Shown: positions 1 through 64,000, counted from the first letter of the stretch. The stretch: DNA of 64,000 bases from an uncultured Verrucomicrobiae bacterium (GCA_963762565.1 CAVXLD010000010.1:128001-192000); one strand, 5' to 3'. The notes: generated by a model not told the origin, from the sequence alone. Numbers and translations: made by a program.

Positions 1-1
1 T

Positions 2-1810
2 GAGCTGGTCGCGCGATTGGCCGACGCACCCGTGGTGCCCGTTTGGTCAGATGGTCTCTGGGGATCAATTTTTTCTTTTGAGCGGGGACTTTATTTCTTC
101 AAGTGGCCGCGCCGAATTCCGCAACACATCACGATTGCCTTTGGTAAACCGATCGCACCGCGAGCAATCGACATCACGGTTGCGCGCCAGGAATTGCTTG
201 AGCTTGGCGAGTTCTGTTTCCAGCAGCGCCCGGAGATTCGACGTCATTTGGGGCGAGTCACAATTCGCGGTTTAAAGAAGAAACAATTCGAGATCGGAGT
301 AATCGACGGGATGGATGGGCGCCAAGTGAAGAGAGGCGACCTCTTAGCGGCGAGCATTACTTTGAGCCGCTGGATCAAACGCAATATTCCGGATCAGCGC
401 GTAGCCGTCGTGTTACCGCCCAGCGCGGGCGCCGTGGTGGCAAACATCGCGGTCACGCTGGCGAATAAAACGCCGGTGAACCTTAATTTTACCTCAGGCC
501 GGGCGGCCCTAGAATCCGCGATCCGAAACGGAGAAATCGCACACGCCATCTCCGCTAAGCCAGTGATGAAGCGGTTAATGGATTTCCCGTGGCCCGCGAA
601 TGTTTATCGCCTCGAAGAAATGATGCCGGAGCTTAAGCCGCGGATTGTTCTCTGGCGGATTGTAACGTTACTGACGCCTTCGTGGCTGTTGGGCTCTGTC
701 CTCGGTCTGCCTCGGTCCGGAGACCAACGTGAAGCGGTCTTGTTGTTCACGAGTGGATCCTCCGGAGAACCGAAAGGAGTCATTCTCACCCATCGCAACA
801 TCCTTGGAAACATCGCTCAGTTCAGCGGGTATCTGAACCAGACTAAGAGCGACGCCATCATGGCCTCGCTACCTTTCTTCCATTGCTTCGGATGCACGGT
901 GACACTCTGGTACCCGATTACAGAGGGAGTCAGGATGGTGACCTACCCGACTCCGGCGGACGTAGTGAAGAATGCGGAGCTAGTGGAAAAGCACCAGATT
1001 ACGCTCCTGATCACAACACCGACTTTTCTGAGAGGGTACCTTCGCCGCACTGAACCGGAGCAATTCAAGAGTCTTAAGATTCTGGTGGTCGGGGCAGAGA
1101 AATTGCCTCGCGACTTGGCGGAAGCTTTTGAGACACGTTTCGGCCTACCCGTACATGAAGGTTATGGTCTGACCGAGACCGCGCCCGTGGTCAGCGTCAA
1201 TCTTCCGGATCCTTTGCCGAGTCACGCGAACGATACGGTTCAACCGGCGTCGCGTCCCGGCTCAGTTGGCAAGCTTCTGCCCGGACAAGCCGCCCGGATC
1301 CGAGATCCAGAGAACGGCGCAGTTTTGCCCTGCACGGAGCTGGGTATGCTCTGGCTCAAAGGGCCGAATATTTTCCAGGGCTATTTAAATCAACCGGCAC
1401 GGACGTCCGACGTAGTGCAAGATGGCTGGTTTAAAACCGGCGATCTGGGACGGATTGATGAAGATGGATTTCTGCATATCGAGGGCCGCCTCTCCCGTTT
1501 CTCCAAAATTGGTGGCGAGATGGTGCCGCACGAGACTGTAGAGGCAGCCATCAGCCGCCAGTTCAACTTGGAATCGGAGGACGAACGAGTGATCGCGGTG
1601 GTTGGGGTACCGGATGAAGCAAAAGGTGAAGCTTTAGTCCTGTTGGCGACACGCGACATCAAACCGGAGGTGCTTCGAGAAAAGCTTTTAGCAGCCGGGC
1701 TCCCTAGCCTTTGGATTCCAAAGAAGATCAAGCGAGTCGAACAGATTCCGACGCTCGCTTCCGGGAAACTGGACCTTGGGCGTTGCCAACAGCTCGCGGT
1801 CGAGGGGTGA
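2..1810 (+). CDS. aas: Aas-like bifunctional acyltransferase / acyl-ACP synthetase (AMP-binding), 5' end outside window
   Basis: The frame is open from the window start. AMP-binding motifs LFTSGSSGEPKG, GYGLTE, GWFKTGD and SGKLD follow the tail of an acyltransferase domain. Confidence 0.85.
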   Translation, partial: ELVARLADAPVVPVWSDGLWGSIFSFERGLYFFKWPRRIPQHITIAFGKPIAPRAIDITVARQELLELGEFCFQQRPEIRRHLGRVTIRGLKKKQFEIGVIDGMDGRQVKRGDLLAASITLSRWIKRNIPDQRVAVVLPPSAGAVVANIAVTLANKTPVNLNFTSGRAALESAIRNGEIAHAISAKPVMKRLMDFPWPANVYRLEEMMPELKPRIVLWRIVTLLTPSWLLGSVLGLPRSGDQREAVLLFTSGSSGEPKGVILTHRNILGNIAQFSGYLNQTKSDAIMASLPFFHCFGCTVTLWYPITEGVRMVTYPTPADVVKNAELVEKHQITLLITTPTFLRGYLRRTEPEQFKSLKILVVGAEKLPRDLAEAFETRFGLPVHEGYGLTETAPVVSVNLPDPLPSHANDTVQPASRPGSVGKLLPGQAARIRDPENGAVLPCTELGMLWLKGPNIFQGYLNQPARTSDVVQDGWFKTGDLGRIDEDGFLHIEGRLSRFSKIGGEMVPHETVEAAISRQFNLESEDERVIAVVGVPDEAKGEALVLLATRDIKPEVLREKLLAAGLPSLWIPKKIKRVEQIPTLASGKLDLGRCQQLAVEG

Positions 1811-1872
1811 GCGGAGGCGAAACAGCGACCCGGCGACGCGCTTCGTTCTTGGATTGAGTGTGGGCCGATCGC

Positions 1873-1997
1873 CCGGGAGGGATCGCGTCCTCGCGATCAG
1901 TTGATACCGAAGCCGAGGGCGTACTGTGACCGAGGACGAAATACACCTTTGGGTAGTGCACGTCCTCGCGGCGCGCGAGGACCCGCGCCCTCCCCGG
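1873..1997. repeat. REP-like family E doublet (GGAG plus hairpin)
   Basis: Left end CCGGGAGG-GATCGCG-TCCT-CGCGATC; inverted right end CGCGAGGACCCGCGCCCTCCCCGG. Related units occur at 26558-26749 and 61400-61426. It lies between convergent genes. Confidence 0.65.
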
Positions 1998-2045
1998 TTT
2001 GCACCCTGCGGCTGCTCTGGGTTGTAGATGCTTCTGTAGCGCTGC

Positions 2046-2792
2046 TCATTTCACGTGTTCAACCGGATAGACAGAAACATCGACTCCAGGGGCGTAAATC
2101 AAATGCTCGGCTTCGCCGTTGGGAATCGAGAGGCCGTTAAGCCCGAAAAGTCCGGCATCTTGTCGATCGACTGACACCGAGCTCAGTTGATAAGGCGCGT
2201 GGTAAACCCTGCCTGAGAAGAGCACACCACCTCGGGACGCGAACAAGCGGTACCGTTCGAGCAGGAAGAACTCGAGTGACCCCAGCTCAGCCTCGAAAGG
2301 TTCCCCGCTGGGGCGATATTGGTACTCGAGGGAGACACCGGCGCGGTACGACTCATATTTAATCCAATTCTCAGGTGTGGTCCGGGCTCGCATTTTCGCC
2401 GCTACGTAGGGAAGCGAAAAAAACAACCGGCCAAACCAAACCGCCAGGGGCTGATTTGCGTCGAGGGAAAAGAACCAGACCCCCGGCCGGTTGTTGCGAT
2501 CCCGCACGTAGGTTCTGAGATTTATCTCCAGGAAATTCGATATCCCTGGAATTGAAGGTGACCAAACCGGTCGCACCGAGCGCATGAAGAACGGAACGAT
2601 CCCGACCCAGGCAGCTCCATGAAACAGATCCAAACTTAAGCCGACCGGGAGACGAGGTCCGATTTCATCGGGATCGCATTTCCAATGAAGAAACAAGAGT
2701 TTGCGCCAGCACTGGCACATGATTGGCGAGCCATACGGTTTTTGTCTTTCCCGGAGCTGGTTGTCCACCCAATCGCTAGTGTCCTGTCCCAT
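2046..2792 (-). CDS. YqjF / DUF2071 family protein
   Basis: Motifs W..LLFLHW, EINLRTYV, PGVWFFSLDA and FLLERY. Start uncertain: ATG 2792 lies inside the palindrome; GTG 2768 is an alternative. Confidence 0.85.
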   Translation of the reverse strand: MGQDTSDWVDNQLRERQKPYGSPIMCQCWRKLLFLHWKCDPDEIGPRLPVGLSLDLFHGAAWVGIVPFFMRSVRPVWSPSIPGISNFLEINLRTYVRDRNNRPGVWFFSLDANQPLAVWFGRLFFSLPYVAAKMRARTTPENWIKYESYRAGVSLEYQYRPSGEPFEAELGSLEFFLLERYRLFASRGGVLFSGRVYHAPYQLSSVSVDRQDAGLFGLNGLSIPNGEAEHLIYAPGVDVSVYPVEHVK

Positions 2793-2823
2793 AAATAACA
2801 CGTTATTTATGGGACAGGACACT
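2778..2823. repeat. 46-bp perfect palindrome equal to two fused TIRs of the MITE at 36548-36822
   Basis: AGTGTCCTGTCCCATAAATAAC-AC-GTTATTTATGGGACAGGACACT. The arms match the MITE termini, and both elements begin inside CTAG. Confidence 0.9.
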
Positions 2824-2825
2824 GA

Positions 2826-3437
2826 TCATGGCTTAGCCGGAGTCGCGGGAGGCCCAGCCAATTGCGGTGTCGCGATAGTCGGCGTTGGAGCGGGTAAGTG
2901 GTCCCGGGTCACGTCAACCTTAGTTCCAACCCCGACCGCGGCGAAGACCTGGACGATGTCCTGGGAACGCATCCGGATACAACCGTAGCTCGCCGGCTTA
3001 CCGAGCATCCTTTCGACCGGTGTCCCATGAATATAGATGTACCGTCCGAAAGCATTTTGATTCTGCGGATCTAGCCCTTTGAGCCAAAGGATGCGAGTAA
3101 CGATCGGATCGCGTCCGGCGGCATTGGGGACCAAGATCTCACCCGTCGGTCTGCGGTCTTTGAACACCATTCCAGGCGGAGCGCCATCCCCTATTTTCTC
3201 GGCTACCGCTAAGTGGCCCAAAGGAGTCGCGCAGGTTCCAGGGTTATCCCCAACTCCGAATTGAGACGTGGAAACCGGATATCGCCCGATTAGTTGGTCG
3301 CGAAAATAAACATTCATCGCTTGATCGGCCACGCTCACAATGATGTGATGGTCATGATCTTGCGGCGCACAAGAGCAAAGCAGCCAACAAAGCGTCAAAG
3401 CAACAACTTTGAGCCGGAGGCTTGATAGCGATCGCAT
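2826..3437 (-). CDS. L,D-transpeptidase (YkuD family), probable lipoprotein
   Basis: IYIHGT...SYGCIRM catalytic His/Cys motif; N-terminal LLCSC lipobox-like signal. Confidence 0.9.
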   Translation of the reverse strand: MRSLSSLRLKVVALTLCWLLCSCAPQDHDHHIIVSVADQAMNVYFRDQLIGRYPVSTSQFGVGDNPGTCATPLGHLAVAEKIGDGAPPGMVFKDRRPTGEILVPNAAGRDPIVTRILWLKGLDPQNQNAFGRYIYIHGTPVERMLGKPASYGCIRMRSQDIVQVFAAVGVGTKVDVTRDHLPAPTPTIATPQLAGPPATPAKP

Positions 3438-3538
3438 GTTGACCGCCTAAGAAGACTCAGAACTGACCGCGCAGCAAGGGGCAGGTAAACCGTAGTCGTT
3501 TGGGCCAGAGTTAGCAGTTCCAAGGGGCGACGGCAGAA

Positions 3539-3568
3539 TTGACAACTATTAGATTTTCTAATAATCTA
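3539..3568 (+). promoter_or_regulatory. Sigma70-like promoter of sdhCAB with overlapping inverted repeat
   Basis: TTGACA (3539-3544)-17 nt-TAATCT (3562-3567). The inverted repeat TATTAGA-TTT-TCTAATA lies at 3547-3563. Confidence 0.55.
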
Positions 3569-3574
3569 CAAATT

Positions 3575-4297
3575 ATGAGGCCAGCGACAGCGTTCCCTCC
3601 AGCGGCTAGAAGGTTCTCACCGAACCCCTTCATCGCGTTTTATCAGTCCTCAATCGGTAAGAAAACTATCGTCGCGCTGACCGGGCTTTATCTTATCCTT
3701 TTCGTGATCGGGCACCTGCTGGGAAATCTAGAGATTTACCTCGGCCAGGATCACCTGAATGCCTACGCTGAACTGCTCCAGCATCTCGGTCCTTTCCTTT
3801 GGGCTGAACGAATCGTCCTGATTCTGGCGGTGATCGTACACATCATTGCTACAATCCAACTCGCGATCGAAAACCGGGCGGCAAAGCCCAAGAAGTACGC
3901 GGTGTCCGCGCATCAGGCTTCAACTCTCGCCTCCCGGACGATGATTTATACGGGGTTATTAGTGATCTGCTTTGTCGTTTATCACTTGCTGCAGTTCACC
4001 TTGATGTGGACCAACCCGGAGTACCGGGATCTGCACGACGTCCTCGGCCGGCACGACGTTTATCACATGGTTGTGCTTGGATTTAAGCAGCCGTTGATTG
4101 CTTTCTTTTACGCTGCAGCCCTCTTCCTTCTGGCAGGGCATCTGGACCACGGCTTCCAGAGCGTCACGCAAACTCTCGGCATCAACAACCGGAAGATCGG
4201 CAACTTCGTTTCGAGGGGAGGCAGATGGCTTTCTTGGCTGATCTTCGCCGGGTACGTTTCGATTCCCATTTCGGTCTTCACCGGTTTAATCAAATAA
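3575..4297 (+). CDS. sdhC: Succinate dehydrogenase cytochrome b subunit
   Basis: SSIGKK..ALTG, HLLGNL and heme-ligand His in hydrophobic helices; directly upstream of sdhA. Confidence 0.9.
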
Positions 4298-4305
4298 CCC
4301 ACGCC

Positions 4306-6225
4306 ATGAATACCCAATTGGATTCCAAAGTTCCTTCCGGCGCACTGGAACAGAAATGGACCAAACACCGGGCCGAATCGAAGTTAGTCAATCCGAACAA
4401 TAAACGGAAGTTCGATATTATTGTGGTAGGAAGCGGATTGGCTGGCGCTTCGGCAGCTGCCACCATGGCTGAGTTGGGGTATCAGGTGAAATGCTTCTGC
4501 TTTCAAGATTCGCCGAGACGAGCGCATAGCATTGCGGCTCAGGGCGGCATCAACGCAGCCAAGAATTATCAGAACGACGGTGACAGCGTTTATCGCCTGT
4601 TTTATGACACGGTCAAAGGAGGAGATTTTCGTTCACGAGAGGCGAACGTACATCGGCTGGCTGAGGTCAGCGTTAACATCATCGACCAGTGTGTGGCGCA
4701 AGGAGTTCCATTTGCGCGCGAGTATGGCGGACTGTTAGCAAACCGTTCCTTTGGTGGCGCTCAAGTGTCTCGGACTTTTTACGCCAGGGGCCAGACCGGT
4801 CAGCAGCTTCTACTTGGCGCCTACCAAGCTCTGGCTCAACAGATCGCGGCGGGTGGGGTGAAAATGTTCCCCCGTACCGAGCTACTAGATATCGTGATTG
4901 TGGACGGACACGCGAAAGGCATTGTGGTTCGTGACTTGTTGAGCGGAGAGATCAGCTCGCATGCGGGAGATACGGTGGTCCTAGCAACGGGGGGCTACGG
5001 CAATGTTTTCTATCTGTCTACAAACGCCCGCGGTTGTAACGTTTCTGCCACCTATCGCGCTTACAAACGAGGCGCCTTTTTTGCTAACCCTTGTTACACC
5101 CAGATACATCCGACGTGCATTCCGGTTGGCGGCGATTACCAATCGAAGCTGACGTTAATGTCTGAGTCGCTGCGGAATGATGGCCGGGTCTGGGTCCCGA
5201 AAAACAAGGGTGATAACCGGCCGCCAAACCAGATCCCCGCTTCAGATCGCGACTACTATCTAGAAAGGAAATACCCGAGCTTCGGAAATTTGGCGCCGCG
5301 CGATATTGCGTCTCGAAGCGCCAAAGAAGTGTGTGATGAAGGCAAAGGTGTGGGACCCGGCGGTCTTGGAGTCTATTTGGATTTTGCCGAAGCGATCGGC
5401 CGGTTAGGCGAGCAGACGATCCGGGAGCGGTACGGAAACCTTTTCGATATCTATCATAACATCACTGGCGAAAACGCTTATCAGGTGCCGATGCGCATTT
5501 ACCCAGCGGTGCACTACACGATGGGTGGCCTTTGGGTAGATTATAACCTGATGAGCACCGTGCCGGGATTACATGTGCTGGGTGAAGCTAACTTTTCGGA
5601 TCATGGCGCTAATCGACTCGGCGCGAGCGCGCTGATGCAAGGGCTGGCCGACGGCTATTTCGTTATTCCTTCCACTATCGCTAATTATCTGGCTACCCAG
5701 CTGGGTAAAAAAGTCTCGATTGATCGGCCGGAATTCAAGGCGGCGGAGAACGAGGTTCGCGAAAGGGTAAGCAAGCTCTTATCTATTAAAGGAAAACGGA
5801 CAGCCACCTCATTTCATCGTGAACTGGGACTTTTGCTTTGGGAACACTGCGGCATGACCAGAAGCCGGGAAAGTTTGCAGGAGGCGTTGCAAAAGATTCC
5901 CAGCCTGCGGGAAGAGTTCTGGCAAAACCTCAACCTTCAGGGTGGCGGTAGTGAATTGAACCAGTCGCTCGAACAAGCGGGCAGAGTGGCCGACTTTTTG
6001 GAATTCGCGGAGTTAATGTGTTTGGACGCACTGGAACGCGAGGAGTCCTGCGGAGCTCATTTCCGGGTAGAGCATCAAACCAAAGATGGTGAAGCCATCC
6101 GCAATGACGAAGAATTCTGTCACGTCGCGGCTTGGCAATATACTGGGCCGGACTCTAAGCCGGTACGCAATGTGGAGCCGCTGGTGTTTGAGAACGTCAA
6201 GTTAGCCACCCGGAGTTACAAATGA
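4306..6225 (+). CDS. sdhA: Succinate dehydrogenase / fumarate reductase flavoprotein
   Basis: [21 protein letters not shown] (covalent FAD His), HYTMGG and HGANRLG. Confidence 0.97.
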
Positions 6226-6309
6226 CAACGGCCGGTATCGCCGACATCGCCGGGAACGCCGACAACAAGCAGGGAACGATAAACATCCAGAACCAGGTTG
6301 AACTCGCAA

Positions 6310-7077
6310 ATGAATTTCAAGCTCAAAGTCTGGCGACAATCGAATCAAAAGACTCCTGGCGGATTTAAGGAGTACACAGCGAAGAACATTCCTTCCGAAG
6401 CATCTTTCCTTGAGATGCTCGATATCGTTAATGAGGGATTGATCGAAGGTAACGAGGAGCCGATCGCCTTTGACTCTGATTGTCGGGAGGGGATCTGTGG
6501 GATGTGTTCATTGGTCATCGATGGAATCCCACATGGACCGGGCAAAGCAAAGACAACTTGCCAGCTTTACATGCGCCGGTTCCAGGACGGTGACACGATT
6601 TGGATCGAGCCTTTTCGGGCAGCTCCTTTCCCTGTGGTGAAAGATCTGGTGGTAGACCGAAGCGCCTTCGATCGTATCATTGAATCAGGGGGCTACATCA
6701 CCGCGCGAACTGGATCCGCACCCGAAGCGAATTCGGTTCCAATCGGCAAGCCGGTGGCAGACTTGGCAATGGAAGCTGCCGCGTGCATCGGTTGCGGAGC
6801 TTGTGTGGCTGCTTGCCCGAATTCTTCTGCCATGCTTTTCGTCGCCGCCAAAGTCTCTCACCTTGGCTTGTTGCCGCAGGGGCAACCCGAGCGAAAGAGC
6901 CGTGCTCGCAACATGGTGCGCATGATGGACGAGCAGGGTTTCGGCAACTGTACAAACCACTACGAGTGCGAAGCCGTGTGCCCGGCCGAGATCAACCGAA
7001 CGTTTATCTCGCGCCTAAATCGTGAATATAGGATGGCGGCGGTGCGCGAGGCGGTAGCGGTTTCGGTGGATGAGTAG
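6310..7077 (+). CDS. sdhB: Succinate dehydrogenase Fe-S subunit
   Basis: [21 protein letters not shown] and [12 protein letters not shown] cysteine clusters. Confidence 0.96.
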
Positions 7078-7086
7078 AGGCGCTGA

Positions 7087-7287
7087 CCGTGGAGCACTGC
7101 CTCGCTTGCGAGGCCGTGGTGAGCGAGAGGACATCATCACATCCTGCCGTTTGCGATCCTGCGCTCTGTGGTGCACCGGTCCGACCCTAGACTTCCAAGC
7201 TCGATACAGAGCGTAGACAAACAAAGGGCGTATTTCACGATATTCCCCTGGTCACCACGGCCTCGCAAGCGAGGCAGCGCTCCACGG
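7087..7287. repeat. REPIN-like family B element
   Basis: 36-bp inverted termini CCGTGGAGCACTGCCTCGC-TT-GCGAGGCCGTGGTGA (1 mismatch), each itself a hairpin. It lies between convergent sdhB and leuB. Confidence 0.85.
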
Positions 7288-7309
7288 GTGGCGCCCCCTC
7301 CATCTGCGC

Positions 7310-8497
<1,188 letters not shown>

Positions 8498-8575
8498 TTA
8501 GCCAAGAACTAAAAAGAAACCAGAGGACAATCGTAGTGCGTTGCCGGACGATTTGCCTAACCTCATCACAGGCTT

Positions 8576-8611
8576 CGCTTACCACGGCCTCGCAAGCGAG
8601 GCACGCTCCAC
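8576..8611 (-). repeat. Solo family B REP
   Basis: GTGGAGCGTGCCTCGCTTGCGAGGCCGTGGTAAGCG on the minus strand, starting at the trpF stop codon. Confidence 0.8.
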
Positions 8612-9303
8612 TAAATGCCGCGCACTGCCGCGATGAAATCGCGCATTTTAGTGCGATCCTTTTTGCCGGGTCGAGATTCGACTCCGGTCGCTACGTCGAC
8701 CGCGTAAGGCTTGGTCACGTCGATGGCCGCTTGGATGTTCTCCGCGTTTAAGCCTCCTGCCAGGATCACTGGCTTATCGGTTTTGACTCGGCTCAGTATT
8801 TCCCAGGGGAACGTCTCCCCCGTCCCTCCAAAATCGCCATCTCGATAGCCATCAAACATCACTGCGAAGCCATGGAACCAGTCTAGGTCAACGGACTGAC
8901 GAGCATCCATTCGTACTTGAATCGCCGCAATTAACGGTTTCCCAATCGCAACCAATCGACTCGAGAACGGGTACCAACTTTGTCCATGCAATTGCAAGGC
9001 GTGAAACAGATCTCCGGCCAACCAGTCTTCGGCCTCGGCAAACTCAGGATTTACTCCAACGGCAACCCGAGCGATTTGCGCGGGTAACGCGGAGATCCAA
9101 TCGCGAGCCGAGTCCAGGCGCAGAAATCGTTTACTACTTGGGAACAGATTGAAACCGAGCGCGTCAGCCCCAAACTCGATGGCAGCGACCGCGTCTTGAG
9201 GATTGGTAACACCACAGATCTTGACGTATGGAGATGAGTGCGTCGCTCCGCTTAAGAAATGCGGAAAAACAATTGCATCCGATCTGTTAGTACTCTCCGG
9301 CAT
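8611..9303 (-). CDS. trpF: Phosphoribosylanthranilate isomerase
   Basis: VKICGVT, LQLHG, GGTGETF, ILAGGL and VDVATGVE. Confidence 0.95.
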   Translation of the reverse strand: MPESTNRSDAIVFPHFLSGATHSSPYVKICGVTNPQDAVAAIEFGADALGFNLFPSSKRFLRLDSARDWISALPAQIARVAVGVNPEFAEAEDWLAGDLFHALQLHGQSWYPFSSRLVAIGKPLIAAIQVRMDARQSVDLDWFHGFAVMFDGYRDGDFGGTGETFPWEILSRVKTDKPVILAGGLNAENIQAAIDVTKPYAVDVATGVESRPGKKDRTKMRDFIAAVRGI

Positions 9304-9334
9304 ATCGCGCTCGTCCTCGCTTTAAGCTCAGATG

Positions 9335-9443
9335 ATGACAGAAGACAAATGACACATGATAAATTGCGAAGGGCAAATGCGACTTGATCGAAGCTTAGAA
9401 TGAGATGCGCAGGTCTTGTACTCTGTCATTTGTCATCTGTCAT
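9335..9443. repeat. Inverted heptamer tandem bracket (ATGACAN / NTGTCAT)
   Basis: atgacag-aagacaa-atgacac-atgataa ... ctgtcat-ttgtcat-ctgtcat. Confidence 0.7.
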
Positions 9444-9522
9444 TTCTTATTTCTGGTTTACTGGGCGAACAAGCGGATTAGAATGACCGACGTCAAATTT
9501 GTACAAAAGGGGTAGTAAAGCG

Positions 9523-9846
9523 ATGGAAGACAAAACAAAAAAGAAGCGTGTTCAGAAACGGGCTGTCCGGAAGAAAGTAAAACCGAGTGAACTGGTGCGT
9601 GTTGCCTCAATCGATGCAGTCACGCCAACAGCGCCTGCGACTGAAGCGAAGAAGCCGCGTAAGAGTAGTAAACCTAAGTCAGCAGCAAACACGCGAAAGC
9701 AAACTCCTTTCTCACCCACGTTTGAACAAGTACAGCTGCGCGCATACTTCATTTCCGAACGGAGGCGTAAGCTAGGACTTCCCGGAGATGAAAGTCACGA
9801 TTGGATGGCGGCAGAACAAGAGCTAAGGCAGGAGATCAGCGTCTAG
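9523..9846 (+). CDS. DUF2934-like small protein with a basic Lys/Arg-rich N-terminus
   Basis: C-terminal VQLRAYFISERR..G.PG....DW..AEQEL pattern. Confidence 0.75.
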   Translation: MEDKTKKKRVQKRAVRKKVKPSELVRVASIDAVTPTAPATEAKKPRKSSKPKSAANTRKQTPFSPTFEQVQLRAYFISERRRKLGLPGDESHDWMAAEQELRQEISV

Positions 9847-9853
9847 GCCACAC

Positions 9854-10148
9854 TTGGTGGGGCGAGGCTCCCGAACTTACTCTAAGGGAGCCCAAGGTAG
9901 CCAGAGTCGTAGAATCTGTAGTTGCCTGCACCGACAGATTGCCGAGCCGCGGCCCAGCGTGCGCCGCAACCTATCGTCAAGAAAGCGCTACTCGGGGATC
10001 GAAACCGAATCCCATTCCGACGCATACCGGACCGCCGCCACACGCTGGGCACGGCTCGGCAACCCATTGGCCCAACACAAAGAATCTTTGTTCAACGCCG
10101 CGAGCCCTGGAAGACCGCCAAGGCCGTTCAGGAGCCTCGCCCCACCAA
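9854..10148. repeat. REPIN/MITE-like family A, copy 1
   Basis: 23-bp TIR TTGGTGGGGCGAGGCTCCCGAAC (1 mismatch); inner IR GCCGAGCCG..CCCAGCGTG / CACGCTGGG..CGGCTCGGC. Confidence 0.85.
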
Positions 10149-10167
10149 AAATCAACTCTCCATATCC

Positions 10168-11241
10168 TCAACCCCGCGTAATCACCTCCAGAACCCGCCC
10201 ACCAGCACTGTCATCTTTGATCTCATAAAGCTTGCCGGTTGGCGTATCGTTCAACCAGGCAAGCGAAGTTGTGGTGATGATCCGTTGGCCACCCGCCGGC
10301 AGATTTGCAAACAACCGATTCCGGCGACCGGTATCAAGCTCCCCAAATACGTCGTCGAGCAACAGTAACGGGATATCACCGAACTCGGACTCGAGTAGAC
10401 GAGCGTGACCGAGCTTTAGCGCAATCGCCATCGTACGTTGTTGACCTTCGGAAGCGTAAGCAGCCGCGGGTTGGCCACTAAGCCGAAGCAAAAGATCGTC
10501 ACGATGCGGCCCAACCAAAGTGGTCTTCAGCCGGACCTCTTCTTCCGCGCTGGCAGTTAACGCACCCTCATATTCTGCGGTCGAACCGGAATGATATTCC
10601 AGCCCAAATTCTTCTTCGCGTTCGTCGATAATGTTGAATGCCGCGATGGCATCAGGTTCAAGGCGCCGCACTAAAGAGCCGCGCAATTCAGTGAGCCTGC
10701 GCCCAAAGTCGAGGAGCGGTTTGGTATAAGCCGCAACCTCACGAGAACGAGCGGTTGGCATCTTCAAATAGGCGTTGCGGGACCGCAACGCTTTTTCATA
10801 GGACCGCAAAATGTTTCTGTAGTCTCGAAATAACTGACTTCCGAGGAAATCGAGAAATCTTCTTCGCTCTTCACCCGTTCCGCGGACCAGATCGATATCC
10901 GTGTTAGCAAAGAAAACCAGCCGGCCAACCTGAAGATACTCCTGAGCATCTTTCTGCTCTACCGAATCAAGCGCCAATTTGCGGCGGCTGGCGCTGTAAT
11001 AGAACTGCATATGCCGATTGTGGACCATCCCGTCTACAACCAGGCCCTTGGCTCCGGTACGGATGACTGGCGCCAAAGAATTAGTCCTGGGAGACTGGAG
11101 TCGAGTGAGGACGACAACTGCCTCCAAAAGAGACGTTTTGCCCAACGCATTGTTCCCAACGATACACGTAATCTCCGGATGGAAATCCAGGTCGAAGCGG
11201 CTGAAACAGCGAAAGTCTCTTATGGAAAGATTGCTCAACAT
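10168..11241 (-). CDS. recF: DNA replication and repair protein RecF
   Basis: GNNALGKTS, RRRFLD, GPHRDDL, SEGQQRT and LLLDDVFGELD. Confidence 0.93.
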   Translation of the reverse strand: MLSNLSIRDFRCFSRFDLDFHPEITCIVGNNALGKTSLLEAVVVLTRLQSPRTNSLAPVIRTGAKGLVVDGMVHNRHMQFYYSASRRKLALDSVEQKDAQEYLQVGRLVFFANTDIDLVRGTGEERRRFLDFLGSQLFRDYRNILRSYEKALRSRNAYLKMPTARSREVAAYTKPLLDFGRRLTELRGSLVRRLEPDAIAAFNIIDEREEEFGLEYHSGSTAEYEGALTASAEEEVRLKTTLVGPHRDDLLLRLSGQPAAAYASEGQQRTMAIALKLGHARLLESEFGDIPLLLLDDVFGELDTGRRNRLFANLPAGGQRIITTTSLAWLNDTPTGKLYEIKDDSAGGRVLEVITRG

Positions 11242-11249
11242 GAAATCCG

Positions 11250-11449
11250 AACCGCGAATGGACACGAATTGACGCGAAGACAAAAAGAGAAGACTCAACC
11301 GCAGATGCACGCAGATTTAGTTTCGTAAAATCATACCGACAGCCCGCGGAATCTATCAGTGTATATCTGTGTTCATCTGCGGTTCGTCTTTTTCTTCGTG
11401 TTCAACTCGCGTTCATTCGTGGTTGCTCTATTCGTGTCCATTCGCGGTT
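11250..11449. repeat. Nested decamer hairpin family D, copy 1
   Basis: Outer perfect 20-bp IR AACCGCGAATGGACACGAAT; inner IR AACCGCAGATGCACGCAGAT (11297-11316 / 11365-11384). Confidence 0.85.
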
Positions 11450-12542
11450 AGAGTATTTCTTCAAAGACGCCGCCGCCCAACAGCATTTCGCCGTCGTAGA
11501 GAGCGCAGATCTGGCCCGGGGTCAGCGCTCGTTGCGGGTCGGCAAATTCAAGGAGCGCGGAGTCTTCACCGATCGCTTCAAAGCGGACAGAAACCGCTCG
11601 CGCCCGATAGCGCGGCTTGACCTGAATAGTAGCAAACGAGGGTACCTCTTCGTTAGTAAAGGAGAGCGCTCCTATGCGGCATCGCGAGGAGTAAAGACCG
11701 CGGGACTCAGGCCGATCAAATGCAACGATCAACTCGTTGGTCGCCAATCGTTTCTCGACTACGACATAAGCTTCCGACGGCGTATTAGAAGGCACGCCGA
11801 GGCCTCTTCGCTGACCGAGCGTGTACAGGTGCAACCCTCGATGAGATCCTAAATGCGTTCCGGTCAGATTCTTGATCGGACCAGGTTTGTCAGGGACAAA
11901 TGCTCGCAGAAAATCGGTCATCCGCACATTGCCGATGAAACAGATCCCCTGTGAATCTTTCTTGGTCGCTGTACCCAGGCCGTGTTCAGCGGCCAGCCGG
12001 CGTACCTCAGATTTTTGGAGATCTCCTACCGGAAAGCGGGCCGCAGCAATTTGTTCCTGTCGCAGAAGCGCCAGGAAATAGGACTGATCTTTACTCTTAT
12101 CGACTCCCTCCAAGATATCGTAGCTCCCATCAGCGCGCTGGCGCCGTCGAGCGTAGTGCCCGGTAGCAACCGCATTAAAACCCTGTTCCCGTGCGTACTC
12201 TAAGAAAACACCAAATTTTATTTCGCGATTGCACATCACGTCCGGGTTCGGCGTTATCCCAGCTTCGTATCCCTGAAGTAAATACTGCACGACTCTCGAA
12301 CGGTAAGCATCCATTAGATTGACCACCCGGAAGGGGATGGACAAGGATTCGGCTACGTTGCGAGCATCCTCGATGTCTTGCTGCCAGGGGCAATCGCCGA
12401 ACACGCCTTCTTCGTTGATCCAATTCTTCATATAGGCGCCCTGCACAAACGCGCCTCGCTGCTGCACCAAGAGTGCGGCAACACTGCTGTCCACACCGCC
12501 AGACATACCAACCAGCGTGCGGTCTGAAGAATCGGTTTTCAC
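11448..12542 (-). CDS. mnmA: tRNA 2-thiouridine(34) synthase
   Basis: [31 protein letters not shown] and KKDSQGICF. Confidence 0.97.
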
Positions 12543-12552
12543 GAGCCTTTAC

Positions 12553-13164
12553 CTATCGAGGAAATTCCGTGCGACCGCTGAATGCTCTCGCGATGGTGAG
12601 ATCATCCGCGCTCTCGAGGCTAAGCCCGGCCGGTAGACCCTGGGCAAGCCGAGTAACTCGAAGCGACATCCCGGCCAAGAGTTGAGATAGATAACTTGCG
12701 GTCGCTTCCCCTTCGACATCCGCGCCAAGCGCTAAGATCAGTTCTCGCGGAGTCGCCTGTTTGATCCTTTCCAGCAAGGCGTCGAAACGCAAGTCTTCGG
12801 GTCCCACGTGATTCAGCGGCGACAACTTCCCACCCAATGCGTGATAGATACCCTGGAAAGCACCGGTTCGTTCAAGGGGCAGAATGTCCGTTGGTTGCTC
12901 GACCACACACAACACGACGCGGTCTCGTCCAGGGTCGCTACAAATCGAGCACAGCTCTCCTTCTGCAAAGAAGCCGCAGTCACGACAGTTGAGAACCGCT
13001 TTTGTACATCCGGTTATTGCCTCACTAATCTCTCCAGGGCGTGAGTTGGGCGCCTGAATCATCCAGAGCGCGATTCGCTCGGCGCTCCGCGGGCCGATCC
13101 CTGGCATCCGGTGAAGTTGCCGGATCAACTCTTGCAACGGCAGTGGGTATTCTACTTTCCGCAC
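12553..13164 (-). CDS. recR: Recombination mediator RecR
   Basis: PGIGPRSAER, a C4 zinc finger, CVVE and EGEATA. Confidence 0.96.
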   Translation of the reverse strand: MRKVEYPLPLQELIRQLHRMPGIGPRSAERIALWMIQAPNSRPGEISEAITGCTKAVLNCRDCGFFAEGELCSICSDPGRDRVVLCVVEQPTDILPLERTGAFQGIYHALGGKLSPLNHVGPEDLRFDALLERIKQATPRELILALGADVEGEATASYLSQLLAGMSLRVTRLAQGLPAGLSLESADDLTIARAFSGRTEFPR

Positions 13165-13178
13165 AGGAGCTTTCTAAG

Positions 13179-13335
13179 CGCGAATGGACACGAATGAACG
13201 CGAAGATAAAAAACAAATCCACCACCGATTAACGCAGATAAATTCTTCGAAAACGGCTTCCCTCATTTCACTACGCTTTATCTGCGTTCATCTGCGGTTC
13301 GTCTTTTTGTTCGCGTCCATTCGTGTCCATTCGCG
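13179..13335. repeat. Nested decamer hairpin family D, copy 2
   Basis: 26-bp IR CGCGAATGGACACGAATGAACGCGAA (1 mismatch) enclosing AACGCAGAT / ATCTGCGTT units. Confidence 0.85.
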
Positions 13336-13368
13336 GTTTGTTTTTGAATTCAGTTAGAGCGGACGCGT

Positions 13369-14943
13369 TCAGGCGGTGACATTCGCTTTACGATAAAAGT
13401 CCACCACTTTTTCGCTAAGGAACTTGTCGGGATCCTCAACCGCGCTTTCTGGAAACACGAGAGCCAGATTAGCATCGCGGTCCCTTAACAGCTTTAGACC
13501 GTAGGGATAGTCCTTGAACAAAACAGTACAGTATTCGGAGACCGGCTGGCCCGCGTCACGGGCTCGGGCTACGATCTTGGGAATCGCTGCTTCTTCGATA
13601 GAAAAGTCCAACCCATACTTCTGAGAGAAAACTACGGCAAACTGGCGTACTTGGTCGGCCTCGTTGAGATCGGCTTGAGTACGCGCCTCGTTCAATAATC
13701 TCTCCAACCTCGCGTTGGGATCCTTGATTACGTGAGCGTCGATAGTCAACGCACGAACTCCGGAGCCCGGCAAAGCAAACTTGAATTCTCGTAAAGCCCG
13801 ATCGCAAACGGTGACTAACCCACGAGCCCCGGTTTTCTCCAACGCTGCCCGCTCCGAAATCTCCCGAAGAGCGTCCTCGGTAAACTTCACTTCGATACCG
13901 AAGGCCGCGAAGGCGCGAACATATTGCCGAATAACGCTTCCCTCGGAGGACGTAAGGATTAGAAAGAAATCGTCCGCTGTGAGCTCGTTACATACGACCC
14001 GGATCGGCAAGCGGCCGATAAACTCGGGTTCAAGTCCAAAATCGATGAAATCCCTGGTAGAGGCCTGTCGCAGCAGATCGCTAGTTCCCAGGGGGGCAGC
14101 GTGAGCGCCGAACCCGATACTGGATTCAGTTAGCCTGCGGTCAACCTGGTCGCGTAAGCGGTCAAAGGCTCCGCTACAGATGAACAAGATATGCCGGGTA
14201 TTGATCATCTCCTTCTTCATCTTACCCTTTCGCTGGAACTCCAAGGCCGACTGTAGCTGCGACTGAATGTCCATGGGATTCCGGAGCGGAACTTCGGTTT
14301 CTTCCATCAGCTTCAGGAGTGTCGTTTGAACCCCTCGTCCGCTGACGTCGCGACCTACGGTGTTTCCACTGCTTGCAATCTTGTCGATCTCATCGACGTA
14401 GATAATCCCGTATTCAGCTAATGTTTGGTCACCGCCAGCGCGGTTAACCAGATCGCGAACCAGATCTTCAACATCGCCCCCGACGTAACCAGTTTCGCTG
14501 AACTTAGTTGCATCGGCTTTAACGAACGGGACGCCGATCAAATCGGCGATGTGCTTGATTAAGTATGTCTTCCCGACGCCAGTCGGACCCAAAACCAGAA
14601 TATTACCTTTGGAATACTCCAGGTCAGCCGCAGCCTTCGGATCTTCCTTTTCAAGCCGGCGGACCAAGTTCACGTGATTGTAATGGTCGCAAACAGCGAT
14701 GGCTAACGTCTTTTTAGCTTCATCCTGCTGGATTACATAGCGATCGAGATGTGCCTTGATCTGCTTCGGCGTTAAATGGAATTCAAACGGATCAAAAGTC
14801 TCTTTGCGCGTTGGAGGTTCTTCTTCGGTCACCTCGGGTTGCGGAAACGCTGCAACAGAAACCTTGTCGCCAAAGTTCGCTTTCATGAACTCTTGGATCT
14901 TCTTCTGCAATTCCTCTGGCGACGGAAACGGAGTTTCAGCCAT
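13369..14943 (-). CDS. Atypical ClpX-like AAA+ ATPase (no N-terminal Zn finger, extended C-terminus)
   Basis: [12 protein letters not shown] pore loop, DEIDK, RDVSG.GVQ, IGF loop, PEFIGRLP and GAR sensor-2. Confidence 0.88.
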
Positions 14944-15030
14944 TGAAGAACCTAAACGCCAGCCCGGGACGGTGCAAATGAGGCGGTGAGTGAGAGGTGA
15001 TTGGTGAGAAGTGATTGGCGAAGGCCGGTC

Positions 15031-15259
15031 GGCGCCTGGAGGGGAGCCGCTTTGCAGCGCAGCAGCTCCGGCGGTTATTAACAAGCGGCTCCCGGGAATG
15101 ACCCACAGAGCGGATTGGCCCAGATCGTTCGTTGCGCTGAGGCAGAGGCAGTTTCGTAGAGGCCACTGGATCATCGCCCGCCAGGGGTGATTCCCGGGAG
15201 CCGCTTGTTAAACAGCCCTCAGAGCTGCTAAGCTACAAAGCGGCTCCCCTCCACGCGCC
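15031..15259. repeat. REPIN-like family C, copy 1
   Basis: Termini CCTGGAGGGGAGCCGCTTTG / CAAAGCGGCTCCCCTCCA; inner pair GCGGCTCCCGGGAA / TTCCCGGGAGCCGC. Confidence 0.85.
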
Positions 15260-15315
15260 GCAACTGGCTTTCCGCCGGAAGGCAGTGCATGTTTCGCCGA
15301 TCTCGATATTGCCTC

Positions 15316-15891
15316 ATGAAAAGCGGGAAGAGATTCCTTTGCAGTGCCATCTTCGTGGTTTTTTGCGTCTTCACGGCGCGACCGATAGACAACGCAGCCG
15401 GCGCCGAACAATTTCAACTGAATGTCGCCGGGCTAAAGACTAATGACACTTTGCCTGACCGGTTTTTATATAATCATGCCGGTTGTGCGGGTGAGAATAT
15501 CTCGCCGGAAATCAGTTGGAGCGGAGTACCGGCTACTGCGAAAAGCCTCGCCCTGGTGGTCTGGGATCAGGATGCGCCCGTTAGCGGCGGCTTCTATCAT
15601 TGGGTGATCGTAAACGTTCCCGTTGGCACAACAAAGCTGCCGGAAGGCACGGGCGATGTTGCGAGTCACAAAGCTCCGAGGGGGGCGATCCAGTTGTTCA
15701 ATGATTGGGGTGAGTCTGGCTACGGCGGCCCCTGTCCCCCGGGCCATAGCCGACATCGTTATCATTTCATTCTGTATGCGCTAAACGCTCAGCTTACAGT
15801 CACCGTAAGGTCCAAGGTTTCAGAAGCCACCGCCGCAATCAAACAAAGTGCCATCGCAAGCGCCGAGCAGGTACTGGTTTATGGGCGGTAA
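15316..15891 (+). CDS. YbhB/YbcL (PEBP/RKIP-like) protein, secreted
   Basis: NISP.ISW, D.DAP, HW, GYGGPCPP and HRY; signal peptide. Confidence 0.92.
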   Translation: MKSGKRFLCSAIFVVFCVFTARPIDNAAGAEQFQLNVAGLKTNDTLPDRFLYNHAGCAGENISPEISWSGVPATAKSLALVVWDQDAPVSGGFYHWVIVNVPVGTTKLPEGTGDVASHKAPRGAIQLFNDWGESGYGGPCPPGHSRHRYHFILYALNAQLTVTVRSKVSEATAAIKQSAIASAEQVLVYGR

Positions 15892-15892
15892 C

Positions 15893-16125
15893 TTGCTGGG
15901 GCGAGGCTCCCGAACCACGCCTCGTATCATCAACACCCCCGCCAGTTCGGTCTTCACGATGTGTTATGTCTAAACGCGCCGAGCCGTTCCTAGCGTGCGC
16001 CGAACGAATTTGGTGGTATGCGCTGGGAACGGCTCGGCAGGTGTTTGGTATAACACATCGCGGGGGCTTAGACCGCGTCTGGCTCCGGCGGTAAGCAGCA
16101 TCATTCGGGAGCCTCGCCCCACCAA
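15893..16125. repeat. Family A, copy 2
   Basis: Same TIR as copy 1; long central hairpin CGATGTGTTAT...ATAACACATCG. Confidence 0.85.
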
Positions 16126-16127
16126 AA

Positions 16128-16883
16128 TCAGCGCTTAACCTGCTCCCACAACTGATCCATTTCGGCCAAGGTAAGAGACGCGAAGTTCAGGCCGCGAGCT
16201 TCAGCCAAAGCCTCCATCTTACGAAACCGTTCGGAGAACTTTCGGGTCGCGGCCTGCAGCAGTTCTTCAGCGTCCAGTTTGCTCTTGCGAGCAAAATTTA
16301 CGACCGAGAATAATAAGTCACCAAGCTCTTCTGCTAGTTTCTCGCCCGTCTCGACTTGCTCGAGTTCCTTGATTTCCTCCTTTACCTTCTGGAGAGAGCC
16401 TTCAGGATCGGGCCAATCAAACCCGACCCGCGCGGCTTTCGATTGCGTCTTTTGGGCTTTAGCGAGACCTGGTAAGCCACGAGGAACGCCATCCAAGGCA
16501 GACGCCCGCTCCGTCTTCTCTCGGCGTTTGATCGCGTCCCACTGCTTCAGGACTGCATCGCTGGTGGCTAACTTAGTGTCGCCGAAAACGTGGGGATGGC
16601 GGCGGACCAGCTTCTCAGAAATAACCTCAGCGACTGAATCAAAATCAAAACGCGCTTCTTCGCTGGCCATTTGGGCGTGCAAGACCACCTGCAACAGGAG
16701 ATCACCCAACTCTTCCTGCATGCCCTCATCGTCCTTATCATCGATGGCATCGATCAGTTCGTAACATTCTTCGACGACGTGCGGCTTGAGTGACTCGTGC
16801 GTCTGTTCCCTGTCCCACGGACAACCATCGGGAGAACGCAACCGCTGCACGATTTGCTTTAAGCGGTCGATTGGCGAAACCAT
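16128..16883 (-). CDS. mazG: Nucleoside triphosphate pyrophosphohydrolase MazG
   Basis: GCPWDREQTH, EELGDLL twice, RRHPHVF and GFDW. Confidence 0.96.
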   Translation of the reverse strand: MVSPIDRLKQIVQRLRSPDGCPWDREQTHESLKPHVVEECYELIDAIDDKDDEGMQEELGDLLLQVVLHAQMASEEARFDFDSVAEVISEKLVRRHPHVFGDTKLATSDAVLKQWDAIKRREKTERASALDGVPRGLPGLAKAQKTQSKAARVGFDWPDPEGSLQKVKEEIKELEQVETGEKLAEELGDLLFSVVNFARKSKLDAEELLQAATRKFSERFRKMEALAEARGLNFASLTLAEMDQLWEQVKR

Positions 16884-16909
16884 CTAAAGAATCCCTACGA
16901 GGTGCCCAA

Positions 16910-17758
16910 TCAATTCCTATCTTTCTCTAGTAGCCGGGCTCTCGCTCGTTCCAAAGTCTCTCGCTCTTTAGCTGACAAACTGGCGAGACCGTATTTCGCT
17001 ATTTTATCGAGCAGTCGATCGATCTCGTTGCTATCGGTCTGCCTAAAATCGCTAGTGGGCGCTGATTGGCTGCTGGGTTTCGAAACCACTCGGAAACGAG
17101 GACGCCTGAGAGCGCTAAGCGGGTTGGGGATGCTTGGCAGCTCCAATCCAGACTGCAGAAATCGGATGTATCCAAACGAAGCGAGACACACCAGGGTGAG
17201 CGTGAAGAAACTCAGCCAGTCTCCCTGGCTTATGGACATTATTGCGCCGATGGCATAGGAAATTATGCCGAGCCATCTTAGGGACAAAAAACCGAGCCAC
17301 TGCAAGCCGGGATACAACGTACAAAATGCGATAAAGAAGCCGACTGATACGGAATAGTTGCCGTAAAGCGGATAGGATTCACGAAGGAGAACCGCCCAGA
17401 CCGAATAAGCGATCACCGGCGTTAAAATGAATATCCCGTATAGCGTCAAAAATCTGGCCCGCCCGATGTACTTCTCCACTTCGACGGCGGCAATATATAA
17501 GAAGAACAGGCTAAATAGGGTAAAAAAAGACGGGAGATTAACAAAGCTGGAGGTCAAGATTTGCCAGATCTGACCCTGCAGAATCGATCGGGAGAGCGAA
17601 AAGGAGAATAACCCCAAGAGGTCGATCGACTGGTGCAAAATAGCGGTCAATAAAATCCCGACACCGTAAGCGACGGTCAGCAGAGTGGCGCAATAAATAG
17701 GATAGCCACGAATATACGAGACCGGTCGATCCTCGTTAAAACTGGAGAGTAGTGCCAT
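16910..17758 (-). CDS. Rhomboid-like membrane protein with a C-terminal DUF6576-like tail; catalytic residues apparently absent
   Basis: GQIWQILT, E...G...F..LY, hydrophobic helices and the tail IDRLLDKI...GLASLS..E...L. Confidence 0.7.
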   Translation of the reverse strand: MALLSSFNEDRPVSYIRGYPIYCATLLTVAYGVGILLTAILHQSIDLLGLFSFSLSRSILQGQIWQILTSSFVNLPSFFTLFSLFFLYIAAVEVEKYIGRARFLTLYGIFILTPVIAYSVWAVLLRESYPLYGNYSVSVGFFIAFCTLYPGLQWLGFLSLRWLGIISYAIGAIMSISQGDWLSFFTLTLVCLASFGYIRFLQSGLELPSIPNPLSALRRPRFRVVSKPSSQSAPTSDFRQTDSNEIDRLLDKIAKYGLASLSAKERETLERARARLLEKDRN

Positions 17759-17857
17759 AGGACAAAAACCTCGGGCGTGCCGGCTCTATTGTAAGGGAAT
17801 TTCGGCAACACGGCAAGGGGAGCGTGTCGGCGAACGGGCGAGAGGGCGAGTGGCTTT

Positions 17858-18097
17858 TGGTGGGGCGAGGCTCCCTGACGACCCAGGTCTTTACCCGGGT
17901 TTAAAGGTATTTCGACGCCGAAGGGGAAACGCCGGGCCGACAATCGTGCCGAGCCGGTCCCTAGCTGCGCTACCCTTCCGGCCCTGGACAACAATAGACC
18001 GCGGCTCGGAAGCGCATCGATACAGCACCCCCTCGGCTTTAGAACACCAGCACTCTCCGCGAAGACGAATCGTTTATTCAGGAGCCTCGCCCCACCA
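17858..18097. repeat. Family A, copy 3, inside an inverted octamer bracket
   Basis: TIR TGGTGGGGCGAGGCTCC; flanked by GGGCGANN units (about 17827-17851) and NNTCGCCC units (about 18104-18139). Confidence 0.8.
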
Positions 18098-18189
18098 GTG
18101 TTGACTCGCCCCTTCGCCCTATCGCCGGTTCGCCCTTTCGGTCGCTGTTTGCTTCTCCGCCCCAGGGACGCTACTCTTGGCGGGATCAC

Positions 18190-21100
18190 ATGCCTCAGAC
18201 GTTAGATGCTCCGGCGAAACAAAATGGATCGATGGTCCGCAAAGCCAGGAGTTTGGCGGCTCATACATTCAGACGATTGTCGAGGACCAGGCGGGCCAAG
18301 TCCGAGACCCGCAACTTGCTCCCGCTTCTTATCCAGGTGTTGGCCGGCTTTTCCAAAGTCGATGGCCGGATCCTTGAAGAAGAGATCGACTCGAGTCTGG
18401 GATTTCTCCGGTACGATTACCCGGAGGCGGTCTATTCAGAGTTACGGACGCTTTTTCAACGAGCTCTAAGAGAACCTCAGGATCTCTCGTCGATGGCCAA
18501 ACGGTTAGCCGAAGAGCTGAGCCAAGACCGGAAGATCATGCTGGGCGTGCAGCTTTATGACCTCATTGCCAAGGCCGGGATGCAGCAAGAACAGGTCATT
18601 GCCTACTACTCGTTCATGTCGCAGCTGGGCATGGCCGCCCAGGCAATCGACATTGTTTATCAGCTGAATTCCGCAGATTCGGCAGATCCATCGGTCTACC
18701 AAAAAGGAACCTCCCCGCTCGAGTCCGTGATCTTCGGCGAGGACGGAACCGTCGATGTGCCCTTGAAGGAACTAAAAAACGGCGAGCGGCTGATGGCTTA
18801 CCGCTATCATGACCTCATTCTCTTCAAGAACTTAAGTCCTCGAGTTGTGGTGGTGCGAGGCCGTTCCCTTTCACCGGGTGAATTCTGCCGAATCTACCCA
18901 GGGCAAAGGATCATAATCGGTGAACAGGTTATCACCCATCAGGACCTGATCTTCTATTTCAACGCTAAGAAGAACGTCTCACTCCCACGGATCTTTGTGA
19001 CGGTAAACCAGAATGATGAAATCGTTCTGGAGAAAGCTAAAACGAGGGATAGCTCTTTAGAGGTTCAGTTCGGCTTGAAGGTTCAGGTTTTCGCTCTGAA
19101 GAAAGTCGAGGCGAAACTCAATGGCACGCCACTCGAGGCTGGTAGAACGGTAACGGGGGCATTGGAAGATCGGATCGTCTTCGAGAACTCCAGCGAATTG
19201 CTTTTGTCCGATCTGCGCCGCCGAGCCAGAGCCATGGGGGGCCGGTTCCAGTTAAAAGCTTCTAAGTCGGTTTATCTAGTCTCAAACAACGCCTCGCTCC
19301 TTGAATCCGACGATATCCTGCTCAGTCCAGGAACGGTGGGTGAGGTGCTGTTGAAGATTTCCTGCGATTACGATCAATTGGTCGGCACGTTGGAAGTTCT
19401 GCAGGCGGACCGGCCAGTCATGGTTGGTGAAACCATCGTACGGGGCTCGGCCCAACTGGTTGATGGGAATATCATTCGGATCGATGCCGGTCAGATACTC
19501 CGGTGCAACTTCTCGGAGCGTATCATCGAGGAGGAACGCAACATCATCCGGCGCTTGGATGTACAAGATGTTTCGCTCCGCTTTCGGAACGGGGAAACCG
19601 CCCTCGATGGCATCTCCTTTTCCGCTAATCGAGGCGAAATTGTGTGCGTGATGGGCGCCAGCGGCTGCGGCAAGAGCACCTTACTGAAAACGATTTGCGG
19701 CCAGCTTGCTCCCACCAGCGGAGCGGTGTTACTAAACGGCCAATCGCTTTACAACCAGGTTGAGGCTTTACGCGAGTATGTTGCTTACATCCCGCAAGAC
19801 GACGCCTTCGACGAGCATCTCACGATCCACGAGAATCTCGATTACGCGGCCGCTATCCGGTCGCCTCACCTCTCCGCCAAGGATCGCCTGCGCCGGGTTG
19901 ACGGCAAACTGATTGAACTGGGCTTGTCGGAGCGGCGTGACAGCCTCGTCGGCAGCTCGGTGAAAAAATATCTGAGCGGCGGCGAACGAAAGCGGTTGAA
20001 TATCGGCCTCGATATGATCAGCTCGGCTGACGTATTTCTTTTCGACGAACCGACTTCCGGCCTCTCTTCGAAAGACTCGGAGCACGTTATCGAAATTATT
20101 CGGGGTCTTTCTCACAACAAGATCGTCTTGGTGACGATTCACACGCCGACCTCGAAGATCTTTCAGATGTTTAGCAAAGCGGTGTTGCTAGATAAAGGTG
20201 GTCGTCTGGTTTTCTTCGGGACGCCGCAAGAGATGCTCCAGTATTTCGCGTCAGTCGAACACCAACAACACTTCGGGACAGAGCTTGGGGGGTGTCCTGC
20301 CTGTGGCACTACGCGTCCGGAATTCATCTTTGATGTATTGGAAACCCCTCTCCGAGACCTGAGCGGCGACGTGATCTATGAAGAGAACGCTAGAGGCCAA
20401 CTAGTCGCCTCTCGTCGCTATTCGCCGGATTACTGGCGAGACAAATACGAATCGTTCCGCTTGATCCAGGAGATGCGGCAGGTCTCGGTTGTCCAGCCGG
20501 GTTCAACCGCATCGCCGATTCCATCCGCTAAACGGCAACCCATTCGATGGCGAGACGAATGGGTCAAATTCCAGACCGTTTTTAAGCGCGCCTTCGTCAG
20601 CAAATTGAGGAACCGGACAAACCTTTGGACCACAATCTTCGAGGCACCGCTTTTAAGCGCTTTGATCGGGTTTGTGCTGCGGTACGCCGAGAATACGCGC
20701 TACGATTTTGAGCACGCGTTCCACATTCCAACCTACCTGTTCTTATCGCTTGTGGTGGCGATGTTTTTAGGGCTGACCAACAGCGCTGACGATATTATTC
20801 GGGATCGAACCATTCTGCAGCGAGAACGGAACCTCAATATCCATTTACCTTATTACGTCGTTTCCAAGTTTATCACTTTGTCACTTTTCGCGGTCATTCA
20901 ATCGGCGCTTTTCATCGCGATCGGAAACACGATTCTGGAAATCCGCGGCATGTTCTGGCCCTATCTATGGTTTATCGGAACAACCGCAGTCAGCGGAGTA
21001 GCGGGAGGACTCTTAATTTCGGCTTTAGTTGATGATGCGAAAACCGCGGCAAATATCGTGCCGCTGGTTTTGATCCCCCAGATCATTTTGGGAGGAGCAC

Positions 21101-21759
21101 TGATCAAGTACGAGGAGATGAATCGCAACCTTGATTTCATCTACACATTGACGCGTGACCGGATGGCGCAAAATGCAGGCAGTGGCGAGAAATTGAAGGG
21201 CCAAAACGTCGAAGTGCCACTTATCTGCGAACTGATCCCAATGCGTTGGTCCTATGAAGCGTTGGTGGATGCCCAAGCGAAAATGAATCCGTTTACGCGG
21301 CGTCAAGACTTGCTCAGCACGAAGATCGACGCTCTGGCGCACGAACCGAAACTAACCAGCGCTCAGGACGACCGGCTTGAAGATCTGAAGGAGGCCTTGG
21401 CGATTGTTTCCGGACTCGGGGGCAAGAACTCTACGGAGGTGGAACGGCGGCTTCACTTAATTGATGGGGTGATCGACGGTAAACCGCTGGACGAAAATAA
21501 TTTCGATCGAAAGGGAAACGTAGTCACCGCAGAGCAGCTTTTTCAAAACAAGAAGATTTCAGACATGCTCGTTGACGCGGAGATGAAACAGCGAGACTAC
21601 ACGTCGAAGCAGCGCAACGTGTTTTTCGGTCCGGAAAAGTTAGTCTTCGGCCAAACCATCAGTATCTTCCTGTTTGACTCGATTGTGATCAACGGCTTCA
21701 CCGTTTTGTTTCTGATATTGATTCTTTGGCGGCTGCATCGGCAATTAAGGATTGGGTAG
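18190..21759 (+). CDS. Multidomain ABC transporter: TerB-like domain, degenerate FHA-like repeats, ATPase and ABC-2/ABCG membrane domain
   Basis: Walker A GASGCGKST, LSGGERKR, FLFDEP, VTIH, RER..L and a multi-helix TMD. The N-terminal KVDG...EEEI is TerB-like. The accessory domain calls are by eye. Confidence 0.85.
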   Translation: MPQTLDAPAKQNGSMVRKARSLAAHTFRRLSRTRRAKSETRNLLPLLIQVLAGFSKVDGRILEEEIDSSLGFLRYDYPEAVYSELRTLFQRALREPQDLSSMAKRLAEELSQDRKIMLGVQLYDLIAKAGMQQEQVIAYYSFMSQLGMAAQAIDIVYQLNSADSADPSVYQKGTSPLESVIFGEDGTVDVPLKELKNGERLMAYRYHDLILFKNLSPRVVVVRGRSLSPGEFCRIYPGQRIIIGEQVITHQDLIFYFNAKKNVSLPRIFVTVNQNDEIVLEKAKTRDSSLEVQFGLKVQVFALKKVEAKLNGTPLEAGRTVTGALEDRIVFENSSELLLSDLRRRARAMGGRFQLKASKSVYLVSNNASLLESDDILLSPGTVGEVLLKISCDYDQLVGTLEVLQADRPVMVGETIVRGSAQLVDGNIIRIDAGQILRCNFSERIIEEERNIIRRLDVQDVSLRFRNGETALDGISFSANRGEIVCVMGASGCGKSTLLKTICGQLAPTSGAVLLNGQSLYNQVEALREYVAYIPQDDAFDEHLTIHENLDYAAAIRSPHLSAKDRLRRVDGKLIELGLSERRDSLVGSSVKKYLSGGERKRLNIGLDMISSADVFLFDEPTSGLSSKDSEHVIEIIRGLSHNKIVLVTIHTPTSKIFQMFSKAVLLDKGGRLVFFGTPQEMLQYFASVEHQQHFGTELGGCPACGTTRPEFIFDVLETPLRDLSGDVIYEENARGQLVASRRYSPDYWRDKYESFRLIQEMRQVSVVQPGSTASPIPSAKRQPIRWRDEWVKFQTVFKRAFVSKLRNRTNLWTTIFEAPLLSALIGFVLRYAENTRYDFEHAFHIPTYLFLSLVVAMFLGLTNSADDIIRDRTILQRERNLNIHLPYYVVSKFITLSLFAVIQSALFIAIGNTILEIRGMFWPYLWFIGTTAVSGVAGGLLISALVDDAKTAANIVPLVLIPQIILGGALIKYEEMNRNLDFIYTLTRDRMAQNAGSGEKLKGQNVEVPLICELIPMRWSYEALVDAQAKMNPFTRRQDLLSTKIDALAHEPKLTSAQDDRLEDLKEALAIVSGLGGKNSTEVERRLHLIDGVIDGKPLDENNFDRKGNVVTAEQLFQNKKISDMLVDAEMKQRDYTSKQRNVFFGPEKLVFGQTISIFLFDSIVINGFTVLFLILILWRLHRQLRIG

Positions 21760-21760
21760 C

Positions 21761-21996
21761 ATTGGTGGGGCGAGGCTCCGGAAAGATGTTCCGTGTCGCC
21801 AGAGCCGGACATTATTTGAGTTTCCGCGGTGTATTGTCCCAAAACGCATGCCGAGCCGGGCCCAGCGCCAGGCTGCGATTTGATGGCGCACGCTGGGAAC
21901 GGCTCGGCCAGCGTCTCGACACATCATAACGTGGAGACTGAACTGTCGTGGACCTTGATAATACGGGGCGTCGTTCGGGAGCCTCGCCCCACCAAT
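21761..21996. repeat. Family A, copy 4
   Basis: Same TIR. The interior aligns with copy 2 in the opposite orientation (CGAAC.ACGCC.CGTAT.ATCAA; CAGTTC.GTCT.CACG). Confidence 0.85.
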
Positions 21997-22014
21997 TCGG
22001 GAGCCTTACGAAAT

Positions 22015-22557
22015 CTAATGCACGAAAAACAGCGCTTGCGCGAAAAAGCCGACTCCGATCAGCCCTACTACTAAGCTCACCAGCCAGAAAGCTTTTCGCT
22101 TGATCAAGACGGAGATCGCACCAACCGCGATGGCAATTTGAAACAATGTTACACTGAAGGCCAGCGCTTCATGAGTGCCTAAGAGATGTTGGGCCTCTTT
22201 TTCTAAGCGCTCTGCATCCTTTCGAATATCTTCCTTCTCTTTTCCGTATTGAGCGAGCTTGGCCTTATCGGCGTCAGGCGCTGGTTTATCTAACGAGGCT
22301 AAGATATCTAACTTCCCGGCTATTTGCGCTTCCTTGATGCTCTTCGATTGGTAGTAGCTCCATTGATCGGACGATTCGATCTGTGATATCACTGCTTCAT
22401 TGGCATTATGCCCAGCCAGTAAAGACGCCACCGCGGCGAATGCCGCCAACAGAGCAGAACTTAACGCCACTCCCAAGATCCAAGGTTCAGTACTGTGCTC
22501 GGCACGCTCGTGGATGTGCTCGTGGAGATGTTCGGTTGGAACCTCAGGTTCTTCCAT
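22015..22557 (-). CDS. DUF4337-like membrane protein
   Basis: SDQWSYYQSKSIK motif between hydrophobic segments; LFQIAIAVGAIS. Confidence 0.8.
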   Translation of the reverse strand: MEEPEVPTEHLHEHIHERAEHSTEPWILGVALSSALLAAFAAVASLLAGHNANEAVISQIESSDQWSYYQSKSIKEAQIAGKLDILASLDKPAPDADKAKLAQYGKEKEDIRKDAERLEKEAQHLLGTHEALAFSVTLFQIAIAVGAISVLIKRKAFWLVSLVVGLIGVGFFAQALFFVH

Positions 22558-22723
22558 AAGAGTTTGCAGTTGGGGGTGCCGCTAATTGTTAACCGCCAAC
22601 GGCGGGAAGGTCGACCACAAATGCGACGGACGGGTAACGCCGTCGTCGCCGGCAACGATGCCCTTAGGGAGTGACCCAGCGGTTAACAAGGTCTCGTCCC
22701 GCGGCTGCGGGAAGGCAGCACTA

Positions 22724-24304
22724 CTAATGTCCGCCAGCTCCCGCCGGGGCTGGGCCCTTAGCCTTCTTAAACATGAGGATAATGGGTATCAACAACAGAC
22801 AGATCGGTACCAACATCCGAAACTGCTCCACATATGCCCATAGACCCGCCTGCGCTTGTAGAGCTTGATAAATTACTCCGTAGGCTTGCGATTGGGCAGC
22901 CTGACCAGATTGAACGGTCAGCGCGTGTTGTAAGGTGGAGAGTTGATTCCGGAATGGAGCATCCAGATTCGTTAGGTGTCCCACCATTAACGCCTGATGC
23001 GCTTGCGTGCTACGTGTCACCAGAGCGGTAACCAGCGAGATACCGACCGAGCCTCCTAAGTTTCTCATCAGGCTCGTTAGGCCAGCCGCGTCACCCATAT
23101 TCTCCCGTTTAACCGTGGCGACGGAAAATGTTGTCATCGGGACGAAAATGGATGTGATCGCGAAGCCGCTGATGACAATCGGCACCATCACCGTCTCGGG
23201 CGACATGTTGAGGTTGACCCCGCCAAGCAGGTACATCGTGAGCCCAAGAACCGCGGCGCCTTGTGCCATCCAAAGCCGGCCGTCGACCTTCGTCAGAATA
23301 CGCCCGGCAACCATGCTGCCGACGATGGCTCCGATTCCTCTCGGGCTCATCACTAGGCCAGCTTGTAGAGACGGATACCCCAACAGCAGCTGCAAGAACT
23401 GGGGTAGCACCGCTGTCGTGCCGTAAAGAACAGCGCCCACGCTGAAATTCAAGAGGACGCCAATGGCCAAGTTACGGTCTTTGAGAATCTGCAAATTAAC
23501 GATGGGGTGATCTCGAGTGAGCTCCCAAACCAGGAACACAACAAACCCGACGACCGCAAAGAAGCCTAGCCACCGGATGAAATCCGACGAAAACCAATCC
23601 TCGTCCTGGCCTTTATCGAGCAAGATCTGGAGACAGCCAATCCAGACAGCCAAAAGACCAAAACCAGCAAAATCGACTTTACCGGCCTTCGCATTCTTGA
23701 TGTAGGGCGGATCTTCCAGGAAGCGCAGACACATCAGAATCGCAATGATACCGATGGGAAGGTTAATATAGAATACCCAGCGCCAGGAATAGTTGTCCGT
23801 AATCCAACCACCCAGAGTTGGTCCAAGGATCGGCGCGACAACTACCCCCATCGCGTATACCGACATCGCTTGTCCGCGTTTTTCGGGCGGAAAAGTCTCC
23901 AAAAGAATTGCCTGCGCAACCGGTTGCAATGCTCCACCGCCGGCACCCTGCAGGATCCGAGCGAGGATCAAGAAGCCAAGGCTATTGGCAACGCCACAGA
24001 GAGCGGATGCGATAGTGAAAATCGTGATGCAGGTGATCAAAAAGCGGCGGCGGCCAAAGAACCGTCCCAGCCAGCCGGTAGCAGGCAAGATCACCGCGTT
24101 GGCAACCAAATAACTGGTGAGAACCCAGGTGGCCTCATCCGTACTGGCAGAGAGGTTTCCAGCGATGTGTGTCAACGAAACGTTTGCTACGGAGGTATCA
24201 AGCACCTCCATGAATGTGGCTGACATCACCGCTGCCGCGATGAACCAAGGATTCGCCGCCGGCCTCCACGGTTGGGCCGCTGCAGTTGGCGTTTGGTTCG
24301 CCAT
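22724..24304 (-). CDS. DHA2 family (EmrB-like) MFS efflux permease
   Basis: FMEVLDTSVANV, WVLTSYL, GPTLGGWITD..SWRWVFYINLP and LDKG..DWF. Confidence 0.95.
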   Translation of the reverse strand: MANQTPTAAAQPWRPAANPWFIAAAVMSATFMEVLDTSVANVSLTHIAGNLSASTDEATWVLTSYLVANAVILPATGWLGRFFGRRRFLITCITIFTIASALCGVANSLGFLILARILQGAGGGALQPVAQAILLETFPPEKRGQAMSVYAMGVVVAPILGPTLGGWITDNYSWRWVFYINLPIGIIAILMCLRFLEDPPYIKNAKAGKVDFAGFGLLAVWIGCLQILLDKGQDEDWFSSDFIRWLGFFAVVGFVVFLVWELTRDHPIVNLQILKDRNLAIGVLLNFSVGAVLYGTTAVLPQFLQLLLGYPSLQAGLVMSPRGIGAIVGSMVAGRILTKVDGRLWMAQGAAVLGLTMYLLGGVNLNMSPETVMVPIVISGFAITSIFVPMTTFSVATVKRENMGDAAGLTSLMRNLGGSVGISLVTALVTRSTQAHQALMVGHLTNLDAPFRNQLSTLQHALTVQSGQAAQSQAYGVIYQALQAQAGLWAYVEQFRMLVPICLLLIPIILMFKKAKGPAPAGAGGH

Positions 24305-24310
24305 AAATGA

Positions 24311-25579
24311 CTACGCCGGTTGCTTAACTTTGGGAGGTCTTGTACCCCACCAGAGAATGCCCAGGATAGCGACAGCAACCGAAGCCGAGACCATCATCAG
24401 CTGCAGAGGTGAGTAACGAAAGTCCTGTACTTTGACAGTCGGTACGACTGACTCTCCGGGACCGAGCGGCAGGCCGACATCTGGAGGCAGGTCGAACAGA
24501 ATCTTAATCGGGATTCGCTGAACCACCTTAACGTAGTTGCCGGTCGCGTTCTCCGGAGGCAAGAGACTAAACGCAGCTCCGCTGCCCATCTGGATGCTGT
24601 CGATATGACCTTCAAACTTTCGTCCGCCGAGAGCATCTACCTCGATCGCTACCGGCTGCCCGGGACGCATCAGCCGCACCTGATTTTCTTTATAGTTTGC
24701 CGTTACATAGATTTCTGACGGAACTAAAGCCATCAACGACTGACCAACCTGGACATAGTCTCCCGGCTCCACTGATTTGCTGGTGACCCGGCCAGTTTCC
24801 GACGCGTAGACCTTTGTATACGAATCGTTCAGTTTCGCCGAATCCAGGTTGGCGCCGTTTTCCTTCTCTTGCGCCAGAACGTACCCAAGCAGCGCCTCAA
24901 AAGTGCGCACTTGCGCTTCGCCTTCTGACTGTTGCGCCTCTCCCGCTACGACTTTCTTCTTCGCCGAATCAAGATTTGCTTGCGCCGCGCGGTCAGCGAC
25001 TTGCGAGTGAATCAAATCCTGGATCGATACCACATGCGTTTTGTAAAGATCCTGCTCTCGCCGTAGATCGTCGGACGTTTGATCGGCCTGCGCTTGGGAC
25101 GCTTGTTGATCCGCCTTATCCTGCTCAACCGTCGCTTGCAAACTTCTTACGTTAGCCATTTGCTGGTCCACGGCAGCCTGCGCGGACGCTGCTTCTGATT
25201 TCACGCTCTCGAGCGCCGCCTCTTTCTGCATCAACTGCGCGTCATAGTCGCGAGGATCAATCTGGACCAGCGGATCTCCCTTCTTCACCAGTTGATTGTC
25301 CCTTACTAAGACCGAGTCAATTCTTCCTGCAATTTTAGGGGCCACTTGGATCGTATGAGCAGCGATGAATGCGTCATCAGTCGATTCGTAGCTCGCCGAT
25401 TGCGCATAGAGATGGAGACCAACCGCTGCTGCCAAGAATACGAGGCAGATCCCGAATATTGTTCTCTTAAACCGCTTTCCGAGCCGGTCTCGCAGCGTCG
25501 CCCTTCGGGCGCTAGCTGGTAAGACTTTCGAGACCTCCTCTGTAATCTGTCGATAGTTCTCTTCCAGTGTCTGAGCCAT
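24311..25579 (-). CDS. HlyD/EmrA membrane fusion protein
   Basis: ESTDDAF, ANYKE, FSLLPPENATGNYVKVVQRIP; extra C-terminal hydrophobic segment. Confidence 0.93.
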   Translation of the reverse strand: MAQTLEENYRQITEEVSKVLPASARRATLRDRLGKRFKRTIFGICLVFLAAAVGLHLYAQSASYESTDDAFIAAHTIQVAPKIAGRIDSVLVRDNQLVKKGDPLVQIDPRDYDAQLMQKEAALESVKSEAASAQAAVDQQMANVRSLQATVEQDKADQQASQAQADQTSDDLRREQDLYKTHVVSIQDLIHSQVADRAAQANLDSAKKKVVAGEAQQSEGEAQVRTFEALLGYVLAQEKENGANLDSAKLNDSYTKVYASETGRVTSKSVEPGDYVQVGQSLMALVPSEIYVTANYKENQVRLMRPGQPVAIEVDALGGRKFEGHIDSIQMGSGAAFSLLPPENATGNYVKVVQRIPIKILFDLPPDVGLPLGPGESVVPTVKVQDFRYSPLQLMMVSASVAVAILGILWWGTRPPKVKQPA

Positions 25580-25601
25580 GGCAGAATGTCCTGTTTCCGG
25601 A

Positions 25602-26273
25602 TTAAGCCTTGATCCCCTGATAAAAAATGTCCGTGATGCCTTTGAAATGCGCGGCAATCGATTCCGCGTCGTCTCCATATGCGGTGTGTCGAAGCATCGC
25701 GCTATGGACGGCATCACGAATGAAATCCGCGGCCGCCGAAAGATCTAATCCCTTTCGCACCAAACCCGCGTCTTGGGCTTGCTGCAAGCGCTCAACAAAA
25801 AGCGCCTTCCGTTTCAGCATGAATTCCTGAAGGGTACGGCGAGTAGACTCCGGCAAAATGGGAGCCTCGCCAATGAAAGCTCTCACGAGGGCCTCTTTTC
25901 CTCTCACAAGCGAGTAAAGCTCCCGGACATATCGCTCCAAACGAGCAAAGAGATCTTCCACCCAGTGCTCATCTGGCTGCACCAGAGCGTCGATAGAGGC
26001 GCAGCTCCGCTTAAGGGTCGAATGCAACAGCTCATCCCGGGTATGAAAATGACGAAAGATAGTCACTTCGTTCACGCCAGCCTCACGGGCAATCTCGCGA
26101 GTGGTAGCGCCCTGGAATCCATCCCTGGAGAAAACATGCTCAGCTGCGTCCAGAATTCGGTTCCTAGTCAGGTCAGCGGATCCGTTTTGGACGCGGATTC
26201 GTTTGGATACGACGTCTTCGTCCATGCAAGCACATACTTGCATATCCAGTTGAGTGCAAGCACTTACTTGCAT
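25602..26273 (-). CDS. TetR/AcrR regulator (paralogue 2)
   Basis: HTH GFQGATTREIAREAGVNEVTIFRHF. AGGA precedes ATG 26273; ATG 26243 and 26226 are alternative starts. Confidence 0.92.
   Translation of the reverse strand: MQVSACTQLDMQVCACMDEDVVSKRIRVQNGSADLTRNRILDAAEHVFSRDGFQGATTREIAREAGVNEVTIFRHFHTRDELLHSTLKRSCASIDALVQPDEHWVEDLFARLERYVRELYSLVRGKEALVRAFIGEAPILPESTRRTLQEFMLKRKALFVERLQQAQDAGLVRKGLDLSAAADFIRDAVHSAMLRHTAYGDDAESIAAHFKGITDIFYQGIKA
26225..26272. promoter_or_regulatory. Putative TetR operator doublet
   Basis: TGCAAG-N6-CTTGCA at 26225-26242 and 26255-26272, 30 bp apart. Confidence 0.8.
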
Positions 26274-26492
26274 GGTTCCTGGGCTCTGGTGGCCAGCCGG
26301 TGCGACCCGTGGTGCTGTTTTATCGGTTTCGGCCACAGGAAGAACCAGATTTTCTTCCTGTTTCTGCCTGTCAAAAAATATGGATTCTGTTCGCGTGGCA
26401 CTGTGGTTCTCATAACTCAGTGGGGAAAGCCATGGTTCTCGCCGGCCGAATCCTGTGGCAATCATTGCCGTGTCGGAGATTCGCCGGATTAA

Positions 26493-26540
26493 TGCAAGCA
26501 CTTACTTGCTATTCCAGCAGATTGCAAGTGCTTACTTGCA
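26493..26540. promoter_or_regulatory. Putative TetR operator doublet
   Basis: TGCAAGCACTTACTTGCT (26493-26510) and TGCAAGTGCTTACTTGCA (26523-26540), 30 bp apart. Confidence 0.8.
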
Positions 26541-26557
26541 AAAAGTAGGAAAAACGT

Positions 26558-26749
26558 GGGAGGGCGCGCTGCCTGTCCGACATAGCCTGGTGCGTGCAAG
26601 CAACTTTTCTCCCACCGGGGCGACGTCGGATCCTCGCGCGCCGCGAACAGGGTCCACAATTTTAGATCTAGGATAACGCAGGATCGGGTCTGTCGCGGAC
26701 TTCGAGAGCAATCCGGCGACTGCCGGACGAGGACGCGATCCCTCCTGGC
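26558..26749. repeat. Family E doublet
   Basis: GGGAGGGCGCG ... CGAGGACGCGATCCCTCCTGGC; the same asymmetric ends as 1873-1997, in reversed orientation. Confidence 0.6.
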
Positions 26750-26751
26750 TT

Positions 26752-27393
26752 CTACTTATGGATGCCCTGGATGAAAATCGAGACGACGGTCCGCAGATAA
26801 GTATCAACAGAGTAACCGCCGGTCCCATACATGGTATGACGAAGCATTCCTGTATGGACGGTATCGCGAAGGATATCCACAGCACAGCCGAGATCGACTT
26901 CGGGATTAACGTATCCCGCTTCTTTGGCTGCCTCGAGGCGTTCTATCAGGGCTGAGCGCACCGGAAGCATTTTCGCCTTGAGAGCTTCGCGTACAGCGGG
27001 TGGAAGGAGTCTGCCCTCACCCACGACCGCTCTGACTAACGCCTCTCGCTCCAAGAGCATCTCGTAGTACTTGCGGACGTACGCTTCTACTTCGCCCGGC
27101 AGGTCACGCTCCCAGGCGCTTTTTGGTCCAATCAGCTCTTCCGGAGCGATGCTGTGGCAAAGAATCGTTTCACGAAGGAGATCGTCGCGAGTGCGGAAAT
27201 GCCGGAAAAGCGTCACTTCATTGACGCCCGCTTCCCGGGCGATCTCGCGGGTGGTCGCTCCCTGGAAACCGTCCCGTGAAAACACCCGTTCGGCAGCTTC
27301 GATGATGCGTTGGCGAGTAAGGTCACCGTATGACCGGGTACGACGTACTGGGGTTGTTTCGTTTGGGTTAGTGATGCAAGTAGATACTTGCAT
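26752..27393 (-). CDS. TetR/AcrR regulator (paralogue 1)
   Basis: HTH nearly identical to paralogue 2; shared C-terminal H..MLRHT.YG motif. Confidence 0.92.
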   Translation of the reverse strand: MQVSTCITNPNETTPVRRTRSYGDLTRQRIIEAAERVFSRDGFQGATTREIAREAGVNEVTLFRHFRTRDDLLRETILCHSIAPEELIGPKSAWERDLPGEVEAYVRKYYEMLLEREALVRAVVGEGRLLPPAVREALKAKMLPVRSALIERLEAAKEAGYVNPEVDLGCAVDILRDTVHTGMLRHTMYGTGGYSVDTYLRTVVSIFIQGIHK

Positions 27394-27422
27394 TTCAGGG
27401 CGAGTGCAACTTGAAGTTCGCA
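27375..27422. promoter_or_regulatory. Putative TetR operator plus degenerate partner
   Basis: TGCAAGTAGATACTTGCA (27375-27392) and TGCAACTTGAAGTTCGCA (27405-27422), 30 bp apart. Confidence 0.7.
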
Positions 27423-27485
27423 CTACCGAATTGGAATCGCGAACAGTGAACCGTGAACTGCAATGTGCTATAAGATTAACAGTTT

Positions 27486-28076
27486 ATGAGTCCACGGAGC
27501 GCATCTCGACATCGGGAAACAGCAGAAACGTCTGTCAGCGTTGAGATTGTGCTTGATGGGTCGGGAGCCGGAGATATCGATACCGGAATCCCGTTTTTCG
27601 ATCATATGCTGATGCTGCTGGCCAAGCACAGCCTCTTCGATCTGACGGTCAAGGCTCGCGGCGACTTGGCGGTCGACCTCCATCACACGGTAGAAGATAC
27701 GGGTATCGTGCTGGGAGGAGCTTTGGCCACAGCTCTTGACGAAAAGACAGGAATCAGACGTTATGGATGGGCTCGAATACCGATGGACGAAACGTTGGCT
27801 CAAGTAACGATTGATTTGAGCGGACGCCCCTTTCTTGAATTTCGAGGACCATCGGAGGTAGATCCAATCGGCTCATTCGACTTCGGATTAGTGGAAGAGT
27901 TCACTCGAGCTCTAGCCATGTCGGCTGCGATGACCTTGCACGTAGAAGTTGAATACGGGAAAAACAACCATCACATTGCCGAAGCCATTTTTAAGGCGCT
28001 GGCGAGGGCCTTAGATATGGCTTGCCAGATAGATCCTCGAGTAAAAGGAGTACCCAGTTCAAAAGGTAGACTTTAG
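27486..28076 (+). CDS. hisB: Imidazoleglycerol-phosphate dehydratase
   Basis: [18 protein letters not shown] and NNHHIAEA. Confidence 0.97.
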
Positions 28077-28149
28077 GGCTGCAAGCGCTCATCCGGCGGC
28101 GGCGGGAATGAGCGGTGCCTCGAACAATTCTTAATGGAGACCGATTGAC

Positions 28150-28773
28150 GTGAATCTAGGACCAAGACTCGGACTGATTGATTACGGGTCCGGCAATCTG
28201 CTTAGCGTAGGCAAAGCATTGGAGGTGGCGGGTGCGCAGGTTACGCGTCTTGAGAGAGGACCGATTGAGGGGAGTTTCGATGCCATCGTTCTACCAGGAG
28301 TCGGAGCGTTCGGAGACTCTGTCAGCCAGCTCAAAAGCCGTGAGTTTTTTTTCCCACTCCAGAAGTGGTTAGGAGACGGAGGACGCTTCCTCGGGATTTG
28401 TCTCGGTTTTCAATTGCTCTTCGAATCAAGCGAGGAATCGCCGGAGGTCGCGGGCTTAGGAATATTTCAAGGACAGGTCAGAAAGCTTAATCAAGGGACA
28501 GTCAAGGTACCACAGATTGGTTGGAATTCGGTCAAGTGGACGGAGCATGCCCGCGCGCTATATGCGAACCTTCCTCCCGATCCTTACTTTTACTTCGTCC
28601 ACTCCTACTACCCCGAACCGCAAAACGAATCTATCGTCGCCGGCTACACTGAATACGGGAACCGCTTCGCCTCGGCGGTCGCGACCAAGAACTTGCTGGC
28701 TACCCAATTTCACCCAGAGAAAAGTCAAGAAAGCGGCCTGCTTTTACTCCGTCAATTTTTGGACACACTCTAA
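28150..28773 (+). CDS. hisH: Imidazole glycerol phosphate synthase glutaminase subunit
   Basis: DYGSGNL, LGICLG, YFVHSY and QFHPEKS. Confidence 0.97.
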   Translation: MNLGPRLGLIDYGSGNLLSVGKALEVAGAQVTRLERGPIEGSFDAIVLPGVGAFGDSVSQLKSREFFFPLQKWLGDGGRFLGICLGFQLLFESSEESPEVAGLGIFQGQVRKLNQGTVKVPQIGWNSVKWTEHARALYANLPPDPYFYFVHSYYPEPQNESIVAGYTEYGNRFASAVATKNLLATQFHPEKSQESGLLLLRQFLDTL

Positions 28774-29519
28774 TGATTATCTTGCCTGCGATCGACCTGT
28801 TCGAGGGCCAGGTGGTACGTCTCCGCCAGGGCAAATTGGAACAAAAAACCGTTTACCCTGGAGATCCGCTGTTCTACGCGACGCGATGGGAAGAAGAAGG
28901 AGCGAACTGCCTCCATGTGATCGACCTGGAGGCCGCCTTCACTGGAGAACAACGGAATCTCGACCTGATCAAAAAACTGGTGAGTTCTTTGAATATCCCG
29001 GTCGAAGTCGGCGGCGGTATTCGGTCGTTCAAAGCGGCGGAAACCCTTTTGGAGGCCGGTGCGGCTCGGGTCGTAATTGGGACCAAAGCCGTCGAGGATC
29101 CCAAATTCCTGAATGGACTGGTGGCCGGATTCGGGGGTGACGCGATCGCCGTGGGCGTGGATGCGAAGGAAGGTAAGGTCGCCGTAAAAGGATGGGCGGA
29201 AGTCACCCATATCGATGCACTCGAGTTTATCGACCAGATTTGTCAGGTCGGGGTTGGTACGATCATTTTCACGGATATTGCCACTGACGGAATGCTTTCC
29301 GGTCCGAGTTTCAGCGCTCTTGAGGCCGTTCTGGAAAAGGCAACGTCCCAGGTCATTGCCAGCGGCGGCGTTGCGACCATCGACGATGTGAGACGCCTAG
29401 CCTCCCTACCCGGATTGTACGGGACGATTATCGGTAAAGCGCTCTTTGACGGGACGGTCGACCTAAGCGAAGCAGTGGCAGTCGCCAATGCCGCATCGGA
29501 TGCGAGAGGAGCCGTTTAA
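28773..29519 (+). CDS. hisA: ProFAR isomerase
   Basis: PAIDL..G.VVRL.QG, HVIDL, GGGIR, TDI.TDG and IASGG. Confidence 0.96.
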   Translation: MIILPAIDLFEGQVVRLRQGKLEQKTVYPGDPLFYATRWEEEGANCLHVIDLEAAFTGEQRNLDLIKKLVSSLNIPVEVGGGIRSFKAAETLLEAGAARVVIGTKAVEDPKFLNGLVAGFGGDAIAVGVDAKEGKVAVKGWAEVTHIDALEFIDQICQVGVGTIIFTDIATDGMLSGPSFSALEAVLEKATSQVIASGGVATIDDVRRLASLPGLYGTIIGKALFDGTVDLSEAVAVANAASDARGAV

Positions 29520-29530
29520 GGTTTCAGGTT

Positions 29531-31705
29531 CTATCTGCCCGCAGTTCTAGGAGACTTTTGCAGATCGACCAGATCGGCCAGGATACTCAACGTTTCTCGT
29601 TGAATCGCATCGGCATCAGCGGTGTCTCCGTTTCCTTCATCAATGAGGTCTTCACTGGAAGGCGACGGAGAATCTTTTGCGTCCTTACCTGCCGCTGGTA
29701 GAACTTCCTTCGGTAGAAGCTTCAGCTGAGGCTTGTTGACATCTGCCAACGTCAGCTCGTACCGCTTGTCTTGAAGCTGACCATCGATCTTCTTCTCATC
29801 AGCCAGCTCCTTTTGTTTGCGATCGTTGTCTTCGTCCAACTCATCCCTCCTGATTTTCTCGTTGAGAGACAAGCGATTCGACTTCAGACGATCCTTCAGG
29901 ATCTTCATGTCGGAGGTGACATCCTGGAAAGCGGTATCCTGGTTGACTCGATTAGCAGACCGTTTACGCAGGTCGTCGATGTAAAGCGGTTTCCGATTGT
30001 TTGCCAAATCGATCGCCGCAGGCTCGACCTCGTCGTACGGCAGAGGATGTTCGAGGGACGCTTCACCGATTTCGGAATTGTCGGTAAGCGAAGGTAAAAC
30101 GATATCAGAAATCACTCCGCGAAGTTGGGTCGAGCCGCCCGCAACTCGATAAAATTTTTGGACCGTCAACTTAAGAGCGCCGGCATCGTTGCTCGAACCT
30201 CCCAGCAGGGGCATGAACCTGCCCAACTCCAGCAGTGTCTGCACCGTACCCTTTCCAAAGGTACTCGAATCACCAACAATCACCGCTCGCCCATAATCCT
30301 GCAGCGCCGCGGCAAATATCTCGCTAGCGGATGCACTAAGCCGATTAGTAAGAACCAAAAGAGGACCGCTGTATAAAACTCCGGGGTCTTGGTCCTTCAG
30401 CACTTGGACATCTCCATTGGCATCCTTAACTTGAACGACGGGACCCTGGTTGATGAAAAGACCTGTCATTTTTATCGCCTCGTCGAGAGAACCGCCACCG
30501 TCATGACGCAAGTCGATAACCAAGCCCTGGATTCCTTCGTGCTCCAATCGTTTGATTAAAGCAGCGACATCTCGTGACGTACTCTTCCCGGTCCGAGACC
30601 GTTCCATGTCCTGGTAAAATGACGGTAGGGTGATCCAGCCCAATTTCTCAGCCGTCCCATCTGGAAGGTCCTTCTCAATTAATTCGGCTTTTGCCTCCTG
30701 TTCCGTCAGTTTTACGTCGTCTCGAACGAGTTCAACGACCTTTCTCTTGGACGGGTCAGCCGAATTCGCCGGAACCATCATAAGGCGAACGACTGTGCCT
30801 TTCTTACCACGGATCAACTCCACTACTTTGTCGATCTTCATATCGACAACATCGACAAAAGCGTCCTTCGCTTGAGCGACCGCGGCAATGCGGTCCCCAA
30901 CACTTACCTTCCCACTCAATTGAGCCGGGCCACCGGAAATTAAGCGTTCCACCTTAGCGTAACCGTCATCCGACTTGAGCTCCGCACCGATGCCAGTCAA
31001 CGAGAGACGCATATTGATCTCGAAGCTTTCGAGATCCGATTTCCCTAGATATTCAGAGTGTGGATCGTAGGTCTGAGCGGCGGCGTTAAGAAAAAGCTGC
31101 AATACATCGTTGTCATCTCGCTCATCGAGGTTCTTTACCAGCTGATCATATCTCTTTCCGACGACCTTCGGTCCGGGCTCCAGAGCAAGTTTATTCAGCT
31201 TTTCCTGCAGCAACTCGCCCTCGATCCGGTCTCGCCATAGGCTGTCGGCTTCGGCCGTATTCGCTGGCCAAGCATCCTTGTGACGATCTAACGCAACAGT
31301 CTTGGTACTCTTGAAGCTGTAGTCCTGCTTAAGGAGCTCCTTGATCTTGTTCACTCGATCTGCAACCCGAGTCTTGAACAGATTATAAATGTCTCTTGCC
31401 GGCTGGACATTCCCGACAGTCAGGTCTTGGTCAAGCGTTGACGCGTACTTATGGTAGATCTCGTCTACGTCTTCCTGGGTGAAAAAGAGTTTGGTGTAAT
31501 CAAGATCCTCTAGATAGGTGTCGAGGATCTTTTTCGCCATGGAATCGTCAAGCTTCTGCCGGCTGTAATGCGCTTGCTCGAGGAGTCTTGCCACGGTGAT
31601 GGCGATTTGCCGCGAGTCGGCTGAGCTCTGCTTGAGTTGCCCGATGCTACAATTGGTGGCGCACAGAACCGATAGCCCGAGGAAAGCAACGCTGGTGATT
31701 TTCAT
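29531..31705 (-). CDS. prc: Carboxy-terminal processing (tail-specific) protease
   Basis: DPHSEY, GIGA PDZ, DLR..GGG, SASASEIFA and GKGTVQ. Start uncertain. Confidence 0.92.
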   Translation of the reverse strand: MKITSVAFLGLSVLCATNCSIGQLKQSSADSRQIAITVARLLEQAHYSRQKLDDSMAKKILDTYLEDLDYTKLFFTQEDVDEIYHKYASTLDQDLTVGNVQPARDIYNLFKTRVADRVNKIKELLKQDYSFKSTKTVALDRHKDAWPANTAEADSLWRDRIEGELLQEKLNKLALEPGPKVVGKRYDQLVKNLDERDDNDVLQLFLNAAAQTYDPHSEYLGKSDLESFEINMRLSLTGIGAELKSDDGYAKVERLISGGPAQLSGKVSVGDRIAAVAQAKDAFVDVVDMKIDKVVELIRGKKGTVVRLMMVPANSADPSKRKVVELVRDDVKLTEQEAKAELIEKDLPDGTAEKLGWITLPSFYQDMERSRTGKSTSRDVAALIKRLEHEGIQGLVIDLRHDGGGSLDEAIKMTGLFINQGPVVQVKDANGDVQVLKDQDPGVLYSGPLLVLTNRLSASASEIFAAALQDYGRAVIVGDSSTFGKGTVQTLLELGRFMPLLGGSSNDAGALKLTVQKFYRVAGGSTQLRGVISDIVLPSLTDNSEIGEASLEHPLPYDEVEPAAIDLANNRKPLYIDDLRKRSANRVNQDTAFQDVTSDMKILKDRLKSNRLSLNEKIRRDELDEDNDRKQKELADEKKIDGQLQDKRYELTLADVNKPQLKLLPKEVLPAAGKDAKDSPSPSSEDLIDEGNGDTADADAIQRETLSILADLVDLQKSPRTAGR

Positions 31706-31794
31706 GCGGCGAGCACACAACGAATTGACAGAAGAATTACGAAGTAACATTTTGCGAGCCGCATACACGGGCCCATTTTGGAGTCTCCCTCAAT

Positions 31795-32409
31795 ATGTTC
31801 GACTTTCAAACCTTTATTGGCGGTATCTTCGACACGAACGCCTATCTAGTCAAAGCGCGAGCCGGAGAAATTCTGTTCGATGCCCCGACGGGAACATTGG
31901 ACTGGCTGGAACGAGAGAACATCACTCCGGGCCTGTTATTGATCACCCACGGCCATATTGATCACATCGATGACGCTGCCAAAATTAAAAGCCGGTTTAA
32001 TTGCAAGGTGGGCTGCCACCCGGATTCCGTCCCATTAATCACCGATCCGGATTTCTTTAAACAGTTTGGATTTTTTCTCGAGACCGAACCGGTCGAACCT
32101 GATTTCCTGATTTCCGAAGGCAAGTCTCAAGACTTTCTCGGCTCGATTTTCGACGTTCTACTGGTTCCAGGACATTGCCCGGGCAGCCTCTGTTTCTTTT
32201 CGCCCGAGCAAAACCTGCTGATAGGCGGCGATGTTTTATTCGCTGGAAGCATCGGACGCACAGACCTCCCCGGGGGCAATCACTCGGAATTGATCGAGAA
32301 TATATTTAACAAAGTTCTAGTCCTACCCGACGAGACCGGGGTTCTGCCTGGCCACGGCCCTGTGACGACGATCGGTGAGGAAAGACGCCACAATCCGTTC
32401 TTGCGTTAG
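31795..32409 (+). CDS. MBL-fold metallo-hydrolase (glyoxalase II-like)
   Basis: THGHIDH, PGHCPG, GDVLF.GSIGRTD and PGHG. Confidence 0.92.
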   Translation: MFDFQTFIGGIFDTNAYLVKARAGEILFDAPTGTLDWLERENITPGLLLITHGHIDHIDDAAKIKSRFNCKVGCHPDSVPLITDPDFFKQFGFFLETEPVEPDFLISEGKSQDFLGSIFDVLLVPGHCPGSLCFFSPEQNLLIGGDVLFAGSIGRTDLPGGNHSELIENIFNKVLVLPDETGVLPGHGPVTTIGEERRHNPFLR

Positions 32410-32837
32410 CCCTCGACTCTAGCCAGTGCTAAGACCAACTGGCCTTCTGCCACGGGTTCACCTTGGCAGGTGGCACGGACTGCGCATTGGGCTAGGCCGT
32501 TCATTTCGTTCAGACACTCTGCAAAAAGATCGATCGGTTCTTCTGGCCGGACCGGCCTCAAAAACTTCATCGCCCGAATGGCGGTTAGGAGAAACATTTT
32601 GCCCGGCGCGCCTATCGCTATCCCAGCCGTCTGGGCCAGCGCTTCCGCAATCAACACTCCGGGGATAATGGCGTTCCCCGGAAAGTGCCCTTCCAGGAAC
32701 GGCTCTTGGACTGAGAAACACTTCGTCGCCTTGGCGCTCCGCCCCGGTTCGACCGCCGTAACCTCGTCGATAAAGATAAACGGCGGCCGATGAGGTAAAC
32801 CCAATTCAATCGGATCCATAGGGGTGACAATGCTCAA
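32406..32837 (-). CDS. FabZ-like hotdog-fold 3-hydroxyacyl-ACP dehydratase
   Basis: LPHRPPFIFID and GHFPG...PGVLIAEALAQ. Confidence 0.88.
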   Translation of the reverse strand: MSIVTPMDPIELGLPHRPPFIFIDEVTAVEPGRSAKATKCFSVQEPFLEGHFPGNAIIPGVLIAEALAQTAGIAIGAPGKMFLLTAIRAMKFLRPVRPEEPIDLFAECLNEMNGLAQCAVRATCQGEPVAEGQLVLALARVEG

Positions 32838-32863
32838 TCAGGCAAAGAACGCACCGGGAAACT

Positions 32864-32944
32864 AGTATCAGTAAGCAGTAAGTAGTAAGCAGTCCGAAAG
32901 CCAGCGCAAAAGCCCCAGGCCCCAGACCACTGCTTACTGCTTAC
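32864..32944. repeat. Inverted heptamer bracket (AGTAAGC / GCTTACT)
   Basis: agtaagc-agtaagt-agtaagc-agt ... actgctt-actgctt-ac. Confidence 0.75.
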
Positions 32945-33011
32945 CCGGCACGCGATCGACCACGAACCGCATACAGTTGCACCCCACTAGGCGCGAGGCG
33001 ACAGTAACCCT

Positions 33012-34244
33012 GTGACTGTCCCTTCGCTTGCGGAAAGGTTTCGCCCTGATTTCCCGATCCTGGATCAAAGGGTAAATGGATACCCGTTGGTGTACCTGGA
33101 TAACGCCGCTTCAACGCAACGGCCGGCCACTGTGATCGACGAAATCAGCCGCTACTACCGGCACGATCACGCCAATGTTCATCGAGGACTGCATGCGCTC
33201 AGTAATCGGGCTACTACTCTTTACGAAAATGCCCGCCAGCGTGTGGCCAATTATCTCAACGCTGAGCACGCCGAATCGATTATCTTCACCAGGGGCACAA
33301 CCGAATCGATCAATTTGGTGGCCTCTTCCTGGGCCGAAAACGAGCTCAAGCCGGGCGATGGCATTCTACTCACCGAGATGGAACATCACGCCAACCTGAT
33401 TCCCTGGCAGATCGTCGCCAGACGGACCGGAGCTAAACTTCACTTCTTAGCCGTGATTGGAGACGAAGGAGAAATCGATTGGTCCCAACTCGACACGATC
33501 CTCGCGAATAATCCGATCCGAATCGTTGCACTCACGCACATCTCGAATTCACTCGGCCGGATCAACCCGGTAGCAGAAGTATGTCGTGCGGCGCACAAGC
33601 ACGACGCGGTGACGCTAGTCGATGCAGCTCAAAGCGCCGGACACATGCCTCTCGATGTCAAAGCCTTGGATTGCGACTTTCTCGCTTTTTCAGGTCACAA
33701 ATGCTGCGGTCCAACCGGGATCGGAGTTTTGTATGGGCGAAAGAGCCTGCTGGAAAAAATGGAACCCTACCAGACAGGCGGCGAAATGATCGTGAGTGTA
33801 ACTTTTGAACGAGCGGAATGGAAGCCCACCCCTCATCGATTCGAGGCCGGCACTCCGCACATCGCCGGCGCCATCGGGTTAGCCACGGCGCTCGACTATC
33901 TTGACCGGGTCGGACGGACCTCGATTCAAGATAACGATCATTATTTTGGTAACACGGCTGCGAAACGGCTACGTGAAATACCTGATCTGCGTGTGTTTGG
34001 CCCTCGTAATGAGCGAGCGGGCATCGTCAGCTTTCAATTGGGCAACATCCATGCGCACGATCTGGTAGCATTTGCTGATCAGCAAGGGGTCGCGCTACGC
34101 GGTGGACACCATTGTAACCAACCACTTGTCCGTAAGCTCGGACTAAATGCCACCGCCAGAGCCAGCTTCTACCTCTATAATACCGAACCGGAACTTGATC
34201 GCTTAGTCGTGGTCCTCCGCGCGGCCGCAAGATACTTCGGCTAG
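33012..34244 (+). CDS. sufS: Cysteine desulfurase, SufS type
   Basis: YLDNAAS, ANVHRG, FSGHK, FEAGTP and RGGHHC. Confidence 0.95.
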   Translation: MTVPSLAERFRPDFPILDQRVNGYPLVYLDNAASTQRPATVIDEISRYYRHDHANVHRGLHALSNRATTLYENARQRVANYLNAEHAESIIFTRGTTESINLVASSWAENELKPGDGILLTEMEHHANLIPWQIVARRTGAKLHFLAVIGDEGEIDWSQLDTILANNPIRIVALTHISNSLGRINPVAEVCRAAHKHDAVTLVDAAQSAGHMPLDVKALDCDFLAFSGHKCCGPTGIGVLYGRKSLLEKMEPYQTGGEMIVSVTFERAEWKPTPHRFEAGTPHIAGAIGLATALDYLDRVGRTSIQDNDHYFGNTAAKRLREIPDLRVFGPRNERAGIVSFQLGNIHAHDLVAFADQQGVALRGGHHCNQPLVRKLGLNATARASFYLYNTEPELDRLVVVLRAAARYFG

Positions 34245-34481
34245 CCTGCCAGCCTCTCAAATCTGTTACGGATTTGAGAGGCTGGCAGGCTGTGGCCTTT
34301 AGACGGACTATTAGCGTCCGCCTAAAGGCAAAGCATCTTTAAGCGGAGATCGGTTGAAAATCGTGCTAGTGACCCTCGGTAAAACAACCAGTGCAGCAAA
34401 ATTCTCCGGCGTAGCGGAGAATTTTGCTATAGCCTGCGTTCTTCATCAATGCGTAATACATTGAAGAAGAACGCAGGCTAT
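34243..34481. repeat. Cluster of four hairpins between sufS and sufU
   Basis: 34243-34291 (21-bp arms), 34295-34329 (14 bp), 34395-34428 (14 bp) and 34429-34481 (23 bp, reaching into the sufU ATG). Confidence 0.9.
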
Positions 34482-34905
34482 GGACTTCGACGAGCTGTAT
34501 CAAGAGATCATCCTGGATCACTCGAAGCGGCCCCGCAACAGCGGCGTGCTGCCTCCACCCGCGACCCGGGGTTCAGGCTACAATCCGGCATGCGGCGACG
34601 AAGTGACCGTATTCGTTTTGCAGTCACCGGAAGGGAAAATCGAAACCATTTCGTTCCAGGCGCAGGCATGTGCGATCTGCACCGCTTCGACCTCGCTGAT
34701 GACGCTTCAAGTGAAAGGGGCGACTCAAGAACAGGCTTTAGCGTTGCTAAGACATTTCATTGATTTCCTGACCAAGGACGGCCCCAGCGAGGGTTTGGGC
34801 CACTTACGCGCTCTCGCCGGGGTGAAGAAGTTTCCGCAGCGCTTGAAGTGCGCGACGCTCGGTTGGCACGCACTGGAAGCAGCACTAAAGGGCGGGACGG
34901 GGTAG
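34480..34905 (+). CDS. sufU: SUF system NifU-family protein
   Basis: LYQEIILDH..PRN, NPACGD, CAI..AS and R.KCATL.W. Confidence 0.93.
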   Translation: MDFDELYQEIILDHSKRPRNSGVLPPPATRGSGYNPACGDEVTVFVLQSPEGKIETISFQAQACAICTASTSLMTLQVKGATQEQALALLRHFIDFLTKDGPSEGLGHLRALAGVKKFPQRLKCATLGWHALEAALKGGTG

Positions 34906-35019
34906 GCGTATCGGGTGTGGGCGTAACAGCGTATCGGCGTTTGATCCGCGAGATGAACCGATGCGCGCCCGGATCGAATCGGGCGATTTAAATGTGAATT
35001 GTTGGTTTTTGAAACCAGC

Positions 35020-35048
35020 TTGACTTCTAATACGGTCGTACGTATTGG
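35020..35048 (+). promoter_or_regulatory. Putative promoter and TetR autoregulatory operator
   Basis: TTGACT (35020-35025) followed by the palindrome AATACG-N6-CGTATT (35029-35046), just before the tetR GTG. Confidence 0.55.
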
Positions 35049-35053
35049 ATAGC

Positions 35054-35647
35054 GTGCCCAGACATTCTCTCCGTAACCGTATCCTCGAAGCCGGCCTCAA
35101 GGTCATGTTTCGTAAGGGTTACGTCGGAGCCAGCGTGCGCGATATTGTTGCCGAGGCGCCCGCGCCGCAGGGCTCGTTTACCAACCATTTCCGCTCAAAA
35201 GAGGAATTCGTGCGCGAAGTGCTCGACCTCTATTTCGAAAACCTGAAGCAAGTTGTCACGGAGACACTCGGAGACACCAGCCGCACGCCCCGGCAACGGC
35301 TCAAGCGTTATCTCGACTTCATCACGGAGCGTCTGGCCAACGCAGAGTTCAGCCGGGGATGCCTGATTGGTGATTTGAGTCTTGAAGCCGCACCGCAGAG
35401 CCAGATCCTCCGCGAACGCTTGGCCGATATCTTTATCGAATGGCGTACCCCCTTCGCCGCATGCATTGCAGAAGGGCAAGCAGCAGGCGAGATCGCCACA
35501 ACCTTTACCGCTGAAGAGCTTGCTGAGTTCCTCCTGTCCTCATGGGAAGGCGCCATCCTGCGCTTAAAGGTCGTGCGCAACGCCGAACCGCTGGAGCGCT
35601 TTAAACGCATCGCTTTTGCCACCGTATTCAAGGAACCGCCGCTATGA
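35054..35647 (+). CDS. TetR family regulator (NemR-like)
   Basis: HTH ...GSFTNHFRSKEEF, RGCLIG and WEGAILR. Overlaps the downstream start (ATGA). Confidence 0.9.
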   Translation: MPRHSLRNRILEAGLKVMFRKGYVGASVRDIVAEAPAPQGSFTNHFRSKEEFVREVLDLYFENLKQVVTETLGDTSRTPRQRLKRYLDFITERLANAEFSRGCLIGDLSLEAAPQSQILRERLADIFIEWRTPFAACIAEGQAAGEIATTFTAEELAEFLLSSWEGAILRLKVVRNAEPLERFKRIAFATVFKEPPL

Positions 35648-36549
35648 ATCCAGACATCACCCTTCCAAAAACCTCCGTCCTCGATTCCGAAATGGCCTAC
35701 CGGGAGGCGGGCCGGACAGACGCTCCGGTCGCACTCTTCCTGCATGGCAATCCGACATCATCATACCTCTGGCGCAACGTCATTCCGCGTGTCGCAGAGG
35801 TCGCCCATTGCATAGCCCCAGATCTGATCGGTTTCGGCCAATCGGGTAAACCTGATATCGCGTATCGTTTCGAGGATCATGCGCGCTATCTCGACGCTTT
35901 CATCGATAAGGCTGGCATTCGCTCGGCCTACCTTATACTGCACGACTGGGGATCAGGGCTCGGCTTCCACCTGGCAGCACGCCGGCCTGAGTTTGTACTT
36001 GGTTTAGCGTTCATGGAGTTTATTCGGCCGATCCCGACCTGGGAAGAGTTCTTGAGAGATTCGAACGCGCGGGAGATCTTCCGCAAGTTTCGCACCCCAG
36101 GGGAAGGAGAGAAATTGATCCTGGAAAACAACGCCTTTGTCGAGCGAGTGCTGCCGGGCTCGATTGTGCGCAAGCTCAGCGAGGAGGAGATGGCCGTCTA
36201 TCGATCCCCCTTCCCGACGCCAGAATCACGGCGGCCAACCTGGCGCTTTCCGAATGAACTACCGATTGCCGGACAGCCGGCCGACGTCGTTGCGACGATC
36301 GAAAAAGCGCTCGCAAGTCTCGCAGCGTCCACCTATCCGAAGCTTCTCTTCGCGGCGGATCCCGGCGCCCTAGTCCCACCGGCCATAGCAGAAGATTTCG
36401 CCCGCAAGCTTCATGATTGCGAATTAGTGAGGCTCGGCGCAGGCATACACTATTTGCAGGAAGATCACCCGGACACGATCGGTAGATCGGTTTCTGAATT
36501 CATTGCTAAAGTTGAGGAACGCAGGGCCAAGAGCATGGCCACATCCTAG
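35644..36549 (+). CDS. Haloalkane dehalogenase (HLD-II like)
   Basis: FLHGNPTSSYLWRN, HDWG nucleophile, FME acid and HYLQED base. Confidence 0.92.
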   Translation: MNPDITLPKTSVLDSEMAYREAGRTDAPVALFLHGNPTSSYLWRNVIPRVAEVAHCIAPDLIGFGQSGKPDIAYRFEDHARYLDAFIDKAGIRSAYLILHDWGSGLGFHLAARRPEFVLGLAFMEFIRPIPTWEEFLRDSNAREIFRKFRTPGEGEKLILENNAFVERVLPGSIVRKLSEEEMAVYRSPFPTPESRRPTWRFPNELPIAGQPADVVATIEKALASLAASTYPKLLFAADPGALVPPAIAEDFARKLHDCELVRLGAGIHYLQEDHPDTIGRSVSEFIAKVEERRAKSMATS

Positions 36550-36822
36550 TGTCCTGTCCCATAAGTAACGTGGCGTTCGCCGTCGGTCAGTTGGCTGTTT
36601 TTCAAGGCGCGAGCGAAGCGCCCATATCTGGTTCATACGGGTCGAGCGAGCAACGCGGAAAAACAGCCAACTGGCCACGGCCCGGAGGGTTGCGATGAAA
36701 ATGGGCCGGCGGCTGCGTTGCTCGTCGGTTACGTATCAATCTAGATATGCGCCCTCCTCGCGCCTTGCCGGCGGCCCATTTTGATCGCAACGAAAGCCAC
36801 GTTATTTATGGGACAGGACACT
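36548..36822. mobile_element. Non-autonomous MITE-like element, 275 bp
   Basis: 27-bp TIR AGTGTCCTGTCCCATAA(G/A)TAACGTGGC (1 mismatch) with two internal, mutually inverted hairpin modules. It starts within the TAG stop of the dehalogenase. Confidence 0.8.
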
Positions 36823-36938
36823 CGTACGAGCTAAGGCGACAAGTCTTTTGGTCCTCTCGTCGTCCAACTACACTCCCTCACTCCGCGCCGCTAGATTCGA
36901 GGACGAGGACGATTACGATTGGACACGCCCCCACGCCA

Positions 36939-38621
36939 TTACGCTGTATTCCCCAGCTCCTGCGTGCCAAGGTCCAGGGGGCTGGCAGGCATGGTACCGG
37001 GTTTGCTTATCAGCGACACATGACTGAGAAGCTCTCGGTTTACACAGAGAAAAACGCGTTCGGTGGGCGGATCTTGTCCAACGTGCAATGTTACCGCTTT
37101 CTCTAAGACTTCTCTCTCGGATTGAGTGTATCGCTCCTTTTGCAACAGGTGCTCTGTCCAGGACGGCATCATCATTTCGATGCGGTAAACATTGGCTCGC
37201 CCGAGGTCCTCATGAAGGCGCCAGCTAAAGGCTCCGTTGCGAAGATGAATCAGGCGAACCTGGCGGAGCAACGTAATGAACTCAGACCCTCGATGGCGAT
37301 CGACCTCGAACTCGTAAGTGATCGAGATAGGTCCATCGTGCGGTCGCGGAATATGTAATAACTTATGCGAGAAACCGGTAACCGGGGCTGGATTGAAATT
37401 GAGCTCGCTGACGAAATTGAGAGAAAGCGGGATCGAAAGGAGAAGGCTCAACAAGAGTAACCCAGAGGCGATCTCCAGCGTAAAAGTGACGCCTAGGGTA
37501 CTGGCTAGAATACCCCAGATGATACCGCCCAAGGCCATGGCGCCTTGAGAGAACATGATAATAGTAGCGTTCATTCGACCACGAGCCCAATCGGGCATAG
37601 CCCGCTGGCTGACGACCCAAAGTTCGGATGCCGCTAGCGTCCAACCAATCCCGGCTACGGCCGCGATAGCCATGAACAACACATGGTCTACGACCAAACC
37701 CATCCCGATGTACACCAGCACTAACAGAACGCTCGAAGAGAGAATGATTGAATTGGAAGAAAGGTGATCCCGGGCTTTCGGCACCACAAACACCGCTCCG
37801 AAGACGGATCCGGCGCCCATGCAGGTGAACAAAAGTCCCAAACTCGATGGCTCGAACTTCAGCTTCTGCAGACCAACAACGGGAAGCAGAGCAGGGATTA
37901 CACAGATAAAGAGTGAGAACAAAACGTTACGCGCCAGGACGACTCGGAGTCCGGGGGCAAAACGGACATAACGAATTGCGGTCGAGAACGATTCTAAGAA
38001 ATTCTCTAGGGGCAGCTGGGAGTTTCGTACCGGACGTTTCCACTGCGCGATCGCAAAAATTACGAGGAAGAAACAGAGGGCGTTGGTGGCGAAGATCCAG
38101 CTGGGAGAAACAAATCGTAAGGCTAATCCACCGATAGCTGGTCCGATAATACCGGAAATATTGAAGGATAGCCCGCTTAAGGTGGAAGCCGAGGGCAACT
38201 CTTCATTTGTAACAATTTCAGGCACTATTGCCGTCCAGGCGGGCGCATTGAAGGCAAAACCGACCCCGGTTAGAAAAATACAAATCAACACCAGCGCCGG
38301 AGTGAGCCAATGAAACGCAAAAAGCAGCGCCAGCAGAGCGGCAGTGAGCGCCAGCCATAAATTCATAAAACGCAAGAGCTTCCGCCGATCGACCATGTCC
38401 GCCAAAGCACCGGCAGGGAGCGTGAACAAAAAGAAAGGGAGAGAGGCGACCGTCGACATCAAGGAAAGCAAGAAGGCTGACGGGCTAAGCATATTCATCA
38501 CCCAGGTAGCAGTGGTGTCATGTGCACTAATGCAAATGCTCGACAAAAGGCTAGCCAACCAGATTCGACAGTAGGTCGAATTACGGAGCGCGGTAAAAGT
38601 GGAAGAGTGATGATTAGACAT
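36939..38621 (-). CDS. MFS transporter (MFS_3/DUF894 type) with soluble C-terminal domain, paralogue 2
   Basis: PAGALAD..DRR, PAW, P.WARGR; C-terminal R.GAFSW.L.ED...W.EHL.Q. Confidence 0.9.
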   Translation of the reverse strand: MSNHHSSTFTALRNSTYCRIWLASLLSSICISAHDTTATWVMNMLSPSAFLLSLMSTVASLPFFLFTLPAGALADMVDRRKLLRFMNLWLALTAALLALLFAFHWLTPALVLICIFLTGVGFAFNAPAWTAIVPEIVTNEELPSASTLSGLSFNISGIIGPAIGGLALRFVSPSWIFATNALCFFLVIFAIAQWKRPVRNSQLPLENFLESFSTAIRYVRFAPGLRVVLARNVLFSLFICVIPALLPVVGLQKLKFEPSSLGLLFTCMGAGSVFGAVFVVPKARDHLSSNSIILSSSVLLVLVYIGMGLVVDHVLFMAIAAVAGIGWTLAASELWVVSQRAMPDWARGRMNATIIMFSQGAMALGGIIWGILASTLGVTFTLEIASGLLLLSLLLSIPLSLNFVSELNFNPAPVTGFSHKLLHIPRPHDGPISITYEFEVDRHRGSEFITLLRQVRLIHLRNGAFSWRLHEDLGRANVYRIEMMMPSWTEHLLQKERYTQSEREVLEKAVTLHVGQDPPTERVFLCVNRELLSHVSLISKPGTMPASPLDLGTQELGNTA

Positions 38622-38811
38622 GCGTCTAAAAAGGGGGGAGTAAGAAAACGGGGTAAAATTCCCTCAGGCTGAAGACTTTGACAACTGCATTAAGGCAGTA
38701 ATTGGGAGGAGTTTAATAAGGCAGCCAGTTTCGAAAAGTGAAACTAATTCAAAAGGTCATTGATCTTAGTTCACCCTGCCTCCAGACAAAGCGATCAGCG
38801 ACTATCAAACG

Positions 38812-40476
38812 CTACACGCTGTAGCCTGCTTGGCTGACCTCGTCTTCCGGCGTTTCCAAGTTCGTGGAGTTTAGCCGGCGAGTCATCAGTTCCCGGTGCA
38901 CGGATAGATAATGCTTTACCAAAGGCCCGTCTGAAGCCGAGGTGTGCAGACTCCACGTCCTCCGCCAAACCGCCAGCTCGTTTTTGGTCATTCGCTTGTG
39001 CTGTTCGAGATGCTCTGACCACGACGAAACCATCATTTCCATTCGGAACCGGTTCGGCTTTTCCAAGTCCTCGTCCAACCTCCAACTAAACGCTCCATTT
39101 CTCAGGTAGATGAGGCGCATCTCCCGCATTAGATCGAGAAAACGACGCCGGTTTTCCTGTTCAATTTCAAACACCATCACCACTACCACGGGTCCATCTG
39201 AAGGATCAGGTAGGTGCAAGAATCGATGGTACTGGGTCGTTAACGGAGCCGGATCCAGGTCCAGTTGCTTGGTAAAATCGATCGAAAGCGGGAAGGCCAA
39301 AGACAAGCTGAAGATTAGAAATAGCGCAGCGGCGATTAGCGCGAACTCGACGTTGACGCCGGCGGCCAGCGCACCCCAGGTGAGCCCACCCAACGCCAGA
39401 CCACCCTGAGAAACCATCATGTGCGTGGCGTTCATTCGCCCACGAGCCCAGCTGGGCATGGCTCGCTGGCCGGCCACCCACAACTCCGAAGCAGTCAGCG
39501 TCCAACCAAGTCCAGCCAATGCCGCGACTACCATGAACAAATTCGTGTCCCGAACAAAGGCCATCAATAGAAAAACAAAAGCCAGCAACAGATTTGCCAG
39601 AATGGTCAAGGTATTAGCGGAGAATTTGGCTCGGGCTCGTGGAATCACCACCACCGCTCCGATCACCGAACCGACTCCCATAGATGTGAACAACAGACCC
39701 AACTTAGATGGGTCCAGACCCAGTTGCTTGAGACCGACCACGGGCAACAGCGCCGGGATGACCGCAATAAAAACCGCGAAAATCACATCACGCACCAACA
39801 CAACCTGAATCCCCGGGGCGTATCGGATATAGCGGACCGCGCTGGCTAACGAATCGAAGAAATTTTCCAGCGGCATTTTTGGGGTTGCATAAACGCGGCC
39901 CCACCCAGAGAGAGTCAGGAGGAGAAGGAAAAAACAGATCGCATTTGCCGCAAAAACAAACTGAGCGCCGAACCTCGCTAGTACCAGACCGCCGATGGCC
40001 GGGCCGATAATACCCGAGATGTTAAGTTGAAGCCCACCCAGAGTGATGGCAGAGGCTAATTGTTCCTTCGATACTACTTCGGGAACAAGGGCCGACCAAG
40101 CCGGCGCGTAGAAACTGAAGCCAATCCCGATTAGAAAGACGGATAAGAGAATCAGGTATGGGTGAAGCCAGTTTAGTCCTGTCAACAGCGCTAAGCCTCC
40201 TGCAACAGCGCCGAGCCAGACATTCATCACGCAGAGGATCTTGCGCCGGTCAGTCATATCGGCCAAAGCGCCGGCGGGTAGCGTAAAAAGGAAAAACGGG
40301 AGCGATGCGACGGTCGAGATGAGCGAAATAAGAAAACTCGAATGACTCAGTCTGCTCATCAGCCAAGTACTGGCCGTGTCATGCGCGGAAACGCAGGTAC
40401 CCGATATCAAGCTCATCACCCAAAGCCTTTTGAACAGAGGGTTTTGCAATGAAAGAAACGTGGAAGTCTTCGTCAT
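38812..40476 (-). CDS. MFS transporter (MFS_3/DUF894 type), paralogue 1
   Basis: Same motifs; colinear and highly similar to 36939-38621. Confidence 0.9.
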   Translation of the reverse strand: MTKTSTFLSLQNPLFKRLWVMSLISGTCVSAHDTASTWLMSRLSHSSFLISLISTVASLPFFLFTLPAGALADMTDRRKILCVMNVWLGAVAGGLALLTGLNWLHPYLILLSVFLIGIGFSFYAPAWSALVPEVVSKEQLASAITLGGLQLNISGIIGPAIGGLVLARFGAQFVFAANAICFFLLLLTLSGWGRVYATPKMPLENFFDSLASAVRYIRYAPGIQVVLVRDVIFAVFIAVIPALLPVVGLKQLGLDPSKLGLLFTSMGVGSVIGAVVVIPRARAKFSANTLTILANLLLAFVFLLMAFVRDTNLFMVVAALAGLGWTLTASELWVAGQRAMPSWARGRMNATHMMVSQGGLALGGLTWGALAAGVNVEFALIAAALFLIFSLSLAFPLSIDFTKQLDLDPAPLTTQYHRFLHLPDPSDGPVVVVMVFEIEQENRRRFLDLMREMRLIYLRNGAFSWRLDEDLEKPNRFRMEMMVSSWSEHLEQHKRMTKNELAVWRRTWSLHTSASDGPLVKHYLSVHRELMTRRLNSTNLETPEDEVSQAGYSV

Positions 40477-40730
40477 CTCGTGCTCGGCGGCCGTTTTTGG
40501 TCCAATATGTCTCTCCTAATCTCTAGAGCGAGCCGGCCGCCCTCGCTAGGCTACGCGCGCCATCGCGGAGTCAGAAACTCACCCCTGCCGAGCCTAAGCC
40601 AGTTCTTAACCTGGACAAATTGCTATTTGAGTCCTGGAACCGGATGCCGGCTCTTCGATTCCAACAGCAGACCCCTCGGAACAAGAGCGCTTGTAACCAA
40701 AAAGAACCTTGACTTATATGGAGCTAACTT

Positions 40731-41456
40731 ATGCCCTTGCTGAATTCCGAGCAGTCGGCCGACTCTCCGGATGTCCCCCCCATGGTAATTAAACGTTCAC
40801 CAAAGATTATCCTGGAAGGCACCCGCCTGACGGGAAAGACCGATCTAGCGTTTGCTCTCAATGAGCACCCGCGCATTATCGGAGTTAGGAAATATCGCTA
40901 CCACTCGCCGATCATCTCAGCCGAGTGGAACGGTTTTACTCGAAGTCCGTACGGCGCCAGCTTGATTAATTTCACGCCCGCGTACGAAGAGTTGGCGATG
41001 GAAGCTTATCGCACCTGGGCCAAACTCTTTGAGCTTTACCGGTACTACTCTTGGATCGTCGACCGGTTCCACATCTCGACTCAAGTGTGGCAATCGATCT
41101 ACGCAAAGCGGCACTATGATTTCACCTGGTTAGAAAAAAGACTGGTGCCTCTTGGATTCCGTTTAGTCCTTTGCTGGCGACGTCCTGACTCGTTTGAAAA
41201 GGCCAGACAACGCCGGCTGGCCATCTCGAGCAACCCGTCACAATACGAAGATCTACAGATTTTTCTTCGGGAACAAGAGGTCATGCAAGAACTGTTCGAT
41301 CGATCGCTTCTTCCGAAAATGGTCGTGGATGTAACCGATAAAAGTCCAGACGAAATGGTTACGGATGTGGCCGACTGGTTAGAGGCTACCGGCGCGCTAA
41401 CCGTGCCCGACATGGAGCCAATGGTGGCGGAAGAGGATAACATCCTTGATCACTGA
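40731..41456 (+). CDS. P-loop nucleoside monophosphate kinase-like protein
   Basis: IILEGTRLTGKT and WIVDRF (thymidylate-kinase-like DR motif). Substrate unknown. Confidence 0.6.
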   Translation: MPLLNSEQSADSPDVPPMVIKRSPKIILEGTRLTGKTDLAFALNEHPRIIGVRKYRYHSPIISAEWNGFTRSPYGASLINFTPAYEELAMEAYRTWAKLFELYRYYSWIVDRFHISTQVWQSIYAKRHYDFTWLEKRLVPLGFRLVLCWRRPDSFEKARQRRLAISSNPSQYEDLQIFLREQEVMQELFDRSLLPKMVVDVTDKSPDEMVTDVADWLEATGALTVPDMEPMVAEEDNILDH

Positions 41457-41532
41457 TTACTTTCTCGTTCGTGTGCCCGCCGCAATTCTTGCCAAGAGCC
41501 TTTATTAGCCTCATCTTGGAGGCACCCTTTCT

Positions 41533-42723
41533 ATGACCCGCTTGGTCCTTTGCGCCGTTCTCGTCTTCACCTGGATACGCCCAGCCGCTGCTTGGGTGAA
41601 TGGAGAGCTCTCCATTTGGATGGATTCAGATCGATTGCCCGCAATGCGAGAAGCCGGTCGAAAGTTCGAGCACGATTACGGAATCAAAGTCAATGTGGAT
41701 GCGACTGAAAACATTCCGAATAACTTCCCTTTAGCAGCGCAATCCGACAAAGGACCTGACGTTGTCATCTTTGCGCACGATAAAGTCGGCGAGTGGGCAG
41801 ACGGAGGATTGATCGCACCGATCCCGGTCGCCGCGTCCTACCGGGCGCGGTTCCATGGCGACTGCTGGGACGCCGTCCGGCACCGAGGCGAATATTGGGG
41901 CTACCCGCTCTGTTTTGAAGTCGTAGGACTGATCTACAACAAAAAACTGGTTCCAGGGTCGCCTCCCGCCCAGCTCTCGGACCTAATCGACTTGAACCAA
42001 CGAATCAAAGCCGAGCGCCCCGGTGTAACGACCATCCTTTGGGATTATGCCAGTCCCTACTATTCATGGGGCATCTTCGGCAGCGCCGGAGCCTATGTCT
42101 TTGGCAAAACTGACGCTGGCTACGACACCAAGGATGTTGGGATCGCCACTCCGGGCGCCGTTGACGCACTCAATCAACTTGTCGGCCTAGTCCATGCGGG
42201 TGTCCTGCCAAAGGCAGCATCGATGGCTGGGATACCAAAAGAGATGATGGCGGAAGGGAAGCTCGCGATGATGATTTCTGGCCCCTGGGACTGGCCAGAT
42301 TTGATGAAGAGCGGGATTGATTTCGGCGTCGCGCCGATTCCAGGCGTAGACGGCAAGCCAGGGAAGGCGTTTGTAGGGGTATCCGTTGCCTACATTAATC
42401 GGAGTTCACCTAATCTCGATATTGCCCGGCAGTTCTTGGAGAATTACGCCATCACAGACGAGACACTGAGCACCGCCAACAAGTTGAAGCCGATCGGTAT
42501 TCCCGCTCTGAATTCGCTCTACGAGAGGATGTCGAAGAATGACGAGCTACTTCGTGAGATGGAAGTGTGCGCCGACGACGGCGAAGTAATGCCAAACATT
42601 CCCCAGATGGGCCGATTCTGGGGCGCGTTCGGCTCTGCCCTCCAACTCGCAACCAACGGTCAAATGACCGCGCAAGCGGCCTTGACCGAGGCGCAACAGA
42701 ATATGCTTCCAGCGCGCAAGTGA
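41533..42723 (+). CDS. Maltose/maltodextrin-binding protein (MalE-like)
   Basis: Signal peptide; GPD...AHD..G, LIYNK, GPW.W, FVGV and GEVMPNIPQM..FW. Confidence 0.88.
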   Translation: MTRLVLCAVLVFTWIRPAAAWVNGELSIWMDSDRLPAMREAGRKFEHDYGIKVNVDATENIPNNFPLAAQSDKGPDVVIFAHDKVGEWADGGLIAPIPVAASYRARFHGDCWDAVRHRGEYWGYPLCFEVVGLIYNKKLVPGSPPAQLSDLIDLNQRIKAERPGVTTILWDYASPYYSWGIFGSAGAYVFGKTDAGYDTKDVGIATPGAVDALNQLVGLVHAGVLPKAASMAGIPKEMMAEGKLAMMISGPWDWPDLMKSGIDFGVAPIPGVDGKPGKAFVGVSVAYINRSSPNLDIARQFLENYAITDETLSTANKLKPIGIPALNSLYERMSKNDELLREMEVCADDGEVMPNIPQMGRFWGAFGSALQLATNGQMTAQAALTEAQQNMLPARK

Positions 42724-42838
42724 GTTATAGGTTTTACGTTTTAGGTTCTACGTTTTAGGTCTGAGCCTGTGGGTAGCACTTCGCCAAGCGAGGAACGCAA
42801 AAAAACCTAAAACTTATAACTTAAAACCTATAACTCAC
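42720..42838. repeat. Inverted heptamer bracket (GTTTTAG / CTAAAAC)
   Basis: Outer 17-bp perfect IR GTGAGTTATAGGTTTTA, including the TGA stop of the MalE-like gene. Confidence 0.8.
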
Positions 42839-42842
42839 TGAA

Positions 42843-43862
42843 ATGAAGGCCCTCGTCTACGATGCACCGAGAAAATTCGAATACCGCGACGTCCCGGAAC
42901 CGGAACCGGAGGCGGACGAGATCTTGATGAAGATTCAGGCCTGTGGCCTGTGTGGTACCGATTTGCATATTCACGAAGGCGAGTTCGCACCCAGTTTCCC
43001 CTTAATCCCGGGGCACGAGTTCACGGGCACCGTAGCATCTGCCGGATCGGCCGTGACCGGTTTAGGGATCGGACAGTCAGTGGTGGCAAATAGCAATATG
43101 GCTTGCGGCCATTGCTTCTACTGCGAAAGAGGAGACCGGCTCTTGTGCGACAACTTGGAAGCGTACGGGGTCACTCGAAACGGGGGATTCGCGGAGTACA
43201 TGAAAATAAAAGCTCATCGCGTATTTCCGATTTCGCATCTCTCTCCGCGCGAGGCGGTTATGGTTGAGCCGACTTCATGTGCTCTACACGGCATGGAAGT
43301 ACTGGATTTGCAGCCTGGAAGCGACGTTCTAATCTTCGGCGCCGGACCGACCGGACAAGTGTTGGCCCAATTGATGAAGATGAATGGTGCGGCAACGCTG
43401 ATTGCGGCTGCGCCGGCAGGCCCGAAGCTCGACTTAGTCGGACGCCTGGCTGCAGATCACGTCGTTCCAATGGATCGTAAAGACCCAGAGGTACACCGGC
43501 GGCGGCTCAAAGAACTTGCTCCCAAAGGCTTCGATTATGTGATCGAAGCGACCGGAGCGCCATCGGTTTGCGAGGAAGCGTTGAATTTTGTTCGCCGGCG
43601 CGGCACGATCCTGGTCTACGGCGTTTATCCAGAGAAAGCCTCCGTGAGGTTTGACCCGTTTGATGTATTCCGTCGAGAGATCACGATCAAAGGCTCGTTT
43701 GCGCAGATCGATTCCTTCCAGCGGGCTCTGAACTACTTGGAGAACGGTCGGATTAAGGTGAAAGAGATCGTCACTCAGGAAATCCCTTTAAAGGACTGGG
43801 GAAAAGCGTTGGAGCTAGCGTGGTCGCGCCAAGGCATCAAGACGGCGCTGGTGCCGGGATAG
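42843..43862 (+). CDS. Zinc-dependent alcohol/polyol dehydrogenase (MDR)
   Basis: CGTDLH, GHE, C..C..C structural Zn site and GAGPTG. Confidence 0.92.
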   Translation: MKALVYDAPRKFEYRDVPEPEPEADEILMKIQACGLCGTDLHIHEGEFAPSFPLIPGHEFTGTVASAGSAVTGLGIGQSVVANSNMACGHCFYCERGDRLLCDNLEAYGVTRNGGFAEYMKIKAHRVFPISHLSPREAVMVEPTSCALHGMEVLDLQPGSDVLIFGAGPTGQVLAQLMKMNGAATLIAAAPAGPKLDLVGRLAADHVVPMDRKDPEVHRRRLKELAPKGFDYVIEATGAPSVCEEALNFVRRRGTILVYGVYPEKASVRFDPFDVFRREITIKGSFAQIDSFQRALNYLENGRIKVKEIVTQEIPLKDWGKALELAWSRQGIKTALVPG

Positions 43863-43976
43863 GCCCGCCCTCAATCCAAGAGCGAAGCGCTTCGCTCCTC
43901 AAATCAGCGGTCGGCCTACCAAAATCGACCTTGCGGCTGCGGTAGGTCGTGTTAATCATTTCTCTCCCTTGAACCA

Positions 43977-44060
43977 GCTCGGGTGGTGAAATGGCAGACA
44001 CGTACGTTTGAGGGGCGTATGCCGTAAGGCGTGGGGGTTCAAGTCCCCCCCCGAGCACCA
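43977..44060 (+). tRNA. tRNA-Leu(GAG)
   Basis: GCTCGGG/CCCGAGC acceptor stem, anticodon loop TTGAGGG, long variable arm, GGTTCAAGTCC and encoded CCA. Confidence 0.97.
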
Positions 44061-44106
44061 ATTGTCCAGTTTCCCAAATTTAGCGCGCCAGTTGCTTACC
44101 TATCGC

Positions 44107-45198
44107 ATGTCGACGTCTAATCGCCGCGTTGTTGTCCCACTGGCAGATCGATCTTACGATGTGGTGATCGGCGCCGGGACCCTCGAACAGGCGGGATCGT
44201 TATTACGCGAGGCTGGTCTCAACCATCCAATTGCGGTCGTCAGTGACGAACGCGTGGAAGAACTCTATGGGCAAAAGCTGATTGCTTCGCTAACGGCAGC
44301 CGGTTTCTCAAGCAGCCTTCACATCGTGTCCGGCGGCGAACCAGCCAAGTCGTTCGCGACAGCTGAGGAGGTCAGTGAAAGCCTTGCGCGAGCAGGCGTT
44401 GATCGGTCCGGTTTAATCCTCGCGCTCGGTGGCGGCGTAGTCGGAGATTTGGCGGGTTTTGTGGCATCGATTTTCGGGCGGGGCATCCCTTATGTGCAAG
44501 TCCCGACCACCGTTATGGCTCAGGTCGATAGTTCAGTGGGAGGTAAAACCGCCATCAATCTGACAGCCGGAAAGAACCTGGTCGGGTCGTTCCATCAGCC
44601 AGCGTTGGTAATTATCGATACGGATACCCTAGGCACTCTCGGAGCAAGGGAAAGAAACGAGGGATTGGCCGAAGTCATAAAATATGGGGTCATTGCCGAC
44701 CGAACGCTTCTTGAAGAGATGGAGTCCGTCTCTCAGCAAGGGTTGACGGGAATCATCGAGCGGTGCGTACAAATCAAGGCCGGAATTGTCGGTGAAGACG
44801 AGAGGGAAGAGTCCGGGAAGCGCGCTGTTTTGAATTTTGGACACACCCTTGGTCATGCAATCGAATCGGCTGCCGGGTACGGAAAGCTGTTGCACGGCGA
44901 AGCGATCAGTCTTGGAATGCGGGCTGCGGGCTGGTTGTCCACCAAATACGCCGGCCTGCCAATCCCAGATTACCACCGACTGATTCATCTTTTGAGAAAC
45001 CTTTCTCTGCCGGTGGTCTTGCCGAATGAAATTTCGACAGCCACCGTCTTGGAGAAAGTCTTTGCCGACAAGAAATTCCACCGGGGACAGATTCGGTTCG
45101 TATTGACTGCTGAGTTTGGTTCGGCGTTTGTTTCGGAAAAAATCACGCGTGCGGACCTTGAATCCGCGGTCGAATCCTTGCGAGAATCAATAGTGTGA
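44107..45198 (+). CDS. aroB: 3-dehydroquinate synthase
   Basis: GGGVVGDLAGF, PTT..AQVDSSVGGKT, LNFGHT.GHAIE and HGEA. Confidence 0.97.
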   Translation: MSTSNRRVVVPLADRSYDVVIGAGTLEQAGSLLREAGLNHPIAVVSDERVEELYGQKLIASLTAAGFSSSLHIVSGGEPAKSFATAEEVSESLARAGVDRSGLILALGGGVVGDLAGFVASIFGRGIPYVQVPTTVMAQVDSSVGGKTAINLTAGKNLVGSFHQPALVIIDTDTLGTLGARERNEGLAEVIKYGVIADRTLLEEMESVSQQGLTGIIERCVQIKAGIVGEDEREESGKRAVLNFGHTLGHAIESAAGYGKLLHGEAISLGMRAAGWLSTKYAGLPIPDYHRLIHLLRNLSLPVVLPNEISTATVLEKVFADKKFHRGQIRFVLTAEFGSAFVSEKITRADLESAVESLRESIV

Positions 45199-46283
45199 CC
45201 CGAAACGAAGCTTTGATTGCGCTGAATATGATGGCGCACGTAGGACCGGTACGGGTCCGAAAGCTTCTCGAGGTCTTTGAAGAACCGCAACGTATCCTGC
45301 AGGCTAAAGAAGCGGAACTTAGCCGGGTCGAAGGTTTGCCGCGGAACACAGTCGAGGCAATTTCGAACTGGGAAAACGACGTCGACTTGCAAGGTGAGAT
45401 CGAGAGGATTCGGCAATTCGGCGCGACCGTCATCACCCAAGACGATCCGATTTATTCGCCGTTGCTCCGGCAAATCTATGATCCCCCACTGGTTCTTTAT
45501 GTCTGGGGCGCACTGGAAGAACGGGATCACAACGGGCTCGGCGTTGTCGGCTCCCGACGGACCACCCACTATGGCCTGGAGAGTGCAAAGCGACTATCCT
45601 ATCAGGTTGCATATTCGGGGATCACAGTGGTGAGCGGCCTCGCCCGGGGTATCGATACTGCCGCGCATCAGGGAGCGTTAGCGGCAAAAGGACGAACGAT
45701 TGCCGTCCTCGGAACGGGCCTCAGCCACCTCTATCCGGCCGAAAATCGAGCGCTAGCAGAAAAGATTGCCGAGTCCGGGGCTGTCATCAGCGAATTTCCC
45801 ATGGATACCACTCCCGATCGGCAGACGTTCCCCATGAGGAACCGGATCATCAGCGGCTGGGGTTTCGGACTCTTGGTGGTGGAAGCTGGCGCCAACAGCG
45901 GTGCTTTGATCAGCGCCTCACAGGCGACGGACCAGGGACGGAACCTTTATGCCGTCCCGGGCCCTATCGACCGGCCAACTTCTCTCGGAACAAACCGTTT
46001 GATCCAGCAAGGCGCTAAACTGGTAATCAGCGTGGACGACATCCTCGAGGATCTGCAGAACCTCTTTCCAGATAGACCCGTCCTCGCTGCGAGCAAACCA
46101 CCGGATCTAGAGGGAGATCTCCTCAAAATTTATGAAGCGATCGAAAGCTCCGAGACGTCAATTGACCGGATCATCGATGCTTCCGGGCTAGCCGCAAACG
46201 TCGTGACATCAGGCCTTTTGCACCTTGAAATGCAAAGACTAGTCAAGCAATTGCCTGGAAAATTCTTCGTAAAATTACTTTAG
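45195..46283 (+). CDS. dprA: DNA-processing protein DprA
   Basis: VGSR, VSGLARGID.AAH, FP.RNRIISG and EA...SGAL. Confidence 0.96.
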   Translation: MTRNEALIALNMMAHVGPVRVRKLLEVFEEPQRILQAKEAELSRVEGLPRNTVEAISNWENDVDLQGEIERIRQFGATVITQDDPIYSPLLRQIYDPPLVLYVWGALEERDHNGLGVVGSRRTTHYGLESAKRLSYQVAYSGITVVSGLARGIDTAAHQGALAAKGRTIAVLGTGLSHLYPAENRALAEKIAESGAVISEFPMDTTPDRQTFPMRNRIISGWGFGLLVVEAGANSGALISASQATDQGRNLYAVPGPIDRPTSLGTNRLIQQGAKLVISVDDILEDLQNLFPDRPVLAASKPPDLEGDLLKIYEAIESSETSIDRIIDASGLAANVVTSGLLHLEMQRLVKQLPGKFFVKLL

Positions 46284-46367
46284 CAAAGCATTTGCCTGGT
46301 CCGCCGATGACTACTACTGTCGCCATCCGGATGCGGGATAGCTTGCACGTACCTATTATTTGGCCAG

Positions 46368-48845
46368 ATGGGAAAAACGCTCGTCATCGCTGAAAAACCA
46401 AGTGTCGCTCTCGACCTTACGAGGGCGCTCGGCCGGTTTGAGAAGAAAGGTGATTATTTCGAGAATGACCGATTTGTCGTGTCATCGGCAATCGGCCACC
46501 TGGTCGAGCTCTGTCTTCCGGCAGAATTAGACAAGAAGAAGGGTAAATGGAGTTTTCAGAGTTTGCCGATCATCCCCGACGAATTCCAACTCAAGCCGAT
46601 AGCAAAGACGGAGAGCCGGTACAAACTTCTGCGGCGTCTAATGGAGCGGCCGGATGTTACCGAGATCGTCAACGCGTGCGACGCCGGACGAGAAGGAGAA
46701 CTCATCTTCCGCTACCTGGTAAGGCTAGCAGGCGCTAAAAAGCCCTTCAGCCGCCTTTGGTTGCAATCAATGACAGCGGACGCTATCAGGTCAGCGTTCG
46801 CTCATCTTAGGACAGACCGCGAAATGATTCCGCTTGCGGAAGCGGCTGTTTGCCGATCCGAAAGTGATTGGCTTGTTGGCATCAATGCGACGCGCGCGAT
46901 GACCGCCTTTAACTCAAAGGTTGGCGGCTTCCAACTCACACCGGTTGGACGCGTACAAACTCCCACCCTCGCAATCCTGGTCGAGCGAGAAGAGAGAATT
47001 CGCCGGTTTGAACCCAAGAGTTACTGGGAAGTCGTAGCCGACTTCAACGTTTCGGCGGGTACTTTTCGCGGTCGCTGGTTCGATGAAGGGTTTCAGAAGG
47101 ATGCAGACGAAGGTCGGCGTCCAGAGCGAATTTGGACAGCGGAACAGGCAAACGCGATCCATGACAAGGTGCTCGGCAAATCCGGCACCATAACAGAAGA
47201 GAAGAAGCCAACTACTCAGGCGCCTCCCCTTCTCTACGACCTGACTTCTTTGCAACGGGAGGCTAACGCCCGTTTCAGTTTTTCCGCGCGACGGACTCTG
47301 CAGATCGCGCAACAGCTTTACGAGCGTTACAAGGTGATCACCTATCCAAGGACTGATTCCAGGTATCTGCCGGAAGACTATCTCGGCACCGCCAGCAACA
47401 TTCTGGGCCACCTGGCAGATCCGACTCTGGCTCCAGCAGCCAGGAAAGCATTGGCCAATAACTGGGTCCGGCCAAGTAAACGGATCTTCGACAACGCCAA
47501 GATCACCGACCATAACGCGATCATCCCAACCGGCCAAAACCCGCGAAACCTGGACGAAGCGCAGCAGAAGCTTTTCGATATGATCGCTCGACGCTTCGTG
47601 GCGGTTTTTTATCCGCCGGCCGAGTTCGAGGTGACCACGAGAATAACGCGGGTTGAAGGCGAAGCGTTCAAAACGGAAGGCAAAGTTATCAAGGAACCGG
47701 GGTGGCTGGAGGTATACGGCCGTCACGCAGCTACCGATGAACAGAGCGACGCATTGGTCGCCGTTGTAACGGGAGAATCCGCCCTTGCCGCCCAAGTTGA
47801 GGTCAAAGAGAACCAAACCAAACCTCCGGCTCGCTACACAGAAGCTACCCTGCTTTCGGCCATGGAAAGCGCTGGTAAACTGGTCGACGACGAGGATCTC
47901 CGTGAGGCGATGTCGGCTAAAGGCTTGGGAACACCAGCAACCCGCGCGGCCATCATTGAAGGATTGATTCAAGACAGCTACATCAATCGTGAGAATCGCG
48001 ACTTGATTGCTACGGCTAAAGGAATCTCGCTGATCACTCTTTTACGAGGCATCGGTATCGAGTTGTTATCCTCCCCTGAACTGACCGGCGAGTGGGAACA
48101 TAAGCTGAAGCTGATGGAACACGGCGACCTCGACCGGTCGACGTTCATGAAGCAGATCAAGCACTTGACCAGCGAGATCGTCGATAAAGCCAAACACTTC
48201 GAAAGCGACGTCGTCGAAGGAAATTACGTTACGCTAAACGTCCGGTGTCCAAACTGCGGCGCCTCTTATCTAAAGGAGGATTACCGAACTTATCACTGCG
48301 AAAACTGTGAGTACCGGCTTTTCAAGAATTTGGCCAGCCGAGAACTCAGCCCAGCAGAGGTAACCACTCTGATCAGAGAACGAAAGGTAGGACCGCTAGA
48401 AGGATTTCGAAGTAAGACGGGCCGGCCGTTTGCTGCCTTGGTGATTCTCAATGACGACAACAAGCCGGAATTCGCCTTCGAGAGCGGTCTGTCCTCCAAC
48501 AACATCCAAATAGATCCGGAACAGCACACTGCTTTGGGTCTGTGCCAAGTGTGCAAATCCGGTCAGGTCTACGATGTAGGCCCAGCTTACATCTGCGAGA
48601 ATGTTTCGAAGGGCTCTTGTACGTTCAAGATGAGCAAGACCATTCTCCAAAGAGAGGTCCCGCCTGACCAACTCAAGAAAATGCTCACCGAGGGGAAAAG
48701 CGATTTGCTTCGACGTTTCATCTCTAAGAAGGGAAGGCCGTTCGACGCATCGCTAACCCTAGTGGATGGGAAAATCGGTTGGGAGTTCGCCAAGCGCGAA
48801 GCCCGGCCCCGCCGGAAGAAGCCGGAGTCGATTCCAAATGCGTAA
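46368..48845 (+). CDS. topB: Type IA DNA topoisomerase (Topo III-like)
   Basis: IAEKPS, CDAGREGE, GRVQTPTL, ITYPRTDS, GLGTPATRA and C-terminal Zn-ribbon-like repeats. Confidence 0.9.
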   Translation: MGKTLVIAEKPSVALDLTRALGRFEKKGDYFENDRFVVSSAIGHLVELCLPAELDKKKGKWSFQSLPIIPDEFQLKPIAKTESRYKLLRRLMERPDVTEIVNACDAGREGELIFRYLVRLAGAKKPFSRLWLQSMTADAIRSAFAHLRTDREMIPLAEAAVCRSESDWLVGINATRAMTAFNSKVGGFQLTPVGRVQTPTLAILVEREERIRRFEPKSYWEVVADFNVSAGTFRGRWFDEGFQKDADEGRRPERIWTAEQANAIHDKVLGKSGTITEEKKPTTQAPPLLYDLTSLQREANARFSFSARRTLQIAQQLYERYKVITYPRTDSRYLPEDYLGTASNILGHLADPTLAPAARKALANNWVRPSKRIFDNAKITDHNAIIPTGQNPRNLDEAQQKLFDMIARRFVAVFYPPAEFEVTTRITRVEGEAFKTEGKVIKEPGWLEVYGRHAATDEQSDALVAVVTGESALAAQVEVKENQTKPPARYTEATLLSAMESAGKLVDDEDLREAMSAKGLGTPATRAAIIEGLIQDSYINRENRDLIATAKGISLITLLRGIGIELLSSPELTGEWEHKLKLMEHGDLDRSTFMKQIKHLTSEIVDKAKHFESDVVEGNYVTLNVRCPNCGASYLKEDYRTYHCENCEYRLFKNLASRELSPAEVTTLIRERKVGPLEGFRSKTGRPFAALVILNDDNKPEFAFESGLSSNNIQIDPEQHTALGLCQVCKSGQVYDVGPAYICENVSKGSCTFKMSKTILQREVPPDQLKKMLTEGKSDLLRRFISKKGRPFDASLTLVDGKIGWEFAKREARPRRKKPESIPNA

Positions 48846-48963
48846 CAGCATTTGGAATCGATTCCGGCTACGACCGCGAACATCCCGGCTATAGCCGGGA
48901 CATTCGCTGTAATAGCCAAGATTTAAGGGAAAATGCTCGATCATTTTCCCTTAAATCTTGGCT
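48820..48963. repeat. Cluster of three hairpins at the convergent topB/ppk1 ends
   Basis: 48820-48869, 48876-48907 (core CCCGGCTATAGCCGGG) and 48914-48963. Confidence 0.9.
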
Positions 48964-51152
48964 TAGGCTGGCTGGTCTACGCCCCCGGACACTTCTTTCT
49001 TGCCCGGCTGCTTCACTACGACCGGCTTAACTTCCAGCTCTGGCCGTTTCCGTTTGGTCAAACGTTCCAAAAACAAAGCCTGACAGTCAAGCGGGTGCCC
49101 ATCAGGATGCATCTTCGCATAAGTTAGCTCTGAGTTTTGTTCCCGAGCCTTAACGTTGTCAGCCCAATAAGTATTGATGATCTCATCGAGATGAGTCCGG
49201 TGATCCGGATCCTCGACCGGGAAGCAGCTTTCTACCCGCCGGAAAAAGTTCCGCGGCATCCAGTCTGCACTCGCCAAATAGAGCTCGGGATGTCCCCCGT
49301 TTTCGAATCGGTAGATTCTGCTGTGCTCAAGGAACCGCCCAACAATGCTCCTCAGAGTAATATTATCACTAACCCCGGGGACATGTGCTCTCAAGCAGCA
49401 GATACCGCGCACTAACAGTCGAATCTTAACCCCAGCTTGAGATGCCTGATAGAGCGCCTCGATTACCTCCGTATCAACCAGCGAATTTAATTTAGCGAAG
49501 ATTGCAGCCGGTTTGCCCGCCTTGGCATGCTCTGTTTCCCGCTCAATCATATCGAGCACAAACTCGTGCAGTTTTTTCGGTGCCGCCTTGATCTTGACCA
49601 GTTCCGGAAAGACAGAGACCCCAGTCAACCAATTGAAAAGCTCAGCGCAATCGTTGGTTATAACCGGGTCGCAAGTCAATAGACTTAGATCTGTGTAAAG
49701 GCGGGCAGTGGATGGATGATAATTTCCAGTTCCAAGATGCAGGTAACGCCGGATACCTTCCTCTTCTTTTCTGACCACGAGCGCCATTTTCGCATGGGTC
49801 TTTAGGCCGACGATGCCGTAAACCACATGAACGCCGGCCTCTTGCAGCGTGTGCGCCCACTTGATGTTAGCCGCTTCATCGAACCTCGCTTTCAATTCGA
49901 TCACGACGGTTACCTGTTTCCCACTCTCCCCTGCTTGGGCCAAAGAAGCGATGATGGGCGAATCTCCGCTGGTCCGATACAGCGTCTGCTTTATGGCTAA
50001 AACACTCGGGTCTTCGGCGGCCTGTTCAATAAAATCCAAGACCGTCTGAAAACTGTCATAAGGATGGTGTAGAAGCATCGGCTTACGCCGGACTTGGGTA
50101 AAGATATCGTCTCCATCCGTGCCCGTGACCACTAACGGAACAAAGGGCTTATATTTGAGATCTGGCCGATCGACTCCAGCGACAACCGGCATTAAACGAG
50201 AGAAGTTGATCGGGCCGTCTACGGCGTAAAGGTCATCTCCGTCCAAACCAAACGTTTGCAGAAGCTGATCGGACACATGACCGGGACATTCCTTCTGCAC
50301 TTCCAATCGGACCGCCGCACCTCGATTCCGCTTGCGCAGCTCGATCTCGATCGTCTTCAGCATGTTCTCCGCTTCTTCCTCGTCCAGATAGAGATCGCTG
50401 TTTCTGGTAACCCGGAATTGGTAGGCGCCTTTTACTTTCATGCCATGGAATAGAGATCCCACGTGCGCCTGAATCAGATTGCCAATAAAGATGTATCGAT
50501 AAATTCCTCGTTCTCCCGCTTTGTAGGGTAAGAGTCGCGGTAAAATGCGCGGCACCTGCACCACCGCCAAGCTGGTGCCCAGCTCACCGCCTTCGAGCTC
50601 AACGGCGACATTTAGGCTTTTGTTTAGTAACTGCGGAAACGGATGCACGGGATCCACAGCCAGCGGAGTTAGAACGGGATAAACAGACTTCTCAAAATAA
50701 TCTGTGTAGTACTTCTTTTCGTCATCGCTTAGGTCATCCCAGCTAAGGAAAAAGATGTGTTGCTCCTCCAGTCCCGGCACCAAGACCTCGTTCCAAACCC
50801 GATATTGATCGTCGACCATCCTTCTCACCCTCTTCGAGACGGCGACCAGTTGTTCATTGGGGCCCATGCCATCCGGACCAGCCGCGCTCACTTTGCTGTC
50901 CCTTTGCTGTTTTAGTCCGGCCACCCGAATCTCAAAGAACTCGTCTAGATTCGAACTGACAATACAAAGGAATTTTACGCGCTCGAGTAACGGGTTCGCC
51001 GGGTCTTGCGCCTCTTCCAGCACACGCTGATTGAATTCTAGCCAGCTCAGTTCCCGATTAGTATAGAGGGCGGGATCGTTAAACGTTGGAGCTTTGGACG
51101 CTTCCATAATCTTCTTTTGCGGGAGAGGGCGAGCTTTTCGTTTCTTCTGCAT
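48963..51152 (-). CDS. ppk1: Polyphosphate kinase 1
   Basis: NRELSWLEFN.RVL, HHPYDSF, ARFDE..NI, KTHAK and ADWMPRN. Confidence 0.98.
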   Translation of the reverse strand: MQKKRKARPLPQKKIMEASKAPTFNDPALYTNRELSWLEFNQRVLEEAQDPANPLLERVKFLCIVSSNLDEFFEIRVAGLKQQRDSKVSAAGPDGMGPNEQLVAVSKRVRRMVDDQYRVWNEVLVPGLEEQHIFFLSWDDLSDDEKKYYTDYFEKSVYPVLTPLAVDPVHPFPQLLNKSLNVAVELEGGELGTSLAVVQVPRILPRLLPYKAGERGIYRYIFIGNLIQAHVGSLFHGMKVKGAYQFRVTRNSDLYLDEEEAENMLKTIEIELRKRNRGAAVRLEVQKECPGHVSDQLLQTFGLDGDDLYAVDGPINFSRLMPVVAGVDRPDLKYKPFVPLVVTGTDGDDIFTQVRRKPMLLHHPYDSFQTVLDFIEQAAEDPSVLAIKQTLYRTSGDSPIIASLAQAGESGKQVTVVIELKARFDEAANIKWAHTLQEAGVHVVYGIVGLKTHAKMALVVRKEEEGIRRYLHLGTGNYHPSTARLYTDLSLLTCDPVITNDCAELFNWLTGVSVFPELVKIKAAPKKLHEFVLDMIERETEHAKAGKPAAIFAKLNSLVDTEVIEALYQASQAGVKIRLLVRGICCLRAHVPGVSDNITLRSIVGRFLEHSRIYRFENGGHPELYLASADWMPRNFFRRVESCFPVEDPDHRTHLDEIINTYWADNVKAREQNSELTYAKMHPDGHPLDCQALFLERLTKRKRPELEVKPVVVKQPGKKEVSGGVDQPA

Positions 51153-51287
51153 CCTTTAGTGAGTGGAAAAAGCCGGCGCGACTGTAGTTCTGTGACGAAT
51201 TCGTCATAAATGGGCGGGGGCCGGCGCAATCCCCCTATTTCGGCTCTCGGCTGAGCTGCTTCAAGTCTGGAGTTGGGGGAAAAGGTT

Positions 51288-51487
51288 GGCGCCACCTGTG
51301 GAGCGTGCCTCGCTTGCGAGGCCGTGGTAAGCAAGGGCGGATGGCATGGAAGGCCCACCGCCTCACTGCGCTCTATCGCCAAAAGAGACAGCGTTGCCGA
51401 TAGAGCGCTGACTTAAAAGGAGCGTGCACCACCCTATTCCCTTGTTCACCACAGCCTCGCAAGCGAGGCGCGCTCCACGAGTGGCGA
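51288..51487. repeat. Family B REPIN-like element
   Basis: GTGGAGCGTGCCTCGCTTGCGAGGCCGTGGT plus an inverted copy. The inner GCGCTCTATCG / CGATAGAGCGC hairpin parallels that of 7087-7287. Confidence 0.85.
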
Positions 51488-51511
51488 CCCCTGGTCGCCC
51501 CACCTACACAC

Positions 51512-52189
51512 TCAATTCCGGCGGCTCAGCAAAAAGTAGTACAGCAGATAACTTAACGACGTAATGAAAGCAGCCACGTAGGTAAACGCGGCTGCATCGA
51601 GAACACCGTTAACCGCTTGGGTCTCTTGCGGCGATCGCATCAAACCCATCTCGGCCAGGACTCGTTTTGCCCTAGCGGAGGCGTCAAATTCAACCGGCAA
51701 TGTGATTAGGTTGAAAAGCATTATGATCGCCCAAGCGAAACAAAGAAGCATAAACATCGGCGCCAAAAGGTGGGTAAACCACCCCACCATTGGCAAGATC
51801 CACACAGCCTGACTGGCGAATCCTACCAGGTTGACCGAGGCCATTCTCCAGTTCAAAGGAGCGTACGCTTGCTGATGTTGCAGCGCGTGACCGCACTCGT
51901 GGGCAGCAACTCCCATCGCGGCGGCGGACCTGCCTTCAAAGTTCCCCGGAGATAAGACCAGACGGTGATTTAAGGGGTCATAATGGTCCGTCAGCAAATT
52001 GGCTGATTCAACAATCTCGACATCTCCGATACCGGCCCGTTGGAGAATGCGCGCGGCTACTTCGGCTCCACTCAGTCCCGAAGAATTCGGCACTTGGCTG
52101 TATTTGCTATAGGCGGATTTAACGCGCCAGACAGCCCACAGAGACAGGGCCATTGTCCCAAAAAACGCCCAAAGACCAAAAGGATTCAT
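51512..52189 (-). CDS. Membrane zinc metallopeptidase (YugP-like)
   Basis: LTDHYDP, AAHECGHALQ, TLPVEFDAS.RA and AA.TYVA. Confidence 0.92.
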   Translation of the reverse strand: MNPFGLWAFFGTMALSLWAVWRVKSAYSKYSQVPNSSGLSGAEVAARILQRAGIGDVEIVESANLLTDHYDPLNHRLVLSPGNFEGRSAAAMGVAAHECGHALQHQQAYAPLNWRMASVNLVGFASQAVWILPMVGWFTHLLAPMFMLLCFAWAIIMLFNLITLPVEFDASARAKRVLAEMGLMRSPQETQAVNGVLDAAAFTYVAAFITSLSYLLYYFLLSRRN

Positions 52190-52270
52190 TTTATAGATAA
52201 AAGACGAACCCAAAGATACGCTCTGGAACAAAAACGGCAACCGGGCCGCCCCTCGCCTGAGGCTCGGCGC

Positions 52271-52555
52271 GCCTGGAGGGGAGCCGCTTCGGTACGTGCC
52301 GGGTGATCCTCGCACATTCGCCTCACAACGTGCCAGTCTGAGCCACAAGACAGCAGGCGGCTCCCGGGAATTGCCCTGCGCGTTGCAGATCGATTCGGTG
52401 TGTAGGAAATTGACCTCGCAAGACACCTTGGGCACGGCATCGCCGTGGGTGACTCCCGGGAGCCGCCCGTTGCGACATTTTTTGTTCGGATTGAGAGCTG
52501 GAACAAAGGTCGCGAGGTCGCCGGGCACACATACCAAAGCGGCTCCCCTCCAGGC
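52271..52555. repeat. Family C, copy 2
   Basis: 19-bp perfect TIR GCCTGGAGGGGAGCCGCTT plus the inner GGCGGCTCCCGGGA pair. Confidence 0.85.
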
Positions 52556-52641
52556 AATCATCCCTAAGGCGAGCTCCGACACGGCATGGGAGCTGCTTTA
52601 TCGGAGCTTGATCTTTGTCGCCTCCCTGGAAATCATATCGC

Positions 52642-54081
52642 ATGGGCAAACTGTTTGACGGTTACGACCCAAATCCGTTCTTCGACGAGATGTTCATGTC
52701 GCCGGCGCAGGTCCGCCCCCATTACCAGCGCCTCTTCGAGCGATACAGTGATCTGACCGTGGGTGAGTTCGACCGCAAAAGGTTAGTGGCCGACAATTCG
52801 TTTCTGACCCAAGGCATCACTTTCACCGTCTATAATGACACCGAGGGGACCGAGCGAATCTTTCCTTTTGATTTGGTGCCGCGGATAATTCCGCTGAACG
52901 AGTGGCTCCATATCGAGGCCGGACTCACGCAACGGATCGCGGCGTTGAACTTGTTCCTTCGGGACATCTATCACGAACAGAGGATCCTGAAGGATGGAGT
53001 GATTCCTGCCGAAATCGTCCATAGCGCCGTCCACTTCCGCCCGGAATTCATGGGATTTAAGGTTCCAAAAGATATCTACATCCATATCTGTGGGACTGAC
53101 CTCGTTCGCGACCGGGACGGCAATTATTTAGTGCTGGAGGACAATGGCCGCTGTCCGTCTGGCGTTTCTTATCTTCTGGAGAACCGGCAAACCATGAAAC
53201 GGGTATTTCCGAATCTCTTTTCGCGTTATTCAGTACAGCCAGTTGATCGGTACTGTGAGGAACTGCTGAACCTGTTGCGGTTCGTGGCTCCCGGCGGAAA
53301 TCCCGAACCGACCGTGGTACTCCTCACTCCCGGGATCCACAACTCTGCTTACTTCGAGCATTCGTTTCTAGCTAGGTCGATGGGCATCGAGATCGTAGTC
53401 GGAGCTGACCTCGTGGTGCAGGCCGGCTATTTGATGATGAAGACCACGAAAGGTCTGAAAAGGGTGGACGTAGTCTATCGGCGAATCGACGACGACTTTC
53501 TGGACCCGCAGGTTTTTCGAAAAGACTCACTACTAGGGGTTCCCGGCCTGGTTGAAGTCTATCAGCACGGCAACGTGAGTTTAGCGAATTCCATCGGCAC
53601 CGGTGTGGCGGATGATAAGGTGACTTACCATTTCGTTCCTAAAATGATCCGGTATTATCTCGACCAGGACCCGATCTTATCGAATGTCCCTACCTACCTC
53701 TCGATGTTCGATGATGACCGCAAGTATATACTCGAACACCTCCCGGAACTGGTGGTAAAATCGGCTAACGAAAGCGGCGGCTACGGAATGTTGATCGGCC
53801 CTCACGCTACCCGCGAGGAAATCGAGAAATTTCGAGACCTGATCACCAATAACCCCCGTAACTATATTGCGCAGCCGGTGGTTCAGCTGTCCCGGTCTCC
53901 TTCTTTTGTCAGTGGTCGCTTCGAAGGACGGCACATCGATTTACGGCCGTACATTCTGTTCGGAGAAAAGACGACAATCATTCCGGGAGGCCTGACGAGA
54001 GTCGCTCTGCGAAAGGATTCATTGGTCGTTAATTCGTCGCAAGGCGGTGGCAGTAAGGATACCTGGGTTCTTAGTGAGTAA
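52642..54081 (+). CDS. Circularly permuted type 2 ATP-grasp protein
   Basis: [16 protein letters not shown]...[25 protein letters not shown] and [14 protein letters not shown]. Confidence 0.95.
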
Positions 54082-54129
54082 ACGTTGAAAAAAAACAATC
54101 ACACGTTTTAGATTGGGTTCGCGCCAAAG

Positions 54130-55101
54130 ATGCTTTCCCGAGTTGCCGACACCCTCTATTGGCTGAGCCGTTATATCGAACGGGCGGAGAACAATGCCCG
54201 AATGCTGGACGTAAACCTCCAGTTAACGCTGGATGCTACCATTCTAAACCATCGTTACACCCAGCAGCATTGGGAGTCGATTATCTACTCACTAGAAGAT
54301 ACGAAACTGTTTCAGGAGCTCTATCCGGGCATCAGCGGTGAGACAGTGGTCGATTTCGTCTCATTTGAGCGCAAGAACCCCAATTCCATTTATTCCTGTT
54401 TGTGCTCGGCAAGAGAGAATGCCAGAAGCGTGCGCGAGCTGATCTCGTCCGAGATGTTCGAGCAGTTGAATCGGATGTACTTGGATTTCCGGTCTGGGGA
54501 AGCGGAACGACTCTTTCGTTCCAGCAGTTATCAATTCTTCAAATGGGCGCTTCAAGGCTGCCATCTCTTCCAGGGGATCGCCGACGCCACCATGGCGCAT
54601 GATGAAGGTTGGAAATTTCTTCAGCTCGGAAAGTTTCTGGAACGAGCGGACCGGACCTCCAGAATCCTCGACATTAAATATCATATCCTGCTTCCTAAAG
54701 AAGAGCAGGTCGGTGGCACGATTGATAGTGTACAGTGGTTCGCCGTTCTTAATTCGTGCAGTGGCGCCGAGGCGTATCGGCGACAATTCCAGGGGCAGGT
54801 CGCACCCTGGAAAGTCGCGGAATTCTTGATTAAAGATGCTTCTTTTCCGCGTTCGATCCGCTTCTGTGTCGATTCTCTCGACCATTCCTTGCATCAGATC
54901 ACCGGGGTCGATCGAGGCGATTTCCTTTACAAAGTCGAAGCGGAACGGCTCTCGGGTAAACTCCTGGCCGATCTATCCTTCGTGACCATGGACGATGTAT
55001 TCAGGATCGGGCTCCATGAATACTTAGACGGAATCCAGCTGAGATTGGGTGAGATCAGCAAGACAATCTACAAAGAATTTTGCGAATGGCTGGATAGCTA
55101 A
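54130..55101 (+). CDS. Alpha-E domain protein
   Basis: MLSRVA..LYW..RY.ERAE, ARENAR..R, LERAD.T.R.LD and FPRS. Confidence 0.95.
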   Translation: MLSRVADTLYWLSRYIERAENNARMLDVNLQLTLDATILNHRYTQQHWESIIYSLEDTKLFQELYPGISGETVVDFVSFERKNPNSIYSCLCSARENARSVRELISSEMFEQLNRMYLDFRSGEAERLFRSSSYQFFKWALQGCHLFQGIADATMAHDEGWKFLQLGKFLERADRTSRILDIKYHILLPKEEQVGGTIDSVQWFAVLNSCSGAEAYRRQFQGQVAPWKVAEFLIKDASFPRSIRFCVDSLDHSLHQITGVDRGDFLYKVEAERLSGKLLADLSFVTMDDVFRIGLHEYLDGIQLRLGEISKTIYKEFCEWLDS

Positions 55102-55190
55102 GGCAGGCGCCTTAGCTATCCAGCCATTCGTAAAATTCTAGTAGCCAAAGTGGGTGCGAGAGGCGTACGCCTCTCGCACCCATTTTGGCT
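55074..55190. repeat. Two abutting long hairpins at the convergent alpha-E/cysNC ends
   Basis: 55074-55139 (31-bp arms, 1 mismatch) and 55143-55190. Confidence 0.9.
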
Positions 55191-57139
55191 TAGTCGACGC
55201 GCAAGCGAGGGAGAAGAAATTCCAGGAGCCGATCGAGACAAGCCTCGGCGCTCTCCTCTCCTGTCTCCAGCACGAGCTCCGGATTCTCCGGGGCCTCATA
55301 CGGAGCATCGAGCCCGGTAAAGCCTTTGATTTCGCCGGCCCGCGCTTTTCGATAGAGGTGTTTTGGGTCTCGTTTTTCGCAGACTTCCAGCGGAGCTGAG
55401 ACGTGAACTTCCACAAACTCGACTCCACTACTCGAAACGATCTCACGAGCTCGCACCCGGTCGAGGCGATAGGGCGAGATAAAGGACGTTACTGTAATGA
55501 CGCCCGCGTCCGCCATTAGCTTGGACACCTCTGCTACTCTGCGAATGTTCTCCACGCGATCTTCAGGGGAGAATGAAAGATTCGCATTAAGCCCATGCCT
55601 CATGTTATCGCCGTCCAGAACGTAGGCTTGCATCTGGCGTTCGAACAGCTCCTTCTCCAGAGCACGCGCTAATGTCGATTTACCTGATCCGGATAACCCG
55701 GTCATCCAAACGACGATTCCCGGATGTCCATTTCTCTCGACGCGATCCTGATATCTGACTTGGCTCTCCGACCAAGTAATGTTTGAGCTCTTGACGTGCT
55801 TATGGACGAGATAGACTCCGCCGAAAAGAACTCCACCCCCAGCGACGTCGTTGCCGTCCACCAGCACGAATCTGCCGCTGGTTTGAAGCCGGTCATAGTT
55901 GTCCATCACTAATGGACCCCGGCTTTGGATCGTCACTTCGGCGACCTCGTTCTTCTCAACCGTCCGTCGGATGGCCGCAGACGCCTCCAATGTGCTAGCG
56001 TCGATTACCCGATCAATCGACGCTAGTTGACACTCTACCTCCTGAGTAAGCAGCTTAATCTTATACTTCTTCGCAAGGTTAAGCGGGCGGTCGCCCATCC
56101 AGAAAACGCGCGCCCGAAACCGATTGGTCTCGATCGGCATTTGGTCGATATGGATGCCGACAGAGCCGCGTTCAACGAAGATTTGTTCCTCAAGAGTGAT
56201 CCCAATCGATTCCCCGGCCGAGGCGGTGCTCCGCTCAGGCGCGTTCCAAACTTCGATCGAAGCCACAATGGACTCCTTGTTTGTCGGTGCGAACACAAGT
56301 GTGTCGCCGACCCTCAGTGTCCCTGATTCAATGCGCCCCGCTAAGATCCTTCTGTGGTCAAACCGGTAGACATCTTGAACTGCAAACCGGAGAGGCAGAT
56401 CCGCGGGAGGCGCCGGCTGCTCCAAATCATCGAGCGTTTGAATTAGAGTAGGCCCATCGAACCAGCTCGTCTTGGAATCGCGGCTCACCATATTGACCCC
56501 GTCCCGGGCAGCAATTGGCAGAAACAGTAACGGCTGGACGTTTAACTGGCGGAGGAAGTCTCGGTAGTCAGCCTCAATCTGCGTAAATACCGCCTGGTCG
56601 AAGTTCACCAAGTCCATCTTGTTGACCACCACGACCACTTGACGGATCCCTAGCAAGCTCAAGAGGTATGCATGCCGCCGGCTTTGCTCTTGAATGCCCT
56701 CATGGGCGTCAATCAACAGAATAGCAGCGTCCGCTGACGCTGCGCCGCTCACCATGTTCTTCAGAAATTCTTTATGCCCGGGCGCATCAATAATGACGTA
56801 GTTGCGTCTCCGCGTTTTGAACCAGATCTGGGACACATCGATGGTGATGTTTTGATCCCGTTCCGCTTGGAGCGCATCCATGAGAAATGCCCACTCGAAC
56901 TGCATCCCTCGTCGGCGGCAGACGGTCTGTATCTGCTCGAATTTGCCCTCGGGCAGGGAGCCAGTCTCATACAACAGACGCCCAACCAACGTCGATTTTC
57001 CGTGATCGACATGGCCAACGATAACCACTCTTAAAGGTCGTTGGTCAGATGATAAGAAAGCCTCGTCAAGCGAGTCAGCTATAGGAAGTCTCTCGGTAGC
57101 GGCCTCTACCTCTGCGTTCGCCGTCACATTTGTTCGCAA
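55190..57139 (-). CDS. cysNC: Bifunctional sulfate adenylyltransferase subunit 1 / APS kinase
   Basis: [14 protein letters not shown] and NKMD GTPase motifs; C-terminal [19 protein letters not shown] and RDPK.LY. Start uncertain. Confidence 0.93.
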
Positions 57140-57202
57140 GCGTTTTTTCTCCCTGTTTCTTTCTGTTCTGATACACCCTAATTGCCACCCGTTTCCCTAG
57201 TA

Positions 57203-58027
57203 TCACATGTAACCACTCGCGCGCAGGCGTTCGAAGGCGTCCTCCGACTCCTGGTCCTGAGCGCGTGTGCTTCTTTCTGATACCTTCGTTTCCCTTAGTT
57301 CCTCAATGATTTCCGCCACCGTAGTTGCTTGCGAGGGGACTGGCTTGGTGCATGGGGCACAGCCAAGGCTACGATAACGAAATCCATCTTTGGCAAAGTA
57401 TAAGTCAACGATCGGGATCTTTTCACGTTCGATATACTCCCAAACATTTAGCTCGGTCCAGTGCAGAAGTGGATGTATCCGAATATGAGTGCCCGGGTCA
57501 AAATCCGTCTTAAATTGGTCCCACAGCTCCGGCGGCTGGTCCTTGAAATTCCACTCGAAGTTTTTGTCGCGAGGCGAAAAATATCGCTCTTTAGCCCGAG
57601 TCCCTTCCTCATCTCGCCGGATTCCGACTATGACCGCCTGATAATCCTTCTCTTCGATGACTTGTTGCAGGGCATCCTTCTTTAACGCCCCACAACATTC
57701 GACACGCGTAAGCGCCCCGTTGGGGAAAGTCTTGCCCGAGGCTAGCACGGCTTTGTTTTGGCCGACGACCAGGTCAATATTCCACTCGCGGACTTTCTGA
57801 TCCCTAAACTGGATCATTTCGGGGATCTTGTAGCTAGTATCAACGTGAACGCACGGCATGGGCACGTGGCCAAAGAACGCTTTGCGAGCGAGCCACAGCA
57901 GGACCGAAGAGTCCTTTCCGATGCTCCAGAGCATCGCCAGCCGCTTAAACTTCCGATGTCCCTCCCGTAAAATGTATACGCTCTGGTTTTCCAGGGCGTC
58001 TAAATGTCGGAACTTTTCCCTTGTCAT
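57203..58027 (-). CDS. cysD: Sulfate adenylyltransferase subunit 2
   Basis: SIGKDS, RRDEE..RAKER, PPELW and YRSLGC. Confidence 0.95.
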
Positions 58028-58758
58028 ATGTTCTCTCCCAGGAATGTGTGGATGCCGCATTCCGTCTTGTCAAACCCTGTCCAACGCCCCGCTCGCTCAT
58101 CATTACCACTAATCACCGCGCGGGTGCAAGGATAGCAGCCGATGCTACGGAACCCTCTATCTTTGAGCGGGTTATATGGAATACCGTTACGCCGGATATA
58201 ATCCCAGACCTGCTCCGAGCTCCACGTCGCCAGAGGATTGACCTTTACAATCTGTTTGCCTCGTAATCGATCAAATTCGTAAATTTCGAGCGTCTGGGTC
58301 TTTGCTCGAGTGCTGGATTGCTCCCTTCTAACGCCAGTGATCCAGGCATCTAAGGTCGCAAGTTTCTTTTGCAAAGGGAACACTTTTCTTAGCGTACAAC
58401 AAAGATCTGGGTTCTTATCCCATAAATTGGAACCGTATTCCGCTCCCTGCTCGCTTATGCTCATTTCTGGAGTCAGAGTCTCGATCTCAATTCCGAAAAA
58501 TTGTTCCAGCCGAAGTTTGAGGGCGTGAGTTTCTTGAAAAAGAAGTCCGGTGTCAATAGTGAACACGGGAATCGACAAACCGAGGGAGACGGCGTGATGA
58601 ATCGCGACCAAGCCCGCCCCTTGAAAACTGGTTCCAAACGCGATTCGGGAGCCAAACGCTTGGGCTGCCCACTGGAGCACCTGACCCGGAGACGCCGTTT
58701 CAAAGTCTCGGGAGAGGGCTTTAATCTCTTCTACTGATAAAACGACGGCTTCGGTCAT
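58024..58758 (-). CDS. cysH: APS/PAPS reductase (Fe-S type motifs)
   Basis: [28 protein letters not shown] and ECGIH. Confidence 0.95.
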
Positions 58759-58763
58759 CTGAT

Positions 58764-58787
58764 AATGTCTATATGTCTATAGACATT
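58764..58787. promoter_or_regulatory. Putative operator of the cys operon
   Basis: Perfect IR AATGTCTAT-N6-ATAGACATT, 5 nt upstream of the cysH ATG. Confidence 0.65.
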
Positions 58788-58931
58788 TAGCAACTTCTAC
58801 CTTGGCCCGAACTCTGGCTGGCTCCCGAATCGATTTCGCCACCCCACGCTCTCGCCGGATGGTCCGGTATCGTCCTCGTCGTCGTCCTCGTTCTCGAAAA
58901 GCGTGGTGCCGCCGATGCGTTGGTCCAAACG

Positions 58932-59215
58932 CCCAGCGCCCCGGAGGGGAGCCGCTTTGGCGCGTGTTTTTACGCCCTCGCGCAATTTGTTCCAACGCTT
59001 GATCCGACCAGGAAATGTCGTAACAGGCGGCTCCCGGGAATAACCCAGGGCGACGATTTGCCCTTCGCTCCGATCCGCGACACCGGGCCGTGGGAAACCG
59101 CTGGATTGTTCCCGGGAGCCGCCTGTTCTTACACCGTTTAGGCCTTGTCAGTGCTAGGACGAAATTCGAAGGGTCGCCTGCTATATGCCAAAGCGGCTCC
59201 CCTCCAGGCGCTGGG
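58932..59215. repeat. Family C, copy 3, inside an inverted hexamer bracket
   Basis: Termini GGAGGGGAGCCGCTTTGGC / GCCAAAGCGGCTCCCCTCC. The left half aligns with the reverse complement of the copy 2 right half. Flanked by (TCGTCC)n at 58870-58896 and CGAGAACGACGAGAACGA at 59250-59267. Confidence 0.85.
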
Positions 59216-59275
59216 AACAAAAATGCCTTCTAGACAGGCCACGGCCTGTCGAGAACGACGAGAACGAAAGCGGCC

Positions 59276-61285
59276 TTAGCCGATGGCGACCCCTACCCCC
59301 AACAGGCTCTTCACCACCTGTACGACATGGTCCGTCGTGATCCCGAGCTCCTTCATCACGGTGCCGCCAGGAGCGCTTAATCCGAATCGGTCGATGCCGA
59401 TCGGCTTGCCATCGAGTCCGATGTATTTGTACCAGAATTCGGTAACACCGGCTTCGATCGAGACTCGCTTCCGACAAGCCGAAGGTAAAACTTCTTCCCG
59501 GTAAGTGCCGTCTTGGCGGTCAAACCGCTCCAGGCAAGGAGCCGAAACGACTCTTATTCCACCGCCAAGCTGTTTGGCCGCAGCCACGGCGTGTTGCACC
59601 TCAGAGCCGGTCGCAATAATAATCGCCTCCAAAGGACCGGTTTCCCGATGGAGAATATAGGCGCCTTTGAGCGCCCCATTTCGCCTCACTTCCACCGGCG
59701 CCTCTGAAAAGTTAGGCAGAGTTTGCCGGGTAAGCGCGAGAAGCGTCGGCCCATCGGTTCTTTCCAATGCAGCTACGAACGCTCCGGCGGTTTCCTCCGG
59801 ATCAGCGGGACGAATCACATCGAGGTTCGGCAGCAGCCGAAGTGCGCTCACCGTCTCGATCGGCTCATGGGTAGGCCCATCTTCACCGACCCCGACGGAA
59901 TCGTGGGTAAAAATGTACAATACCGGCAATTTCGCCAATGCCGCCAAACGAATGGACGCCCGGCAATAATCGGCAAACACCAAAAATGTAGCGCCCGACG
60001 GCCGGAACAACCCATAGTAGGCGATCCCGTTGAGGATCGCGCACATCCCGTGTTCCCGTATACCGAAGCGAATGTTTCTACCGGAACGGTTGTCGGCGTT
60101 AAAATCTTTATCCGATTGGATGTAGTTCAGGGTAGACCCGTACAAGTCAGCGCTTCCCCCGATCAGCAACGGCAGCGCCTTGGCCAGCGGTTGCAACACT
60201 TCACTGCCAGCTTTTCGCGTGGCAATCTTTGCCTCCTTATCGAAAACCGGAATCTGGTTCAGAAGATCACTGGGTATTCGGTGTTTCAACCCGTCATCCA
60301 AGAGTTTAGCCAATTCGGGATTAGCTTTTTTCCAGGAAGCGAAAGTATCTTGCCAGGCGTCGTAAACCTTCTTCAGCTCTGCCCTATGGTCGGCGAAATA
60401 GGCTTGGACTTCCTTGGAAACATAGAATTTCTCGTCCGGTAGCCCCAAGGCTTTGCGGTCGGCGTCGATGAACTTCACGCCCGCTTCGCCATGGGCCTTG
60501 TTCGTTCCTGCCACCTCCGGGATGCCTTTGCCGATTAACGTATGGGCTACGATAAATTGCGGCCGGCCGGTCTTAGCCGATTTGGCCTTCTCGAAGGCGG
60601 CTAAAAACTCTTCCATGTTATTGCCGTCGACCTCGTAAACGTCGTATCCGTAGGCCTGAAAACGCAGCGCCGTGTTCTCGCTCTGGCTCATCACAGCCAT
60701 GGCGTCGAGCGTCACCAAATTGGAATCATAGATCAGGATCAGATTATCTAGCTTGTAGTGACCCGCGAAGGCAGCGGCTTCAGCAGCGACCCCTTCCTGC
60801 AAACAGCCGTCTCCGGCCAGACAGACGATCTTATGATCAAAAATGGTATGATCGGCCGTATTGAAACGCGCTTCTGCCATTTTGGCGGACACTGCCATTC
60901 CGACGGAATTCCCTACTCCTTGGCCGAGCGGGCCTGTGGTAGCCTCAACACCAGGGGTTTCCCCAAACTCGGGATGGCCCGGCGTTTTGCTGTGCAGTTG
61001 CCTGAAATTGCGAATATCATCCAGCGAAACCGCGTAGCCGGCCAGATGTAACCATCCATACAAAAACATGCTGCCGTGGCCGGCCGAGAGAACAAATCGG
61101 TCGCGATTGATCCAGTGGGGATCTGCAGGGTAATACCGTAACTCATGCCCAAACAGCACTGCTCCAATTTCCGCGTCGCCCAATGGCAGGCCGAGGTGGC
61201 CGGAGTTGGCTGCCTGAACAGCATCCATTGCTAATCCGCGTGCCTCGAGCGCGGCTCGAGCGAGTATTTCTGTATTCAGTGCCAT
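59276..61285 (-). CDS. tkt: Transketolase
   Basis: [28 protein letters not shown] and [12 protein letters not shown]. Confidence 0.98.
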
Positions 61286-61399
61286 AGACTCTTTCTTCTC
61301 TTTCGCTCTCTCTAAACACGGTTCCGCTCAGCCGCAAACGGTAGTTGAAAAAACATTCGAAAATTAGCGTGCGCAGCCGACCAATCCGGCAGGCCCATC

Positions 61400-61426
61400 G
61401 CCGGGAGGGATCGTGTCCTCGTCCCG
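61400..61426 (+). repeat. Solo, degenerate family E unit
   Basis: GCCGGGAGGGATCGTGTCCTCGTCCCG matches the reverse complement of 26724-26749. Confidence 0.55.
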
Positions 61427-61530
61427 CGCCCGCGGAATCGCGACCGAACGCCGGGTGGAGGTCCGGCCCGCTAAGCCTACACGCCATATTGCATTCGCAA
61501 AAGATGCAGGCTACGTAGTCCCTCTTTTTT

Positions 61531-62409
61531 ATGTGTGCTCAGCGGCTTCGTATCGGCTTACCCTCAGGCAGTCTGCAAGAGGCTACCCTCGAGCTTTTCG
61601 CCAAAGCCGGGTTTTGGATCTCATCGGCTAAGCGCTCGTATAAACCCAATGTCGATGACCCTGAGCTGGACATTCGGTTGCTGCGCGCTCAGGAGATCAG
61701 CCGTTACGTGGAGCGAGGCTTCCTCGATTGCGGTATTACCGGTAAAGACTGGATAGCCGAGAACGGATCCGAAGTGGTCGTAATGGCGGATCTACCTTAC
61801 AGCAAAGCGAGCTCTACTCCGGCACGCTGGGTTCTGGTCGTTCCGGAACAGTCATCTTTTCGGTCGGTTGCGGACCTGGAAGGAAAGAGGATTGCAACTG
61901 AAGCCGTTGGACTGACGAAGCGATTTTTGGCCGCAAGAGGGGTTTCGGCTACGGTCGAGTTCAGTTGGGGTGCTACAGAAGTAAAAGTTCCCGAATTAGT
62001 TGATGCGATTGTGGACATCACCGAAACGGGGGCGTCATTGCAGGCTAACAACCTTAGAATTATCGAGACAGTGGTTGAATCGTTTCCCCAACTCATTGGA
62101 AACATCACCGCGATGAAAGACAGTTGGAAGCGCTCAAAGGTAGGACGTCTTCGAGTTCTGCTCGAGGGAGCTTTGAACGCGCGAAACAAAGTCGGGTTAA
62201 AGATGAACTTAGAAGCCGCAAAGCTGCCCGACCTTCTATCGCGACTTCCCTCTCTCCGGAACCCGACCGTTTCTTCCCTAAGTCAACCGGGATGGGTAGC
62301 CATCGAGACGGTGATCGACGAAAAAGTGGTCCGCGAAATAATCCCAGAGCTAAAGCAACTCGGTGCTGAGGGAATCATTGAGTATCCGTTGAACAAAGTA
62401 GTTTATTAG
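61531..62409 (+). CDS. hisG: ATP phosphoribosyltransferase (long form)
   Basis: P.GSL, R.QEI, GITG.DW, GATE and [12 protein letters not shown], plus a C-terminal regulatory domain. Confidence 0.95.
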
Positions 62410-62481
62410 GCTTAATTGCGGGCTCAACTTGTGCGGCAACCGGTTCCGCCTATAACCTAACCGGCTCAGTTTCTATCTGAT

Positions 62482-62586
62482 ATGGGTTCATTAAAGAAAA
62501 GACGAAAAGCAAAAATCGCGAAACATAAGCGACGGAAGCGAATGAAGGAAAATCGCCATAAGAAGCGTTTGCGATACAAGTCCTAA
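62482..62586 (+). CDS. 34-aa basic protein, AURKAIP1/COX24-domain (bS22/mS38-like)
   Basis: Hand translation: MGSLKKRRKAKIAKHKRRKRMKENRHKKRLRYKS*. It is below the ORF-track cutoff. Confidence 0.85.
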   Translation: MGSLKKRRKAKIAKHKRRKRMKENRHKKRLRYKS

Positions 62587-62603
62587 GCTTTAGGTTAGTC
62601 TTC

Positions 62604-64000
62604 ATGAATCCACCGGGGTCAGGGTGGGCGCACAAGCTTTTGCGGGTTGCGACTGGTTGGATCGCTCCTACCCTGCTGAGCTTCGCATTAGTCCAGGGTG
62701 CTTCGTCTGCACCTGACGCAGCGTTGCCGAAGCCTGCATTCAAGTTGCGAGACCCCGACGAGAACGTTTTCTCTGACCTGCGTCCAGGCGCGCCGGATTT
62801 GGGACTAGCGAAGACAACCGAGAGCAAAGCGGACGCTGAAGCCGCTTTTATTCAGGCCCTATTGCTGGAGGATGAAGGAGATACGGATGGCGCCTTGGCC
62901 GCCTACACCAAGGCGCTACAGCTAGATCCTGGAGCCGATCCAGATTTGGCTATCCGCGTAGCCAGCGAGTACGCGAACCGGGACGAAATCCCGAACGGGA
63001 TCGATCTGTTGAAGGACTTGGTCAAAGTCCGGCCAAACGAGGTCGAAGGGCTTCTGGCGCTGTCGGACCTTTATCTACACCGGCTAAAAAAACCGTACCT
63101 GGCGGTCAGCTATGCCGAGCAGGCCTTAAAAATCGCACCAAATCAGCTCAACACGTATCAGACGCTTTTCGAGGTTTATCTGGCTCTGAAGCGTAAGAAA
63201 GATGCAGAAGCCGTCTTGTTACGCGCAGAGAAACTGAACACCGAGGGCCCCAGTTTTTGGCTGACGCTTGCCGGCCTTGGGGTTCGCCTCTATACAAACG
63301 ATAAGGGGGTCTTTCAGTCTCCACATGTTTCATTAGTGCAGCCGTGTCTGGAAAAAGCCGCGGAGTTAGCCGGAAAAAATGCGGACACCTACTCCAAGAT
63401 CGGCGACGTCTATACCCAGATCGGTCAAGTCGCGACTGCGATTAACTTCTATGTTAAGGCACTCGAACTGAGCCAAGGTGACCAGGAAGTTGAGTACAAG
63501 CTCGCCGAGAGCTTCGCCAAGGCCGGCCAACGTGATGAAGCAATCAAAGCGCTCGAGGACTTAATCCAGAGCAATCCTCTCCGGCCTGAGATTTATGAAT
63601 TCGTAGCTCGGCTTTACCAAACCTCGAAAAACTACGAACGCGCTTTAGAAAACTACCAGCAAGCACTGCTGTTAGCGCCTGATCGGCCTGAGAACTATCT
63701 ACACGCCGCCGGGATGCAGTTGGAACTAAAGAAATACGACGCTGCTATCGCTACCTTGAATGAAGCGAGGCATCGATTTCGGATTCCCCAGATTACTTAT
63801 AGCTTGGCCATCGCCTTGAGCACAGCAAACCGCTTCGCCGATGCTATGCCGGTGTATGAGGCCGCTCTTCAGGAGGCTCGAGATTCGCAAGAGGAAGTCC
63901 TGGATGGTGCCTTCTATTTCAATTACGGTGTTTGCGCTGAACAAGGCGGCTTCATAGAGAAAGCCGCAGCACTCCTGCAAAAATCGATTGAGCTCGATCC
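62604..64000 (+). CDS. Tetratricopeptide-repeat protein, 3' end outside window
   Basis: Frame from ATG 62604 appears open to the window end. Signal-like N-terminus and repeated A...Y.KAL.L.P TPR patterns. Confidence 0.85.
   Translation, partial: MNPPGSGWAHKLLRVATGWIAPTLLSFALVQGASSAPDAALPKPAFKLRDPDENVFSDLRPGAPDLGLAKTTESKADAEAAFIQALLLEDEGDTDGALAAYTKALQLDPGADPDLAIRVASEYANRDEIPNGIDLLKDLVKVRPNEVEGLLALSDLYLHRLKKPYLAVSYAEQALKIAPNQLNTYQTLFEVYLALKRKKDAEAVLLRAEKLNTEGPSFWLTLAGLGVRLYTNDKGVFQSPHVSLVQPCLEKAAELAGKNADTYSKIGDVYTQIGQVATAINFYVKALELSQGDQEVEYKLAESFAKAGQRDEAIKALEDLIQSNPLRPEIYEFVARLYQTSKNYERALENYQQALLLAPDRPENYLHAAGMQLELKKYDAAIATLNEARHRFRIPQITYSLAIALSTANRFADAMPVYEAALQEARDSQEEVLDGAFYFNYGVCAEQGGFIEKAAALLQKSIELD

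Follow-up and report, generated by a model that had tools for sequence, protein, structure and literature searches.

We analyzed a 64,000-nucleotide stretch of DNA from an uncultured Verrucomicrobiae bacterium (GCA_963762565.1 CAVXLD010000010.1:128001-192000; hereafter the window), in which genes for a SufS-like aminotransferase, a SufU-like protein, a topoisomerase, a polyphosphate kinase and a CysN/CysC protein are bordered by five long palindromes (Table 1). Each palindrome reads AGCC...GGCT and has arms of 21-24 bp with 0-1 mismatch. A first-pass annotation of the sequence had described these five elements, and we found all of them where it had placed them, with the ends and the pairing it reported. 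ORF coordinates and Pfam matches confirm that each copy touches a translation boundary. Folded as RNA, the five palindromes reach -32 to -45 kcal/mol (z about -10). The copies do not have the form of an intrinsic terminator (a G+C-rich stem followed by a T-run), as the T-run is absent at all five of them, in line with the lack of a U-tract already noted, and a terminator scan of positions 34150-34600 was empty. Rfam families gave no matches at gathering score in positions 33000-57000.

Table 1. Palindromes, hairpins and adjoining reading frames in the window
Feature	Position	Strand	Relation to neighboring features	Basis
Class-V aminotransferase (SufS-like) ORF	stop TAG 34242-34244			Pfam
Family A palindrome	34243..34291		own AG completes TAG (34242-34244) of SufS-like gene	ORF coordinates, Pfam
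Second hairpin	34295..34329		inner side of first A copy, the position of partner hairpin B	
Partner hairpin B, apex CCGGCGTAGCGG	34395..34428		two bases before next A copy	
Family A palindrome	34431..34479		ends one base before ATG of NifU_N (SufU-like) gene	ORF coordinates, Pfam
NifU_N ORF	start 34480			Pfam
Family A palindrome	48820..48869		left arm is last 8 topoisomerase codons; TAA in loop	ORF coordinates, Pfam
Topoisomerase ORF	end 48845		ends within palindrome loop	Pfam
Middle hairpin, B-like, apex CCGGCTATAGCCGG	48866..48917		sits between two A copies	
Family A palindrome	48914..48963		last T shared with TAA of polyphosphate kinase gene (minus strand)	ORF coordinates, Pfam
Polyphosphate kinase ORF	end 48963	minus		Pfam
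66-bp palindrome	55074..55139		left arm is final codons and stop of Alpha-E gene; partner position, 3 bases from A copy	ORF coordinates, Pfam
Family A palindrome	55143..55190		last T shared with TAA of CysN/CysC gene (minus strand)	ORF coordinates, Pfam
CysN/C ORF	end 55190	minus		Pfam

A scan of the genome for hairpins (arms of at least 14 bp, at most one mismatch, loop of at most 12 nt) returned 152 hits, compared with 5 and 2 in two base shuffles within 1-kb blocks, which contained no arms above 15 bp; the long hairpins exceed chance. AGC..GCT ends are found in 46 of the 67 hairpins with arms of at least 18 bp, and 38 of these 46 span 48-50 bp. Selecting hairpins that have AGC..GCT ends and form 17 or more of the 20 outer pairs, we collected at least 63 genome copies of what we term family A (46-51 bp, with 57 of 63 spanning 48-50 bp), so that high pairing and invariant ends are partly built into the collection; the scan made without an end requirement answers this concern for the ends only, not for the pairing. 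A covariance model search adds about 10 copies. Family A consists of a 22-bp stem and a 4-7-nt loop, with the arm consensus AGCCTGC-aTcGCT..-AAATGC (full form AGCCTGCATCGCTCAAAAATGC). Sequence is kept at the base (AGCCTGC, usually with a T in front) and at the tip (AAATGC plus loop), at positions 1-7 and 17-22, while the middle ten pairs are free in sequence; 31 of 63 copies are free of mismatches across the 21 outer pairs. The arm interiors had been called essentially unrelated, yet the copies in the window turn out to be among the more divergent members of a family with a genome-wide consensus. Because this consensus exists, family A is visible to sequence methods, which refutes the expectation that a search by sequence identity would miss it. 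The convergence of the centers on CGTA is likewise reduced to a minor trait (CGTA/TACG in 11 of 63 copies).

That length, ends and loop or tip are conserved while the stem covaries is upheld by the family as a whole. In the alignment of family A, 96.6% of cells are paired, a value to which the collection threshold contributes, and both-side changes occur at 19 of 22 pairs; none of 500 shuffles reaches this. Cells changed on both sides number 327, against 70 ± 6 in the shuffles (0 of 500 reach it), and slid controls pair at just 32-42%. Where the left arm departs from the consensus (373 cases), the right arm mirrors the change in 338, and the two arms of one copy differ on average at 0.86 positions, compared with 8.5 between copies.

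We compared 11 orthologous sites in congeneric genomes with the genome under study (G000) in 27 comparisons covering 540 pair positions, of which 401 are unchanged, 82 compensated and 57 unpaired in one genome. Orthologous cores differ, with a divergence of 0.285 at arm positions 8-17; for sufS, divergence is 0.41-0.42 at third and 0.05-0.09 at first and second codon positions. The copy at 34243..34291 has orthologues with different, compensated cores in G005 and G003 and is absent in G004, G002 and G001, and the hairpin at 34295..34329 is kept in G005 and G003 with compensated changes. Both hairpin B at 34395..34428 and the copy at 34431..34479 have orthologues in G005, G003 and G004, the latter with four compensated pair changes relative to G000. 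The copy at 48820..48869 is present in G005, G002 and G003 and reduced to a scar (AAACCTGCATCGGCT) in G004, and the middle hairpin at 48866..48917 is present in G005 and absent in G002. The 66-bp palindrome (55074..55139) is conserved with compensation in G002-G005 and has a larger loop in G001, where the copy at 55143..55190 is absent; orthologues of the latter in G002-G005 have heavily changed, compensated cores. Filled and empty orthologous junctions are thus both seen: the sufS-sufU junction is short and without hairpins in G001, G012 and G018. One-arm remnants and scars of A are present, and the same post-stop site is held by other palindrome families in G003, G005 and G002.

Judged from these comparisons, the arms of family A probably change together, one arm being copied onto the other, and DNA-level copying is the likeliest cause of the covariation. 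We favor it because the compensated changes are of transversion type (43) as often as of transition type (39), because there is no excess of G-T mismatches and because the core diverges by about 0.29, compared with 0.41 at third codon positions. Mismatches on the sense strand of the abutting gene comprise 6 G-T, 8 A-C and 10 others, and those among orthologues 15 G-T, 12 A-C and 25 others. Intrastrand template switching or hairpin-directed repair would produce ready-made double substitutions, and each copy would stay a near-perfect palindrome despite drift of its core, a change in one arm being copied onto the other. Some orthologous copies hold at least three mismatches, so correction, if real, is not absolute, and selection on pairing could contribute. 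Such selection is the core of an alternative that we consider unlikely, namely that the hairpins serve the host as RNA signals, capping mRNA ends or marking sites of processing, with an RNase III-size stem lying 3' flush with the stop and 5' flush with the start, the sequence family having arisen by duplication of the signal. The stems are indeed very stable as RNA, and pairing is kept between orthologues across the third-codon divergence of 0.41, but sense-strand G-U does not exceed A-C, there are about 18 G-U/U-G cells compared with about 47 non-pairs (tally from the per-pair table), and the even split of compensations, compared with 50 transversion-type and 75 transition-type changes at third codon positions, is the opposite of a route through wobble intermediates.

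The position of the copies relative to genes bears on the same alternative. Among 126 element ends, 29 abut an inward stop, compared with 41 of 2520 (1.6%) and 34 of 2520 in shifted controls, and 23 of the 29 have bases in common with the stop codon, completing 13 TAG and 10 TAA or TGA. For G009, which belongs to another genus, the figures are 16 of 40 ends at an inward stop and 9 of 40 completing TAG. In addition, 29 of the 63 A copies have a hairpin of a second type, B, next to them at a constant distance of 2-3 nt; paired copies lie 94-280 bp apart in 16 intergenic regions, in the layout A-B-center-B'-A', and A points towards the gene and B towards the spacer by 18 to 0 in the discriminating cases. 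This orientation, the flush positions and the occurrence of copies within operons such as sufS-sufU are what an RNA signal would predict. Against it, A shows no depletion in divergent spacers (9 of 47 classified regions, compared with a 19% baseline). More probably, copies have become flush with coding ends because the element opens with (T)AG, able to complete TAG, TAA or TGA, and because spacer DNA is lost between maintained features. A target preference could be behind the clustering at offsets 0 and +1 instead, and the stop overlap is not fully accounted for.

Within the same taxonomic family, 14 of 18 genomes have family A matches in a first sample and 18 of 24 in a second, the counts in the second ranging from 0 to 110 over both strands; among 12 genomes from other families of the order, none has a match. 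Family A is restricted to one family of Chthoniobacterales (Verrucomicrobiota) and very uneven in copy number. Such counts among related genomes, together with the lack of site conservation between genera (as at sufS-sufU), the replacement of A by unrelated palindromes at the same site and the lack of both a T-run and an Rfam family, speak further against an RNA signal, and the processing or stability role suggested at first pass is not borne out. Family A is a dispersed non-coding palindromic repeat of soil Verrucomicrobia and behaves like a selfish repeat whose copies are gained, lost, decayed and replaced. Over evolutionary time copies reach new intergenic sites, where they last for some time, decay, are partly deleted or give way to other hairpin repeats.

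A search of the genome for Y1 gave 12 matches. Four of five short Y1 genes lie between inverted repeats with (GGT)AGCC(T/A)GG plus a hairpin and the fifth between ATAGCCTAGGG hairpins; in relatives, 12 of 20 Y1 loci are flanked by repeats of AGCC plus a hairpin. The fixed AGCC end of family A thus matches the tag, (G)TAG+CC, that is carried by the short REP hairpins beside the RAYT-type genes of this clade. T at -1, giving TAG, is found at 40 of 63 left and 35 of 63 right ends, and G at -2 at 12 of 63 left and 10 of 63 right ends, which makes the full GTAG a minority. We scanned 25 short Y1 loci, 5 in this genome and 20 in relatives, together with about 1.2-1.5 kb of adjoining sequence (less at contig ends), and at none of them is a RAYT flanked by A; the sole A copy among them lies 1.4 kb from the gene, and the repeats that do flank Y1 genes have just the AGCC tag in common with A. 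As a gene family that might accompany the element, Y1 is present in 29 of 31 genomes, but the co-occurrence is weak, since some of these genomes are without A, and in G017 (74 A matches) and in G010 and G018 (21-22), with assemblies 79-87% complete, Y1 matches are only weak, partial or of the long type. The genome also contains classical REPIN-like pairs of 160-220 bp, a separate family.

Among the three options raised by the first-pass annotation, a single-stranded DNA substrate of an HUH/Y1 nuclease fits best, given that the AGCC end is the REP tag of RAYT-type genes. Family A is a REP-class element, and we hold with moderate confidence an explanation of it by spread through Y1/RAYT, arm copying and stop overlap through (T)AG. 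The shared tag and the 12 genomic Y1 matches predict A to be a Y1/HUH transposase substrate: a RAYT-type enzyme would act on the folded single strand, reading tag and shape, and most likely moves or maintains A in trans, (G)TAG+CC being the tag by which the RAYT-type transposases of the clade would recognize the base of the REP hairpins around their own genes. Transcribed A hairpins may block exonucleases or hinder ribosomes as putative side effects. We think it improbable that the host has gone further and co-opted A and B hairpins as genome-wide mRNA punctuation, capping cistron 3' ends at the stop and 5' ends at the start, with the conserved base and tip read by a putative structure-specific RNase or RNA-binding protein; were this true, the clade would have turned a selfish REP family into its standard signal for gene boundaries.

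Gyrase or IHF binds the BIMEs of E. coli, and the palindromes could by analogy be double-stranded or cruciform DNA sites of a host protein that contacts the conserved base and tip. Conservation at these two segments, pairing of Watson-Crick type only and an even distribution over all spacer types, as suits a DNA role indifferent to strand, agree with such sites, which we nevertheless regard as very unlikely: a duplex binder needs no palindromic, unconserved middle, a role essential to the host is hard to reconcile with copy numbers of zero in several related genomes, and no candidate protein was found. Least probable of all is an origin from ordinary transposons or MITEs of several IS families, with the palindromes as their collapsed footprints or their solo terminal inverted repeats. 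The paired A-B-center-B'-A' copies would suit this origin, as would a T before and an A after the element, which hint at a TA target. But there is no direct target duplication (left flank CAT pairs with right flanks starting T), and a TA target does not hold up, since A1 never varies and T(-1) reaches just 63%. BLAST found no relatedness among the 16 pair centers, and copies enclose ordinary genes, namely those for RlmN, an ECF sigma factor, a YkuD-domain protein, an ABC transporter, DapF and a FIST protein. When A-type arms were sought in pairs up to 4 kb apart, all matches were long-loop variants or belonged to other families, and the genome yielded no coding element with A arms at its ends.

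As a REP-class element, family A has relatives. The first-pass annotation knew of no named family with these rules, but REP/BIME-like relatives exist, and the stop overlap of GTAG REPs is published (PMC3733652). GTAG REPs carry GTAG at one stem-loop end and are short palindromes of 20-40 bp whose pairing is usually imperfect (Di Nocera et al. 2013, PMC3733652; PMC8266576), and their termini often supply a TAG stop to flanking ORFs (PMC3733652). Like GTAG REPs and REPtrons, A is a dispersed extragenic stem-loop with a short conserved tag at its foot and a stem read partly as shape; like GTAG REPs, it completes TAG stops and is patchy in abundance among relatives; and its (T)AGCC corresponds, as in the local REPs, to the tag plus first stem bases of RAYT-flanking hairpins. 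Unlike GTAG REPs, it measures 46-51 bp with near-perfect pairing over 22 bp, has tag-like bases at both ends with full GTAG in at most 12 of 63 copies and does not avoid divergent spacers, and unlike REPtrons it flanks no RAYT in the 25 loci. For REPINs, compensatory changes on two sides are described as common and single-stranded DNA movement by a Y1 transposase has been proposed (Bertels and Rainey 2011, PMC3116915). Family A resembles REPINs, as there described, in its symmetric hairpin unit, conserved ends, less conserved middle and compensated changes, but REPINs join two palindromic REPs by a spacer, whereas the arms of A are not self-palindromic and its loop has just 4-7 nt. E. coli BIMEs are mosaics of y, z1 and z2 REPs (summarized in PMC8266576); the fixed spacing and mirrored layout of A and B are alike, while unit sequences and sizes differ. 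Template switching is described to repair stems (PMC8794818), and quasipalindrome correction to turn imperfect inverted repeats into perfect ones with apparent simultaneous double substitutions (PMC7202029, PMC8794818). The latter, a mechanism and not an element family, would on these accounts fit the equal share of transversion-type compensation and the near-neutral core rate of A, the comparative patterns that point to it here. Family A looks like a long-stemmed cousin of known REP repeats; it is a long-stemmed, doubly tagged form of REP/BIME-type repeats, new in that form and not as a kind of signal.

The first-pass annotation had located five palindromes correctly: each runs from AGCC to GGCT, spans 48-50 bp, and has 21-24-bp arms containing 0-1 mismatch (Table), and RNA folding gives -32 to -45 kcal/mol, ~10 standard deviations below shuffles. 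A hairpin scan of the whole source assembly (6.1 Mb, 15 contigs; arms >=14, <=1 mismatch, loop <=12) returned 152 hairpins compared with 5 and 2 in two block shuffles, in which no arm exceeded 15. The expected enrichment of the ends is present, with AGC..GCT found in 46 of the 67 hairpins that have arms >=18; 38 of the 46 span 48-50 bp. Using a looser census (AGC..GCT ends, 40-60 bp, >=17/20 outer pairs), we located 77 loci and removed 14 (a 42-bp CGAGCCG family, ATAGCC/ATAGCA word arrays, and lengths outside 46-51 bp), which leaves 63 copies of a dispersed repeat, family A, whose invariant AGC and high pairing follow in part from these selection rules. Their consensus is (t)AGCCTGC aTcGCT .. 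AAATGC, followed by a 4-7-nt loop. The arms, whose interiors had appeared unrelated in the window, thus share a clear genome-wide consensus from which the five window copies diverge, and the CGTA centre on which they had seemed to converge is a minor trait (11/63 copies). The window hairpins have no match in Rfam.

ORF coordinates and Pfam assignments bear out that all five window copies touch a translation boundary. Genome-wide, 29/126 A ends lie directly against the inward stop of an open frame spanning >=100 codons, compared with 41/2520 and 34/2520 in shifted controls. In 23 of these 29 ends the stop uses the element's own bases, either A (TAA or TGA, n = 10) or AG (TAG, n = 13), and the overlap can shift by one base between orthologues (TAAGCC versus TAGCC). 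Inward stops are likewise abutted by 16/40 ends of the top 20 copies in G009, a genome from another genus. Start codons show no enrichment in a loose test (17/126 ends versus ~11% in controls); the CAT/ATG flank consensus of A reflects the linker to a second hairpin type, B, rather than start codons. As noted before, no T-run follows any of the five window copies, and scanning the sufS-sufU spacer, which holds the first two of them and two further hairpins, detected neither a promoter nor a terminator. A search for RNA data sets containing the window stretch listed none.

The stems covary, as the first-pass annotation had proposed. Copies depart from the consensus at a mean of 5.9 left-arm positions, and the right arm mirrors 338 of 373 departures; the two arms differ at 0.86 positions within one copy versus 8.5 between copies. 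In the alignment 96.6% of cells are paired, both-side changes occur in 19/22 pairs, and 327 cells are doubly changed compared with 70 ± 6 in shuffles (reached by 0/500). Sliding the partner leaves only 32-42% pairing.

The corresponding gene junctions were retrieved from five congeneric genomes. The sufS-sufU spacer exists in filled and empty states: G005 and G003 have four hairpins at the same places, with different but compensated cores, whereas the spacer is <=~15 nt long and hairpin-free in G001, G012, and G018. The first hairpin is absent in G004, and G002 carries an unrelated repeat-armed insert. At the topoisomerase/kinase junction, G005 has all three hairpins, G002 two abutting A copies, G003 a single copy whose right arm gives TGA to the kinase gene, and G004 only a scar joining the first left-arm bases to GGCT. 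Some copies are decayed or truncated (e.g. C11 IG1 in G002-G005), other palindrome families occupy the post-stop site in other species, and a by-eye check of orthologous A sites revealed no loop inversion. Eleven sites, giving 27 comparisons with the source genome and 540 pair positions, contain 401 unchanged pairs, 82 compensated doubles (39 transition-type and 43 transversion-type), and 57 pairs unpaired in one genome. Arm divergence is 0.285 at positions 8-17 and 0.14 at positions 1-7. Within the sufS gene, divergence is 0.41-0.42 at third codon positions and 0.05-0.09 at first and second positions, so the A core drifts at about two-thirds of the silent rate with pairing kept. The unpaired centre of the sufS-sufU spacer retains 60-66% identity.

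Such paired drift could reflect selection on an RNA structure, and the A hairpins may act as RNA punctuation, a role that gained no support from the tests run here. Read on the sense strand of the abutting gene, the mismatches comprise 6 G-T, 8 A-C, and 10 others, those between orthologues 15 G-T, 12 A-C, and 25 others, and the per-pair table of the alignment holds ~18 G-U cells versus ~47 non-pairs. A route through wobble intermediates should favor transitions; transversion-type compensations (43) are as common as transition-type ones (39), although third codon positions show 75 transitions and 50 transversions. The 51 A-holding regions are unidirectional in 30, convergent in 8, divergent in 9, and unclear in 4 cases, against a gene-pair baseline of 2914, 883, and 877; divergent spacers are thus not avoided. 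Mismatch types, compensation types, and spacer orientation point to a strand-neutral DNA process rather than selection on RNA pairing. Template switching at quasipalindromes is described as a source of ready-made double changes (PMC8794818; PMC7202029), and arm-to-arm copying probably keeps the A arms paired. Across dozens of orthologous hairpins the core drifts near the silent rate while pairing is retained and wobble routes are not preferred, the pattern expected if template switching, not selection on two separate mutations, maintains the stems, and family A could therefore serve to measure that process in wild bacteria. For annotation, stem covariation in these genomes is not by itself evidence of a functional RNA.

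A covariance model derived from all 63 copies was run over relatives, counting both strands. In a first sample of the same taxonomic family 14/18 genomes have matches, with 14 to 126 in the own genus and 74 to 115 in three other genera; four genomes have 0, as do 12 genomes representing 12 further families of the order. A second sample of the family yielded matches in 18/24 genomes (counts 0 to 110). Across 185,579 species genomes the strict A pattern occurs at 8 loci, and the 4 records containing them all carry Verrucomicrobiae or Chthoniobacterales in their titles. In G009 the top 20 copies occupy different sites and match the consensus closely, which is the profile of a proliferating repeat. 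Literature searches on such repeats in Verrucomicrobia or on REP effects near stop codons returned no description of family A.

The source genome encodes 12 matches to the HUH transposase domain Y1_Tnp. Searching for AGC-headed arms paired at a distance, we found four of its five short Y1 genes between inverted repeats consisting of (GGT)AGCC(T/A)GG and a hairpin; the fifth has ATAGCCTAGGG hairpins on both sides. The long inverted repeats at these four loci contain both a small hairpin tagged with (GGT)AGCC and a GTCCCGTAGGGAC hairpin, and the same ends recur in at least 13 pairs of 160-220 bp that enclose no gene. Relatives carry AGCC-plus-hairpin flanking repeats at 12/20 short Y1 loci. AGCC, usually read (G)TAG+CC, is thus the REP tag of this clade, and the fixed ends of A are that tag on both sides. 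Published GTAG-tagged REPs likewise provide flanking ORFs with TAG stops (Di Nocera et al. 2013, PMC3733652). A simple REPtron, in which the REP accompanies its REP-associated Y1 transposase (RAYT), is disfavored by the lack of an A copy flanking a short Y1 gene at any of 25 loci; a hairpin scan (arms >=11) of the flanks of 8 Y1 loci found none either. Eight PF05635 loci and three long Y1 loci gave a sole, weak A match (17 bits), PF05635 being not associated with A, and 21 ORFs around A clusters or between A copies are ordinary genes or lack a Pfam match. The idea of a co-occurring gene family fared poorly, as Y1 presence does not discriminate genomes with A from those without. RAYT-type enzymes probably serve family A in trans, and A represents a concrete candidate second substrate for the resident ones.

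Hairpin B is positioned ~3 nt from exactly one end of 29/63 A copies. Its consensus is GCAGCAGAAT..CCGGC-TAC-GCCGG..ATTCTGCTGC; the outer stem varies, the shoulders read GAAT..ATTC, and the apex (CCGGC-GTA/TAC-GCCGG) contains GTAGCC. The layout A-B-centre-B'-A' occurs in 16 spacers, and A is invariably the hairpin on the gene side (18 versus 0 discriminating cases), as expected where A adjoins the coding end and B adjoins A. The unrelated centres rule out the composite as one MITE, and the flanks rule out a TA target duplication at A. A-type arms with ~30-45 extra loop bases are also present (Table; L125/L126 in G005 and G002, C7 IG3 junction), indicating that the loop can hold an insertion or that a long-loop form exists. 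In the search for distance-paired arms, several AGCCTGCATTTCTC.. pairs separated by 27-40 nt were also recovered.

Over 34100-54000 the window was compared with contigs from four independent soil DNA runs; among the matches listed, no piece or difference touches the A hairpins, so that the comparison is uninformative for or against them. Other repeats of the window are included in the Table. Palindromes of the tandem-word kind replace A at orthologous sites in relatives. The AGCG(T/C)GCCTCGCTTGCGAGGC word forms arrays with a period of ~42-43 bp as well as inverted pairs.

Table. Coordinates of hairpins, repeats, and Y1 loci (window positions unless prefixed G000, the source genome; C, contig; gene contacts of A copies from ORF coordinates and Pfam).
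Feature	Position	Observation
A copy 1	34243-34291	AG completes TAG of class-V aminotransferase (SufS-like) gene
A copy 2	34431-34479	Ends one base before ATG of NifU_N gene
A copy 3	48820-48869	TAA stop of topoisomerase gene inside loop
A copy 4	48914-48963	Last T common to TAA of polyphosphate kinase gene
A copy 5	55143-55190	Last T common to TAA of CysN/CysC gene
B-type hairpins	34395-34428; 48866-48917	Also genome-wide in G000
Short Y1 (RAYT-like) loci	G000:C7:408608-409320; C3:712369-713093; C3:55329-56052; C1:118906-119536	
Long-loop A-type arms	G000:C7:506261-506341	
66-bp palindrome	55074-55139	Left arm is last codons and stop of Alpha-E gene (54130-55101), right arm its inverted copy; kept with compensated changes in G002-G005, larger loop in G001
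Tandem-word palindromes	42724-42834; 9335-9443; 11280-11401; 13208-13311; 32871-32944	Arms composed of tandemly repeated 7-8-base words; two soil runs show one palindrome with an additional 7-base unit (AACTTAT at 42810)
AGCG(T/C)GCCTCGCTTGCGAGGC arrays	51302-51474; G000:C3:903971-904266; C7:122280-122623; C7:254006-254426; C12:6793-7190	
High-depth bin	50700-51363	Overlaps start of the window array; very high summed depth in soil runs
275-bp segment	36549-36823	Contigs from two independent soil runs skip it; summed contig depth ~100x flanks; several inverted repeats; resembles a very common repeat that varies in presence/absence
Perfect palindrome	2778-2823	22-bp arms, AGTGTCCTGTCCCATAAATAAC; same word beside AGCTAG arrays elsewhere in the genome
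Replaced stretch	52289-52354	~60 bases replaced by different 24-29-base stretches in contigs of all four soil runs, hence a hypervariable spot within an ORF or next to one

Taken together, our analysis defines family A as a real repeat family, best understood as a variant of the selfish hairpin repeats of REP/BIME type that has a long stem and a tag at each end. The REP-type range now includes a long, nearly perfect hairpin tagged on both sides, in a poorly studied soil phylum. Compensatory changes are common in REPIN hairpins as well, according to Bertels and Rainey 2011 (PMC3116915).
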